In this document: positions 1 through 64,000 of the stretch, one piece after another
Layout: each line of letters starts with the position of its first letter
Numbering within the stretch: position 1 is the first letter of the stretch
Origin: Chlorokybus atmophyticus
Taxonomy: Eukaryota; Plantae; Mesostigma and Chlorokybus algae
NCBI GenBank assembly: GCA_009103225.1
Contig: RHPI01000401.1
Location: 1 to 64,000, forward strand
Direction: 5' to 3'
Length of the DNA: 64,000 bases
Notes under the pieces: generated by a model
What the model was told of the DNA's origin: nothing
Database searches by the model: none
The model's input: the letters and a program-made list of their open reading frames with translations, nothing else
Program-made: the position numbers and the translations under genes

Positions 1-26
1 AAGAGAGAAGTTGTAGTGCACGGCGC

Positions 27-344
27 TCAGCGGCTGCATATGCAAGCACTACGTTGCTCGAACTTCCCCCGTGCTCCCACTTCAACACCGGTAATTTTGG
101 GACCCCCCGAGTCCTGATTTTTCACGCCATCTCGTCTGAATAATGATGACTTGATCCGTTTCACGCCTTTTGTCCGTGAATATCCAATGGTTATTGTACT
201 TTCTGTCCCATTCCTGCCAAAAGGAACAGTGTTCTTCACCCGCAAGACGCATTCATATTCAACGTACATACCACTGAACCTCGTTTCAACCCGTACACTT
301 TGCATTTCAAACTGAGTATTTCGTGCATATTCAAGGTCAGTCAA
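27..344 (-). CDS. Possible exon(s) of an unidentified gene at the window edge
   Basis: Open frame with protein-like composition (FEMQSVRVETRFSGMYVEYECVLR) preceded by a CTGAC...CAG acceptor-like signal; no recognisable motif. Confidence 0.2.
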   Translation of the reverse strand: MTDLEYARNTQFEMQSVRVETRFSGMYVEYECVLRVKNTVPFGRNGTESTITIGYSRTKGVKRIKSSLFRRDGVKNQDSGGPKITGVEVGARGKFEQRSACICSR

Positions 345-500
345 GTTGTACTTGATGCACGATATGGTACAATGAATTGTCAGTGCCCAAACAGCAGAAT
401 AATCACCCAGCGTGTGTGGTGCTGGCTACGACTTGCTGCGAAAACCCCGAGTCCTAAATACCATTGCATAGTCACCGTCATATTCAGGGAACATTTAGCA

Positions 501-658
501 TGAAATACACCAAGTCCCAAGTGCCATCGAACATTCAACACCACTTGACAAAACTGCCGATGTGAAATTACACCAAGTGCCAAGTGCCATTGAAAGTTCA
601 ACACCACTTGGCAAAACTGCCGCTGTGAAATTACACTAAGTCCCAAGTGCCATTGAAA
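501..658. repeat. Tandem repeat, about 63-bp unit, about 2.5 copies
   Basis: TGAAAT(T)ACAC(C/T)AAGT(C/G)CCAAGTGCCAT recurs three times about 62-63 bp apart. Confidence 0.85.
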
Positions 659-794
659 AGGCAAGCATGCTAATGGCATGCATTCCAAATTCTATTCTAT
701 TAAGCACAAAGTTAGCTTGGGCTACTATTACACAGCTGGCCAATGAACCTGTGCTTTTGACTACAATTTAGCTATGTACCAACCGCCTGCTACT

Positions 795-2665
795 TCACAT
801 CCGCCGTGACGTTTGCTGTGCTGGCATGCTGTCCATGAGTGTTCGCAGTCGTCTCCTTAAGCTGTCTGCCTCTTTTGGACGAAACCAATCCTTTTGCATC
901 TGCGTTGCACACACCCACACCATCTGGTTGCTCAACACATGTCAACCTACACGACTTTGCACTAAGGCAGCTGCCATATGGAGACATTCCAATGCATGAG
1001 CTGTACCTGCTGAAATATCGGGGCGTTTTGCTCAATCGGACTAGCTTGTATCCCATCTATAAACCTGTCAAGGTAAACAATGACAAACAGCCCGCACGCA
1101 ACTCCATCCCTCTGCTGAGGGACCTGCACGAACACGCTATGTCAATGCGGGCGAACCAAACGTATGTGCATCTACATAGGGATTGTGCTGGGAGAGGGCG
1201 TGACCTCATCACCAGGCCAAAACAACATGTCCTACCTGTGGATCAAGTAGCGGGACGTTTGCGGGAGAGAAGCGCTGTTGCGACTCACTTCCATGCTTCC
1301 TGCCCCACATATAGTTTAGATAAGCGCGCATTGGTCCGTCGACGTTGCGATGTAGACCAAGGGAGTCGAGATGGACGATCAAGGGCGGCGTGTTGCTTCC
1401 AAGTTCCCCTCCAGGATTGCACACCAGCAGCAGACTCCAGTGAGACCTGTGGCATGCAGACTTCAAAGTGAGTCCATGCGAGCAAGTACAGCAGCACTGC
1501 AGTGCGAGAACCTGGCTTCACTCTCACCGGCTGTCTGGGTTGACAATTGCTGCCAGCAAGTTCTTGGAAAACGGATCGTTCTCCCACCTATCTATCCTGT
1601 GATTGCCACTGTGCCAGTTATGTTGTTCATGGCAGTGCACAATTTTAGTGTAGAAGTGCGGGTTGAACAGCCTCACGTGAATGCCTTCAGCTCTGCCCAC
1701 GACCTCCTCTTCCTTATATCTGCGCGTGCGTGTCACATACATGACACAGCTGCACAACACCAACAACGCAAGGCTCATACCTGCAAAAGAAGTGGAGCAC
1801 GGTGTCGTTGAGCTCCTGTCTGCCGTCCAGCAACTTTCTGTCCGCTTCAAACACTGGCACCGCATCACGTGCATTTGCACTAGGGTAAATGAACAGGGGC
1901 ACAGGTGTTGACGCCTCAACTTCAGCACCCGGCCCGTCCAGCACCATGATGTCATCATCGCTGTCAACGAGGTCCACAACTGCTGCAGCCGTCGCGGTTC
2001 CTTGACTTGGGTGCTGGCGACGTTCCCCGTTGGCATCCTCATCATCAAGTTCCATCGGGACTGGCTCTGCAGCGTAAAAAGGTAGGATTATGCAATAAGC
2101 GCCGCAACGCAAACCAAGAAGCGCCGGCACGTTGCTGCTTACCACTCATATCCTCATCCCCGCACTCTTGAACAAAGCTTTTACCCACGCTTTCAGTCGG
2201 TGGTTGTGAAACCCAACCGCTGCTGCCCGGCAGAGAACGACGCGCGAGGCTATCCCTTGGAAGCTGTGCCGGAGCCCCACCTTCTTCGTACGCAGCGCAT
2301 TGCGAGCATGTGACCGAAAAGATGTTACCAACAGCATGACGTTGACAGAGGCTGTTTGGGCATGTCGCGCATACTTATCGAGCTGGTTCATTGCATCTGT
2401 GCACATGGCACCTGCGTTCCAGTGATCATTTTAGAACTTGTTGACTTCAGACACCATGCGTTCACTGGATACTGAAGCTTACTTGTGCCTTGGGCATTCC
2501 CAATGGTCATCTTCCACAGGTGGTACAGTGACGCAGCGTGCGTGGTAGCTCTTCCAGCAGCCTTCTGCATCACAGGCGAATATGCTACCGCCATCCTTGC
2601 AGACAAAGCAATAGTCTTCGTGTTCACGATTCTCCAATGCATCCAGCTCTAGCCCCGGTCTCATC
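795..2665 (-). pseudogene. PHD finger + C5HCH zinc finger + Ulp/SENP (peptidase C48) SUMO protease; one in-frame TAA
   Basis: Phase-compatible GT-AG exons give EDYCFVCKDGGSIFACDAEGCWKSYHARC...WECPRHKCHVHRCNEPAR*VCATCPNSLCQRH, then LFIYP...LNDTVLHFF, FNPHFYTK, SHWSLLLVCNPG, HLDSL, PQQRDGVACGLF and DWFRPKEADSLR. The His-Asp-Cys triad and oxyanion Gln are present. TAA at 2375-2377; final TGA at 795-797. Confidence 0.85.
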
Positions 2666-2919
2666 CTGCAAACCAAGGTCAGGTGCCCAGATCTGCAGTC
2701 ACACAACAGTAGGTATATGCAGCATCACAATAGCAAAGAGTACCTCATGTACTCAAAATGCCAGTCACGGCGTGTGGTTCACGACACCTCGCTCGAAGCA
2801 CTGTTTGTTTCGCTGTGGTCACCCTGCACCATGTGCATGTACACAAGATGGTTGTATGTGATGCCAAGACCCGGGAACTATGAGGACACCCAGATTCTCA
2901 CAAACAAATCTGCTCTCAC

Positions 2920-5900
2920 CGGAGTGAGTCGCGGTGCACACCTCGGCGCATGAGGCTTCGCCTGTCTTTGACAAGCGCTACTGTTATTTTGGTGTCATAC
3001 GGGTCAATACCCTCAAACCACTGGCCCTTGACCTGCCAGCAAGGACATGTATCACCCAATCTCACTCTACCATCAACTCGCAAAAACCGCTGCAACACAC
3101 CTACTTACTAGGTTGCAATCAAGGTAGGTTTGTTCTGCAAAGCGGGGCTTGTCTTTCCTCAGGATTGCAAAGCCTCCCATGTGCTGCACCTGGTTGCTCA
3201 TGTACCACCTCGCTCTGAGGAGCTGGTGCTCCCAACCGGCTACCACGACAACATCAAAAGACTGCACCCTGCCATACCAGTGGACCTTCTTGGTTGGGTC
3301 ATTTGAGTCACGCCCAACGGTAAACACTCCGCAGTCCATAGTGCGGAGCTTCTTCTCAGTGTCCTCCGCTCTGAACTGGCCAATGTCCTTGTAGCGCGCT
3401 CTGTAGTACCTCATAATGTACTTTGGAAACATGGGACCACTCAACAGCTCCATCTCGTGTTGAGTAAGCTCCCTATCAGGTCCACGCCAATGATGCAGCT
3501 CAGTCATGTGCTCCATGTCACTGGTCACGAGATTCCCTTGTGCTTGGGCCCTTTCGCGTGTCTTCCGCCGTTTTTGAACAGCCCGACTGAATTCTCTGTT
3601 TACCAACCCATTGTGGACTCATAATATGCAGGGGACATTGCGTACCAAACAACGATTGCTAAAGCAACTTACTCTTTTAGCTGCCTGTACTCATCGTCAT
3701 TTTCGGCCAACCACCACTCCAGCTCCTGCCTGATCTTGCTATCTTTCTCACACTCAACACGGTGTCTGCGCCCGCAGAGGACATAGTCATCATCATCTCG
3801 CTCCTTGCCCGATCGCAGACTGATGCCGACGAAAAGCCTCTTCAAGGTGTCCATGTAAGTGTTCAACATGAGCTGGATGGAGTATCTGCAGACATAACTT
3901 GCATTTAACACAAGTCAAAGAACGAGAGTACGAAACAGGTTGCATGCAACTTTTAGTTGGCCCAGACTTGCCTTTTGCAGATGCTTGCTTCCACATGCTG
4001 CCTGGCAAAAATCATGCGCTTCACCCACTGCATAAATCGTTCGTCGGCCCACTCCCAGTGATCACGCACCGGACCAAGCCACATGCATTGCTCTGGTAGA
4101 TGGCCAAGGAGGTGCAGCATCATTGTGAGCGAAGTCCGCGGGAAGAGCAGCTCCACCTCAGACTGTGCCTCATGCACCAGCACCTGCGATGAATAATGCA
4201 AGTCATGCAACCTGTAGAAGCTAAGCATACACATGGAAGGTATGGTTAAAGCCCTAACCTGCAGTTCTTCAAGGTGTGACTGCTTCACTTCCAATGCAGT
4301 CAGCCGCTGATAGATGTCGCAGAGTTTGAGGATTGTTTTCTTCTGATCTTCTCCAATGTCATGAGCAGAGCGCAGCACGTACTGGAAAATCACGGACCAC
4401 AAGTTGTGCTTGTCGTGCGATTTCATCGAGCCTGTGTGCTCACTACATCAGATTGTTAAGTAGACACAATGTGCAATGCAAGGACACTGAGTTGATTTGC
4501 ACGCAGTTGAGAACCATGGTGGTTGTCTCACCTAAATGCTTGGTGAAAGATTGCAGCTTAGAGCCGAAAGTGCTTGGAACCCTCACGCCTGAGAGTAATT
4601 GCTCAACCAGCCCTGCATCCGTGATTGCCCATGGAGCCTGAGGTTTGACCTTAACTGCAACTTCCTTTCCGTCTTTCGTCATCATCTCTGTCTGCAACGC
4701 ATCATCACAAAGTCACACGAGTTGGCAGGCAGTCATCACAAGTGTCGCATAAGCCTGCAATACCTGTAGCCAGAGTTCTGGCATACGACCTTGCTGCTGC
4801 AAATCTTCTCGACTCTCATTGCTGTCGCGCAATCCAGCAAGCAGATTGGCCAAATTGGTTGCGAGATTGGCAAGAATGTGCATAGGGCCAATCACATGAC
4901 CTTTTACAGATTTCTGTAAAGGCATCCAATAGGGAAGGTCGTGAAAACAGCTTAGGCCAAGGATTCCGGAGGACTTTGAAGGATGTTTCTTGGAGTGAAG
5001 TGGTCGCTTGCTGTTGCGGGATGTCATGGCGTACCTGATCACATGGCATCCATTGGTGAAGCTTGATTGACATAGCTACGTTCAGCTATGTCAATTGATT
5101 GGTTGCTCACCGGTACACACTTTCTGCAGTCCGCATGGGAGGTGGAGGTCTGTGTTCTGGTTGGGGCCAACGCTCATCAACTCGGTAGGAATGGTCATCT
5201 GGTAAGTACCGGCGGTAGCCTTGATAAATCACCTTTTTAAGGAGTTCCACATGTTCTCCACTGCACTCGCATTTGGAACAGCCAAAGATGGCTCCATGAG
5301 CCATCTGCATGGCTGCTTTTGCCAGAGCTGCGCAACCATCATTACATGTTTCAGAGAAGGCAAACATGGTTGCCATACCAGTCAGATAGTACATTCATAG
5401 ACACTGATGGCCAACACTTGCTGCTTGCGTACCTGGGTAATCATGGATTACAATCTCCAAGATAGATCTGCACCGGAAAACTTCGTCGCGGTGGCTGTCA
5501 TATATGTCGATGCCTACAACAAACACCAGCAGCTGAGATGCCCTACACATTCCAGTCCAGAGCAGTTTAAGAGCATGTTTGATGTATCGAGAGCTGGCTT
5601 GTTTAAACTACATTGAAACCACACCTTCCCAAAGGGTTCCCAACTGGTCAATGATTGGCTTGAGATAGGCCTGTAGATTCTCTGGCTGTTTGGGACCAGG
5701 TATCACCGCAGCTAGAAAGGTAGTGTCGGTCTTGTGCATTTTGGCAATGGGCAGGTTCAGCACAGAGATTGTGACAAGCCAAAATTCATAATTCCCTGCA
5801 AGTCCACACAAACACCTCGATCAATGCCAACTGTGAATTTACACACTGCAATGACAGCACAGGTAAAAGGCACAATCACTACCTTTATGCGGATCTTTGA

Positions 5901-7521
5901 AAGGGCTCATCCCGTCAATAAACATTGCCAGCCGCACATTACGCGGCTCTTTGATAAACCGGATGTAGCGTTCTTCTGTATGCTTGAACATTGGCGAGTC
6001 TGACAGCAGCAACCACATAAATAATAGTAAACATCTAAAAATTCAGGCTGCATTGGGCATCAACTTGTCAATCCACACTGCCATATACATACCGTGTATG
6101 GATCGTATAACCCCATCCTCACTGCGATTGGTGTGCGCTGTCATCTCCAAAGCGACACTAGGCTTTAGGTAAAGAGACCTCAGAGCAGCAGGCACGTCAA
6201 AGTAACGTGCAATCTTCCAAGGAACTTGTCGACCTCCAATGTTGCGGTGGCGAGGAGCCTTGCAGACTGCAGGCCATAGGAAGTTTGCATGCTGACAGGT
6301 GATCCCATGACAACTCAATCACACAAGAAATGCTACAATAGCTGACCTTTGCAGAATTTCCTGTTGGCATGTCGGCCATAATACACCATGTGGTCACAAC
6401 AACAGGCGTCATACGCGTGGAAGCCCATGTTGAGGCTTGCAAGGCATTTCAGTAGCTCTTGCATGCTGCCTGGCATCTGATTCTCCTTGGGCAAAACAAC
6501 ATCACGCACCAACCTGGCACACAAAGTCAAGTTCAATTGGAAATTAAACATTAATGTCTTTGCAGAATGTGTTTTGTATAATTTTGCAAACCTCTTATCC
6601 ACCAACCTTAGCAGTTTGTTCATGAAGTTGAAGGGTATTCGATGTAGCTGAGCGAGAACCAATAGCAGCATGGAAATGCCTAAAGGGGTTGTACGAGAGC
6701 CGGCAACAATAGGGTTGCTTGCATTGTCCAACAGCGCAGCATTCACCTTGTCAAGCAGCATTGCCTCGTCATCACCATGAGTGTCATACTGCTGCGACTC
6801 CACATCGGTATCGGAGTCTTGGTCTACGCCATCACCATCACCATCAACTTGCTCCGCATGTACTTGATTAGCGGTTGAGGGGGAGTGCGCTGGCAAATCA
6901 TGCTCGTGCGGAATTGTGTATTCTGGAGTTCTGGCACCTTGATGTCCTCGCGATACAGGATGCTCACCTTCAGAGAATGCTGGGTGCAATTCGCTCTGTT
7001 CCCCATGATCACACGGATGACATCCTGCCAACGCGAATAAATGCACTGGCACATGGACAATGACGTAAGCAATCAACTTGCAACTAAATTAGGTCGTACC
7101 TGCTGGGCGCATGTGATGTGCAACATTGACATGAGATGCCACACTCGTTTGCGATGGCGTGGCTGGGTGCAGTTGTTCAGCAGCGTAGTTCCATGCATGA
7201 AGTGTTTCGGTGTGATGGACAGCATCATCTGAAGCAGGCAAGCTTGGTAATCAGACAGCCTGTTGATGAAGTACACCAACTCAGGAAGATTACTCTTGTA
7301 CCTGACAGCATGTGCGAGGATGCAGCAGCAATAACAGCGTCAGCCTCTTCAAGTTCATCGGGTTCGAGAAGATTACGGTATTGCGGTTCAACAGCTTTAG
7401 GAGTGCCCATCCACATCCTTGTGCCATGGTACTCATGGTTTTTGGCCCTAGTGATGTGCTTGTGTGTGAACACTTTGCTCCCTTGGCAATCTTCGCAGAA
7501 ACACCTGCGATTGTAGCTCAT
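2920..7521 (-). CDS. CACTA/CMC DDE transposase (Transposase_21 + DUF4218 + DUF4216-like), about 16 exons
   Basis: Manual splicing gives a continuous frame: CKVC, EPRNVRLAMFIDGMSPF (D1), NLP...IPGPKQP...YLKPII, IHDYPA (D2), CSKC, RRYLPDDH, LPYW, PMH, MKSHDKH, HLLGH, WEWADERF (E), WYGRV...ARWY, GQWF..IDPYD. One intron (3971-3886) is GC-AG. The 3' end is uncertain and may continue into the PHD exon. Confidence 0.9.
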
Positions 7522-7809
7522 GCTACAAAGATGTTTAGTCAACTATTATCCTGACATACAACCACCAAACTATCTAGAGCCCTGACCTGATACCGCCGCC
7601 GCCGCCGCTGATACCGCCTTCGCCGCCGCTCTAGCATCGCTGTTGTAGAATTAGGGTTTAAAACCGTCAATCCTAAATTGAAAGCTAGATCCAGTATAAG
7701 CCGCGGCTTCAGTCCGGATGTGCTCCGTAATTTGCGTACGTGCTCCAGTTTTTCTTCCGTGAAGTGCATCAGCTACTAGGGTTTAAATGGTAGGTTGCGT
7801 GGCGGCAGT
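7522..7809. promoter_or_regulatory. Short divergent intergenic region, putative bidirectional promoter with two telo-box-like motifs
   Basis: 288 bp between the transposase ATG (7521, minus) and the methyltransferase ATG (7810, plus). TTAGGGTTT at 7651-7659, TAGGGTTT at 7777-7784, and CCG runs. Confidence 0.4.
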
Positions 7810-9482
7810 ATGCGCGGCGTCAAGGTGTGCAGTTTCTGCAGAGCATACTTGGTTAGAAACGGCAACTTGAAACGGCTGCAACAGCATGAAGAGAAGTGCA
7901 AGCTGTACAGTGAGCAGTATGGCTTCTATGAAGCCTGCTGGCACCATAAGGCCCGGGGAGATAACGTGAGGCAGTGCAGGCTTCTAGCAAAATGCATGAA
8001 GCCAGACTTCTTTGTCGAGGAATGCACTTGCCTGCAATGCTCGCTCTCCAAGTTTGAGTGGGACGGCGAGCCCATGGATCACCTGCCTTGGGCCCGGCCT
8101 GGAGCATATCAGGATGGGCAGGAGTGTGATGTGGTGCGACGTCAGCTCGCGCGCAACGGTCGCGGCAAGTCCACAGTCCAAGATGATCACAACAACAAAG
8201 TGAGTTGAACTGTCCTGTCCTGGCGCACAAACAGCGCTCTCATACGTAAGCAACTCACTCTTCAATGTTGAAGGGGAATGTAGCAGTAGTTGATGCAGTT
8301 GACGATACCGCGATAATAACCGCGTGGCGAAAGGAGATTGTTGATGAGGGGCAGTCTTTGGTAGCAAGCCGCGTCGTGGTATACTGGCTTGGAATGAGCA
8401 CCTGGTATGCAGGCCGCATCATCACTTTCAATGCCAACACAGGTACATGTGTCCAAATAATGCAGAGTATGTGATGTACGTGCGCGTGTTTACGCAAGCA
8501 CTGGCTCAGTAAAACATGTGGCTCAGGAAAACATACCATCAAGTACGACGATTACGATGAGGATCCGCGGCTGCACCACATCTTGTTGAAAAACTGGAAC
8601 ATCGCAGCTGTGCGTGAGGGTTACAACATGCAAGATGTCGTTGCAGTGATGGTTCGAGTTTGTGGTCAAAGCTGTCTGAGACTGCAAGACTTGCCTGGTC
8701 GCGAGCTCGATTATTGGCCCAGGCCACCACCCCTTCTCGTAACTCGCACACCATGCGACTCAAGCGGTAGACGTTACAGGCCACGCGCATTGGATCTCTT
8801 TTGTGGTGCCGGTGGCGTTGCTATGTGTCTGTATAGGGCTGGGTTTGATGTTGAGGGTATAGACATTAAGCCACAGCCGGCATACCCATTCAAGTTCTGC
8901 CAGATGAATGCAATGGACGCTGACCTGTCAGCATACAATGCAGTGTGGGCAAGTCCTCCATGCCAAGCTCTTAGTGGAGCCATTCCCACGACACAACGGT
9001 CCGCATACGGATATCGATGGGATCACGTCAACCTGATTGACCCCATAAGAGCCAAGTTGCAGTCGAGCGGCAAGGCATGGGTGATAGAGAATGTCGCAGG
9101 CGCGTCAGGACACATGACAACTCACCTGAAGCTGTGTGGCAGCATGTTCAAGTTGGATGTGTATCGCCATAGCATCTTCGAGACAAACCCTCTAGTGCGC
9201 TCAGACTTAGAATGCAACCACACTGGTTCTGCACTTGGAGAGCTGGCCACCCACCCGGAGCAGCGCCGGCAGTTGCTACCTGGGGAGAGGCAAATTTACC
9301 CGGTATACGGCCAAGCATCTTGCCGTGGTACGATTGCAGGGTGGCAGTCTGCCATGCAGGTGGAGTGGATGGATGCGGAATCGGAAATCAAGAATGCTAT
9401 TCCACCTACTTACTCTGAACATGTAGGCAGGCTGTTGCTGAAAGCGATAGGTTTCAATGTCGATTACCCTCCTTTTTACTGA
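7810..9482 (+). CDS. Cys-rich N-terminus + Tudor domain + phage/actinobacterial-type DNA (cytosine-5) methyltransferase; 3 exons, about 504 aa
   Basis: Exons 7810-8199, 8274-8442 and 8527-9482 join in frame. Tudor-like LVASRVVVYWLGMSTWYAGRIITFNANTGKHTIKYDD. MTase motifs: I DLFCGAGG, II GIDI, IV ASPPCQ, VI IENV, VIII CGSMF...YRHSIF, IX AMQVEWM, X NAIPPTYSEHVG. Confidence 0.9.
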
Positions 9483-9567
9483 GACACGTAGAGGACTTTG
9501 CAGTTGTAAGCTCTCTTGATTGCCACAGAGGTCTCATTTGTGATCACACCTGCAGAATGGTAAGGTT

Positions 9568-12162
9568 TCACTGAGGTTGCCGCTGCTGCTGCTCTTTGTG
9601 CTCGCGCCGCTGCTTCCGCTGCTCCTTCTTTTGCTGGCACTGTTGCTTCCGCTGCTGCCGCTTCTGCTCACGCTCCTGAAAGAGTTGCTGCTTCAGCTGC
9701 TCCTGCTGCTCGAGTGTTGGCTGCTTGCCTATCACTGCTCGCTCACGCTCATGTTGACGTTTCTTAGCCAGTTTCTTGCTTTGCCGCCGATCATCAATGT
9801 GTTCACGTTTTTGCAACTTTAACATCTCCATGGAGTTTGCTTTGCGTGCGGAAAAATTCTCTCGATTGAGATGGTGCTTTTGCAAAGTCTCATTCAGCTC
9901 GTTTTCGTTTTGCTTGCAAGTGCGCACAAGCTCGTTGAACTGGTCATCCCGCCAATCCTGGTTCAAAGGACCCTTCGCAACGCAATTGCGCACTCCTTTC
10001 CTAAGCCCCTTGAGAAAAAGCTGTAGTTTGAGGGCATCATCCACCTGCAGCGCTGTCGCGTTGGCAACCATACACAGATGTTCGAACTGCGCGTGAAACT
10101 CCTCCACTTTGCGACCTGCCTGCCGCAGATGGCGCAGCTTCTTAAAAGCGCCGGCAGGGGTGTTGTCCATTTGCGAAGGAGCTCGGTTGCGAGTACGACG
10201 GCGTTTGCGCTTCTTGCTTGTGGTGGCACGACGAGGAACACCAGAGGAAAGACTACTGGTTGATGTGCCAGATTCATCAGAAGAGCTCTCATTGCCCTGC
10301 ATTGCATCAAGCTCGGTGCCACATTGCGCAACTCCACACTTGCTCTTGCACGCAGACAGCATGACAGTGCTCACCTGTCCATCAGCTGGGCTCATGGGTT
10401 CCGCCTGATTCTGGACTTCCACCTCAACCTCTTGGTTGACCTGTGCCTGCTTGGCCTTGGCCTCAGGCTGCTTCTCCCTGGCCTTGGCTTCAGCCAAAGT
10501 CTGCTCCTGCCTGGCCCTGGCTTCAGTCTCAGCCTGCTCTTGCCTGGCCCTGGCTTCAGTCTCAGCCTGCTCCTGCCTGGCCTTGGCTTCAGCATCAGCC
10601 TTGGTCTTCGCCTCGCCCGCCTGCCTGGCCTTGGCCTCAGCCTGCTCCTGCCTAGCCTTGGCCTGTGCTTGCTGCTTCAAGCTGGCCTCGACCTTCTTCA
10701 TGCACTCTGGACCCATCCTCAGCTTTGGCTTTTGGACCTTCGCGCTTGCCTGGGTCTCAACCTTGCCTTCTCCCTTGGCCTGGGCCTCAGCCTCTTGCAC
10801 ACACACAGCTTGCGACTGCACAGGGGGTCTACTTGAAGATGTAGGCGCCTGGAGTGGCGCCGATTTGGCACTGGGTGCTGATTGCGGAGGACCATCAGGG
10901 TACAGGCAGCGCAGGACTTCTGGTGGCATGTCACAGAGCTGCCATGAGAGCCTACCACTCGCATCGCCAAGAGACATGTAATGCGCGCATGCCTTGCTCC
11001 CGTCTGTATTGCCAATAATCACATGGCCAGCCACTTTCTGAACATCCTCGCCGATCAGCACCACAAGCTTGATACACTGCAGCTTTCCTTTGTCATCAGG
11101 TTTATAATACCTCCCGTCATCCCCTTTGCTGAGTACCCCCTTGTCCTCCGCTTATAGGATGTACTTGCAGTCACCAACCTCCTTGAGCTGCACGGTGCCA
11201 ATGCAAATGCCCAGTGTGTGCGCCAGCAGCGCCAATTGCAGTTGATCCGCATAAACACCCTCATGACTGATCACTTTCTTCAGAGCAACAACAGCTGCAT
11301 CACCTTCATCTTTTCCATCGAGAACCGTTGTTACCCGGAATTTCTTGGCGGCCTTCTTGTAGTCCTCGCCCATGTCACCAGAGGCCCCGTAGTTACGATA
11401 CGTCCGTAACCAACGAACGTTGACCTGGTCGGCACACATCTTGCGCAACTTGGCAGCTTGATCTCTCGTATGCAGCTCTTTGCCGTTGTCCAGCACGATG
11501 CTTCGCCAGAAAGCCTCGTTGTTGATTGCGCCCACGCGTTCCAGGCACGCAGCGTTGACGGGAGGGCGCGACTGGGCAATGCAAGAGTAGAAGCAGTTGC
11601 CATCAGCATAGGCGTCAAAGAGCCGCAGCTTTGTCTCATGCAGCAGCAGTCCAATCAGCTCCGCCTCATCGCCCGGTTGTGGAGGAGGTAGACCAGACTC
11701 CCAACGACCACCAGTAGATGCACGACCCGTTGATGTGCCCACTTCAGCTTCAGGTTCTCCGACAAAGTTCCCAAGGTCAATACTCGCAGCTGCTGCCTGC
11801 TTGTCACACAGCTTGCTGAGCTGCCGCCGCAAGAACTGATCCAACTTGACTCTCCATTCATGCGAGAGGGCGAGCAAATCAGCTTTCTCCAACCGCTGCT
11901 TGTATTTGACCACCAGCTCTTCCCATGTAGGGCAGTCTTCCTTTTCCTCTCTCCATACTTTTGCATAACCTACGCAAAGGGCCTTGAAATCATTGAAAAC
12001 CTCTTCGTCGGTCTTGTTTGCCCGGATCTGCGGCTTCTTCACCTCTTTTCCTGGTTGCAATGACCGGTATGAGCACGAGTTGGTGTGAGAAAGTTTACAC
12101 ATTCCAAGAGTACCTGCACGCTGCTGCTGACCACTTGGCAAGACCTTCTGCTTTGGTGCCAT
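9568..12162 (-). pseudogene. OTU deubiquitinase + repetitive coiled coil + retrotransposon Gag-like domain; one in-frame TAA
   Basis: The 364-aa and 498-aa ORFs are in the same frame, separated only by TAA at 11152-11154. OTU motifs AYADGNCFYSCIA, GVYADQLQLALLA and AHYMSL. Gag-like AFKKLRHLRQAGRKVEEFHAQFEHL...LFLKGLRKGVR. Confidence 0.8.
10440..10690 (-). repeat. Coding tandem repeat, 33-bp unit (about 11 aa, AETEARARQEQ-like)
   Basis: CTGCCTGGCC(C/T)TGGCTTCAG recurs with 33-bp spacing at about 10508, 10541 and 10574. Confidence 0.8.
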
Positions 12163-12247
12163 TATGAACAACCTGTGTCGACACACACAGAAAAACTTAC
12201 AAGCAGACACGAAATGATCAAGTGAGCCAAGTTTGGAACTGAGCAAG

Positions 12248-13372
12248 CAGGGACCTTACGCACGAGGCTGCCCCATGAGGTCAGCATGAACAGAGGCGTG
12301 AATTGACAACATGCAAGACAAGGTTTGCTTGAGGTCAGCATGAGCATGCAGGGGCCTTACGCACGAGGCTGCCCCATGAGGTCAGCATGAACAGAGGCGT
12401 GAATTGACGACATGCAAGACAAGGTTTGCTTGAGGTCAGCATGAGCATGCAGGGGCCTTACGCACGAGGCTGCCCCATGAGGTCAGCATAAACAGAGGCG
12501 TGAATTGACGACATGCTAGACAAGGTTTGCTTGAGGTCAGCATGAGCATGCAGGGGCCTTACGCACGAGGCTGCCCCATGAGGTCAGCATGAGCATGCAG
12601 GGGCCTTACGCACGAGGCTGCCCCATGAGGTCAGCATGAACAGAGGCGTGAATTGACAACATGCAAGACAAGGTTTGCTTGAGGTCAGCATGAGCATGCA
12701 GGGGCCTTACGCACGAGGCTGCCCAATGAGGTCAGCATGAACAGAGGCGTGGATTGACAACATGCAAGACAAGGTTTGCTTGAGGTCAGCATGAGCATGC
12801 AGGGGCCTTACGCACGAGGCTGCCCCATGAGGTCAGCATGAACAGAGGCGTGAATTGACAACATGCAAGACAAGGTTTGCTTGAGGTCAGCATGAGCATG
12901 CAGGGGCCTTACGCACGAGGCTGCCCCATGAGGTCAGCATGAGCATGCAGGGGCCTTACGCACGAGGCTGCCCCATGAGGTCAGCATGAACAGAGGCGTG
13001 AATTGACAACATGCAAGACAAGGTTTGCTTGAGGTCAGCATGAGCATGCAGGGGCCTTACGCACGAGGCTGCCCCATGAGGTCAGCATGAGCATGCAGGG
13101 GCCTTACGCACGAGGCTGCCCCATGAGGTCAGCATGAACAGAGGCGTGAATTGACAACATGCAAGACAAGGTTTGCTTGAGGTCAGCATGAGCATGCAGG
13201 GGCCTTACGCACGAGGCTGCCCCATGAGGTCAGCATGAGCATGCAGGGGCCTTACGCACGAGGCTGCCCCATGAGGTCAGCATGAACAGAGGCGTAAAAA
13301 CGACAACATGCAAGACAAAATTTGCTGCAATATAGCCTGAGCATGCAGGGGCCTTACGCACGAGGCTGCCCC
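12248..13372 (-). repeat. Tandem array of 101-bp and 47-bp units sharing one core; 14 cores
   Basis: CTTACGCACGAGGCTGCCCC starts at 12255, 12356, 12457, 12558, 12605, 12706, 12807, 12908, 12955, 13056, 13103, 13204, 13251 and 13353. Confidence 0.95.
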
Positions 13373-14378
13373 CTACGATCAGCATGAGCAAGAATGGGCC
13401 TTGAGAGCGGTCAGCAAAACAAGCGCAAACAAAGAGGAGCGCGGCATGCACTACACCTGGCTTGCGAATTCTTCAAACCCTACCAAGCTGCCTATGAAGC
13501 TGCAAGAGAGATCTACACAAAGCGGTTGGAGCACCGATGCGAAACGGCTTGCAGTACACCACCACAGCAACCACGCCGCCTCCCGCTCACACCGCCGCCA
13601 CCACCGGCCGCCGCCACCGCCGCCACAACCGCCGCCTCAAACCACGTCACGCAAAAAATGCTGCACTACTGCAGGTGCTCAACTCCAAACCCTACAACCG
13701 TGCACTATTCATTGAAGCAACCCTGTACCGCGCGGCAGGCGGCGCTGTACTGGGCAAGGGTCATTGAATGATGTATTGCAAATTGGGTGCAATCGATCCA
13801 TCTGTAAAAATGCATGTAGAGGGTATGAATTGCACCAGGTAGTCCTATATGCAGCAACCAGGTATAGGCCGTCACTATAGAACAACCACATGGAAACAAA
13901 GACAGTAGATGCACATGTGAAGGTTGTGTAATTTTGTGCGTGGTACAAGTGCACATACAATTCCAGCACTTGCACTAGACCAGCCCCCCTAGCTGTAGTT
14001 GTTGTGGTTGTGCCTGGTGTTGCTGGTTAATGTGACGGCTGGTGCACGGTGTGTGTTGATTGGGGGCGCCGTTATTTTCCTTAAACAATGTGGCGTGCAT
14101 ATGCGCATGCATTAGATATGTAACAGACTACGCATGTAAGCATGTTGCGTACAGAAAACGCAAGACATGCGTGTGATGGAGTACCCCGTATGCACAGACA
14201 GCAGCCGCTATAACAGCAGGTTCTCATTGCAGGCAGGCAGGAAGCACATGTATACAACGCCACTGGCCTATTGGAACTGGTCTTATGGCCCACTGATCGA
14301 GCAGCTAGGGGCCTACTGGAACCTCAACAGCAAGACATTGAAAGAGCAGCTATGTACAAGGTGAAAACTGCTGCTGAC

Positions 14379-14830
14379 TCAATTGGAGTAGTCATAGCCG
14401 TGACCATCGCTGTCGTAGTCTCCCATGGTGGCCTCGTTATACTCCGACAGCTCGCTATCGGATGCAGCGAGTGCCAGAAAGAGGTTGTAAATCTCCTCCC
14501 TCACGTTATCGGGGAGATTGGGCACCCTCCGTATGCGATAGCGCATGCGACGGAACTTGTACTTGTAGCGGGCGGCATATACATTCTCCGCTATAACATC
14601 CTCCAGTTCTACACCAAGCCTGTCTATCTCTTGACGCTGTGCAGACACCTGCGTTGCTAGAGTTTGGTCACAATGCATGCTACCAACAGATATCAGCAGC
14701 TTACAGATAGTGCAAGTCATACCTTCCTGCGCAAGTCGGCAACGGTTTGCCGCAGCTCTCTCACGTCGTGGCGCAGCCAAGCCGATATGCACAAGCATGC
14801 ATGCCAACAGAGACGTATACAAACCAGAGC
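14379..14830 (-). CDS. Small coiled-coil protein of unknown function; 5' end uncertain
   Basis: A phase-0 intron joins WLRHDVRELRQTVADLRRK to VSAQRQEIDRLGVELEDVIAEN...DYSN*. Confidence 0.4.
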
Positions 14831-15330
14831 AAGCCTGCACAACAAGAAGGTTTACACACAGTGAGGTGGAATACCAGATCAAAGGGCGTGGCGGCGAGGG
14901 AAGAAGGCGACGGCGCATGCCAACAGAGACTGGGCAAGAAGAGGCTGGCCGTGCGTTGACTAACTTGGTCAACACACAAACACATATGCACACACACATG
15001 CACAGACAATGAAGCATCTCAACTTTGTGCATACACAAACCAGAGCAAGCCTGCACAACAAGAAGGTTTACACACAGTGAGGTGGAATACCAGATCAAGG
15101 GCGTGGCGTCGAGGGAAGAAGGCGACGGCGCATGCCAACAGAGACTGGGCAAGAAGAGGCTGGCCGTGCGTTGACTAACTTGGTCAACACACAAACACAT
15201 ATGCACACACACATGCACAGACAATGAAGCATCTCAACTTTGTGCATACACAAACCAGAGCAAGCCTGCACAACAAGAAGGTTTACACACAGTGAGGTGG
15301 AATACCAGATCAAAGGGCGTGGCGGCGAGG
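14815..15330. repeat. Tandem repeat, about 215-bp unit, about 2.4 copies
   Basis: AAACCAGAGCAAGCCTGCACAACAAGAAGG starts at 14821, 15037 and 15252. Confidence 0.9.
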
Positions 15331-16068
15331 GAAGAAGCACTGTGGGAAGAGGGACGGCGGCGGCGCCATTGGAAACAAGACTACAACTGCAACAACCTTG
15401 ACGCCCACATGCACACAACCGGCGTGGACGAGGGTTTCATAATGTGGCACCCTGTCAAGTCTCAGCCCATTGCTGAAAGCCTAGTGCGTCGGCAGAGGAC
15501 TGAGAATTGACAGTCGCAAAGTCACCCCCGACGCTGCCGCGCACGCCGTTGATACTGCCGCCGACCACGCCGCCCGCAACTCCAAACCCTAATTCGTACC
15601 TGATCGGTCCTGTTGAGCGATATTCTTGTACCTGACACCCGCCTCTTAAATTGGAGGGGTGTAACAGCTGGCCAAACGGCTGTTTCCTCAACTCGGTGCA
15701 AATAGGCTGCAATTTATGCTGATTGTGGCGGTGAGTCTGACAAGCCTGAGTTGATAAGTAGCCCTGATGGGTATCATGTCGCTGTCACCCACGCCGCCAT
15801 AGCCATGGCTAGCCATGATAGAGCGCCCATGTTCTTGTGGGGAAGTCCCGTGCCGCCGCCGGTGCTAGTCTTTGTTGAGGAAGTCCCGTGCCGCCGCCCT
15901 CGCCGGTAAGCAGCTGATGGTCACCTGCGCTTGGGAGCGCTTGCTTGCTTGGTTTGTTTGCTTACTTGAACATCTGTGCGTGTGCCGGTGTGTGTGTGTG
16001 TGTGCATGTGTGTGTGGGTGGGTGGGTTGGGCTTGTGTTGTTACTTCTCGTGGTTGGGGCAAAACGCT

Positions 16069-17356
16069 GGGGCAGCCTCGTGCGTAAGGCCTCGGTGACC
16101 TTCCCTGCGCCCTTGCACAAGTTGGTTGGGGGAAAACGCTGGGGCAGCCTCGTGCGTAAGGCCTCGGTGTCCAGGTTGCATGCTTGCATTATGCGTGTGG
16201 TTTTCAGTTTCAGTAGTTTTGCGGTGGTCACCTGCGCTTGGGTGCGATTGCTTGGATGGTTTACTTGCTTGCCTTCACATATGTGCGTGTGCTGGTGTCT
16301 GTGTGTGTGTGTGGTGGTTGGGGGGTGGGGGCTTGGGCTTGTGTCGTTGCTTGTCGTGGTGTGTAAGTTTCCTTCAATTGCAAGCCCGTGAACTCAGTCA
16401 TACCTGCGTGCATGTACATGCAGGTCATGAAAGCATCCGCGAGCGGAAGCCTGGCAAAGCGTCCCAAGACGCATTCAAAGACGCCTCAGCCATTGCCATA
16501 CATGAGTCCAGAATTGACTGACAAACTTCTCCAGGTGGGCAAGCGCCCGGGGAAGGTGCAGCGCTGGTTGGGGAAGGTTAGCATCGGTGACGGATACAAG
16601 CAGTGCAAGCTTGATGACTGGGCGGTATCCACGCATGGCTACGAGGACACTGGCCCTTTGGCTATTCGAACCGTTGTGAAGGGTCCAGTGACGTGCAATG
16701 TATCGCAGCATGAGAGAGCCACCAGCCCGGCGGCGCCGCCCGACCCTGTGCCCGACCCTGAGCCCGCTCCCATGCCACTGCTCACGTCCTTCGATGTTGG
16801 CGTCATTGGCTACACTGCTGTGCGTCTCACCATCGAGACCGTCAATCAGACTCCAGTTGGCTGGAGCCTTGCATCGGGATCAGTTGTGGGGGATGTGCTG
16901 CGCGCAGGGCCGATCATACCTATCGTGGATGGACCTTGGCCCATGCAGCTACCCGAGGCCCAGTGACTCTGTGCACATGCAATGCGTGTACAGTTTTGTG
17001 CAGGTTCAGGCTGTCATAGTGGTGCTGTCTGAGCCATGTACCAGGTTCAGCAGTGACCTTGGCCAGTGACATTGGCGAGCAAGCCCTTGGCCCCATATAT
17101 ATATATATTCTTGCATGTAAGTATGTGTAGATGCATGTGTGCGATCAGTCTGCAGCACTGCATCAAAGAATGCAATGGTGGGAGTACAACTTAGGCTGTG
17201 TACATGGTCTGCTGATGTCCGTCACAGATTGCATTCCCCGACATGTGTTGGTGTATGTGCTGGGGCAGCCTCGTGCGTAAGGCCTCGGTGTCCTTCCCTG
17301 TGCCCTTGCACAAGTTGGTTGGCGCAAAACGCTGGGGCAGCCTCGTGCGTAAGGCC
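16069..17356 (+). repeat. Four further copies of the GGGGCAGCCTCGTGCGTAAGGCC core, inverted relative to the 12-13 kb array
   Basis: CCTCGTGC at 16076, 16148, 17269 and 17341, as two pairs each 72 bp apart. Confidence 0.9.
16427..16966 (+). CDS. Hypothetical protein, about 179 aa
   Basis: ATG directly after a TGCAG acceptor; uninterrupted, protein-like ORF; no motif recognised. Confidence 0.45.
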   Translation: MKASASGSLAKRPKTHSKTPQPLPYMSPELTDKLLQVGKRPGKVQRWLGKVSIGDGYKQCKLDDWAVSTHGYEDTGPLAIRTVVKGPVTCNVSQHERATSPAAPPDPVPDPEPAPMPLLTSFDVGVIGYTAVRLTIETVNQTPVGWSLASGSVVGDVLRAGPIIPIVDGPWPMQLPEAQ

Positions 17357-17415
17357 TCGGTGTCCAGGTTGCATTCTTCTTGTAAATGCGTCTGCAGTTG
17401 TGATGGTTGTGGGTG

Positions 17416-17503
17416 AGTTGTCAACTACTACTACCAGTGGGGCTCGCAACAACCACATTAGTGTGGAATTCGTGAGCCACACTGGCAGTAGTAGTTGACA
17501 ACT
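17416..17503. repeat. Compact 88-bp inverted repeat with 30-bp arms (2 mismatches)
   Basis: AGTTGTCAACTACTACTACCAGTGGGGCTC at 17416-17445 versus its near reverse complement at 17474-17503. Confidence 0.9.
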
Positions 17504-18237
17504 ACGGGTTGTAGCTCCGCCTAAACAGATGTTCGAGTTATTTATTCTTTATTATCGCAATTTGGTACACTATAGTACATAAGCAATTTGGTACACTATA
17601 GTACACAAATGCAACATTATTCATTGTCATCTTTGTGCTTGTGACAGGCGGCATTTATTATGGTAGGTCGGAGACAGAGTCGTGAGTCGTGAGTCGTGAC
17701 TGGGGGAGGTCGGAGACAGAGTCGTGAGTCGTGACTGGTGTCTGATAAGCACATTTGCTGACGTGTCGAGCAGAATGCACAATCGATTCCATACGCACGG
17801 CAGTACCCTACGCAGTGCTTGTTGCTCGTGGTGTTGGCGGCGGCGACGACGGCGGTAGGTGAGCGGCTGCTAGCGGCACACTTGTCTGTCTCACTGTGCT
17901 GCTATCGGTTTCATGCTCAATTCCTCATGACCATAAAGCACAGCTTTCTTGTAGACATGCAGGCAAGGTTTGTGCATGCACTGGCATTTGCCGGCTAGCT
18001 TGCTGTTCAGCTGCACTAAGTCATGTTAGCAGCTGGCAGGGAGCTGAACGACGTGCTTCGGCAAGGTAAAGTACAGTTTGCTTGATGTGTGAAGTACATG
18101 CACATGGCCAAGCAGCTGCAGGCAACTGAGGCAGTTAACTGAGGTTTCTGGTTGAACAGTGTTGCGGTTGTGCACAGCTTGACAAGCAGTTTGACCTACT
18201 AGTTTGACCTACTCAATACACAGGTGGAGCAGTGGTC

Positions 18238-20908
18238 ATGTCAGGCACGACGTCTGGTGGGCGGTCTAGCGACCTGAGTGGAGGCTGGGAAAGCTTGGAC
18301 GATGAGATCTGGGGCAAAAGTGCTGGTGCACCATCAGATGAGCAGCTCCAGCGTGAGTGGGAAAAATCTGAGAAGACGGCTCACCTCCGCGACCTTGAGA
18401 CCACAGCAATGATGCCCTTGAAAGTGAGCTTACAATGATGTGCAAGCAACCACTATCAATATGAGCATGTGCTGCCGGAGTCTGTCTCGATTTTTGAGGT
18501 TTGCACAAGCAACTCACACTGTTGATATTGTTGTAACAGCGCTCTAGTATGCAATATTTGCACTGTGTAGGCACTAAAGGTCCTTCATTGGCGTGGTCAG
18601 CATCATACCAGTGATCGCCGCGATATCACAAAGCTGGCGGACAAGGGCCGGATTTGCTATGAGTACTGTCGTTTGCTACCGGGGAAGACCCAGACGAAAC
18701 AGGACCCACTTAAGTTTGCTCTTGCAGTTACATGCTGGCATCTGCTTCATCCAGAGTTCCGTCCTGAAAAGGTTGGCAAGGTTGTCAGAGTGTCACCAGC
18801 TGTCGAGCAGCATAGTTCAAGCTTGAAGGATATGGCATTCGGTGGCAGTCACCACTCTGGGCCTGGTGCAGGCAAAAACAATAATTCAGGACTTTCTTAC
18901 CAACAAAAAGGCATATACCAACGCCAAGCACAAAGAAAGGCAGAGACAGAAGAGTAGGGAACGTTACAAGGAGATGATAGAGCGCGCTGAAGCAGGGGGG
19001 TTTGAGCGAAAGCGCAAGGGAGCGCCCAGGGACAAGAACAACAAGGTGTGTGCCATGCAGTGACTGAGTTGTCTGTGCAATGTTTGCATGTCTTAAGTGC
19101 TTTTGCCATGTGCATAATTGCAGGTCAAAGACAAGTCAAAGGCAAGAGACAGCTCCTCGCTGCACCACTCTGCCAGCGACGCCGAGAATGCCACCTCACA
19201 GGGTGAGCTACGGTTTGGTAAATGACTATGTTGAGAACGAAACGCTTTGTGTTTGATGGTGCCTTATGTATGCAGGGTGTGAGGTGTGTATGATAGTCCC
19301 TTGTGCATGCACGGCGCCCACGCGTTCACCTCCCGCCAGCAACACCAGCGACGACCGAAATGTCACCTCGCAGCGTGAGCCATGTTTTGCGCGCGCGAGT
19401 CGCTACGGGAGGTATTGTGTATACACTGTTCTGATCGGTGCCTTGTGCGTGCGATAGGTAACAAGGAAGGCACTGCGCCACAACCCACAAGGTCACCCGC
19501 TACTGGTTCACAGGTTAGATGTCTGTCATCATTACACGAGCAGCCAAATGCTTGTACTCTCCTGTACATGTCATCATGACCGTTCATGGCTGTTGTGTTC
19601 AGGCACCTGCCAAACAAGATGCTGATGTGCGTGATACCAGCTCAGCTCTCAAGGTATGCAACAACGACTGGAGCAAGTACTTAACAAGCATATCAGTTTT
19701 TGCAACCGAAATCGCACCACATGTAGACACAGGACGCCGCGAATGTCATGGAGCTCATGAAAGAAAAGGAAGGCAGAGGGCAAGGGAAGCGCAAAGTGTC
19801 TGGTGATGTACGCACCACTCTGCTTCACAACAAATGGCGTAGCATTACGTTGTGGCTCACAATCTGATGTGTATGCCGTTGGCAGGAGACTGAGGTGTTA
19901 AGCCCCCAAAAGAAAGCAAAGACTGTTCGCTCAATTCCGGCTCCCTACAAGTCTAAGGAGGCAGGCCCCTCGTCTGGCAAGCAGGAGAAGATGTTGGATC
20001 AAAAGAGGGGCAAGCAAAAAGAGGTATGAAGGACCATCTATGTGCGCTTATGGGCTTCTTGGATTCTTCTGGTTGCGGAAAAACTGTCACTGCAGCAGAC
20101 TCGCATGCATGCCTATCAATTGTAAGCTTGATAACACGGCGTGCCACCTGGTTGCACAGGATGAGCCATCGTATTCAAAAGTATCCGAGACAGACAAAAG
20201 CGAGGACAACGATGAAGATGGCGCCAAGGACGATGCGAACAGCCCCAACGACAGTGACAACGACTCCCAAAAGGCAGGTTTTTTTGCAAGCGCTATATAG
20301 GATAGTGCATCTGTGTATGTGTTTGCCAGTTGATGTGTTTGTCACTTGCATGCGCAGGAAGACCTGAGCGACAAGGATGACACTGCACCGACGATGAAGG
20401 TTGGTGATGAAGTCAAGTTGTTCATCGATGGGCGCAAGGAGCCAGTAGGGGAGGCGCACGTAAGCGACATCAAGCCCGTCAACAAGTTTTATGGCAAGAA
20501 GATTGGAGAGGGTAACATGGTGGTCCAGTTCAGCCGCAGTCTTCACATCACTAGGACCTGACGTCCTGGTGCAGGGGAAGAAGAGGTTGTGCCTTTGCCA
20601 ATCAGCTTCAAGCGTGATGGGGTTGGAGTGCAAGTGACCCACTTGAGAGGTGAACGATGATTGCGTGCTGACTGTGCGTGCGTTATGACAACACACTGCG
20701 TCTGACGTATTCATGTGTGGTTGATGCATGTGAAGAGTGCGAGGCGGGGTTGTTGCTACTTTGGCCTACTAGGTTGATGAAGACCATCAAGGTGAGGGAG
20801 CTGCCAGCAAAGGAAGGCACATCCACACCGCGGGGGAGAGGCCGTGGGAAGGGGAGTTGGGGTGGTCGGGGTGGTCGGGGTGGTCGGGGGCGAAGCAGCA
20901 GGAAGTAG
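18238..20908 (+). pseudogene. TnpA/Tnp1-like CACTA accessory protein; multi-exon, disrupted
   Basis: Many short GT-AG introns and acidic/basic low-complexity exons. C-terminal KVGDEVKLFIDGRKEPVGEAHVSDIKPVNKFYGKKIGEGNMVVQF...GLLLLWPTRL resembles the En/Spm Tnp1-like C-terminal domain, followed by an RG-rich tail. Apparent frameshift near 18840 and TGA at 20559-20561. Confidence 0.55.
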
Positions 20909-21699
20909 ATATTGCCGCAGGAGATTTCCACCTGCAAGTGCAGCTCTGGGTAGCAGACATACATTGTAGTCAGCATTGAATGTGTTGTTGTAAGTCGGCT
21001 GCCATTCAGCTGACATTGCTGGGCTGGCTGGACGGACTTCTGTGAATATTATCAGTAGCACTGCATATATGGGTCTTGTTCTACTCAAAATCACTTGAAC
21101 ATTCATAGTAACATTGACGGTCGTAAAACAGCAGCTTACCATTGTTTAACTTCATTGCCATTGAATAACTACTCACATGTAGGACTTTGCCATGTCACTG
21201 GAATAGCTGGTGACACTGTGAGTGAGTAAGGGCTCTGCATCTGAGAGCTTGTGAAGTGACTTGAACTGCAAGCACGCCGTCCCGGTTGCGAAGATGTCCC
21301 TCACCGCGTGAGACATTGTGCATGCTCTTGTGCTTATCATTGCTGCGAGCTTGGCGGCAGTGTGTGGTTGTGGTAGTCAGAGTATAGCATCCACGTGTTG
21401 CTTGTTCATTCACCTCACTTAAAAGTGTAGCACTTTATCCACTCATGCAAAGAACTGTGTAAACAGCACTATCTATAGTAGTGGCTTATTGACTCACAGT
21501 GTCACCCTCTTTGCTCAAGTGAGTGTGTCGCATTTTGCATAAGACAGTGCAGTCTGCAATTGGGGATACATCTCTGTGCATTTGTTCTCACTAACATCAC
21601 ATAGTGCGCACAAGCACTAGTGTGTTGAGTGGTAGCAGCATCAAGATAAGGTGGTAGAGCACAAACACTCTACCCTGCATACACTTCCACCTCTAGACC

Positions 21700-24600
21700 A
21701 GCTGTATGAGCAGGCCCACCCTGTTCTCGCCAATAGCTGGAGCCCAACCTCCAACCTCATTTACGAGCGGACTAGTGATGGGAGTATTGACTGCAGCAGC
21801 AGAGGCTCGCGCTCTGTCTCCGAATTCACTCCGTTCCACTCTGCTCCTCGCCATCGAGTTTCACCACATTCTTCGGACAGTGCGACGACGAGATGGAGTC
21901 TTCTAGCTGAACCACATCCCTGCGCTTCTTTAGACATGCTGGCACCACCTTGATTCATGCATTCATCATCAAGTTCCACTCCAAGATGCGTTAGCAAGCT
22001 TTGAATAACAAAGACTGGTCAGATGAGATCTCCTTTCACATGGCTGCTCGGTAACTTGATTATGAGGCACACAATGTCAAAAAGTCCGTTGCTAAATTGC
22101 ATCGAGTTGATGGCTATGGCGAGCTCGCCAACGCCATAGCATCTGCATGTCTGAACAGTTCAGCCGCAGTTGCTACAGCTGCTACTACTCTACTTGCAGT
22201 CACTGGCTTGTTGCTAGCTGTAGCTGGACAATGCAGAGGAAGAGGAGCTCGAGGTGGTAGTAGCCAACCTAACTGCTGCAGAGATTGACACCAAGACAGC
22301 CGCACGGCAAGTCCAAATCCTCGGCCGCTTTGCTGACATCCTTGAAGAATAATGAGCTGCACAACAAGCTGCAGCTGCGGAGCTGAGCACACCTCTACCT
22401 CCAGCAACACCTAGCTTGCGTGTAGGAGGCAGTGTCTTCACCCTTGGGTCAATGGCACTGCGCACACCAGCCATCGCTGTAGGTGCTGCCATCTCTGACT
22501 CTCCACTTAAGGACTTGTACGCTGCACTGCGCCATACTTTCCCGCTTCAGACCACTAGCAAGGATGAGGAGGAGAGACAATTTGCGTTGGAAGCTGAGAC
22601 GCTTCCAATGCAAGCCCAATGAAGACCCTCTTTGGCTGTACTCCAGGCTGGAAGGTTTGCTGAAGGACACCGACTACAAGATAGTCAGTGAGGAGGCTAC
22701 TGCAGTGGTGTATGTCAATGAGTTGGACCCTGCGCTGAGCGAGTTGACGCGCCTGACCTTGAACTACAGCAGGCCCCTTAGCTACACGCTCAAAGAAGCC
22801 TTGGAGACTGCACAAGCCATCCACAAGCGCTTGGTGTACGAGATGGCAGTGCTGGACACCAACCGTAGTGCCTCACGGCCGGTAGTCAGCACAACTACCG
22901 AGCCTCCTCGCCGCGAACACAGCCGAGACGCTCCACCAGCACGCGACAGAGGGAAACGGTTAGCTCATGATGCTCTTGCTGCTTCTGTGCTGTGTTATCG
23001 CTGTGGACGGCATGGGCTCTACCAAAAGAAGTGCACTGAGGAATACTCAACCCTAGTCTGTGACCACTGTGACAAGATTGGTCACTTGGAGCGATCTGCT
23101 AGCTCAAGTCCCTGAGTTGCGGCCTGTCAACAGCTACAACAACAACTGTTCTGGTGGCTACAACAGCAACAACAGTGGATGCCACACTGGCAACAGCTCT
23201 GGTGGCTACAATAGCAACAACACTGGAGGCCACAACAGCAACAACGCTGGTAGTAGTAACAACAACAACAACAGCGCCGGCGCTTGGAAGGAAGAGCAAG
23301 GCTACAGGGGGGAGAACCGTCCTCCTTAGCGCAAAGGACCAGAAGTGCATCCGCGCGCTGCCGCTGTTGCCGCCAAGGTTCCAGCCAACCCACCAGCTGA
23401 TGACCATATGGCAGCCCTCATGGCGCGTATGGCACGCTTGGAGGAAGACAAGGAGCTATCGATTCGATATTTTAGTTGTTGGGCATTGATGGCACCAAAG
23501 CGTAAGCGAGACTCGAGCACTCCGTGTTGCGTTCAGCCATAACGGCGAGCACGAGAGGACGCTGCAACACTATCAGCAGCTACCTCCTCTGAAGCCACCA
23601 GTGTCTCTGCGTCGGCAGCAACAGCCACACTTGCAACAACGTCGACTCTGACAATGTCAGTAGCGACAACTCCAACTGCACCTGAAGGTAGCGCAACGGT
23701 GGCCACCATGGCTTCAACACTGGTGAGCACGATGGCAACTGCAGCTGCTGTCACAGCCTCTGCTTCAGTTGTCAGCGCCCACTTCAGCCATTGTTAAGAG
23801 CACACTCGCACCGCTGATCGGCACCATCGCTGCCACCTCCAGTGCCATTATCGAGCTCGCTGCCACCGCAGCGACGCGCACAGCCACTCTGCCCGTTCTC
23901 GACATTACTCAAGCTGTCCCAACAGGCCTGCAAGCTGAGCGAGCATGGAAAACCATCATGCGTGGAGCAGACTTGCTACCATTGCTCTTGGACCAGGAGG
24001 AGAGCGCACCACACAAGTGGCTCGCGGTGACCGCGCTATCCCCTTGCCCAAGTATCACAACCTGCAAGCTCTTAACTTGGGAGCAACTGGAGGACGAGAT
24101 TCTTGCCGGCACGACGCCTCGAGGAGCTCCCATGCGCGACCACGTTTTTTTTGTCACCTACAGGGCACCCGTCGTATTGAACTTGGCCCTGTAGCTGATT
24201 TAGACACTGCACGACACCATGTAGACCGCACCACGGCAGCCCTTGCGCGAACGCGTTGTCAACTGTGAACGCAGCCCGTTGGACACGTATCGTGATCGAC
24301 AACGGGCTGTGCAACAACGCATGGCGAAGCAACCAACATGCCTCTTGGCACCGACCCGGCACTGCAACAACTCACCACACCTCGGTGACAAGACCGTTAC
24401 TCCGCACAAGAGCAAGCAGTCCACTGGCGTCAGGACCAAGCAGCAGCCATCACCGTGCGTGCACAGGCACTTGCCGCCACGCGTGCTGCTATGCCTCAGC
24501 CAGCAGTCGCTGGCCCATCCTCTAGCGCGACCGTTCTCGCCGTCGACTGCCGAGGCGAGGGCGCTGGCCCAATAAACCAGGGGGGTGATCGCCCAGCTCC

Positions 24601-25560
24601 CTTCACTGGTGGAAGACTTGCCTAAAGAGCAGCGAGGTCCTACCTCACACGGCAGGGGTGTACAAAGAGGGGATGGGGCGGGCATGGTTGGAGAACAACA
24701 AATCCGCATTGCTCTGTTGCGACAAGCAACCATGTTGCATCGGCAAGAGGGCATCGGACTGAGACAGATGGGAATGCAAGAAGGTGGCAATGCAGCTCGG
24801 TCATGACTAGTCACTTGGCTGGTTGCCAACCACTTGGCAGTCCCCTTGATCGCGTTCGGCACCAAAGCGTCATGGTTGGACGCATTCCTTCGCTCCCTAC
24901 GGCAGGCCTATGAGGTGGCATCAGCAGCCACCGACACTCTGGAAGGGGCCCAAGAGGCCATTGTTAGGCAGTCAGGATCGGAAGCAACGCGACAACGCGC
25001 AAGCATTGCAGCTGCTTACGAGCAACACATGCAACAGCCGAAGATCTACCCCACTGTGCGCACTTGAGCGACAACAGTGCTAAAAATGGGCATTGTCAAC
25101 GGCAGGTGGGTGTCTACATGGCAGGGATCTCGGGGGTTCCAACCATCATCCATGATATCAGAGCACGGCTCTTACGAGTAGTATACCTGCAGCATATGCC
25201 CAAAACCACCGCTGTGGAGTTGCAACCAACAACCCCACGGCCACATGGGAGAGCACGCTGGTCCAAGTAGGGAAGCAGCCCACGCTTTGCGCTGGACCTA
25301 CTTGGAGGAGCAGGCTGCACGTGAAGCAGGCCCGCAAACACCAGGTCCTCCAGGGTTCCCTCCACAACCATTGGGCACACCACCCGGCATGATCCCGGCC
25401 GCGCAGAGGGTCAACCTTCCTGCACCACCGATGGGACAGCCTGCAGCACCTCCGGTGCCCAAACCTCAGCGGGTGTACCAACAGCCAAGGCAAGGACGGT
25501 GTGGACCAGACTTCGATCATGGATAGGGAGGCCCCTAAGACCCACCTAGGAGAGGTTAAG
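21700..25560 (+). mobile_element. Decayed Ty3/gypsy-like retroelement relic: gag with two zinc knuckles, no RT seen
   Basis: Gag-like LRWKLRRFQCKPNEDPLWLYSRL; knuckles CYRCGRHGLYQKKC (degenerate) and CDHCDKIGHLERS; Asn/Gly-rich linker; post-integrase-like LRSLRQAYEVA and STWQG...EHGSYE. Many stops and frameshifts; no LTR pair found. Confidence 0.55.
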
Positions 25561-26518
25561 TACATTTAGCTCCCATCCTAGCGTTAAGCCACGTGCTCAT
25601 AGTGACTTGGTGTCGCTGCTTCCACAACTATGCAATGTTGATGTGTGTGGGAGAATGACTTGGGTATACATGTGGATACTCAATTTCTACAGCACGACTG
25701 TGTAGGCAAATGTGTTTTGCTCAATGCACCTGTTGACGAGTAGTCAACTATGCTCAAGCATTATGTTGGTTGCAAGAGCAAGAGTACCCATAACACAAGT
25801 GCGTGTGTTGTGGTACGCAAGCACCGCGGGTCACAGACTCGGCTTGGTCAAGGCATGCAAGTGTTGGGTGAAGTCAAGCTTGGTAAGATGCATGCTCGTG
25901 TGTTGTACGATCCTCCCTGCCATTCACTAAGTAAGTACTTTAGACTTGACTTGGCTGTTCAAGGCATCAGTTGCGCATGTGCTGTGTATCTTAACACTAG
26001 GCTGGCCGGTAACTGTACTGCATTCAGTACTGTTGTAATGCAACTTAGGTAACATGCTACCATAGACATAGACCTCTATAAATCAAACCCTCTTGAGAAG
26101 GCATTCCTTATGACGTAAACATTCATGAAAAATTACTCGTTGGGCTAATCGGCACACGAGCGTAATCTGAAAACCCAAACATGCTTATAGACATGCAGCC
26201 TGCGGCTGCGCAATGTGCCATGATGTTTTCACTTGAAGAACATCCCAAACTTGGTAATGTGGGTGCGAGTGAGTATAGCATGTGTTTGCTAGCATGTATT
26301 GATGACATTGCAATGTTGGTAGCCATAATATGCTGAATATAGCATGAGTTATTTCAAAATTACTCAATGAGTCATGCTGTGCTGCAGTTGTGGTATGACT
26401 TTAAAAATCTGGGGGTGCTACACTATAAAGTAATAAATCTTAACGTCACTTTTCTCATGTAGGCCAACTTCCGCTGCCAACCATATATGGCACGACTATA
26501 GATCAATACCACACAGGA

Positions 26519-26560
26519 TTAGGGTTAGGGTTAGGGTTAGGGTTAGGGTTAGGGTTAGTG
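26519..26560 (+). repeat. Interstitial telomere-type repeat (TTAGGG)6 followed by TTAGTG
   Basis: Six perfect TTAGGG units at 26519-26554 then TTAGTG. Confidence 0.95.
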
Positions 26561-26628
26561 GCCAAGAAAGTCCAATTTTCGGTAATTTCTAAAATACAAG
26601 TACAATATATAGTACAGTAGCCATCCGA

Positions 26629-26850
26629 GTGTTAATGATAGACACGGGCACGCCAGAGAACGTGAGCGAACCTCTTGTGCGGCGCTTATGCATTCGTGTC
26701 ACCAAGTGTGATGGCCCGATTGTTGCCCTGAATAAGCATGAGATCCTTGTGCGGGGAGTTGTGCGCTTGTCCGTGCATGTGCAAGGCTATAATGCTCAAC
26801 TCAGCTTCTTCGTCATCCATGTTGAGGTGCCAGGCGTGGAGATCCAATAA
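26629..26850 (+). pseudogene. Retropepsin (Ty3/gypsy-type aspartic protease) fragment
   Basis: LMIDTGTPENVSEPLVRRLCI...GVVRLSVHVQGY...FFVI, with the D-T-G catalytic motif and typical spacing. Confidence 0.65.
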
Positions 26851-27038
26851 TTGCTTGTGGCGCCACGCGACTTAAAATAGTGCATCGAGGCCGTTGAACA
26901 CGATTAGGCTGTTAAGCAACCTTCATTAATAAAATGCGCGGGACTAAAAGACGCTGCAAAAATAAGGTTCTTTCCCATGCCGCCAGGATTATGGCGCCAT
27001 ACAAAGAGTTTATCTACATATATTATGTAGAATTGTAA

Positions 27039-27453
27039 GATCATGGATTCAATAAATATATGACGTGATAATTACGTATGACACAATGCACAAACCATAC
27101 ATCTTATGCAATATTAATCGATCAAGAGGGTTATTTTATATATGATCATCATTGCCCACTTAATGAATGTTCATCAATAGCATTAAGTACATGACGTGAC
27201 TATATATAATATATATAAAACTTAAAGTTTATATATTATGCCATATTGATGGATCATGGTGAACAATGAATACATGTTGTGATGATATACATTACTACAA
27301 TGCACAGACTTTGTATATTATGCATTATTAACGGGTTAAAAGGGTCATTACGTATATAATAAAAAATAATACACTAAATGAATGTCTACCAATAGCAATA
27401 AGTACATGACGTAATCAATTATGTAGATTTTATATGATATAAAGAATTAATAC

Positions 27454-27486
<33 letters not shown>

Positions 27487-27611
27487 TGTGATGTTAATAT
27501 TAACAGATCATAGTTAAAATGAATAAATGCCGTGATAATATACTTGATATAATGCACAAACTTTATACATTATGCAATATTGGTGGATCATGAAGGGTTA
27601 TTATATATATG
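27039..27611. repeat. AT-rich degenerate direct repeats, three copies of about 105 bp
   Basis: GATCAT(G/A)G...AATGCACA...TTATGCA.TATT...AGGGT.ATT at about 27039, 27252 and 27507. Confidence 0.7.
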
Positions 27612-27851
27612 CCAATGAAGGTCCATGTGGCGCCATATGTACACGGTGCACATGGCTGTGCTCAGTTTTATGATTATAATTGTTATATGCCATTCTTGAG
27701 TAGTGTGACTTGTGAGGGATGTCTTTTATGGCCACGATCGGCTGTGAGTTGATTAAACGGTGCGGCAATGGTCGCTGAGAGCCGAGCCAATCAGTGACAA
27801 GCGCAGTTCGCGGCCGTCACACCGTTACCAACGCGGGCTTGCGTTGAGCAT

Positions 27852-29259
27852 CACACAGAGTCTCCACGGTGTTCAATCTTGTTACAGACTATTGTCTCAT
27901 TGGTTGCACGCAGCCAATGAGGGGTAAACAGCTGGCTGGGTATGTTGGGCACAATGGATTGCATTGATTGGAATGCGTTCCTCTGCGGTAGCATGCGCTA
28001 CAAGTCTGCCCCAGCTGCAACCCAGTTGGTGAAAGACTGTGAAATCGTACGGTGCTCAAGACAATGTGTCCGCACCGTCCAATTCACCAACACGCGGAAG
28101 TGTCAAGGCCGTCCACAACAAGCTGTTGGATCTAGCAACAGCTTGCGCTCGACCTCAATACATGTCAGATCATGATCGCGAAAACACCGGTGTATACAGT
28201 GTGAGGGAATCAGGGTGGGTGGGATACGACACTGTTCACACGCCGGTGCTTGCCGCCGCCTCCGCCGATAGCCTTAGCGACAGCCACATGGGTGGCGTGG
28301 CCATACGGCGGTTGTGGTCAACGTGTGCGCACAACGAGCTTGTGCGCACAAGGTGCTCAGCGATGGCTGGCGCACAAGGGGTGCGATACGGCAGGTAAGT
28401 CCTCTTCGGCATTAAATGTATGCCCAGAGCTAGCCAATTGCATAGCAACTCTGTATGAAAGAACACACAGAGTCTCCACGGTGTTCAATCTTGTTACAGA
28501 CTATTGTCTCATTGGTTGCACGCAGCCAACGAGGGGTAAACAGCTGGCTGGGTATGTTGGGCACAATGGATTGCATTGATTGGAATGCGTTCCTCTGCGG
28601 TAGCATGCGCTACAAGTCTGCCCAACTTCACTTACAGCTGCAACCCAGTTGGTGAAAGACTGTGAAATCGTACGGTGCTCAAGACAATGTGTCCGCACCG
28701 TCCAATTCACCAACACGCGGAAGTGTCAAGGCCGTCCACAACAAGCTGTTGGATCTAGCAACAGCTTGCGCTCGACCTCAATACATGTCAGATCATGATC
28801 GCGAAAACACCGGTGTATACAGTGTGAGGGAATCAGGGTGGGTGGGATACGACACTGTTCACACGCCGGTGCTTGCCGCCGCCTCCGCCGATAGCCTTAG
28901 CGACAGCCACATGGGTGGCGTGGCCATACGGCGGTTGTGGTCAACGTGTGCGCACAACGAGCTTGTGCGCACAAGGTGCTCAGCGATGGCTGGCGCACAA
29001 GGGGTGCGATACGGCAGGTAAGTCCTCTTCGGCATTAAATGTATGCCCAGAGCTAGCCAATTGCATAGCAACTCTGTATGAAAGAACACACAGAGTCTCC
29101 ACGGTGTTCAATCTTGTTACAGACTATTGTCTCATTGGTTGCACGCAGCCAACGAGGGGTAAACAGCTGGCTGGGTATGTTGGGCACAATGGATTGCATT
29201 GATTGGAATGCGTTCCTCTGCGGTAGCATGCGCTACAAGTCTGCCCAACTTCACTTACA
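27852..29259. repeat. Terminal repeat block of the YR retrotransposon, 612/623-bp period
   Basis: CACACAGAGTCTCC starts at 27852, 28464 and 29087; the first copy lacks 11 bp. Confidence 0.95.
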
Positions 29260-29277
29260 TGCTTTAACGCAGCAAGC

Positions 29278-30631
29278 ATGCTAACAGATGCCCAACAGTA
29301 TTGCAGCTTCGCACAAGAACTGCAAAGGCAAGCAGTGCAAGAGAACTGGCGAGCATTGCAACAGGCAGCACGCGCGTGGGATGTCAACACTGCACAAGCT
29401 CGCGACGAAGCAAGAGTTGCATTGAAGCGCGCGCAAGCCATAGCACGCAACGGCAACAGTGCAACTCACACTCATCACCAAGGCAAAGAGTGGAGCGAGT
29501 TCATTGCTTACTTGCGCGCAATCGAAGTGGAAGTAAGTGAGGTTACACCCGCTGTAGTTGTTGCATACATAGAGGGTGCATGGCACAGCAGACATGGCAA
29601 GCATGGTCGCGTTACCACGGCCAGCGGGCAGCGCAGACTATCTAGTCGCACTGTGCGCAACGCCGTCAGCAAGTTGTCCATGAGCTTTACCTAACTGGGA
29701 TTTGGACAACATTGGGACAGCCATCAGCAGCGCGGCAACCCTTGCCGGGACCACATAGTCAGCGCTTACTTGCGAGGACTGGATGTTAGTAGTGCCCAAG
29801 CGGGCATCACCATACAACAAGCCCACCCGTTGGGGTTGGAAGACATGCGCAAGCTGCTCGCGCACATGGAGCTGCGCATCAGTGCCAGCAACGGACCCCC
29901 AAAGGTGAGGTTTACTTAGTCTGCACTCGCACGCAAACTTGTGACACCCAGTCAATGACGCAGGTACTATTGATGCGGGATAGGCTAATCTTCATTTACC
30001 TATGGTTATCGTGGCAACGCGGAGCGGAGGGGTGCAAGTTGCAACTGGAGAGCATTTCACAGCAAGCAGAGGTATGAGCACGACGTCTCATTGCCAATGC
30101 CACCGGCATCAACACCATTTGATGCAGGCAACGTGCATTCAACCGGGGTTGCTGAAGAATTACAAGTCTAGCCCTGCACCTAGCATCACCTTTGGCAATG
30201 GCGGGCTAGACCTTAAGTTCAAAGAGGAGTTACAGCACTTTCAAGCCACTGCTGCAGAGCACCACCTAGCAATCAAGTCAGGCTATATATTTCGTGCAAT
30301 GCATCAGAGCCAAAAGAGCTGGGTAGATGGCCCCCTTGGGCGGGACGCAGTGTACGCAAGCTTCATCAAGCATGCGCAAGCATGCGGAATCCATCAACCT
30401 CACATGGCACTTCACAGCTTCAAGAGAGGTGGACTGCTCGCAGCATATCAGCAAGGTGTGGACTTCCAAGCACTACAAGCTCATGGGCTATGGAAATGCG
30501 AGCGAACAGTTCTGCACTACCTTGGCCAGGTACTACCCTACCATGCTACATACAATGCCACATGCGAAAACCTGCCAGGTGATCTCACATGCTGCGGCAC
30601 GCGTGGTGTGGGCTCAAACATACTGGGGTGA
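29278..30631 (+). pseudogene. Tyrosine recombinase with two spliceosomal introns and one in-frame TAA
   Basis: Introns 29905-29963 and 30072-30127 (GT-AG, phase 0) join RDRLIFIYLWLSWQRGAE (catalytic R) to HSFKRGG (HxxR) and HGLWKCERTVLHY (Y). TAA at 29692-29694. Confidence 0.88.
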
Positions 30632-32698
30632 GCTTGCCATTGAAGACGCCCGCGCACTGGCCAACTCACCACCTTAGGCCACCATGGCTTGTGCGGCCAT
30701 TTAGGCAACACCACCACCGCAGGCAGCCGAAAGAAGGATACTAAGCACTGCCTGCGACAGGAGACCCAACGGCGGCACCACCAACAGCAGAGGGTGATCC
30801 CCGGCGTGCTCCCGCCAGTTGATCGAGAGGGCATTACCCAAAGAGCCGGGCATGATCCACTGTGAGAAGTAAGCTGCAGCACGTGATGTCACATCGGAAG
30901 CAAACACGGCCAATGTGAAGATTCCAAACACCAACAACCTGTGATAATGCGCATCTGCTAGTGCCCAATCACCTGCATCCTCCAACTTGGACAACGCATC
31001 CTCGGCAGCTAAGCACTCCCGTGGTGCCCAATGAAGCTGAAGATGAACGTCCCGTGCCCACAACAGCTCCCACAACTCAAAAAGATGATGTCTCAACGGT
31101 AGCAAGCTAGTGGACAGAGTACTGAGGATAGACAGTGCTGGCTGACAATCACCTTCTAAGCATATGGTCACATGCTGTAGCTCTGACCTAGCACGCAGCA
31201 ACTCCATCACCAACAACATGTATGCCAATGCTTCCTTGCCCGATGGTGGCAACAACAGCTGATTACGGGTGAAGTTGCCCACCAACGGCCCCCATGGTGT
31301 GGTAGCACCCCATCCGCACACACCTGAAGCATCCGCACGCACCAAGCATGCCGTGGGTGGCTGCCACCATGCTCTGCCGTGGTACTTGCGCACATGCTGC
31401 AGCAACCACATCGCCAAGTCCACTGTGTGCGCAGCTGAGGGGTACTCAGCATCCCACGCACGGCCATAATCCACCAGCTGCATCAAAGAGCGTGCAAACA
31501 GCCGCACAGGTGGGAGCGCCAACCTGTAAGCCAACAACTTGCCTGCCACCTTCGCCAGCCATCTGTTCGAATGCTCGGTGGCCACACCCAACGCCTGCAA
31601 TTGCGCCTCCAAGGCGCGCAGCTTTGCCTCCGGAATTGCAAAGAGACCGATCTCAGTATCCACGATCAAGCCCAAGAACTTCAGCCGCAGCAGAGGCCAG
31701 GTGACGCACTTGGCAAGCCCAAAAAACCAACCAAGCGCAGCGAACAGGAGCATGACTGTGCGGATTCGCCACAACAAATGACGAAAGGAAGGATGAGCCA
31801 TGTGTATGTCATCGATGTAAGCCACAGTCCCTATGCCGGCCTCCCGCAGTGGCCTGTGCACCACCTGCTGAATTACAGTGAAGGCGTAGCAGGCCTGGTT
31901 GAGGCCGAAAGGCAGGACATTCCACCTAAAAAATCTGCCCCTATAAGCCATCGCCAAGTAACACCTGTCTGGCTTGCGCACAGGGACGTGGTGATAACCA
32001 CTCTTCATGTCGAATGTCGACTGGTATGCACCCACCCCCGTGTAGTGCAGAACATCAGTCAAGCGCTCGTAGTGAACAGGAATATGTTCTAAGTACAGGT
32101 TGACGTACCGCAGATCCATGATCAACCTAAGCTTGGGCTGATCGACAACACCAATGCCGGTCACAACGGTGACGTCCTCACGTCTCACCTCCTCCACCGC
32201 ACCTGTCTCTACCAGGTTGGCCAGCTCTGCACACACGAAGTCCTCATGCTGCAAGCTGGCATCGCGATTGGACAAGTGCAGTGGTGGTGGCAGATTCTGG
32301 GCCAGCATGGTGTCGACTTCGTACATGGCCAGACCCTCCTTCAGCAGAGTCTTTGTCACCTGGTCACGCTTGCGTGCTGCTGCTCCCGCGGTGCCAACGA
32401 AGCGGAGGGGGTAGCCATCCCGGAACCACTTGAGCACTCTGCGCGCCAGAGGGTTGCTAGTTGCTGCACACCACATGCGCGACGCCTCCATGTGCTGGCT
32501 CGGCATACCCGCCACAAATCTGCCCGCATCGTGCATGAATGCTGCCAGCATGGTATGCCACTCATGCTCATCAATAGCTGGCAGCTCCGGTTGATCCCCC
32601 ACCTGCTTCAAGTTGTCCAAACTTGCTGCACCTCGTGGGCTTGCCGTGCTACTAGCCAGGGCGCAGATGCCCGCACAGCTGGTAGCTGCCAGGGTTGG
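30610..32698 (-). CDS. DIRS-type reverse transcriptase - RNase H - degenerate N6-adenine MTase-like domain
   Basis: KLRLIMDLRYVN, DMKSGYHHV, LPFGL, YIDD; RNase H ADASG / EALA / GDCQ / EDALSK; MT-like DWAL...LAVFAS...VVPP. Frameshift near 30700 before PKWPHKPWWP. Confidence 0.92.
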
Positions 32699-33960
32699 TC
32701 ATGTGCGGACAGCAAGCCAGCCGACAGTAGCGGCTGTTTGTCTAGAGCATTAAAGAATGCGTCGCTGTCCGCATGCACAGCTCGCGGCGAGTGCGCGACA
32801 CCTTCGTCATCGCAGGCCCTGTCACAGCGGCCAGCGGTAGTGCTAGCGACCAATGGTAGACCAGCAGCAGCAAGCTGCAGCTCAGCAGCGGAGGCATGTA
32901 CGTGGCCAGCAGCACCGAGGCCAGGGTCAGGCGCTGGGTCGGCTGAATGTGCAGGTGCGACGGCGCAAGCAACGGCGCTGCCCGGTGGAGCAGATGCAAC
33001 TGCAAGGTGACTCCCGCTCCCAATGGGGATACCCCTGGAGCTTGCAAAAGACCAGAATCACACACGCTACGCGCTGAACGCCCCCCCAGATAGCATGCAC
33101 GCAGGCACATGCCAAGCAGGCGCTGATACATGCAATGCGCACTCACAGCAGCGACTAGCAGGGAAAGGAAATGTAGTAATTGAACAGAACAAAGAGAGGG
33201 TGATGTAGCTGCTAGCATAAAGAACTAAGCACACGGAAAAGAATAGAAAGAAACAACGCGAAGCCTAACCACAACACAAGTACTACGGCTGCCCAAAGCG
33301 CAGCAGCAAAGCTCACATGCGACGGCGGTTGTCGCCTCTATTGTTGTTGCCATTGTTGTTGCCGTTGTTGCCACCGTAGGTGGTGTTGCCATAGGGCTGA
33401 GTCCTTTGCTGCTTGCCTGACCTGTGGTAGCCATCGTCGCTGCCAGGATAGGTGTTGTTGTAGTTGTTGTTGTTGCGCACAGGGCCAGGTGCAGGCCTCC
33501 AAGTTCTGCTGAGTGGCAGCGCGAATTAAACAGGCGTTGCGCTAGGCCTCTCGCTGTGCGAAACAGCCGGCTGCAGATGCAGCGTGCACATGCGCAGCTG
33601 CCCGGATGACGGGACAACCGGCTGACGAATAGGTTACCCAAGCAAGGCAACCCGAATAGCGGGACAACCTGCAACTGCACAGCTACCCGAATAACGGGAC
33701 GGCCAGCTGAAGAACAGGACGAGCAAGCACGGTCGCCTGAATAGCGGGACAGCCGGCCGAGCTAGCTGCCCGAACAACGGGACAACCGCTGACAACATAG
33801 CTGTACGGGTGTGCTTGCAGCCATCTGAGTGACGAGACATAGGAAGGAAATAGTGCGAAGGCGCATGCGTGACAGCCGGTGACGCCGACAGCTGATGAGG
33901 ATGACGCTAGCGCTCTACCGCTGAGCTGCACGACCGCATGCAGGGACAAGTGCGACAGCA
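32608..33960 (-). pseudogene. Decayed gag-like ORF1 of the YR retrotransposon
   Basis: Lies upstream of and overlaps the RT ORF; Asn/Gly-rich segment, degenerate VVPLFGQL-type repeats, several stops and frameshifts. Confidence 0.45.
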
Positions 33961-34579
33961 CCGTTCCCAGTAGCCAGCACCGGACACTAGGCTAGGTACG
34001 CAGCTACGCAGCAGGCAGGCTACAAGCAGTTGCGGGTAGCGGCCCTGGCCGTCCACAACAAGCTGTTGGATCTAGCAACAACTTGCGCTCGACCTCGATA
34101 CATGTCAGATCATGATCGCGAAAACACCGGTGTATACAGTGTGAGGGAATCAGGGTGGGTGGGATACGACACTGTTCACACGCCGGTGCTTGCCGCCGCC
34201 TCCGCCGATAGCCTTAGCGACAGGCACATGGGTGGCGTGGCCATACGGCGGTTGTGGTCAACGTGTGCGCACAACGAGCTTGTGCGCACAAGGTGCTCAG
34301 CGATGGCTGGCGCACAAGGGGTGCGATACGGCAGGTAAGTCCTCTACGGCATTAAATGTATGCCCAGAGCTAGCCAATTGCATAGCAACTCTGTATAAAA
34401 GAACACCCCTGGTTGTAATTAATAGATTGCGTGCGGTTATTGGCTGCTGTGCGCAGTTTGACCCTGCTGTGCGCTGCCTCTCTTGCATCAATGTGTGTTT
34501 TGCATAAGCTCCACTAAACAGTCTATACATTCTCGGGTACCGGGTACTGGTAACAGAATATGTTTTAATTTCAGAAATT

Positions 34580-34647
34580 AAGAGAATACCCCCGTTGGTG
34601 GCATAAAAGCTCATAAATAAACGTGATTCTTACAACGGGGGAGACTG
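34580..34647. mobile_element. Right end of a Tc1/mariner-like MITE family also present at 62951-63410
   Basis: AAGAGAATACCCCCGTTGGTGG...AAACGTGATTCTTACAACGGGGGAGACTG|TA aligns with the right end of the 63-kb MITE. Confidence 0.65.
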
Positions 34648-48000: not shown

Positions 48001-51000
48001 AAAGTTCTCCCACTCATCAGGGTAGATCTGCACGGCAGTCGTTGACAGCCCCCTAGTCAGCAAGGAGAGAGTGGAAACAACAGAAGAGAGACACACATCA
48101 AGCGACGCTATGGCAGCATGTGCTGCTGACCGTGCGCAGGTAGTACAGAAGAGAAACCCCATCGGAGTTCTCCTCCGTGATCTTCTGTTCTGAGTATATG
48201 ACATCCTCATCATAGTATGGCGTGAGAACAGAGAACGACCGCATGCACCTCACAGAAGGGGCAGCGGGCATTCTCATAAACAAGGATGCGGCGAAGAACT
48301 CAAGGCGGCGCTTGGCCTGCTTGTTGTTCAGCTTTCCGCGGTGGGTGCTGCTAAGAGTGAGGAGGAGCCTCAATCTCCTTGCCTTTGCAGACAGCAGTGA
48401 GATGGGATTGACCACCCCAGGCTGGGACTGAGGTAACCTGTTTGTTGCACCTGCGGGTGATGTCCGTCCACGTCGCTCAAGATATGTTTTGCGAAGGTCC
48501 TCCCGCATGAACCTGTTGATGGCCACGTCACAGACCTCCTCCAAAACGCGAGCAATCTCCACTCGCCCTCCAGGTTGGTCTTCAATCTGCTTGAGCAGGT
48601 CTGCCAACTTGTCAATTACAGGCCGCAGCCCCTGCATGTCAAAGCTTGTAAGCAGGGTCTTGGCTTCAATGGCTTCATGCACGTATGAGAGGATGGTGCT
48701 GAGCTCCACAGCTTCCTGCGTGAGACTTGGAGACTCCGCTAGCATCTTGATAGTACAAAAAGCCTCAAGCGCGGCAGATTTCTGGTGCTCTTGCGCACTG
48801 ACTTGCCTCCACGCAACTTCATCGCGGGACGCATACGGCATTCGCTGGGCATCACTAACGCGCAAGCTGTGGTCATGCCGTGCTGCTTCCTCCGGGTACT
48901 CCGCATCGCTGGCGAGGTCGATAGCGCTGTTGACATATCCGGCGAGCAAGAAGAGTGGCCAATGTACGAGTGAGGTCGCAACATCAGTGTCAGATGGTTG
49001 CTGGCCTGCTGCCGTATGCGTTGCCACGGTGTCTCCATGGCCTACAGGCATCTGCAAGCGCTCGAGCTCATCATCACTCACCAGGTCCTCCTCCCGCATG
49101 CTTTGCACAAGCTCATTCCAGCAGGAGGCAAAGAGATGGGCCTCCTGGACACTACTACTCCGGACCCCATCAAATGGAGCCTCGAGCTCAATTTCAGGGC
49201 CAGCCTCTTCCATGCCACGCTCCATTCGAGAGGTTGTTCGAGACACGGACCTCAAGCTTCTTCTCCGGAAACGGAGGCGCTTGATATTGAAGATGTTGAA
49301 CACCTTGTCAATGTAGCCTTGAAGCAGCTGCAACGGGTTTGTACCAACATGGTGATCAGTGGTCAACCCCAGCAAAAGCTTGCAAAACAGCGCCGGGAGC
49401 AGCCTGAAGCGCGAGGCGAGCACGCTCATCGTGGAAATTTCCCCTAGCCGCTGGTACAGCCCGCTGAAGCCACCAACAACCGAAGAGAATATGGCATACC
49501 ACACTTGCATGTCCATGATGTACACCAGCACAATCGGCGCCCTGCAACAGGAGAAATAGAGGGAGTGAGGGAGAGGGAGATGAACAGAGAGAGACAGGGA
49601 ACGAGGGCGCGCGCACAAGCGAGGGCGAGGGCCGTTGCAGCGCGCGCAGGCATTGGCGAGCATGGCCCGGCCCTGGCCCGNNNNNNNNNNNNNNNNNNNN
49701 NNNNNNNNNNNNNNNNNNNNNNNNNNNNNNNNNNNNNNNNNNNNNNNNNNNNNNNNNNNNNNNNNNNNNNNNNNNNNNNNNNNNNNNNNNNNNNNNNNNN
49801 NNNNNNNNNNNNNNNNNNNNNNNNNNNNNNNNNNNNNNNNNNNNNNNNNNNNNNNNNNNNNNNNNNNNNNNNNNNNNNNNNNNNNNNNNNNNNNNNNNNN
49901 NNNNNNNNNNNNNNNNNNNNNNNNNNNNNNNNNNNNNNNNNNNNNNNNNNNNNNNNNNNNNNNNNNNNNNNNNNNNNNNNNNNNNNNNNNNNNNNNNNNN
50001 NNNNNNNNNNNNNNNNNNNNNNNNNNNNNNNNNNNNNNNNNNNNNNNNNNNNNNNNNNNNNNNNNNNNNNNNNNNNNNNNNNNNNNNNNNNNNNNNNNNN
50101 NNNNNNNNNNNNNNNNNNNNNNNNNNNNNNNNNNNNNNNNNNNNNNNNNNNNNNNNNNNNNNNNNNNNNNNNNNNNNNNNNNNNNNNNNNNNNNNNNNGA
50201 GAGAGAGAGGAGGGGAGCGCCAGAGCGAGCGCGAGAGCGCACGCGCGAGGCTTTGCAAGTTGGCCAGCCTGGCATGTTTTTCGGACTGCACATTGTGCCA
50301 AAGCAGTACAAGCACTAGTGTGCCCAGGACATACCACAAGAAGAAAATGGCTCCGATGTTGTAGCAACCACGGACAGGTTTGAACCAGAAGTAATGGATC
50401 TCACAGTTTTTCCATAGGCTGAGCGTTGGATGCACAAGCGGCCTGACCTGGTTTGCATAGCGCCGTGAGGTTAACACAGGTCACAAAGTGAGCAATACAA
50501 TGACTAGAGGACAGGCGCTGCAAATGAACGTTGATGCGTCAGCGCAGCTGACTAGTTCTATCAAGTAGTATGGCACACAAGGATGTAGGGTGGGCTGGCT
50601 ACTATCTAGTAGTACAACGCTGAATGCCCTGCACATCAGCAAGAACGTACCTGCAAGTAGTAACTGAAAGTCAACTTGCACGCCAGTAACACCAACCAGA
50701 AGAGGGTGTACCAAGACGTTTGCCAGAGGGATTCCATCATGTTGCGCCCAACATAGACATGGGTGTCCGACCACCAAAAGAAGGGTAAAAAGATGTAGTA
50801 CAGGGGGTTATGCGGCCTACTGACGAGTTTGTTGATCAATGGGAGTACCCGGAGCAGGAACCTTGCAGTCGTGGGCCCAGCGTAACCCAATATGCACCAA
50901 AGAAAGATAACATCAAACTGAGTCCGCGTATGGGTCATCACCTGCAATCAAAGAAGGCGCTGAGCACTGTATAGCCAGAGACGCACAAGACACAACTGAT

Positions 51001-52409
51001 GTTGCTATGCAGTGCTTGATGTCCTCCCCACCAAGATGTATAACATGAGGAGAGCTGAAGCGCAAGCGAGATGCAGGACAGCGTGCGCAAATAGCCTGCA
51101 AAGCTCCAGCGCTCGCATGCGCTTCCATATCCCCCATGTAAATCGCAAGTTGAGCACCGCTTGTAGGAAGTTCGCAAATGCATATGTGACCACCAAGCTG
51201 CCCAGCATCCGCCACATGTGGTCCGTAAACAGGTGCTTCTCGTTAAAGGCAATGACAAACAGCGCTTGCAGCGACAAGATGTAACTGCATTGAACAGCGA
51301 CAGTAAATAAGTAGTCAACTTGTGAAAGCGGGACGCAAATGAGCAATATGTCTCGCAACTCACAAGCAGAAAAGGCGATGCCAACAGTGAAAAAGCGCCA
51401 GCCAGCTCCGTTTCTCCAAGAAAGTTTTGCGGGGCTTGCTCGAACTTAGCTGGAGAGTGCCATCAGCATCGCGCTTTGGCGGCCAGCAAACAATCTTGTC
51501 GTTTATGTCTACGCACTTCTTGGACCAGAAGTACTCATTGACGTCGTCATAGTTACACCAAGCTGTATGTGGCTTGAAGCCCAGGCTGCTGCGCCTGCTC
51601 GTCTCATTTGCACTGTCGGCCTCCTTGGCGCAGATGTTGTAGATAGGAGTCACCATGGTCTTCAGATACTCGTCGTCCCTGACCTCATTATCGCTCATGT
51701 TGGTGGACATCTCATGAAAGATGTAGCTGAGGCACTCGGGCAGAAAACGCAGATTGGCAGCTTCTCCCCAGATGAGGTAAAAGAGGCATGTGGATTGGAG
51801 GAGCTGCTTTTTCTGCTGCTCGGTCAAGAGATCCGTCTCGGGCACGCTCACCACGGGATCAAGCTTCAAGTAAGTGCACCAAGTGGTGTAGTTATTGAAG
51901 GTTTTGTTGGCCAGCTCTTTCAGAGCTCTGTTGAAGGCAGTGTCCTGGCGCTGGCCGCCTCTGGTTTCGGCGCGCTTGAGTTTGTTGGCAAGGAGCAAGA
52001 CCACATTTTCACGTTGATTCTTTACATTGTCTGCCTGGAAGCCACACACGCACTTCAACCAGTCGAATACGTCCTCCTTGTTTCCAGTCAGGCGCTGCTT
52101 AACATTAGCGACTCGAGATCGAGACGTCCTTGAGTCGTTGCGCTGGCGGATGATGATGAGGCCTTCTGCCTGCGTCCTCAACTCTTCGCGCACCGCCCGT
52201 ACCTCTGGCAGCGTGGCAGCCAGATTTCTGCCTTCCAAAGGCATCACGTTGTATACGTGTCCCTGGGACATTGTGTGTGAGGCGGTGTACATATGCATGT
52301 GCGCGTCTGCACGTGCCTGTGAGCACTATGCGTGCCTATGTGGGTGGAGCAATGTTCTCACACGTACCTGCGCAGTGCCAGGCGCAGTGGACGGCCCAGC
52401 CTCAGCCAT
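45030..52409 (-). CDS. GSL: Callose synthase / 1,3-beta-glucan synthase (GT48)
   Basis: YNVMPL, NVKNQRENVVLLLAN, IWGEAANLRFLPEC, NYDDVNEYFW, RRLEFFAASLFM, FSVLTPYY, IYPDEWENF, WASYRGQTLART, KFTYVVSCQIYG, GEGKPENQNH, IDMNQD, HYGHPD, NLSEDIFAG, GKGRDVG, NQAFSRG; about ten or more GT-AG introns. Start ATG inferred (MAEAGPSTAPGTAQ). Confidence 0.97.
49681..50198. other. Assembly gap inside a callose synthase intron
   Basis: Run of N flanked by GC-rich and GA-rich simple repeats. Confidence 1.
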
Positions 52410-53039
52410 TGCAGTCTCTACCAGTCTCCTCAACCAGCGCTCGCTTTTTCCACTGGTCCGCCCATGCCATGCACATGCACCCCCAGAGAAGGCTCAGTGA
52501 CCTGCGCACGGCGACGGCTTGACGCAGAGGCAGCAGCAGCGCAATGGGGCGACAAAGCTGACAACAGGCGCGCTGGAATTTGAGCTGCGCATGCACTGCC
52601 CTGCCCGCCGACGAACGGCCGCCCACCCCCTGCTCAGCGCGCCGATGTCCGGAAAGCGCTTCACGTTGGAACTTCCGCGACGCTCCACCTTGTGGAGCGT
52701 CGCGGAGAATGTCCGGCCGACATGCTGGGCAGCGACGCTCGGATTGCATACGCTGTGGGCTTGCAAGCCTGTCATGTCAAATAGAACATCCAAAATGGCT
52801 GTGTTGGTACGCCATGATGGGTGTTTAACACCCATAACATGGCCAGCTTGAAGCTGGAAGGTTAGAAAAAGGCGCGGCTAGGCTTACCACAGAGTTGCTG
52901 TGTTTTTCTAGATTTGTAAGTTGAAGCCCCGACACGACCGGCGACGACATGCTGGTCGGGGCGAAAGTTTGAGAGGGGAGCTAACAGCGCTATGTAGGTT
53001 ACCTACCTCGCAGGGTACACTGTATAGGGGTTACAAGCA

Positions 53040-53450
53040 CAGGGGTGATGCTCACCGCAAACTCGCGTTTTTAACTGTCGGTGGCTGCCGTTTGGCCGAT
53101 GGAGCGGCTGTGCGGCGGTCGTTGTTTTGCGACTTGTAGTCTCGCGCCGTAACGTGCTCACTGGCCTCGATAAACTATCGCAGGTCGCGTGGCGCCAGCT
53201 AAGACCGTCCGATCTATAAGGGCATGGGAAATTACCTTGATTACGCAACGACGTATAGTCCCGCGCATTATTATCGATTAAGCTGCGCGTCATTAAATGA
53301 ATTGAAAGCTCGCGATACGCGTCCGATCACGACGAAACAATTCACGCCGTGCGATCTGTAGGCTGGACATTTGCGATGAGCACAATCAGGGGTGATGCTC
53401 AACGCAAGCCACAGTTTTCAACTGTTGGTGGTTGCTCGGTTTGTGACGGG
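53040..53450. repeat. Two degenerate direct copies of a motif of about 55 bp
   Basis: CAGGGGTGATGCTCA(C/A)CGCAA...TT(T/C)AACTGT(C/T)GGTGG at about 53040 and 53388. Confidence 0.6.
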
Positions 53451-54039
53451 TAACTGTAAGCCGCTCGGCCGAATGACCGGCTGCGCACCGGTCAGCGTCG
53501 GTTGTTTGCACCGTTATCATTCACAGAATTACGCTGTCCAGTCTGGGAGCCGGGGGGGGTCCGATTATCTTAAGTTTGCTGACTGCGATCTATGTCGTTT
53601 GCCGTTGGGTAACGTGAGCAGGTGTGGATTCCGCCGTTCTGAGTTGTGTTGTGTCGACGTATTTGGGGGTCTTGGCAGCTTGTGATGTGTGATACCTGTT
53701 TGTGTGTGTCGACGACGTCCGGATTCAAACGGTATCAACAACAGCGCGCGCATTCCGCCAAACTTCAACGGGATGACGTAGTGAGGAGTGTGCTGGTTCT
53801 GGCTGTTCTGCGCTGTGCGAGGAATGCGGCGAGGTCTTTTTGGTGGAGGGCGGTGGCGATTGTGGTGCGACGGATGTCCAGGGTGATGGTGTTGAGGGTG
53901 AACGAGGAGAGGGGTGGTGGTCTGTTTGGCTCTCCTGCGGACCTTGGTGTGGGTGGAGACCATGTTGATGGCGGTGAGGATGCCTCTCGGGCCATTGCTG
54001 GTCGCGCAAGCAGGCGTGAGGGTGTGGTAGAACGTACAG

Positions 54040-55950
54040 CCAGTTCAACGGCTGATGGAGCGGCTAAGAAAAAGCGTAGGTTGCAGCGGCGGGAGTCTGC
54101 ACGGAAGTATCGGGCAAAGAGAAAAGATGTGATTGATGTCATGCGGAGAGATCTGAACTTGTTTGACGGCATGCTTGACAGTGAGGTATTGATTCAAGTG
54201 GCTTGCTCCGGGCTTTGCTGGAACTTGCTGTCTGATTGTCGCACTCTGGAGATGCTGAATGTGAGCGTGCTATGCCCATGCATTGCACTCTTGCACCAGT
54301 GCTTTTGGGCCAATGTGCTGTTATTGCACACACAGCGTGTGCATCCGCAGTGGCGTTTACCTGGCTCAGCAGGTTCTCCAGAAGGAAATGTGGGCCGGTC
54401 TTTAGTGCCTTACATCAGCTCGCCTCTGAGCAATATGTGGTGAGTAAAAATTGTCTGCTGTCGTCGAAGTTGAGTGCAATGTCTTTGTCTATGTGTTTTG
54501 GGCGCAGCTGACAGCAGCTGTGCTTGTAACAGAGTGGTGGCTGTGAGAACCAGGAGAACGTGAATCCACACACCACACAGGGCAACTGCAACACGCGGAG
54601 TGCACTTGCACCAGCCGTGCCCCTGCAGCGGACAATCCCGGGCCCATTCACAGAGCACAGTGTGCACTAACAGAGCGTGGACAACATGGCATCTACGGGC
54701 TCGCAGCATACGAGGCCTCAGATAACTGGTTGCAGCCAACAGTATGCTGGAGGTCCGAGGGCGCCTTATATTAGGCCTGTTTATTATGGGTGGTGTACAC
54801 CTTATCTTGTTACTGAAACCGGTACTGTGTTGAATTAGCAGCAATCAAGCATGTGCAGTGGACTAGTGCCTTTATACAACATGAACGCTTGTGCGGACAA
54901 TTTATCCTGTGTGCAGGTCAGCGTTTTAAGTGCATGATATGTTGGCCAAGGCTGTGAGCTTGATTGCAATGTGTGCGCTTGTATAATGATGGCTCTTTAT
55001 GAAAACACGAAAGTATGTGAGACAGTGAGCCCCATGCAAGATGTGTTAACAGCATGGGAGTCAGAGAGGGTTGGCATGCTGAGTGAGCTGGCGACTACTG
55101 CAGCTGCATTAGCAACGGCCAGGGGAGACAACAATCAGTTAGCGATGAGGCTTGAAGAGTGCGAGTCTGCAAGGGGTATTCTGCAGATGCAGTTGGAGGA
55201 TGCAACAACGGAGTATACTAGTGCACACTCTGACACATTAAGTGCGAGTCCACAGAGCTCTGGTGAGCAACCAAGCATGCGTGTAGTCCCTCATCTACAT
55301 GGGCCCAGCTGTTGTGAAGTTAGTCAGCGGCTAGAGAAGGTGGGTGAGCAATCATAGTCCCTGGTACGGGAGCTGCAACAATGCAAGGCTAGCGAGCGGT
55401 GTTTGCAAGAGAAACTTGAGGGCTTGTATACCAAGGCTGCCAACGATGGCGAGATGCACCAGGGTGAAGTGTCGCGCTCGAGGGAGACTTTGCTCCAAGA
55501 GGGGCTGCACTTGCTGCTGCCAGCAATTGGAGGTGAGTAAGCATTGTCATGTGCAACATGTTGCAATGCATTGCATGCATAGCAACATGTTACCTTAAGA
55601 ACAATTGTTCGGTTGTATGAGTTGAATGCACAGTGTGCGGACTTGGCATGGAGTTTGGCAACGGCGCAAAGCCTGGCAAATTCTAACACGACAAGTGAGT
55701 GCCGAGAGGCATAGGTTTTTAACCTGGAGCAGCATGTGTGTCGCCTAAAGGATATGCTGCAGGTGCACACTATGCATGAACTTGCGTAATTCACATGCCT
55801 AACAGCAGCGTGCTGTGTACCTTGCATGTTGTCGCTTAATGGCTGCAACATTGGCAAGGGACTCAGCATGACTTGGCTGATGCAGGAGCTATTACTCAGG
55901 ACCTGCAAGGCAGAGCGTTGGGATTAGAGCAGGTGGCAACAGACAGCAAG
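54040..55950 (+). pseudogene. Basic-region plus long coiled-coil gene; fragmentary, unidentified
   Basis: KKKRRLQRRESARKYRAKRK followed by several heptad-rich exon-like segments; stops present. Confidence 0.35.
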
Positions 55951-56319
55951 GGTCACGTGCAGCCGCTGCAGCAGCGGGAACAATCCGTTGCCAGTCTGCA
56001 CGATGCACTCGAGGCGCTTCAGTCTGATTAAGCAGAAGCTGATGGCATGCAAGCTTGGCATTGACAACAAGTTAGAGAAGAGGAGCACCTGACATTGCTG
56101 CGGAGTGTGGCCATTGAATGCACACATGGCGAGTTGCCACATGAACCTCTGCTGTACGTAACGTGGCAGCTGCAGTCCCCCGGAGCAAACATGTGAAGAC
56201 GATAGAGGTCAGCAAGCTATACCATCTCAGCAACAGCCAGCACAATAACCTGGTGCGTACTTGCAAGAAAGTTCTGCAATTAGCACTGTTTGTAATCACG
56301 GGCACAAAAAGTTTTACCG

Positions 56320-56517
56320 TTGCAGCATCCTGGGGTGCTCCTGACTTGGTCAGCTGCTTTCAGATAAGTGTCTTGGTTTTGTGAAGTCGGTTGATGGCAC
56401 GCCCGTGCTTGATGGCTTGCTTTTTGATTTCCATGATCTTTAGATGGTCTGAAGACCATGGAAATCAACTTATCTTAAAGCAGCTCACCAAGCCAGGAGC
56501 ACCCCAGTATGCTGCAA
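56320..56517. repeat. Inverted duplication with 50-bp arms (4 mismatches) plus an inner hairpin
   Basis: 56320-56369 is the near reverse complement of 56468-56517; inner TTGATTTCCATG...CATGGAAATCAA. Confidence 0.85.
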
Positions 56518-59500
56518 TGGCGACATACCATGAAATTCCGCTCGCCATATTCACAGAGGACGGGAGTATGCGCAAAAGAGACAAGTTAAAGTTTCTAGCG
56601 GACCTGGCATCTACTTGCCCTCGTGCACAACTACACAAACACCCTGCTGGTGTTGAATGCATCATAGCATAGGGCATGTTTGTCATCAACAAAGGTCCTG
56701 TAAGCAGTGGTGTGGAGACCATGCATGACTACTTGGCTCAAACAATGCGTACCTCTCTGCTGCCACGCCTCTTTAACCCAAGCGTGCGATCATTACACTT
56801 GGTGTTTAATGACCCTGCACATGCCACTGGAGTTAAAAGTAATCTACAAGCATCGCGCGACAATGGGACTGCGCGGACAAGCAGGACCTTGACGCCGCAA
56901 AGTGAGGTGCCACGGTCTTGGCGTGACTTGCTGGCTGACAGAGGCTTGAAAGCAGCCTCTGCAACTTGATGACGGCTCACCTCTGCGAGATCGAGTCGCA
57001 CCCTACTTGTGGACAGAGCTTCATCATAGCAGGCGGATCATACCACGTAGAGCTTAAAAACATGGCGAGGGTTGTCACCTGCACAGCAGGAGGCATTCGT
57101 TACGAAGTCAGTTCGCAATGCCAATGCAATCACGTTGAAGCGAACAGCCGTGTGTGGCAGCATGCACACCGTTGTGGGTTTGACACTGTACTCATCTACT
57201 CTCCGGACACAAATCTGTCCATAATCGGCATGGCTGCCCTGGAGCAGTGGCAAGACCCATGAAGGCAAGTTTTTGTGCAACTTGCATTGAGTTCGAACAG
57301 CTTTGCAAGGCCACCATTCCTGCACTCGTCCAGACTGAATCTGCAATTTGTCACACATGCCACAGACACATTAAAGAGCACCAGCGTGCCAAGTTCCTGC
57401 TGTTGTTTTTCGCTGACATAGGGTCGGACTACACCTGTTACTTACTTTGCTGGCATTAGTGAACACTTCTACTGGTCTGAGGTCCTATGCCGAGAAACAA
57501 AGTTTATCTCAGGAGGTACAAACCTTGATGAAGCCGGAGGGACTGCATTGCTGCTGCGCCTCATTGGTTGCGCCTATTATGCCAAACACAAGGTGGTCTT
57601 CCCTGCGTCGCAAAATTTACATGGTGACTGACAAGGGACTGAGGGACTGACGGGTGCCTGACCCTGCCTGACCCTACCTGACGTAATGAATTTGTCCATA
57701 AAGGGACTTTTTGGGACGGACGTTACTATCAAGCAACGTATACCGACGGCAAGCGGTCGACCAATAAGTACAATTGACGGCGGCCTGCCTGTGACGGCAA
57801 CACCGCACAATAAGGTGACGGCCGATTGTCAATCGTCCCATTTGCGCGATGGCGTTCTATTTGTATAGCTGATAAGTCACGTTTTGGTCACATATAGTGA
57901 CGGCCAACCGTCGGTCATACCCTGACTGTCGAAAAGTATGCGCGACGGCCTGCCTACTTTGGCAAGCCAGTCACCGTTTGTCCCTATCATGTGACCTTAC
58001 CGCGCACTTGACGCGGCGGCGACCTACTTATTGTGTGTCAAGTATGATAAGCAAGTGACCGCCGGTCCCTAAAGGTCGGCAAGTCGGGACGGTGGTACCG
58101 GCCGGCAAGTAAAGACGCTAGTACGATGCAGCCGCCACACTATGTCAATTGTACGAATAGTGCCATTGTCGAAACAATGGCACTATCGTACCATTGGTAT
58201 GGTACGATAGTGCCATGGCGACAATAGTACTTTCGTACCATTATAATAATACGATAATGCCGTTGCGAGTCATGATTCGATAACGCGTTTGAATTACTTG
58301 GGCTGCCCAAGTTATTCAAACGCTTTACGGCTTCAAGTTGAACAGAGCGTTGCGGGCGGCGGCGGCAACCGCTATCAGTAGGTGAGTTTGGTTGCTGTCA
58401 GATGTTGTACTACGCGCAACACCGCATGCCATCTAACCACCCTCCTTGCCTTAGGGCGGCCATGCCAGGCCAGGCTAGGTCAGATCAAGATTGGCGGCGG
58501 CAGCGGCGGTGGGAAAGGAACGGCGGCGGCGGAGCTGGAGCGGGCGGTGCAGGAGCCGCAGCTCAGTACAAGGGCAGTATTAGCAGCAGTACCTGAGGTA
58601 GTAGTAGCAGTAGTGGTAGTGGTAGTAGTAGTGGTAGTTCATGTTAAGAGTATTCCTACATACGATCAGCATCGACCCTCCACACAGGAGTAGAAGGTCG
58701 TAAGGACGAGCACTAGGTCCGGACTTAGCAAGATGGCATCGTCGGACCAGACTCCGGACTCCAGACTGGAGCCTTACTAACTGCTTCGTATCTCCGCGTA
58801 TACTTACTCATATTAGACGTGTGAGAGCTTGTTGAAAAGCTCTGATTGCAAGGAAGACAACACAGCTTAGAGCGCGTCAAAAGGCTGAGTATAGCTTACG
58901 CAGTGCTTGAAAACGTAGACGTGTGTGTAACTGGCTAGTATAAGAACCAGCGGACAACTTGTAATAGATGAATGTGATGTGACTTGTGTATGCTCTGGTG
59001 GCGGTAGCTCTGTCTCTGTGTGTCTATGCTTGCCTCAACTACATGTGCATGCTAGTCCTTCAACAGTTCAGTTGTACTAGCAGCAATAGTAGCTCAGTAT
59101 ATTACATTGTAATTTATTTACTTTTGTTTTTAATTATTTGTCACGCATTCTTGCACAGCTGATGACGACAATCACGTGTGACACTCAATCAAAACTGAGC
59201 GATACAAGCAGGTACCTTTAAGAGTACACATCATTAACGATAGGTACCTTAAGGTACCTGATAGTTTCGCTCAGTTATCGTACAGTTGCCGGTACCTAAC
59301 TGATAGGTACCGATTAATTACCTGTTGGTTAGGTCAAGTCCCCTTTGCTTAATTTGTTGAGTACCTGACAGGTACCTATTAATTAGGGTCTGTCCCTTAA
59401 TGCAGACGGCCGCCAACTGATGGTGACGGCCGTTATGCTCAGGTCCCTGTATTGAGATCGCCGGTAGATAAAAGGTCGACAGTCTAATAAAGTATCCTCA

Positions 59501-60049
59501 GGTGCAGGGCCGTTGCCAATATTCAGTCGGCCGGCAGGGGAAACATTTTGCGACGTGCATACAGCAGCGCTGCTAGCATCCTCCACGACTGCAACAGTGT
59601 ATCAGCACACAAGGATGACGTGCCATCTTCACACAAGTAGTTGCGCAGAATTTAAACTGTCATTCGGTGAAACTGCGGACTACAAGGAAGACATGCCTTG
59701 AGCAACATCACTGGAGCTACATGCCAGACGCAGCATCCGGGTGTTAAGCATGCGGCTACAGATGTGTGTGAATAAAATGAGGATGCCATTACTTGCTGAG
59801 TATGGGTATCTCCTCGCTAATGGAGTGTACCGGGCTCAGCAGGACACAGAGGAGAGCATGCAAGCCACCAAGATGCGGGCGCAGCTAATTATGCATGGAT
59901 GCAATTGCAAGAAAAACAGGTGCACAAGACACTGCAAGTGCAAGAAGAATGGGACTGCCTGTGGAGCTGGCTGCGGGTGCTTTAACTGTCAGAACATTAA
60001 AAAGACAGCACCCCAAACCAACCATGCGGCCCTTACCGCAAGCGGATGA
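56450..60049 (+). mobile_element. Academ-like DNA transposon remnant: XPG/PIN-like nuclease + Cys8 (CXC) finger, split by an insertion
   Basis: IPLAIFTEDGSMRK, LVFND, SWRDLL, HVEANSRVWQHA, YSPDTN, GSDY..YFAGI; after the insertion, MP*ATSLELHARR...EYGY...CNCKKNRCTRHCKCKKNGTACGAGCGCFNCQN. Stops and frameshifts; DDE domain not seen. Confidence 0.65.
57630..59460. mobile_element. Composite non-coding insertion of about 1.8 kb interrupting the Academ-like ORF
   Basis: Coding similarity stops near 57625 and resumes after about 59460-59690. Both ends are rich in GACGGCC motifs; internal hairpin cluster and AGGTACCT array. Confidence 0.5.
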
Positions 60050-60679
60050 CACAGACAGTGACAGCTCTCATGGTGAGTCCGAAAATGACTTAGAAAATGA
60101 GCCAGCTCTACAGCGTTAAGTAGTAGACCACGGCTCCTCGGATGTAGATGAGTGATTCGACGTGCATGCAAGGCTCGCGCAAACAGAAGACAGAGACATA
60201 GCTGGGTAAACATGTACACTTGTCAAATGTGTCAACGACCAGACGCACATGCTCTGGAACCAACCATGCATTCTCAGCCCGATATTCACCACACTGGCAT
60301 TTCAACAGGTTGACACAACACTGCCAGCACCCACATATGTACACACACTCAACAAAATCCACACCACACACACCCTAACATGCCTATACATGGTTACAGC
60401 CTATGCATCAGGCAGCACCACAAACTCGTGTGCACCGTGACATGGGCAAGTGCGGCCCAGTCTTGGTGTGGCTGGCAGCGTGATCCCGGACGCGTGTACC
60501 CACTGGGCGCTCCATGCAAGTCCAGCCAAGGCGCCGCCCTAACCACCATTGCAACTCAAGTCAACTAACAGATCAATACAAATTCACAAGCACACTGCAT
60601 ACGGCACAACAGCAGGCACACAAGCATGCAATGTGTAGTCACAATTGGGACGCAAGCTAACCTGCAGCTGAGTCGTCAC

Positions 60680-61200
60680 CCATTTAGAAAATGGCGCGTG
60701 CAAGTGGCTCCCCGTAGCCCAGGTGCTCCACATATCAGGCAGGACAGGACTCCAGCGCTCAGGGTTCGGCTACTCAGCATGCGCTGTGATGGCCATCTCA
60801 AATCCATTACGAAAGTTGAGGTGCAGAGTCTCCAGGTTGCCATCCTCCATCTCACGAGGCCATATCATCAGCCCCGGTAATGTTACTTGCAGGGCAGAGC
60901 TATGTTCAGCATGGCTCCACACTGCTCACCAAGCGCTAAACAATAAACCTGCTAACACATTCGCATTAAAGTTGCAATAACCTGTCGCATGTCGCGGAAG
61001 CAGGAGTTTGTGTCCCGCGTGGACGGATACCTTGATGGCCGATGCTCATTACGCGCACAATCAACAACAGGGGCGTCCTTCACATCTATCAGAGTAGACC
61101 CACGATGCTGAGGCGCCGCACGCCGACCACGTGCATTTGCCACCATTGCCACCAAGTCCATGACGGCGGCAACGGCCGCGTTCTTCGGGCGCTCATCAGT
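60680..61200 (-). pseudogene. Decayed exons of an unidentified gene
   Basis: Protein-like segments (LIDVKDAPVVDCARNEHRPSRYP; LHLNFRNGFEMAITAHAE*PNPERWSPVLPDMWSTW) ending at CAG|GT donors, with an internal TAG. Confidence 0.25.
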
Positions 61201-61222
61201 CACAACTCTGGCGCCCATGCCG

Positions 61223-61256
<34 letters not shown>

Positions 61257-61781
61257 NCCCCAACAGAAGTCCCGGCCGCCACCCGCGGTATGCCACCAGC
61301 TATGGCGGCAAAATTCTAGATGCGCGGGAGCACACCGCTTGACGTTAAAGGACCATGAATGGTCCGTGCCTTCGGGCCGGGATTTTGCCCTGCTTAGTGA
61401 AATCGGTGGATCATGTATGGTCCAGCTGTCATTGACAGTCGGACCATACATGGGACCGTGCATGATCCAAATCTCACGTGAACGGTCCCATGTTTTTTTG
61501 GGGTCGCACCATGTTTGGTCCGGCCAGTTGCCGGTCGCATCAGGACTAGGTAAGAGCCAGCCAGCGGACCAGGGACTTAATCATGAATATGTACTGATAA
61601 CAATTATTACTGGTCCGGCCAGCGGACCATTGAATCCGCAATGTTTATTCAAAACCATCAGAGTTTGTTGCAAATGCAGGAAAAGTGCTGCGTTTTGAGC
61701 CGACGTCACCGGCCGCGCTCGGCCTGCGGGGCGGCAGCGCATAAGGCCGTGGCGTCTTAGAAATGATTAGTGAAGAACACA

Positions 61782-61854
61782 TGCGTCCACCGAGAGTCGA
61801 ACCCAAGACCTTTGGAATATAAACACGACACCCTAACCACTAAGCTACATGCGC
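61782..61854 (-). pseudogene. tRNA-like pseudogene or tRNA-derived SINE head (loop reads TAT)
   Basis: 73 nt with A-box TAGCTTAGTGG and B-box GGTTCGACTC at tRNA spacing; acceptor and anticodon stems are mispaired. Confidence 0.6.
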
Positions 61855-62950
61855 ACGTACCGGTGGGGATAGCGTAGTACTTGCATTGTCTCGACGGCCG
61901 CTTGGCGACTGTTGGCGGCGGAAATTGCACAGGAAGTCGGCGTTGTGAATTGACAGGCCCATAGGCAGTGCATGCGCTATCAATGTGCATAGGCTGTACC
62001 AGTATTAATCAACGGTATTACATTGTTTTTGGTTATTAATGATGACAGCCGCAACTCGGCGGCTACCGAGGGTTGTGAAACCACAATGCATTGTTGGGGG
62101 CTGTCCTTAATAATGTAACCTTGTCAGGGGTTGTCCATATCCTGCTTGCGTGCGCATACACACACCTACATCTTTATATATGTAAGCGTTTGTGAATATA
62201 TATGCATACGTTTACATGACATAAATACCAAAACCGCATTGCGGCACCAACAGAGGTGTTTACTGGATTTCTTGGACACAATGCTTGATTAAAGTTGCCA
62301 ATCATTCTGCGGTCTCATCAGAGGCTATTATAACAAGTGACGTCATTGATGTATACTTTTTATACATATGTATATGAGACATACTTTGTATACGGCTCAC
62401 CCCCAAGTACTACTGATATAACCATTTAGACCTGCATATTCATGCGTATAAGAATAGATTCGTTTATGACACATGCTGACATTTATATATATTATAAGAC
62501 ACCTATATGCATTACAAGATATATATATCATACAATGACGTATACACATATATAATGTTCATATATACGTAGATACTTGAATAAACGCATAGAACATGTT
62601 AATGGTGCATGTTTACAAATTTTTGCAAATACACGTACGGTACTATGAACCATGTTGATTGCATAGGCAGCCCCTTACAGCTTAATTGACAGCCGGCCGG
62701 CTGTCAATCAGCCGCCGACCATTTGCGGCTATCCACTTGCGGCTGTCCACGGTGTATAGCCGACGTCGGTGCGGCTTGTCAATTAACACGTTAAGTGCAC
62801 AATGTGCAATCAGGCATGTAGGCAATCTACTGTATCTTACGTAGGTTATTGCTACCTACTCATAATAGCCACAGGGCCGCGGTCACTGGTCCGTGCCGCA
62901 CCGTACATGGTGCGGCACGGACCGTGCGGCACAAAGTACGGTGCGCGGTA

Positions 62951-63410
62951 CAGTCTACCCCCGTTAAAAGACTTCGCTTTAAGGGAATAACCCCGCTAAG
63001 ATCATGGATTATATAAAGACCAATGGTTTTACAGGCAAATATCTTCGGTTAGTGGAATAGTCTTGTACGTAATAAGACTAAGGAGAAGGCTTGAAAATCT
63101 AAGTGGGCTCAGTCTTGTAACGGGGTAATACCTTGTTAATAGCATGATTGTCTTGTTGATATTTGAATAATTCTACAAAGCATTAAGTTCATTTATTGTA
63201 TTGTATGGTTTAAAGGAAATATGACAGTGAATTTTGTTACGTCAGCAAATGATGACGTGGCTTGAAATTATCGGTCGATACCCCCATCAACAGAATATAT
63301 ATTCTTTAAACAATTAAAGAATATACAAGCTTATAAGCGCCAAGAGAATAACCTCGTTAGTGGAATAACAAGCTGAAAGGTAAACGTGATGCTTATAACG
63401 GGGTTAGACT
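62951..63410. mobile_element. 460-bp Tc1/mariner(pogo)-like MITE with TA target duplication
   Basis: TA|CAGTCTACCCCCGTTAAAAG ... CTTATAACGGGTTAGACTG|TA; AT-rich interior. Confidence 0.8.
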
Positions 63411-64000
63411 GTAGTAGGGCCACAGGACCGCGGGACCGCACCTGGTTCGCATTCAGGGCCAACGTACATTACTGGTCCGTGCCGCACCATGGATGGTGCG
63501 GCACGGACCATGCGTGGTGCACGTCGCCAGCCATTCACGGGCCGCGGGTCCCAGAACGGACCAGGAACGGTCCGTCCCCCGCGGACCAGGTAGTTCTGGC
63601 TGCGGGACACGGACTATGCATGGTCCGCGGGGTCCGTGAAAGGACCATGCATGGTTCTTCAATGTCAAGCCGTGTGGAGATGACCCAGCGCAGTGAGCGA
63701 TAACTCCAACACTATCACCATGCTTGCGTTACTGACCCCGCAACAAAGCGAATGCCATCATACTGTCGCCTGTGCATCGACAGACGTGTCATCACCGCGT
63801 CTCAACCCACATCACCACCACCGACACTCTTAAACGCGAGTAAACGACATCAACACACGACGGCCATCAACCGGCTGACTGACAAGACGCCATTGAGTCT
63901 TGACCGGCATTAACTGGCTGAAGAAATAGAATGCCTTGCGCGCGCCCCCCNNNNNNNNNNCCCGCCCCCGGCTGCAGACTGTGTCAGTATTGGACATGCG

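What the first reader, a model, noticed from the sequence alone, without database searches (positions are those of the whole stretch)
795..20908. Giant CACTA-type transposon carrying a chromatin reader/writer/eraser toolkit
Seen: within about 20 kb, a CMC transposase and a TnpA-like gene bracket genes for a C5 DNA methyltransferase, Tudor, PHD and C5HCH domains, a SUMO protease and an OTU deubiquitinase. Known: Ulp proteases occur in MULE, CACTA and Zisupton elements, OTU in Ginger elements, and captured DNMTs have been reported in retrotransposons. I know of no single DNA transposon combining all of these. Inference: a self-contained anti-silencing or self-marking module that moves with the element.
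Basis: partly seen in the sequence, partly recalled or inferred. Interest (0 to 1): 0.88.

Follow-up and report, generated by a model that had tools for sequence, protein, structure and literature searches.

The report
CACTA transposase locus with chromatin-enzyme genes
A green-alga-like genome carries an 11-kb gene cluster that joins a cut-and-paste (CACTA) transposase to a histone-reading DNA methyltransferase and two protein-tag proteases, but nothing available here shows that the cluster moves as one transposon, and this copy is damaged.

Summary
They lie in 11.3 kb (962-12,162), not 20 kb.

Minus strand:
- A multi-exon CACTA/EnSpm transposase (Transposase_21, DUF4218), with the D, D, C(2)C, H(3)H and E motifs all present.
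- It is followed on the same strand by an NSD-type PHD plus C5HCH module and a Ulp1 protease.

Plus strand:
- 290 bp upstream of the transposase and head-to-head with it lies a three-exon gene. It fuses a Tudor-like domain to a short phage-type C5 DNA methyltransferase.
- 86 bp beyond that gene's stop, tail-to-tail, lies an ORF with OTU-like motifs, a coiled coil and a gag-like domain.

Not supported:
- The "TnpA-like" gene. 12.2-20.9 kb holds repeat arrays and no recognisable domain.

Signs of damage in this copy:
- In-frame TAA stops in C5HCH and in the OTU region.
- Substitutions at two positions that are invariant in the 65 aligned methyltransferase relatives.

Missing evidence for mobility:
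- No terminal inverted repeats, target-site duplication or second copy were found.
- The 150 nearest transposases lack these accessory domains.
- The source genome could not be reached with these tools.

Best reading (about 0.5): a decaying copy of a CACTA family with unusual accessory genes. Mobility as one unit is unproven.

The parts
2919..7542 (-). Multi-exon CACTA/EnSpm (CMC) transposase gene. It has a Cys-rich N-terminal exon (7542-7228), the Transposase_21 catalytic region (about 6318-5110, with short GT-AG introns), the divergent 'MHILAN' block (5075-4716), DUF4218 carrying H(3)H and E-R (4447-3956), and a C-terminal region (3618-2919).
   Evidence: Pfam Transposase_21 E=4.5e-18 and DUF4218 E=1.1e-8. 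tblastn with P0121, P0123 and P0125. D, D, C(2)C, H(3)H and E-R are all present at columns conserved in 70-139 relatives. Motif order follows PMC12730594.
2290..2664 (-). NSD-type PHD finger followed by a C5HCH zinc module. An in-frame TAA (2377-2375) interrupts the C5HCH. It is either spliced to the transposase or a separate gene starting at ATG 2663.
   Evidence: PHD_NSD 31.7 bits, above the cut-off. C5HCH E=7.8e-4, with the alignment running across the stop. Splice sites and the TAA were read from the sequence.
962..1870 (-). Ulp1/SENP-type cysteine protease (Peptidase_C48) in four exons. The His (SHW), Asp (DSL), Gln and Cys (QQRDGVACG) motifs are all present.
   Evidence: Spliced model: Peptidase_C48 E=2e-15, 57.7 bits, profile positions 2-193 of 217. 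Single exons. Exons were read.
7543..7809 (.). Short divergent intergenic region (a putative bidirectional promoter) between the transposase gene and the Tudor-DNMT gene. It is CpG-rich and holds two copies of TAGGGTTTAAA (a telo-box-like motif) and a (CCG)n run.
   Evidence: Sequence. The 11-mer occurs only at 7652 and 7777 in the window, against 0.03 expected. CpG o/e is 1.14 here and 0.63-0.74 in the flanking genes.
7810..9482 (+). Three-exon gene (7810-8199, 8274-8442, 8527-9482) encoding 504 aa. It has a Cys-rich N-terminus, a Tudor-like domain split by intron 2, and a short phage-type C5 DNA methyltransferase domain (aa 270-500) within the third exon.
   Evidence: GT-AG splice model from the sequence, giving an open 505-codon frame. 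DNMT. Tudor: PDB 7de9 E=1.3e-4 and sub-threshold Pfam Tudor hits. AF2 gives pLDDT 83-98 over most of the DNMT domain (lower in aa 331-350 and 421-440), and the top PDB fold match is the C5-methyltransferase ZMET2. G287C and R402S fall at columns invariant in 65/65 relatives.
9568..12162 (-). Intronless 864-codon frame with OTU-like protease motifs, a long E/A/K/Q coiled-coil repeat, a gag-like domain and a K/Q/E-rich tail. It is interrupted by an in-frame TAA (11154-11152) between the OTU Cys and His motifs. Its stop lies 86 bp from the stop of the DNMT gene.
   Evidence: OTU Pfam E=0.017-0.044. Retrotrans_gag 25.2 bits against a cut-off of 24.1. The stop was read. A weak PDB match to 7y5m_A aligns the DGNCF motif (that this chain is a viral OTU is my assumption).
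12240..13402 (+). Tandem array (101/47-bp units) holding 14 plus-strand copies of the 24-mer GGCCTTACGCACGAGGCTGCCCCA. It starts 78 bp upstream of the OTU ORF's ATG. It is a candidate subterminal binding-site array.
   Evidence: 18 matches in the window against 0 expected.
16069..17356 (-). Four further copies of the same 24-mer, in the opposite orientation and in two 120-bp direct repeats (16066-16185 and 17259-17378). An 88-bp palindrome follows at 17416-17503.
18208..20905 (+). Unassigned plus-strand ORFs: an acidic stretch, a possible small beta-rich domain and an RGG tail. Membership of the element is unsupported.
   Evidence: No Pfam family found. No similarity to a plant Transposase_24 gene that sits next to the closest transposase relative.

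Best explanation
This is a recently decayed copy of a divergent CACTA/EnSpm-family DNA transposon in a streptophyte-like green alga. In this family the transposase gene is followed by, or fused to, a PHD-C5HCH histone-tail reader and a Ulp1 deSUMOylase.

The family also carries two accessory genes:
- A Tudor-like reader fused to a phage-derived C5 DNA methyltransferase. It is transcribed divergently from a shared 290-bp promoter.
- A gene with OTU-like motifs, a coiled coil and a gag-like domain, placed tail-to-tail with the methyltransferase gene.

Inferred mechanism in intact copies:
- The DDE transposase cuts and pastes the element.
- The PHD and Tudor modules dock the element's proteins on particular histone-methylation states.
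- The methyltransferase writes 5mC in trans.
- The Ulp1 and OTU proteases strip SUMO or ubiquitin marks that hosts use in silencing and repair.

The net effect would be manipulation of the host's chromatin response to the element.

Shown here: the genes, their domains, their order, their tight packing and their damage. Inferred only: that they transpose together, and every biochemical role. This particular copy is probably no longer fully functional.
For: - Transposase: Transposase_21 and DUF4218. Catalytic D, D, C(2)C, H(3)H and E are all retained at columns conserved in relatives (with motif order from PMC12730594).
- All accessory domains lie within 11.3 kb, with intergenic gaps of only 290 bp and 86 bp.
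- Ulp1 E=2e-15 and the PHD_NSD-C5HCH tandem lie on the transposase strand directly downstream.
- Damage typical of a neutrally decaying transposon copy: TAA inside C5HCH, TAA inside the OTU region, and G287C and R402S at columns invariant in 65/65 DNMT relatives.
- The DNMT catalytic domain is contained in a single exon and is of the phage type: PHROG 363, at least 540 IMG/VR loci at 36-43% identity, and mostly metagenome-derived relatives, one of which sits on a prokaryote-type contig. This looks like an acquired gene, not a canonical eukaryotic DNMT1/3/CMT.
- Inverted clusters of an exact 24-mer next to the block resemble subterminal binding-site arrays.
- The window is transposon-rich: an RT ORF and a gag/zinc-knuckle ORF lie nearby.
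- Precedents exist for each part: Ulp1, PHD and OTU in transposases (PMC2836005); DNMTs in retrotransposons (PMC5890265); TET/JBP genes in EnSpm and other DNA transposons (PMC12730594); a mariner with a C5 methyltransferase (PMC3627910).
Against: - No CACTA/CAC...GTG terminal inverted repeat pair and no target-site duplication were found.
- The left end, if it exists, may lie outside the window.
- There is no second copy or fragment in the 64 kb.
- No close relative of the transposase or the Tudor-DNMT exists in the protein collections or in metagenome contigs.
- None of the 150 nearest transposases has these accessory domains.
- The nearest relative whose context could be read has an ordinary Transposase_24 partner gene instead.
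- The strongly conserved D-x-M-H-x-E-K-N block of the transposase is altered to G-P-M-H-I-L-A-N.
- The OTU assignment is sub-threshold.
Confidence: 0.5

Rival explanations
1. A chance mosaic in a transposon-rich region. A CACTA transposase (with Ulp1 and PHD), a separately acquired phage- or virus-derived methyltransferase gene, and a fragment of another element (OTU and gag-like) simply lie next to each other. They do not form one mobile unit.
For: - No shared termini were found.
- The gag-like domain is normally a retrotransposon feature.
- The region also holds an RT ORF and another gag ORF.
- The nearest transposases lack these genes.
- The repeat arrays at 12.2-17.4 kb could be the ends of a different element.
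Against: - Gaps of 290 bp (head-to-head) and 86 bp (tail-to-tail) leave no room for the termini, UTRs or LTRs that independent insertions would bring.
- The OTU-gag ORF has no pol gene next to it and is unrelated to the neighbouring gag ORF.
- All four modules touch the same theme, chromatin and protein-tag modification, which is unlikely for random neighbours.
Confidence: 0.25
2. A domesticated host locus. A transposase-derived gene with PHD and Ulp1 domains is paired through a bidirectional promoter with a Tudor-DNMT, and the pair works as a host silencing or chromatin module. This would be like other domesticated transposases that act on chromatin.
For: - No terminal repeats were found.
- The shared promoter is CpG-island-like and has two telo-box-like motifs of the kind seen in plant housekeeping promoters (the telo-box identification is from my own knowledge).
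- The conserved DVMHIEKN block is altered.
- A precedent is a domesticated transposase acting on Polycomb silencing (PMC4671723; known here only from the title and abstract listed).
Against: - Premature TAA stops in C5HCH and in the OTU region, and substitutions at invariant DNMT positions, argue against purifying selection on the whole set.
- The catalytic D, D and E, and the C(2)C and H(3)H motifs of the transposase, are all retained.
- No orthologue was found in any annotated genome in the collections.
Confidence: 0.15
3. Part of an endogenised large DNA virus, or a virus-borne transposon. The methyltransferase, OTU and Ulp1 proteases came in with viral DNA.
For: - The closest single relative of the DNMT (P0001, 40% identity) lies on a compact, intron-free contig next to what I read by eye as a 2OG-oxygenase-like ORF, and carries an MBD insert.
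- The catalytic domain is of the phage or virus type.
- A mariner inside a phycodnavirus encodes a C5 methyltransferase (PMC3627910).
Against: - The transposase has more than ten spliceosomal introns, and the DNMT gene has two.
- No viral hallmark gene was found in the ORFs scanned in the Pfam searches of 1-22.5 kb.
- GC and CpG content match the rest of the window.
Confidence: 0.05

Closest known systems
Plant-type CACTA / En-Spm elements (CMC superfamily)
   Same: The transposase has Transposase_21 and DUF4218. It has D, D, C(2)C, H(3)H and E in the canonical order. It has many short introns, and repeat arrays lie nearby.
   Different: At best 32% identity to any known transposase. No CACTA terminal repeats or 3-bp duplication were found. 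No Transposase_24/TnpA partner gene is present. PHD-C5HCH-Ulp1 lies downstream, and Tudor-DNMT and OTU-like genes lie alongside.
DNMT-encoding retrotransposons (SymbioLINE-Dnmt and SymbioDIRS-Dnmt3 in dinoflagellates; the Dnmt3-carrying retrotransposons of Klebsormidium nitens; PMC5890265)
   Same: A mobile-element locus encoding a C5 cytosine methyltransferase in an alga.
   Different: Those are class I elements with eukaryotic Dnmt3-like or lineage-specific DNMTs inside gag or pol ORFs. Here a class II transposase neighbours a short phage-type methyltransferase that is fused to a Tudor-like reader in its own gene.
TET/JBP-carrying fungal DNA transposons (KDZ, EnSpm, Plavaka, hAT, Helitron; PMC12730594)
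   Same: Cut-and-paste transposons, including EnSpm, that carry a separate gene for a DNA-modification enzyme. That enzyme is thought to act on silencing.
   Different: Those carry an eraser (a 5mC oxidase) and have defined ends and copies. Here the enzyme is a writer, and neither ends nor copies are defined.
Ulp1-, PHD- and OTU-bearing transposases (Ginger1, Mutator-like elements, Helitrons; PMC2836005)
   Same: Ulp1 (sometimes with PHD) or OTU protease domains attached to or encoded with a transposase.
   Different: Different transposase superfamilies. No case was found with Ulp1, OTU, a PHD-C5HCH module and a DNMT together.
Mariner-1_OLpv in a phycodnavirus (PMC3627910)
   Same: A DNA transposon encoding a C5 DNA methyltransferase of prokaryotic type.
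   Different: That is a restriction-modification-like trio (transposase, endonuclease, methylase) in a viral genome. It has no chromatin-reader domains and no introns.

Membership tests
CACTA/EnSpm (CMC) DNA transposon | [quoted passage not shown] | tested here: met
   Pfam E=4.5e-18. D (139/148 relatives), D (108/116), CSKC, HLLGH (72/77) and E-R (70/77) are all present. Motif order is taken from PMC12730594.
CACTA/EnSpm (CMC) DNA transposon | Terminal inverted repeats beginning CACTA or CAC...GTG | tested here: not met
   No pair scored above chance, for left ends in 1-30,000 and right ends up to 40,000. The true left end may lie outside the window, so this does not exclude membership.
CACTA/EnSpm (CMC) DNA transposon | Target-site duplication of 3 bp (2-5 bp) | not testable with these tools
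   It needs defined ends, or an empty site in another genome or haplotype.
CACTA/EnSpm (CMC) DNA transposon | Subterminal arrays of a short binding motif in both orientations | tested here: inconclusive
   An exact 24-mer occurs 14 times on the plus strand (12.25-13.37 kb) and 4 times on the minus strand (16.07-17.36 kb). None occurs near the left side (1-1100).
CACTA/EnSpm (CMC) DNA transposon | Several copies in the genome, with cargo co-occurring with the transposase | not testable with these tools
   No second copy in the window. The source genome is absent from the searchable collections.
CACTA/EnSpm (CMC) DNA transposon | Second gene of TnpA / Transposase_24 type | tested here: not met
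   No Pfam hit for 18.2-20.9 kb. No tblastx similarity to the Transposase_24 gene that flanks relative P0130.
C5 DNA methyltransferase (PF00145 superfamily, short phage type) | Motif I FxGxG, motif IV PCQ with the catalytic Cys, motif VI ENV, and the C-terminal (A/G)IPP motif | tested here: met
   DLFCGAGG, SPPCQ, IENV and AIPP all fall at invariant columns of 65 relatives. PHROG 363 E=1e-23. Pfam itself gives only 18-20 bits against a cut-off of 22.
C5 DNA methyltransferase (PF00145 superfamily, short phage type) | The family-invariant R-H-R block (probably the motif VIII arginines) and the Gly after motif I | tested here: not met
   R402 is Ser and G287 is Cys in the window, while 65/65 relatives have R and G. 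Activity of this copy is therefore doubtful.
Ulp1/SENP protease (Peptidase_C48) | Catalytic domain with His, Asp, Gln and Cys | tested here: met
   Spliced model E=2e-15 over profile positions 2-193 of 217. The SHW, DSL and QQRDGVACG motifs were read.
OTU deubiquitinase (PF02338) | OTU fold with a Cys loop (DGxC) and a C-terminal His loop | tested here: inconclusive
   Pfam E=0.017-0.044, below the cut-off. DGNCFY and AHYMSL are present but separated by an in-frame TAA. The AF2 model has pLDDT 35.
NSD-type PHD-C5HCH reader module | A PHD finger immediately followed by a C5HCH zinc module | tested here: inconclusive
   PHD_NSD is above the cut-off. C5HCH gives 20 bits against 26.3, is in the right place, and is interrupted by a TAA.
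Tudor (royal family) methyl-lysine reader | A Tudor beta-barrel | tested here: inconclusive
   PDB 7de9 E=1.3e-4. Five Tudor-type Pfam families, plus Agenet and a chromo-like family, match the same 45 residues, all below their cut-offs. The AF2 model shows three strands there, but at pLDDT 36-52. The aromatic cage was not examined.

The most novel reading that the evidence does not exclude
Intact relatives of this locus are an active CACTA family that carries its own chromatin toolkit: a Tudor-targeted C5 DNA methyltransferase of phage origin, a PHD-C5HCH reader, a deSUMOylase and a deubiquitinase. That would be the first cut-and-paste transposon of a cellular eukaryote known to write DNA methylation itself.
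Probability: 0.35. Interest if true: 0.75.

Novelty: new variant of a known kind. Interest (0 to 1): 0.55.

Why it matters
Transposons that encode enzymes of the host's own silencing system show that the conflict runs both ways. Known examples are DNMTs in retrotransposons and TET/JBP oxidases in fungal DNA transposons.

If this block does move as a unit, it would add a class II element that couples histone-mark readers to a 5mC writer and to SUMO and ubiquitin erasers. It would also show a phage-type methyltransferase recruited into eukaryotic chromatin by fusion to a Tudor-like domain.

That would give a compact, testable system for asking whether element-encoded methylation protects, hides or restrains a transposon. 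If it does not move as a unit, the Tudor-DNMT fusion is still an unusual eukaryotic methyltransferase architecture that is worth cataloguing.

Tried and rejected
1. Variant genetic code (TAA/TAG read as Gln) to explain the two in-frame TAA codons. Rejected: the interruptions in the transposase frame include TGA and have GT-AG borders, so they are introns under the standard code.

2. Loss of the catalytic glutamate. I first read the altered D-x-M-H-x-E-K-N block as an inactivated active site. I rejected this after PMC12730594 placed the catalytic E after the C(2)C and H(3-4)H motifs, and the window was found to keep HLLGH...ADER.

3. Terminal repeats. Three searches found only chance-level matches: CAC-anchored, blastn word size 7, and CACT[AG]-anchored with 2- and 3-bp duplication checks. 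The 88-bp palindrome at 17,416-17,503 contains a CACTAATGTGG-like end, but it has no partner elsewhere in the window.

4. External copies. Two metagenome scans found nothing. An exact-product look-up of the OTU ORF found nothing. The protein searches returned only distant relatives.

5. Identity of the organism. Callose synthase gives 50-65% identity (mostly 54-60%) to land-plant enzymes, but no near-identical hit.

6. TnpA-like gene. No Pfam hit and no similarity to a genuine Transposase_24 gene.

7. OTU structure prediction without an alignment. Useless: pLDDT 35.

8. A link between the gag-like domain and the neighbouring gag ORF. None found.

9. Rfam and tRNA scans. Nothing found.

10. CpG depletion as a sign of self-methylation. 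The block is only slightly lower than the host gene (0.63 against 0.72-0.75), so this is not decisive.

Full report
CONTEXT

The window is eukaryotic nuclear DNA.
- Coding regions are split by short GT-AG introns.
- A plant-type callose synthase occupies about 44.7-52.4 kb on the minus strand. It gives FKS1_dom1 E=6e-29 and 50-65% identity (mostly 54-60%) to land-plant enzymes, with no near-identical hit.
- An RT ORF (30,701-32,620; RVT_1 E=1.6e-13) and a gag/zinc-knuckle ORF (22,483-23,115) lie nearby.
- GC is about 50-56% across the first 26 kb and in most of the window. CpG is moderately depleted in most of the window.
- The source is most likely a streptophyte or other green alga. Its genome could not be reached in any collection available here.

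WHAT IS IN THE FINDING'S COORDINATES

I translated all stop-to-stop frames and scanned them with Pfam. I then rebuilt exon chains by eye and by tblastn against the nearest homologues.

Transposase gene (minus strand, about 7542 down to about 2919):
- It is a multi-exon CACTA/EnSpm transposase: Transposase_21 E=4.5e-18 and DUF4218 E=1.1e-8.
- It aligns over the whole catalytic region to plant and lancelet CACTA transposases.
- It is very divergent. The best hit among 1.84 billion representative proteins is 32% identical (E=3.9e-35).
- Against up to 148 aligned relatives it keeps the first Asp (FIDGMSPF), the second Asp (IHDYPG), the C(2)C motif (CSKC), the H(3)H motif (HLLGH) and the E-R pair (ADER).
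- That is the motif order described for EnSpm and related transposases in PMC12730594.
- One strongly conserved block, D-x-M-H-x-E-K-N, reads G-P-M-H-I-L-A-N instead. Its role is unknown to me. I do not take it as proof of inactivity.

PHD, C5HCH and Ulp1 (same strand, directly downstream):
- An NSD-type PHD finger gives 31.7 bits against a cut-off of 23.9.
- After a 77-bp intron comes a C5HCH-like zinc module. It gives 20 bits against a cut-off of 26.3, and the alignment runs across an in-frame TAA at 2377-2375.
- A Ulp1 protease follows in four exons. Once spliced it gives Peptidase_C48 E=2e-15 over nearly the whole profile, with the His, Asp, Gln and Cys motifs present.
- These modules may be spliced onto the transposase: a GTGAGT donor follows the exon that ends at about 3090. 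Or they may form a separate gene starting at ATG 2663. This cannot be decided without transcripts.

Tudor-DNMT gene (plus strand):
- Only 290 bp separate the transposase gene's first exon from a divergently oriented three-exon gene (7810-8199, 8274-8442, 8527-9482). It encodes 504 residues.
- Residues 155-199 match a solved Tudor domain (7de9, E=1.3e-4) and several Tudor-family Pfam models, all below their thresholds.
- Residues 270-500 are a short C5 DNA methyltransferase.
- The methyltransferase has 7250 homologues. The 120 best listed are 205-438 aa proteins, nearly all from metagenomes, at 38-48% identity.
- The one relative whose context I read lies on a prokaryote-type contig.
- It matches PHROG 363 at E=1e-23 and at least 540 loci in viral contigs.
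- With an alignment, AlphaFold models most of this domain at pLDDT 83-98, and the best solved-structure match is the plant C5-methyltransferase ZMET2.
- Motifs I, IV and VI and the AIPP motif are intact. Two columns that are invariant in 65 of 65 relatives are changed: G287C and R402S, the latter in the R-H-R-x-F-E block.
- The closest single relative (P0001, 40% identity) carries an MBD insert. It lies on a compact contig next to an ORF that I read by eye as 2OG-oxygenase-like.

OTU-like, gag-like ORF (minus strand):
- 86 bp beyond the DNMT stop, tail-to-tail, lies an intronless 864-codon frame (12,162-9,571).
- It has a DGNCFY motif and, 160 codons later, an AHYMSL motif. These are the hallmarks of the OTU Cys and His loops.
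- Pfam OTU reaches only E=0.017-0.044, and a TAA at 11,154-11,152 separates the two motifs.
- Downstream come a coiled-coil repeat and a partial Retrotrans_gag domain (25.2 bits against a cut-off of 24.1).

WHAT IS NOT THERE

- There is no Pfam hit, even for a spliced version.
- There is no similarity to the Transposase_24 gene that sits beside the closest transposase relative in its own genome.
- 12.2-20.9 kb contains tandem arrays and unassigned ORFs.

The recognisable genes therefore occupy 11.3 kb, not 20 kb.

IS IT ONE MOBILE ELEMENT?

This is the core of the interpretation. It could not be tested directly.
- No CACTA-type terminal inverted repeats or target-site duplications were found by three different searches.
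- The left end may lie beyond the window.
- No second copy of any of the four proteins exists in the window.
- Two metagenome scans found nothing.
- The protein collections hold no close relative of the transposase or of the Tudor-DNMT.
- None of the 150 nearest transposases contains anything homologous to the PHD-C5HCH, Ulp1, Tudor-DNMT or OTU parts.

Indirect evidence favours a transposon copy over a host locus or a chance mosaic:
- The packing is extremely tight and leaves no space for independent termini.
- The four modules share one theme.
- The methyltransferase domain is acquired, phage-type, and contained in a single exon.
- The damage looks neutral: two TAA stops and two substitutions at invariant positions in otherwise open frames.

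An exact 24-mer occurs 14 times on the plus strand at 12.25-13.37 kb and 4 times on the minus strand at 16.07-17.36 kb, against 0 expected. It looks like a protein-binding array of the kind found in CACTA subterminal regions. No copy lies on the left side, so it may belong to this element's right end or to a different element.

MECHANISM (INFERRED)

In intact copies:
- The DDE transposase would excise and reinsert the element.
- The PHD-C5HCH and Tudor-like modules would tether element proteins to specific histone-methylation states.
- The methyltransferase would deposit 5mC in trans.
- The Ulp1 and OTU proteases would remove SUMO or ubiquitin marks.

Comparable roles have been proposed for DNMT-bearing retrotransposons (PMC5890265), for TET/JBP-bearing DNA transposons (PMC12730594), and for Ulp1- and OTU-bearing transposases (PMC2836005). 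None of this was tested here, and this copy is probably not fully functional.

COMPARISON AND NOVELTY

Each ingredient has a precedent:
- Ulp1 (with PHD) and OTU in Ginger1, Mutator-like and Helitron elements.
- DNMTs in retrotransposons.
- A C5 methylase in a virus-borne mariner.
- DNA-modification enzymes in EnSpm and other fungal DNA transposons.

Four literature searches on transposon-encoded methyltransferases and accessory domains turned up no DNA transposon of a cellular eukaryote with a Tudor-fused C5 methyltransferase, and none combining all these modules. I therefore rate it a new variant of a known kind. That rating is conditional on the unit being mobile.

VERDICT

- Observation: partly confirmed.
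- Interpretation: partly supported.
- Best explanation: confidence 0.5.
- Interest: 0.55.

Noticed in passing
window 12252-13372 (+) and 16069-17356 (-): The exact 24-mer GGCCTTACGCACGAGGCTGCCCCA occurs 18 times (two copies carry one mismatch), against 0 expected. Fourteen copies lie on the plus strand inside a 101/47-bp tandem array, and four lie on the minus strand about 3 kb further on. Only the core is shared between the two contexts. That suggests a binding site rather than simple duplication.
   Followed up: partly
window 7652-7662 and 7777-7787: TAGGGTTTAAA, a telo-box-like motif (AAACCCTA on the other strand), occurs only twice in 64 kb. Both copies lie in the 290-bp CpG-rich divergent region between the transposase and Tudor-DNMT genes.
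   Followed up: partly
window 17416-17503: An 88-bp imperfect palindrome (42-nt arms, 83% complementary) whose centre reads CCACATTAGTGTGG. It resembles two CACTA-like termini placed head to head. It is unique in the window.
   Followed up: partly
window 8668-8670 and 9013-9015 (codons 287 and 402 of the Tudor-DNMT): The methyltransferase has Cys and Ser where all 65 aligned relatives have Gly and Arg. The Arg lies in the R-H-R-x-F-E block, so this copy may be catalytically impaired.
   Followed up: yes
window 6318-5110 (-): Four consecutive short introns of the transposase gene all keep the same reading frame (their lengths are multiples of three) and contain one or two stop codons each. The chance of this is roughly 1 in 81.
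   Followed up: no
window 26515-26558: An interstitial (AGGGTT)x7.3 run, that is, a TTAGGG-type telomere-like repeat. It sits just before an AT-rich stretch at 26-28 kb.
   Followed up: no
window 27852-34406: A retroelement with an RT ORF (30701-32620, minus strand) and a possible tyrosine-recombinase-like ORF (30002-30631). It has 360-bp repeats at 28107, 28730 and 34047 (98.6% identical) and a 612-623-bp tandem duplication. It looks DIRS-like.
   Followed up: partly
window 36943-37735 and 42111-42903: A 793-bp direct duplication (99% identical, 5168 bp apart), each copy containing the start of the same ORF (MLQVMVLLDRLGG...).
   Followed up: no
window 44700-52400 (-), gap 49681-50198: A plant-type callose synthase gene, interrupted by a 518-N assembly gap. 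It is the only clear host gene in the window.
   Followed up: partly
L003 (Logan contig SRR24908243_470800) 606-1568: The closest relative of the window's methyltransferase has a methyl-CpG-binding domain (MBD) inserted between its catalytic halves. It sits 65 bp after an ORF that looks 2OG-oxygenase-like by eye. This is a second, independent fusion of this phage-type methylase to a chromatin or DNA-mark reader.
   Followed up: partly
window 501-659: A 63-bp tandem repeat (2.5 copies, 89% matches) just beyond the 3' end of the Ulp1 exons. It shares no motif with the arrays on the right side.
   Followed up: partly

Follow-up and report, generated by a model that had tools for sequence, protein, structure and literature searches.

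A predicted Tudor-fused, phage-type cytosine methyltransferase gene beside a CACTA transposase, with a substitution at an essential catalytic arginine

Cytosine methylation is usually viewed as a weapon that hosts use against transposons, and the known exceptions are retrotransposons that have captured host DNMT3-like domains and bacterial methylases that a host has domesticated, such as the N4CMT-chromodomain protein of rotifers. Retrotransposon-encoded DNMTs have been described as SymbioLINE-DNMT, SymbioDIRS-Dnmt3 and the Gypsy/Copia-DNMT3 elements of Klebsormidium (de Mendoza et al. 2018, PMC5890265), and as EpiLTRs (bioRxiv 10.64898/2026.05.21.726589). In these systems a mobile element carries a cytosine methyltransferase (MTase), in some cases together with a chromodomain reader, and the enzyme takes the form of a host-derived DNMT3 or DNMT4-like domain inside a pol/ORF1 polyprotein. 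In the N4CMT of bdelloid rotifers a chromodomain and a bacterial 4mC methyltransferase form one fusion protein (Rodriguez et al. 2022, PMC8885841); the enzyme writes N4-methylcytosine and, as the product of a host gene, silences transposons. The orphan LGT-derived DNMTs and the ChloroDNMTs of eukaryotes fall outside DNMT1/3/5, some being akin to giant-virus (Pithovirus) enzymes; orphans generally have no companion domains, and a PWWP reader is frequent in the green-algal ChloroDNMTs (PMC12344493). On the reader side, the Tudor domain of Arabidopsis RDM15/PDS5C (7DE9) reads H3K4me1 and has been connected with RNA-directed DNA methylation (PMC8184781).

The locus analysed here lies in a 64-kb window, by which we mean the whole stretch of Chlorokybus atmophyticus DNA under study, and it is of an already known kind, that of chromatin readers fused to methylases which are TE-associated or were gained horizontally. 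It differs from the retrotransposon DNMTs in having a CACTA DNA transposase as its neighbour, a separate gene for an MTase of phage/bacterial type and a Tudor domain as its reader. Along with N4CMT and the 4mC methyltransferase of Marchantia, the encoded protein appears to combine a horizontally acquired prokaryotic MTase with a eukaryotic histone reader, whereas it departs from N4CMT in being of C5 type by motifs and fold, in its Tudor reader and in the adjacent transposase. When compared by description with the orphan DNMTs, a Pithovirus link is common to both and the window protein has a Tudor companion. We found no published description of a Tudor domain combined with a phage-type C5-MTase beside a CACTA transposase in the literature searched, in keeping with a preliminary description of this locus, which had proposed that the combination may be undescribed.

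The gene is predicted to consist of three exons (Table 1), joined in frame into a 504-aa ORF via two short GT..AG introns, bordered by AAA/gtgagt...ttgaag/GGG (intron 1) and CAG/gtacat...ctcag/GAA (intron 2). Reading through either intron leads to in-frame stops, and position 8274 is the sole in-frame acceptor nearby for exon 2. The Tudor domain aligns with 7de9 and with P0259 uninterruptedly over the intron 2 junction, and because the second half of the Tudor domain lies in the MTase exon and in its frame, the Tudor-MTase fusion is independent of any guessed splice. The join between exons 1 and 2 is our prediction from splice consensus and frame alone, and an ATG at 8265 could provide an alternative start for a shorter protein. 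The two-intron connection to a Tudor domain and a Cys/His-rich N-terminus put forward in the preliminary description is thus reproduced as predicted splicing. This N-terminus holds 10 Cys and 5 His within 130 aa, in the arrangement C7-x2-C10-x15-H26-x3-C30 followed by more Cys, and no homologue was found for it by word-indexed search, exhaustive phmmer or Pfam; single-sequence AF2 gave a pLDDT of ~80 for aa 10-30 only, in an unreliable model. For aa 1-266 as a whole the word-indexed search was empty, and the exhaustive search then matched the Tudor segment only. The gene has a GC content of 0.53 and a GC3 of 0.53, like neighbouring eukaryotic genes, with no composition break at the Tudor/MTase junction, and this likeness points to an integrated, horizontally derived gene. 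No second copy was found within the 64-kb window, nor did Rfam match anywhere in it. The callose synthase, used as a guide to lineage, is only 55-60% identical to its land-plant counterparts, and the protein collection searched holds nothing near-identical to it.

Table 1. Features in and around the Tudor-MTase gene, with positions in the window.
Feature	Position	Strand	Remarks
Ulp1/C48 protease-like ORF fragment	1209..1466	-	Downstream of transposase; weak, E 1e-3, just under Pfam cut-off
CACTA/EnSpm-type transposase gene, multi-exon	2479..7076	-	Transposase_21/TNP2 5107-6018, DUF4218 3953-4426
PHD finger in CACTA transposase gene	2479-2706	-	Part of the multi-exon gene
Exon 1	7810..8199	+	aa 1-130, Cys/His-rich N-terminus; ORF and perfect donor AAA/GTGAGT
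Intron 1	8200..8273	+	74 nt, GT..AG; retention gives immediate in-frame stop
Exon 2	8274..8442	+	aa 131-186, linker and first Tudor half (cage residues W168, Y175)
PTM/DIR17-type Tudor domain	8346..8579 (intron 2 within span)	+	aa ~155-204; 7de9, phmmer, PF21743
Intron 2	8443..8526	+	84 nt, GT..AG; interrupts Tudor domain
Exon 3	8527..9482	+	Second Tudor half (Y193, D195, D197), linker, whole C5-MTase (aa ~270-504), stop codon
Compact phage/bacterial-type C5 cytosine MTase domain	8775..9479	+	Motif, homology and fold matches
Motif I	8793-8816	+	DLFCGAGG, aa 276-283
Catalytic Cys332 codon	8961-8963	+	Motif IV
ENV (motif VI)	9087-9095	+	MTase domain
Codon AGC, Ser402	9171..9173	+	Second Arg of motif VIII, M.HhaI R165 equivalent
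498-aa coiled-coil ORF	9568..11064	-	Weak gag-like match; convergent with MTase gene, stops 86 bp apart
OTU-like cysteine protease ORF	11152..12246	-	DGNCFYSC motif; weak Pfam match, E 0.045
101-bp repeat array (47/54-bp sub-repeats)	12139..13402	.	Repeat scans

The catalytic motifs had been said to sit in one intronless exon, and all of those quoted do lie in the single continuous frame of exon 3: DLFCGAGG (aa 276-283), ASPPCQ (328-333), IENV (373-376), LCGSMF (389-394), AMQVEWM (462-468) and AIPP (477-480). Motif I (FxGxG, SAM binding) is present, and 52 sequences show no variation at its D, C, G and G columns; motif IV (S329-P-P-C332-Q) and motif VI (I-E374-N-V) are present too, all at invariant columns, the retained residues being D276, C279, G282, G283, S329, P330, C332, E374 and R400. 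A single-sequence AF2 model of the domain has the C5-MTase fold with a pLDDT of 85-98 over aa 270-500, and its best Foldseek matches are the catalytic domains of DNMT1 and DNMT3A/B (E ~1e-7 to 1e-8), at ~14% identity. At the level of sequence families the C-terminal 235 aa match PHROG_363 at 1.9e-23, as against 5e-4 for Pfam DNA_methylase, and the whole protein gave sub-threshold matches only in Pfam and NCBIfam since the MTase family is too divergent for PF00145. All 77 matches of the protein search, Pithovirus LCPAC201 (P0028) among them, were restricted to the MTase half, and DNMT1/MET1, DNMT3, DRM and CMT were absent from them. With the family profile, DNMT1 (~5e-5) scored more weakly than bacterial 3g7u (4e-11) and M.HaeIII (9e-8), and the best 60 matches included no DNMT3, DRM or CMT; Pfam detected none of the BAH/RFTS, PWWP/ADD, UBA or chromodomain-insertion companion domains. 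The claim of a phage-type enzyme outside DNMT1/CMT/DRM therefore stands, and we regard the assignment of the catalytic domain as a compact prokaryotic/phage C5-MTase, one that shows no special affinity to DNMT1, DNMT3, CMT or DRM, as supported by these comparisons. We found no characterised substrate for any member of this family in the literature searched, so the assignment as a DNA C5-cytosine enzyme rests on motifs and fold.

The relatives of the MTase half are numerous and widely spread. They include 324 phage records at 38-40% identity over 95% of the domain, with 303 phage records spanning at least 80% of it, together with 14 plasmids (mostly of Streptomyces), 69 IMG/VR contigs and at least 401 bacterial loci from many phyla. 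The family had been called actinobacterial and phage; the phage and bacterial character is upheld, but actinobacteria are only one of many bacterial phyla involved. No orthologue of the window protein was found in any protein collection searched, scanning metagenomes for sequences close to exon 3 gave no matches, and the genes around P0004, P0046 and P0052 either resembled those of phages or told us little. With a canonical MTase as its root, an NJ tree nests the domain within the PHROG_363-type family, and is star-like, with the window protein and P0001 as the sole supported pair. The profile searches and phylogeny that had been proposed as a check thus returned prokaryotic and phage matches and placed the domain within the family, but did not separate a donor lineage. 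Taking composition and relatedness together, the MTase gene appears to be horizontally derived and integrated.

Closest in layout are the compact orphan MTases of PHROG_363, which occur in actinobacteriophages and prophages, for example gp117 of Mycobacterium phage Ariel, gp76 of Gordonia phage Kamaru and a 'DNA methylase' of a Streptomyces plasmid, which resemble the window domain over their whole length of ~220 aa at 38-42% identity, with a very short variable region and with motifs I, IV, VI, VIII and X in common order. The phage proteins are stand-alone and intronless and usually ~65% GC, whereas in the window protein the domain follows a 265-aa N-terminal extension of eukaryotic type that includes the Tudor, the gene has two introns and a host-like composition, and position 402 is a serine. 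Its closest relative is P0001 (320 aa, Logan assembly SRR24908243; 233 bits, NJ sister with 73% bootstrap), with which it has a C-terminal 'VDYPP' tail in common. Both are joined to a chromatin reader of eukaryotic type, which in P0001 is a methyl-CpG-binding domain (MBD) within the variable region and in the window protein an N-terminal Tudor; P0001, unlike the window protein, has an intact motif VIII (RHR). The inserted MBD of this sister protein suggests that the enzyme family was equipped with readers of chromatin on more than one occasion. When viral contigs were scanned with P0001, only ordinary phage-like relatives turned up, with no MBD- or Tudor-bearing versions. The P0001 contig is GC-rich and compact, and a 2OG-Fe(II) oxygenase adjoins the P0001 gene.

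The best solved relative of the plant-type Tudor domain is that of RDM15 (PDB 7de9, E 1.3e-4). An exhaustive phmmer search of 1.84 billion proteins gave 200 matches, nearly all to aa ~155-200 and 34 of them below 1e-10, and the ten that we inspected were without exception PF21743 Tudor proteins; BLASTP of the region to P0259 gave 2e-17. The direct match to Pfam PF21743 was sub-threshold (14.4 bits vs a cut-off of 27.2), and the single-sequence AF2 model of the region is unusable (pLDDT 45). Residues W168, Y175, Y193, D195 and D197 align with W616, Y623, Y641, D643 and D645 of RDM15, so that all five methyl-lysine-binding residues, the aromatic W, Y, Y cage and the two Asp for monomethyl-lysine, appear to be in common, whilst E647 of RDM15 is Asp here. 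If one considers this conserved pocket of RDM15 type, binding to an H3K4me1-like mark is predicted, and from its sequence the domain may read a lysine mark of low methylation. RDM15, which lacks a catalytic domain, brings in the methylation machinery by an indirect route, whereas the window Tudor is fused to an MTase. The fusion to a eukaryotic histone reader that had been claimed for this gene is accordingly seen again as a fusion to a predicted reader.

The neighbourhood is rich in transposon-type genes. Upstream and divergent, 730 bp from the MTase gene, lies an apparently intact CACTA transposase gene, in which three consecutive ORF pieces span positions 8-207 of the Transposase_21 profile and DUF4218 was also found. 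On the other side, the coiled-coil ORF is a possible accessory gene of the element and the OTU-like ORF a possible passenger gene, and the 101-bp array could be a subterminal repeat block, for which a search of the left side gave no inverted counterpart. We looked for terminal inverted repeats (TIRs) by inverted-repeat scans at two stringencies, by inspection of all CACTAC sites and by a pairwise CACT[AG] scan, and no convincing CACTA...TAGTG TIRs with a 3-bp target-site duplication (TSD) were found around the MTase gene; the left end may lie outside the window. A CACTAC at position 47 was considered as an element end and rejected, its reverse complement having given no convincing TIR pair. 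Given that the gene stands back-to-back with a CACTA transposase and amid passenger genes of transposon style, we think it most likely that a large CACTA DNA transposon carries it as cargo. The earlier placement inside a DNA transposon is therefore partly backed, by the neighbouring TNP2 transposase, but not by TIRs, a TSD or a second copy in the window.

The position that bears most on function is in motif VIII (QxRxR), where R400 is kept and position 402 is Ser, as against Arg in 51/51 homologues. The motif reads R-H-S here and R-H-R in the homologues, and the profile aligns RHR with the 'RTR' of 'RTRYF' in PDB 3g7u. In M.HhaI the R165A exchange lowers catalysis ~10^5-fold, and M.HhaI, M.SssI and Dnmt3a all depend on the second Arg of motif VIII as an essential residue (PMC4802922). 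By analogy with these enzymes the S402 copy may be catalytically inactive, which makes methylation guided by chromatin marks, as envisaged in the preliminary description, doubtful for this copy. S402 aside, the domain shows no unusual degeneration, deviating at 3 of 46 highly conserved columns where the family median is 2, and for this reason it is conceivable that S402 could be tolerated or be an assembly error. One substituted nucleotide, turning CGC into AGC, suffices to produce it.

We consider it likely that this is a chimeric, horizontally derived, Tudor-fused MTase gene, likely carried as CACTA cargo, of which this copy is probably catalytically crippled. Such a gene would have arisen when a compact C5-MTase of the kind found in bacteriophages and prophage-rich bacteria entered an alga of the green lineage, probably a streptophyte, horizontally, drifted to the base composition of its host and was joined to eukaryotic exons encoding the Cys/His-rich N-terminus and a PTM/DIR17-type Tudor. 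The Tudor would dock the protein on nucleosomes bearing a lysine mark of low methylation (H3K4me1-like), and the docked MTase would write 5mC on adjacent DNA. A CACTA element would carry the gene along with PHD, Ulp1-like, OTU-like and gag-like passengers, and the present copy would be a recently mutated transposon copy, probably crippled and not a working enzyme. That the close relatives of the MTase domain are all prokaryotic or viral might instead indicate bacterial or phage contamination, or an assembly chimera of a prokaryotic MTase with eukaryotic DNA, but we judge this highly improbable given that half of a eukaryotic Tudor is encoded in the MTase exon and in its frame, that the GC of the MTase resembles that of its neighbours across an unbroken junction and that no prokaryotic sequence is more than about 40% identical to it.

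More weight attaches to the idea of a host gene lying between transposon fragments, a domesticated horizontal 'orphan' DNMT or a relative of the PWWP-ChloroDNMTs, that the CACTA element does not mobilise. In a transposon-rich window adjacency is weak evidence, the signs of mobility named above (TIRs, TSD, second copy) were not found there, and eukaryotes are known to possess orphan LGT-derived DNMTs as well as algal ones that bear readers (PMC12344493). Against this, transposon-type genes stand tight on both sides, at 730 bp (transposase) and 86 bp (gag-like ORF), the loss of an invariant catalytic Arg is more easily reconciled with a transposon copy in neutral decay than with a host enzyme that is being maintained, and the protein collections searched hold no orthologue; we therefore think a host gene rather unlikely. 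Were S402 adaptive, the protein could be a non-catalytic chromatin factor in which the MTase fold binds DNA, SAM or a partner and the Tudor reads histones. Among the invariant positions only one, a catalytic residue, deviates in an otherwise well-kept fold, and DNMT3L, an inactive MTase paralogue that serves as a histone-reading cofactor, sets a precedent. Cys332, ENV, R400 and the SAM-binding motif I are intact, however, unlike in typical pseudo-enzymes, one CGC to AGC change explains S402, and Ser is seen in one copy only, all of which leaves this role improbable in our view. The preferred reading thus remains a chimeric gene, likely on a CACTA element and probably crippled here.

If that reading is true, a DNA transposon with a phage-type C5 methylase and a histone reader would represent a third route, besides retrotransposon capture and host domestication, and would show how readily exon fusion can wire a minimal prokaryotic enzyme to eukaryotic chromatin. 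If the S402 copy is dead, the locus would serve mainly as a pointer towards intact copies in the source genome. That there is an active CACTA family in a streptophyte alga with its own reader-guided de novo methylase, made of a phage-derived C5-MTase and an H3K4me1-type Tudor, we hold to be unlikely; were it so, the element and not the host would write 5mC at chromatin of a defined state, and the pairing of histone reader and DNMT seen in DNMT3-PWWP/ADD and CMT-chromodomain would have been reinvented independently. Taken together with P0001, the gene would in that case define a clade of phage-type methylases, belonging to eukaryotes or their viruses, in which chromatin readers were recruited repeatedly.

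The protein couples a Tudor domain to a compact C5 cytosine methyltransferase (MTase), and this reader-enzyme fusion can be read directly from the DNA because the second half of the Tudor domain (KHTIKYDDYDED) shares an exon and a frame with the MTase. Reading the junctions by hand, at two short introns with canonical borders, joins three open segments into a frame of 1515 nt (504 codons) closed by a TGA at 9480-9482. Retention of either intron leads to an early stop, and no in-frame acceptor other than 8274 lies near intron 1. Intron 2 lies between T186 and K188, within the Tudor domain, and the continuity of that domain across it supports the exon 2/exon 3 splice. The preliminary description had placed all of its MTase motifs in one exon, and exon 3 indeed holds DLFCGAGG, ASPPCQ, IENV, LCGSMF, AMQVEWM and AIPP. 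It had also joined the MTase through two introns to both the Tudor domain and a Cys/His-rich N-terminus; the Tudor link stands, but the exon 1/exon 2 junction is putative and an ATG at 8265 offers an alternative start. The N-terminal 130 residues contain 10 Cys and 5 His, and neither a word-indexed protein search nor an exhaustive phmmer search (query aa 1-266, 1.84 billion representatives) returned a homologue of the exon 1 product.

Direct Pfam matches to the Tudor domain were weak (53-BP1_Tudor 0.008, PTM_DIR17_Tudor 0.03). Among solved structures, the whole protein matched best to 7de9 (E 1.3e-4, aa 155-199), the Arabidopsis RDM15 Tudor domain bound to H3K4me1 (PMC8184781). The same phmmer search gave 200 matches (34 below 1e-10), which lie almost exclusively within aa ~155-200, often with many repeats per protein. 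PF21743 (PTM/DIR17-like Tudor) was present in all 10 matches scanned, some of which also carry a bromodomain, PWWP or RAMA domain. One of these 10, the Tudor protein P0259, aligned with 41% identity (2e-17), and its similarity extends into the "RLHH" tail that follows the domain. Given these three lines of sequence comparison, we regard the proposed Tudor domain as established. In the 7de9 alignment the RDM15 aromatic cage (W616, Y623, Y641) corresponds to W168, Y175 and Y193, and the aspartates that coordinate the monomethyl-ammonium group (D643, D645) to D195 and D197, so that an H3K4me1-like specificity is a reasonable prediction.

The MTase half scored below the curated cut-off with Pfam DNA_methylase (5e-4) and matched PHROG_363, a compact phage family annotated "DNA methyltransferase", at 1.9e-23. 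Among 5.8 billion proteins there were 77 matches, all restricted to the C-terminal ~44% of the query; the majority were metagenome proteins of 280-300 aa at 35-42% identity, and the named ones include Pithovirus LCPAC201 and the actinobacterium Rugosimonospora. By tblastn, the domain matched 324 annotated phage records (E down to about 1e-40 over 95% of the domain), with hosts including Mycobacterium (190), Streptomyces (52), Paenibacillus (28), Arthrobacter (22) and Gordonia (19); among the matched phage genes listed, most are annotated as DNA methyltransferase or methylase. It also occurs on 14 plasmids, mostly of Streptomyces, on 69 IMG/VR contigs and at no fewer than 401 bacterial genome loci in Actinomycetota, Acidobacteriota, Planctomycetota, Chloroflexota, Proteobacteria and Cyanobacteria. 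These matches bear out the initial recognition of a short phage/actinobacterial enzyme, but its family is not confined to actinobacteria. Its variable region is very short, and no characterised member appeared in the literature searched.

Against solved structures the family profile matched the bacterial MTase 3g7u (4e-11), M.HaeIII (9e-8), DNMT2 (3e-6), DNMT1 (~5e-5) and M.HhaI (3e-3), with no DNMT3, DRM or CMT chain among the best 60, in agreement with the earlier exclusion of DNMT1, CMT and DRM. AlphaFold with the family alignment gave pLDDT 85-98 for aa 270-500, and Foldseek confirms a C5-MTase fold for the modelled domain (~14% identity). In a neighbour-joining tree rooted on a canonical MTase domain, the protein lies inside the star-like phage/bacterial family, in which no donor lineage stands out, and on sequence it does not group with any vertically inherited eukaryotic DNMT. 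The horizontal acquisition put forward in the preliminary description holds. With GC and GC3 both at 0.53, as in neighbouring eukaryotic genes, the gene belongs to the host genome and has come to match it in composition, and contamination is ruled out. The host itself is a eukaryote, and the main pointer to its affinity is a callose synthase at 45.9-52.3 kb whose best matches, in land plants, reach only 55-60% identity; this indicates a green-lineage host outside the land plants and suggests a streptophyte alga.

The only supported partner in the tree (73% bootstrap), and the closest relative, is P0001, encoded at 606-1568 on a GC-rich, compact contig of 1650 bp (L001, Logan SRR24908243), with a 2OG-Fe(II) oxygenase gene 64 bp upstream. 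P0001 carries a methyl-CpG-binding domain (PF01429, 34.9 bits) inserted in the variable region at aa 195-249. Here an MTase of this phage-type family is paired, a second time and independently, with a chromatin reader of eukaryotic type, so that the family has apparently acquired such readers at least twice.

Conservation was counted in an alignment of the protein with 51 homologues (52 sequences). The invariant residues D276, C279, G282, G283, S329, P330, the catalytic C332, E374 and R400 are all kept, and the sole invariant column broken is at position 402, where 51/51 homologues have Arg and this protein has Ser. The local alignment is ungapped and unambiguous (LCGSMFKLDVYRHSIFE against LCGTMFDLRVFRHRLFE in P0001). 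Since the family profile aligns RHR with "RTR" of 3g7u, position 402 corresponds to the second arginine in motif VIII (QxRxR). This arginine makes a hydrogen bond to O2 of the flipped cytosine; replacing it in M.HhaI (R165A) slows catalysis about 10^5-fold, and the corresponding M.SssI and Dnmt3a mutants retain almost no activity (PMC4802922). By analogy, this copy is predicted to have little or no catalysis. A single change, CGC to AGC at 9171-9173, suffices for the substitution, which may be an assembly error, and the S402 protein may also have a non-catalytic role. The domain is otherwise not unusually degenerate, with 3 deviations in 46 highly conserved columns (family median 2), and a recent inactivating mutation in one copy would be the simplest reading.

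The gene had been described as lying inside a DNA transposon. A CACTA/EnSpm transposase is close by, three consecutive ORF pieces covering Transposase_21 profile positions 8-207 with DUF4218 next, and Ulp1/C48-like, PHD-finger and OTU-like ORFs flank the transposase and MTase gene; plant DNA transposons often capture protease and reader domains of this sort. The 498-aa ORF, convergent with the MTase gene and 86 bp past its stop, is rich in K/E/A/Q 11-residue repeats and may be a TnpA-like accessory protein. The 101-bp repeat consists of alternating 47/54-bp sub-units, with 22 copies of the motif GAGGTCAGCATGA, and no other part of the window contains an inverted copy of it. The arrangement resembles a large CACTA element that carries passenger genes, but no termini, target-site duplication or second copy were found within the 64-kb window, outside which the left end may lie, and membership of the transposon is therefore graded only as likely.

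Features of the MTase locus and of the remainder of the window
Feature	Position	Strand	Remarks
MTase gene	7810-9482	+	exons 7810-8199, 8274-8442, 8527-9482
Intron 1	8200-8273	+	AAA/gtgagt...ttgaag/GGG
Intron 2	8443-8526	+	CAG/gtacat...ctcag/GAA
Ulp1/C48-like ORF	1209-1466	-	weak match, beyond transposase
PHD finger	2479-2706	-	after DUF4218 of transposase
CACTA/EnSpm transposase	begins 730 bp upstream of MTase start	-	multi-exon; Transposase_21 and DUF4218
498-aa coiled-coil ORF	9568-11064	-	weak Retrotrans_gag match, 1.8e-4
OTU-like ORF	11152-12246	-	DGNCFYSC; next after 498-aa ORF
101-bp repeat array	12139-13402		about 1.2 kb; beyond OTU-like ORF, overlapping its 5' end
Telomere-like repeat	26519-26558		interstitial (TTAGGG), ~6.5 copies; edge of AT-rich block (26-28 kb, GC 0.40)
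Tandem units, 612-623 bp	27852-29263		98-99% identity; further 360-bp copy 5 kb away, 34047-34406
639-aa ORF	30701-32620	-	reverse transcriptase (RVT_1, 1.6e-13); retroelement unrelated to MTase gene
776-bp direct repeats	36960-37735, 42128-42903		100% identical, 5.2 kb apart; candidate LTR pair of very young ~5.9-kb element
Callose synthase (GT48)	45905-52298	-	several exons; Glucan_synthase 2e-123, FKS1_dom1 6.5e-29; best matches land plants, at only 55-60% identity

Retrotransposon DNMTs are host-type DNMT3 or DNMT4-like domains within polyproteins (PMC5890265; bioRxiv 10.64898/2026.05.21.726589), and orphan DNMTs derived by lateral transfer are reported to be mostly without companion domains, with ChloroDNMTs carrying PWWP (PMC12344493). 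Rotifer N4CMT is described as a chromodomain fused to a bacterial 4mC enzyme (PMC8885841, as cited in PMC12344493). TET/JBP enzymes carried by DNA transposons are known in fungi. Neither a Tudor fusion of a phage-type C5-MTase nor such an enzyme beside a CACTA transposase was reported in the literature searched, consistent with the earlier suggestion that the arrangement may be undescribed.

Taken as a whole, both the fusion and the foreign origin stand and the MTase is likely transposon cargo, the weight of the locus being lessened by its single copy and missing catalytic arginine. In an intact copy, the Tudor domain would anchor the protein on nucleosomes that carry a low-methyl lysine mark, and cytosines nearby would be methylated by the minimal MTase joined to it. 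The activity of CACTA elements is classically governed by methylation of their own control regions, as in En/Spm, and MTase-Tudor cargo could tune the epigenetic state of the element itself or of its host.

Follow-up and report, generated by a model that had tools for sequence, protein, structure and literature searches.

An OTU-like protease region and a Gag-like segment in one stop-interrupted reading frame beside a CACTA-type transposase of Chlorokybus atmophyticus

The reading frame and its neighbourhood

The window, that is, the whole stretch of Chlorokybus atmophyticus DNA analysed here (64,000 nucleotides of contig RHPI01000401.1), carries on its minus strand a long reading frame which runs open from 12246 to 9568. 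Its first ATG is at 12162 and position 9568 is the final base of its stop codon (9568-9570), and it comprises 864 sense codons if the only internal stop, a TAA at 11152-11154, is skipped. One such stop among 865 codons is to be set against a random expectation of about 40, and in this respect the preliminary description, which had reported one frame apart from a single TAA, was accurate. The product begins with a helical region (aa 1-165, 11668-12162), for which profile searches gave spurious matches only and no family match, and continues with an OTU-like cysteine protease region, a repeat-containing spacer, a basic cluster, a Gag-like segment and a tail.

On the same strand and downstream of this frame lie pieces of a CACTA/EnSpm-type transposase gene (3953-7076), which include a Cys-rich N-terminus (6333-7076), a Transposase_21 match (5107-5394; 25.7 bits, E 7e-6, cut-off 28.6) and a DUF4218 match (3953-4426; 40.1 bits, E 4e-10, cut-off 27). 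Between the frame and these pieces sits an antisense gene (8265-9482, plus strand) composed of a Tudor-like exon, an 84-nt intron (8443-8526) and a phage-type C5 DNA methyltransferase, and the distance from the end of this gene to the stop of the OTU-Gag ORF is 85 bp. On the other side, about 80 nt upstream of the ATG, a tandem array of 101-bp and 47-bp units (12240-13402, plus strand) contains 14 copies of a 24-nt motif, GGCCTTACGCACGAGGCTGCCCCA. These direct copies fall within 12252-13373, and four inverted copies on the minus strand (16068, 16140, 17261 and 17333) fall within 16068-17356; by chance, none would be expected. The direct and inverted arrays appear similar to the subterminal repeats of CACTA elements, and the array at 12240-13402 is a candidate for subterminal repeats and promoter region.

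No pair of CACTA terminal inverted repeats was found between 1-3200 and 12000-30000, nor were matching flanks of the motif arrays or a 3-bp target-site duplication, and the left end of the element may lie outside the window. Because of this, we infer the inclusion of the frame in a transposon from adjacency; the earlier term "transposon-borne" is right as to the proximity of Transposase_21 and DUF4218, but the ends that would enclose the frame were not among the features found. A plant-type callose synthase gene is another neighbour, whose product shares 55-60% identity with land-plant proteins, is much more distant from yeast FKS1 and finds hundreds of homologues in the databases. A fungal origin of the DNA was rejected on this ground, and a dinoflagellate origin found no support, as the window contains no spliced-leader relic.

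The OTU-like protease region and the in-frame TAA

The OTU-like cysteine protease region extends over aa 169-412 (10927-11658, minus strand), is interrupted by the TAA, and was matched by Pfam OTU at E 0.005-0.012 and by Peptidase_C65 at E 0.04-0.1. Its Cys loop, DGNCFY (aa 187-192, 11587-11604), contains Asp187 and Cys190, and its His loop, CAHYMSL (aa 392-398, 10969-10989), contains His394, so that the Asp/Cys (DGNC) and His (HY) motifs first pointed out from the sequence are indeed present in frame. The pattern DGNC[FLIVM][FYW] occurs exactly once in the six-frame translation of the window (128,000 residues) and H[YFW].[ST]L five times. HYMSL is located 204 residues past Cys190 in the same frame, beyond the TAA, and the chance of the latter pattern landing in a 140-residue window is about 0.005.

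The OTU family (PF02338, clan CA) has a curated Pfam cut-off of 23.3 bits, and the scores obtained here, 14.7-17.7 bits (E 0.005-0.045), are below it. However, an E value of 0.012 over 24,736 models corresponds to about 5e-7 for a single family predicted in advance. The stretch aligned with the profile (aa 229-323, 11194-11478, profile positions 20-86) lies between the two catalytic loops and includes neither of them, and the His loop contributes nothing to the score whether the candidate intron described below is kept or removed. In OTU enzymes the third catalytic residue is usually Asp, Asn or Glu two places after the His, but in His394-Tyr395-Met396 this place is taken by Met; a different acidic residue might stand in for it. 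A single-sequence AlphaFold2 model of the region reached a pLDDT of 35, too low for a meaningful fold search; at this low confidence, Cys190 is at the N-terminus of a helix and His394 is on a strand. The best PDB matches by phmmer were the Cys loops of viral L-protein OTU domains, at E of about 0.75.

As judged from the two loops and the profile match on one side and from the score under the cut-off and the Met at His+2 on the other, the OTU assignment is probably right. The same two reservations, the score and the Met, are the reason why the protein may be called a deubiquitinase only conditionally. A further OTU relic near 17-18 kb, which was suggested by a weak tblastn match and an HYDSL motif, was rejected after reading three frames.

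The TAA, codon 337, separates the catalytic Cys from the catalytic His, so it interrupts the OTU domain itself and does not mark a boundary between domains. Thus the stop noticed earlier is real, but that it splits the OTU domain and could belong to a short intron had been missed. Host introns are 84-170 nt long and end in GT...(C/T)GCAG or CACAG. The 2.6-kb ORF has only five G|GTNNG donors, one of them 24 nt before the TAA, and this donor pairs in frame with a CTGCAG to delimit a candidate 102-nt phase-0 intron, GAG|GTTGGT...CTGCAG|TG (11077-11178, minus strand), whose excision would take out the TAA together with 34 codons. Such in-frame donor/acceptor pairs span only 17% of the codons. Excision does not raise the Pfam OTU score (16.8 versus 16.5 bits). 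It is plausible from host intron size and splice sites that the TAA is inside a 102-nt GT..AG intron; otherwise it would be a recent nonsense mutation in the present copy.

The spacer, the Gag-like segment and the search for relatives

Behind the protease region, an A/E/Q/K/R-rich spacer of helical character (aa 457-586, 10405-10794, minus strand) holds 33-bp tandem repeats at 10460-10601, for which Tandem Repeats Finder gave 4.3 copies with 86% matches; these are the 11-aa repeats of the stalk recognised earlier. It is followed by the basic cluster KKRKRRRTRNR (aa 650-660, 10183-10215), likely a nuclear localisation signal to judge from its residues, then by the Gag-like segment (aa 672-728, 9979-10149) and finally by a Q/K/R/E-rich C-terminal tail (aa 771-864, 9571-9852).

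The Gag-like segment shows the pattern LRQ..V.EF...FLKGLR and a match to Pfam Retrotrans_gag (PF03732, curated cut-off 24.1 bits) over aa 673-721 (10000-10146), which corresponds to positions 50-96 of the 97 profile positions. The match is thus confined to the C-terminal half of the profile, and a Ser-rich stretch and the basic cluster lie upstream. The significance of the match stands on both sides of the cut-off: the 226-aa excised piece scored 25.0 bits (E 2.3e-5), but the 527-aa ORF scored 22.0 bits, and rescaling to a search of the whole window brings E to about 0.01-0.05. None of ten controls (one reversed and nine shuffled sequences) gave Retrotrans_gag, their best match to any family having an E of 0.037. 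In addition, LRQ.G..V.[EDQ][FY] and F[LI].GL[RK] each occur once in the 128,000 residues of the six frames. The piece was modelled as five helices (pLDDT 70, pTM 0.44), and a Foldseek search of PDB and BFVD with this model returned generic helical proteins, with no match of any kind at E <= 0.001 and no capsid among the top matches; a sequence search of PDB gave no match. Consequently the Gag assignment is borderline: the pattern and a match at the level of the cut-off agree with the first description, whereas the half profile and a fold search that recovered no capsid weaken the case.

That description had also held that protease and reverse transcriptase are lacking nearby and that the locus is not a nested LTR element. 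Locally this is correct, as no Pfam match at E <= 0.05 was obtained in three minus-strand frames of 7077-9567, just downstream, and long direct repeats flanking the ORF are absent; zinc knuckle, protease, RT, integrase and LTRs were not found beside the Gag-like segment. Of the retroelement parts in the window, those closest to the frame are an ORF with a CCHC knuckle (22483-23115, plus strand) and one with RT (30701-32620). An origin of the Gag piece from the window's own retroelements was considered and rejected, as it has no similarity to the CCHC-knuckle Gag ORF there.

Relatives were sought widely. A word-indexed search of 5.8 billion clustered proteins gave no homologue of the N-terminus plus OTU part or of the Gag core. 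With HMMER, all 1.84 billion representatives were searched in full, and the single match, P0001, was rejected as a relative since it is a translated tandem repeat. There was no match in metagenome scans with the protein or with the 24-nt motif, in a viral-contig scan with the OTU part, or in NCBIfam and PHROGs with either half. Full-length copies lacking the TAA, which the preliminary description had envisaged, did not turn up either: the 64-kb window contains no second copy of the frame.

Possible nature of the frame and comparison with known elements

The explanation which we hold somewhat more probable than the opposite is that the frame serves a CACTA/EnSpm-like cut-and-paste transposon of a plant-lineage (Viridiplantae-like) genome as its variable accessory gene, and that the fusion is, or was until recently, one coding unit. 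Its product would be a multi-part nuclear protein which starts with the N-terminal helical region. The OTU-family cysteine protease would then presumably act on proteins of the transposon or the host, stripping them of ubiquitin or of a ubiquitin-like modifier. After it would come the long repeat-built helical spacer and the basic nuclear-localisation cluster, followed by a helical fragment that derives from the Gag domain of an LTR retrotransposon, namely from its C-terminal half, and by the Q/K/R/E-rich tail, which could bind nucleic acid. The TAA would either be removed with the 102-nt intron or be a recent nonsense mutation in the present copy. The C-terminal part may oligomerise or bind DNA, and a capsid-like role of the Gag-like piece in oligomerisation or assembly, as first put forward, is hypothetical. 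A bolder version, in which a cut-and-paste transposon took a retrotransposon capsid module and fused it to a deubiquitinase, so that a nuclear protein self-assembles or coats nucleic acid while shielding the transposition machinery from ubiquitin-dependent removal, seems quite unlikely. Arc, PEG10/RTL and PNMA are domesticated forms of the Retrotrans_gag capsid domain; if the bolder version were true, a mobile element of another class, and not the host, would have put Gag to new use.

Other explanations have to be weighed against the accessory gene. The frame may be a dead chimera, in which a CACTA element fused unrelated OTU and retrotransposon gag fragments in the Pack-CACTA style and the TAA-broken result has no function. 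CACTA elements are reported to pick up gene fragments and join them together (PMC6379663, PMC8903248), and the stop between the catalytic Cys and His, the Met at His+2, the half Gag profile and the single copy with no homologues all agree with this reading. On the other hand, 2.6 kb open except for one stop is unexpected for old junk, the stop falls in a plausible in-frame intron, and the order of the parts (protease, spacer, basic cluster, helical domain and basic tail) suggests a designed protein and not a random splice, so this reading is possible but doubtful. It is unlikely, too, though conceivable, that the Gag likeness is fortuitous or convergent, the region being charged and helical, and that the C-terminal part is a DNA-binding, end-pairing factor analogous to TnpA, with no capsid ancestry. 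The position of the ORF directly behind the motif array suits a TnpA analogue, and the score on both sides of the cut-off (22.0 and 25.0 versus 24.1 bits), the missing N-terminal half of the domain, the failure of fold and PDB sequence searches to recover a capsid and the dissimilarity to the CCHC-knuckle Gag ORF of the same window point to chance. Against it stand the E value of 2.3e-5 obtained with the entire Pfam library, the negative outcome of all ten controls, and the fact that LRQ.G..V.EF and FLKGLR, each unique in the window, are at Gag-type spacing.

The remaining two explanations concern the unity of the locus. The frame might be a lineage-specific host gene merely lying beside a transposon insertion, which the unproven inclusion in an element, its ends not being found, would permit. 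This is very unlikely, however, as no plant or alga of the searched databases has a homologue, as opposed to hundreds for the adjacent callose synthase, the frame is flanked by the motif array, the phage-type methyltransferase and the transposase, and both OTU domains and pieces of Gag are commonly carried by transposons (PMC2836005, PMC9741609). Most improbable of all is that two products are made: a truncated N-terminal protein terminated by the TAA, and a second protein with the spacer and the Gag-like segment, whose translation would begin further downstream, for instance at Met396. The stop is indeed real and is followed by ATG codons, but the first product would be without the catalytic His, and the His loop and strands of the OTU domain continue in frame after the stop, which would be pointless in a separate product.

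The accessory-gene reading has precedents among eukaryotic DNA transposons. Helentrons and Ginger1 encode OTU domains (PMC9741609, PMC2836005), and in these elements, as proposed here, a papain-like OTU is presumed to act on ubiquitin-type modifiers (PMC9741609, PMC2836005, PMC6431247). There, however, the OTU forms part of the RepHel protein or of the integrase-like transposase, whereas here it has an ORF of its own next to the CACTA-type transposase, with a spacer of repeats and a Gag-like segment after it; the sequence similarity is at the profile level only. The second ORF of CACTA elements varies and acquires additional domains, Peptidase_C48 among them (PMC8978399), and multi-ORF En/Spm elements are known, including families of Chondrus crispus (PMC6431247). 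CACTA/EnSpm elements likewise have an accessory ORF beside Transposase_21/DUF4218 which is open to ubiquitin-like-specific proteases, as well as subterminal repeat arrays, for which the motif arrays here are candidates (PMC8978399, PMC6431247), but their protease is Peptidase_C48 (Ulp1) instead of OTU, their termini have no counterpart in the stretches searched here, and no description of a Gag-like piece in the second ORF was found in the literature searched. The Pack-CACTA elements also are reported to be CACTA-type elements that carry and merge foreign coding fragments (PMC6379663, PMC8903248), but they are non-autonomous with pieces of host genes, whereas the cargo here is one long frame in a presumed element with its own transposase.

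The Gag-like segment shares with Retrotrans_gag, the Ty3/gypsy capsid, the block L-R-Q-x-G-x-x-V-x-E-F ... F-L-x-G-L-R at the family cut-off, and it is followed by further helices and then by a basic tail where the nucleocapsid would lie in Retrotrans_gag proteins. It differs from Ty3/gypsy Gag in having the C-terminal profile half only, no zinc knuckle, protease, RT or LTRs beside it, and no capsid fold recovered. The large tegument deubiquitinase of herpesviruses (VTD family) offers a functional analogy only, as a deubiquitinase tied to a capsid-type assembly; it is of a different protease family with no sequence relation. Relatives of the tegument enzyme also are spread by transposons (PMC9741609).

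Transposon-borne ubiquitin-type proteases are widespread and their function there is presumed, and the accessory frame may be an unusual, weakly supported, single-copy variant of this known habit. An OTU-Gag protein would be a compact test case for what such proteases do for a transposon and, if the protease is tied to a capsid-derived piece, would link Gag reuse with deubiquitinases in mobile elements. The value of the finding is that of a lead, because there is one copy and the profile matches are near or below threshold. Cytosine methyltransferases borne by transposons have to date been reported from retrotransposons (PMC5890265), and for this reason the antisense gene with its Tudor-like exon and phage-type methyltransferase may equal or exceed the OTU-Gag ORF in interest.

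The reading frame and its internal stop

An open frame of the minus strand spans 12246 to 9568. Its first ATG lies at 12162, and one TAA, at 11152-11154 (codon 337), is the sole stop within this OTU-Gag ORF (9568-12162). Random sequence of 865 codons is expected to hold about 40 stops against the one found here, and therefore the frame is coding sequence now, or was until recently. The product begins with a helical N-terminus without family assignment (aa 1-165), followed by a region holding a Cys loop, DGNCFY (aa 187-192), and a His loop, CAHYMSL (aa 392-398), a linker rich in Pro/Ser/Ala, and a helical stretch rich in Ala/Glu/Gln/Lys/Arg (aa 457-586), which consists partly of 33-bp, 11-residue repeats (10460-10601, 4.3 copies, 86% matches). 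After this, a stretch rich in Ser and a cluster of basic residues, KKRKRRRTRNR (aa 650-660), lead to the Gag-like segment AFKKLRHLRQAGRKVEEFHAQFEHL...LQLFLKGLRKGVRNCV (aa 672-728), and more helices and a tail rich in Gln/Lys/Arg/Glu extend up to the stop. The preliminary description had named the single frame with one TAA, the OTU loops, the 11-residue repeats and the Gag-pattern segment, and translation, repeat and motif searches found all of them in place, so the observation itself is real. What it missed is that the TAA separates the Cys loop from the His loop; consequently the protease domain itself is cut, and not two domains parted from each other.

The TAA could lie in a small intron or be a recent nonsense mutation. 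Aligning plant callose synthases with the window mapped host introns with lengths of about 87-170 nt, GT starts and (C/T)GCAG or CACAG ends; one of these keeps the frame, so that a mechanical ORF runs through it, and an 84-nt GT..AG intron in the neighbouring methyltransferase gene carries an in-frame TGA. A candidate phase-0 intron of 102 nt, GAG/GTTGGT...CTGCAG/TG (11077-11178), surrounds the TAA, and its removal would take out 34 codons and leaves the Pfam OTU score unchanged. G/GTNNG donors occur only five times in the 2.6-kb ORF, and no more than 17% of codons lie within such an in-frame pair; support for the intron is mild because the donor criterion was picked after the site had been seen. 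Intron and nonsense mutation are thus roughly equally likely, while programmed read-through has no sequence support. Full-length copies lacking the TAA, which the preliminary description proposed to look for, were found neither in the window nor in the databases, and the host genome seems to be absent from the protein collection.

Ancestry of the OTU-like and Gag-like parts

Both the Pfam OTU match (14.7-17.7 bits, E 0.005-0.045) and that to otubain (Peptidase_C65, E 0.04-0.5) fall short of the curated cut-offs. In the six-frame translation (128,000 residues), however, the Cys-loop pattern DGNC[FLIVM][FYW] is found once, and an H[YFW].[ST]L motif stands downstream of it, in frame and suitably spaced; this motif class occurs five times in those residues, a chance of about 0.005 per 140-residue window. 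The stretch aligned to Pfam OTU (aa 229-323, profile 20-86) contains neither catalytic loop and is therefore an independent test of a family already named by the motifs, for which E 0.012 over 24,736 Pfam models would correspond to about 5e-7 for OTU alone. With the unique Cys loop, the spaced His motif and the independent Pfam stretch taken together, the OTU assignment is probable, and OTU ancestry of aa 169-412 can be held with good, though not complete, confidence from the sequence. Present-day protease activity appears far less likely. In OTU enzymes Asp, Asn or Glu is usual two residues after the His, and the Met at this position counts against a working enzyme. Among PDB sequences the top matches, though not significant (E about 0.75), are to the Cys loops of OTU domains in viral L proteins. 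The single-sequence AlphaFold2 model (pLDDT 35) is unusable as a structure, with only the order of secondary structure fitting OTU (Cys190 at a helix start, His394 on a strand).

Retrotrans_gag is the sole family matching the C-terminal part. Its score is 22.0 bits (E 2e-4) on a 527-residue ORF and 25.0 bits (E 2.3e-5) on an excised 226-residue piece, so that the match passes the cut-off of 24.1 narrowly in the second case and misses it in the first; rescaled to a whole-window search, the E-value is about 0.01-0.05. As controls, the reversed sequence and nine shuffled ones were free of Retrotrans_gag matches and reached, for any family, at best E 0.037, and each of the two Gag signature blocks occurs once in the six-frame window. 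The match is confined to profile positions 50-96 of 97, and the place of the missing first half is taken by the Ser-rich stretch and the basic cluster. Structure modelling gave five helices (pLDDT 70), with which fold searches of PDB and BFVD returned generic helical proteins only, none at E <= 0.001 and no capsid prominent. BLASTP found no similarity to the ORF at 22483-23115 (+), whose two CCHC zinc knuckles are typical of an LTR-retrotransposon Gag. The preliminary description would have been refuted by a Gag-like match lacking significance in profile searches, an outcome that the scores escape by a small margin. That the segment descends from part of a retroelement Gag, though not from an entire capsid domain, is rather likely.

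Relatives, neighbourhood and proposed role

Clustered proteins (5.8 billion), searched by word index with the parts of the OTU-Gag ORF, gave no relative, nor did HMMER run in full over 1.84 billion representatives, where the single match was a translated tandem repeat. No relative was found in viral contigs or, with the protein and the 24-nt motif described below as queries, in metagenome contigs, and the window holds no second copy. The callose synthase gene of the same window has hundreds of land-plant matches at 55-60% identity, which puts the host within or close to the green plant lineage and shows this lineage to be represented in the databases.

Downstream on the minus strand are a CACTA/EnSpm-type transposase with a Cys-rich N-terminus (6333-7076), Transposase_21 (5107-5394, E 7e-6) and DUF4218 (3953-4426, E 4e-10); the transposase region (3000-7076) is split into several ORF pieces that differ in frame. 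Immediately upstream of the ATG, a 1.2-kb tandem array carries 14 copies of the 24-nt motif GGCCTTACGCACGAGGCTGCCCCA (12240-13402, plus), and four inverted copies lie 3-5 kb from it (16068-17356, minus); by chance, no copy of the motif is expected. The arrays are similar to subterminal repeats known from CACTA elements (PMC8978399). No CACTA termini, terminal inverted repeats beside the arrays or matching flanks were found, and the left end may lie beyond the window. Adjacency suggests that the OTU-Gag ORF belongs to this CACTA/EnSpm-like element, which is strengthened because no host-gene homologue was found. A nested LTR element had been rejected in the preliminary description, and rightly, since the three minus-strand frames of 7077-9567, just downstream, hold no protease, RT or integrase and no long direct repeats flank the ORF.

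Between the ORF and the transposase, antisense to both, lies a gene with a Tudor-like exon and a C5 DNA methyltransferase (8265-9482, plus, intron 8443-8526). The exon reads VVVYW..WYAGRI... and matches Pfam Tudor weakly in the spliced product (E 0.016-0.033), while the methyltransferase is of phage/bacterial type (phrog_363, E 1.9e-23) and 38-47% identical to four IMG/VR contigs. Descriptions of transposon-borne cytosine methyltransferases concern retrotransposons (PMC5890265); a reader-plus-methyltransferase would therefore be notable if inside a DNA transposon.

The second ORF of CACTA elements is variable and can take up further domains, the ubiquitin-like-specific protease Peptidase_C48 among them (PMC8978399), and multi-ORF En/Spm families are known (PMC6431247). 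In addition, OTU domains are carried by Helentrons and Ginger1 transposases, in which shielding of transposition proteins or action on DNA-repair signalling has been suggested (PMC9741609, PMC2836005). The product may thus be an accessory protein of a CACTA-type element, whose protease part would trim ubiquitin or a relative off element or host proteins and whose basic cluster would serve nuclear import. The repeat helix would be a spacer and, given its low hydrophobic content, a single stable helix is no worse a fit than a coiled coil. The Gag-derived helices and basic tail might mediate self-association or nucleic-acid binding, the latter perhaps at the motif arrays, as with TnpA in En/Spm. 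The earlier reading, an OTU deubiquitinase fused to a retrotransposon Gag-like domain, is partly supported, from a single copy and matches near or below threshold; the product is best filed as a transposon accessory protein of a known sort with an OTU protease, the novelty being the unusual Gag-like fragment.

Other features of the window

LTR-like direct repeats occur in 27852-34251 (copies at 28012, 28635 and 33952), an RT ORF at 30701-32620 (-), and a 97%-identical direct-repeat pair at 36943 and 42111, 5.2 kb apart (region 36943-42410). The plant-type callose synthase (GT48, 45042-52298, minus) has large exons and short introns, and an assembly gap of N (49681 to 50198) lies within its span. 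Seven AGGGTT telomere-type hexamers (26515-26558) lie where GC is low (0.40), at 26-28 kb. A 215-bp unit is repeated in tandem at 14819-15337 (2.4 copies, 98% matches), and a palindrome with 42-nt arms is at 17416-17503. Over the whole window, CpG observed/expected is 0.75 and CA/TG 1.46, and this CpG depletion with CA/TG excess suggests host cytosine methylation.
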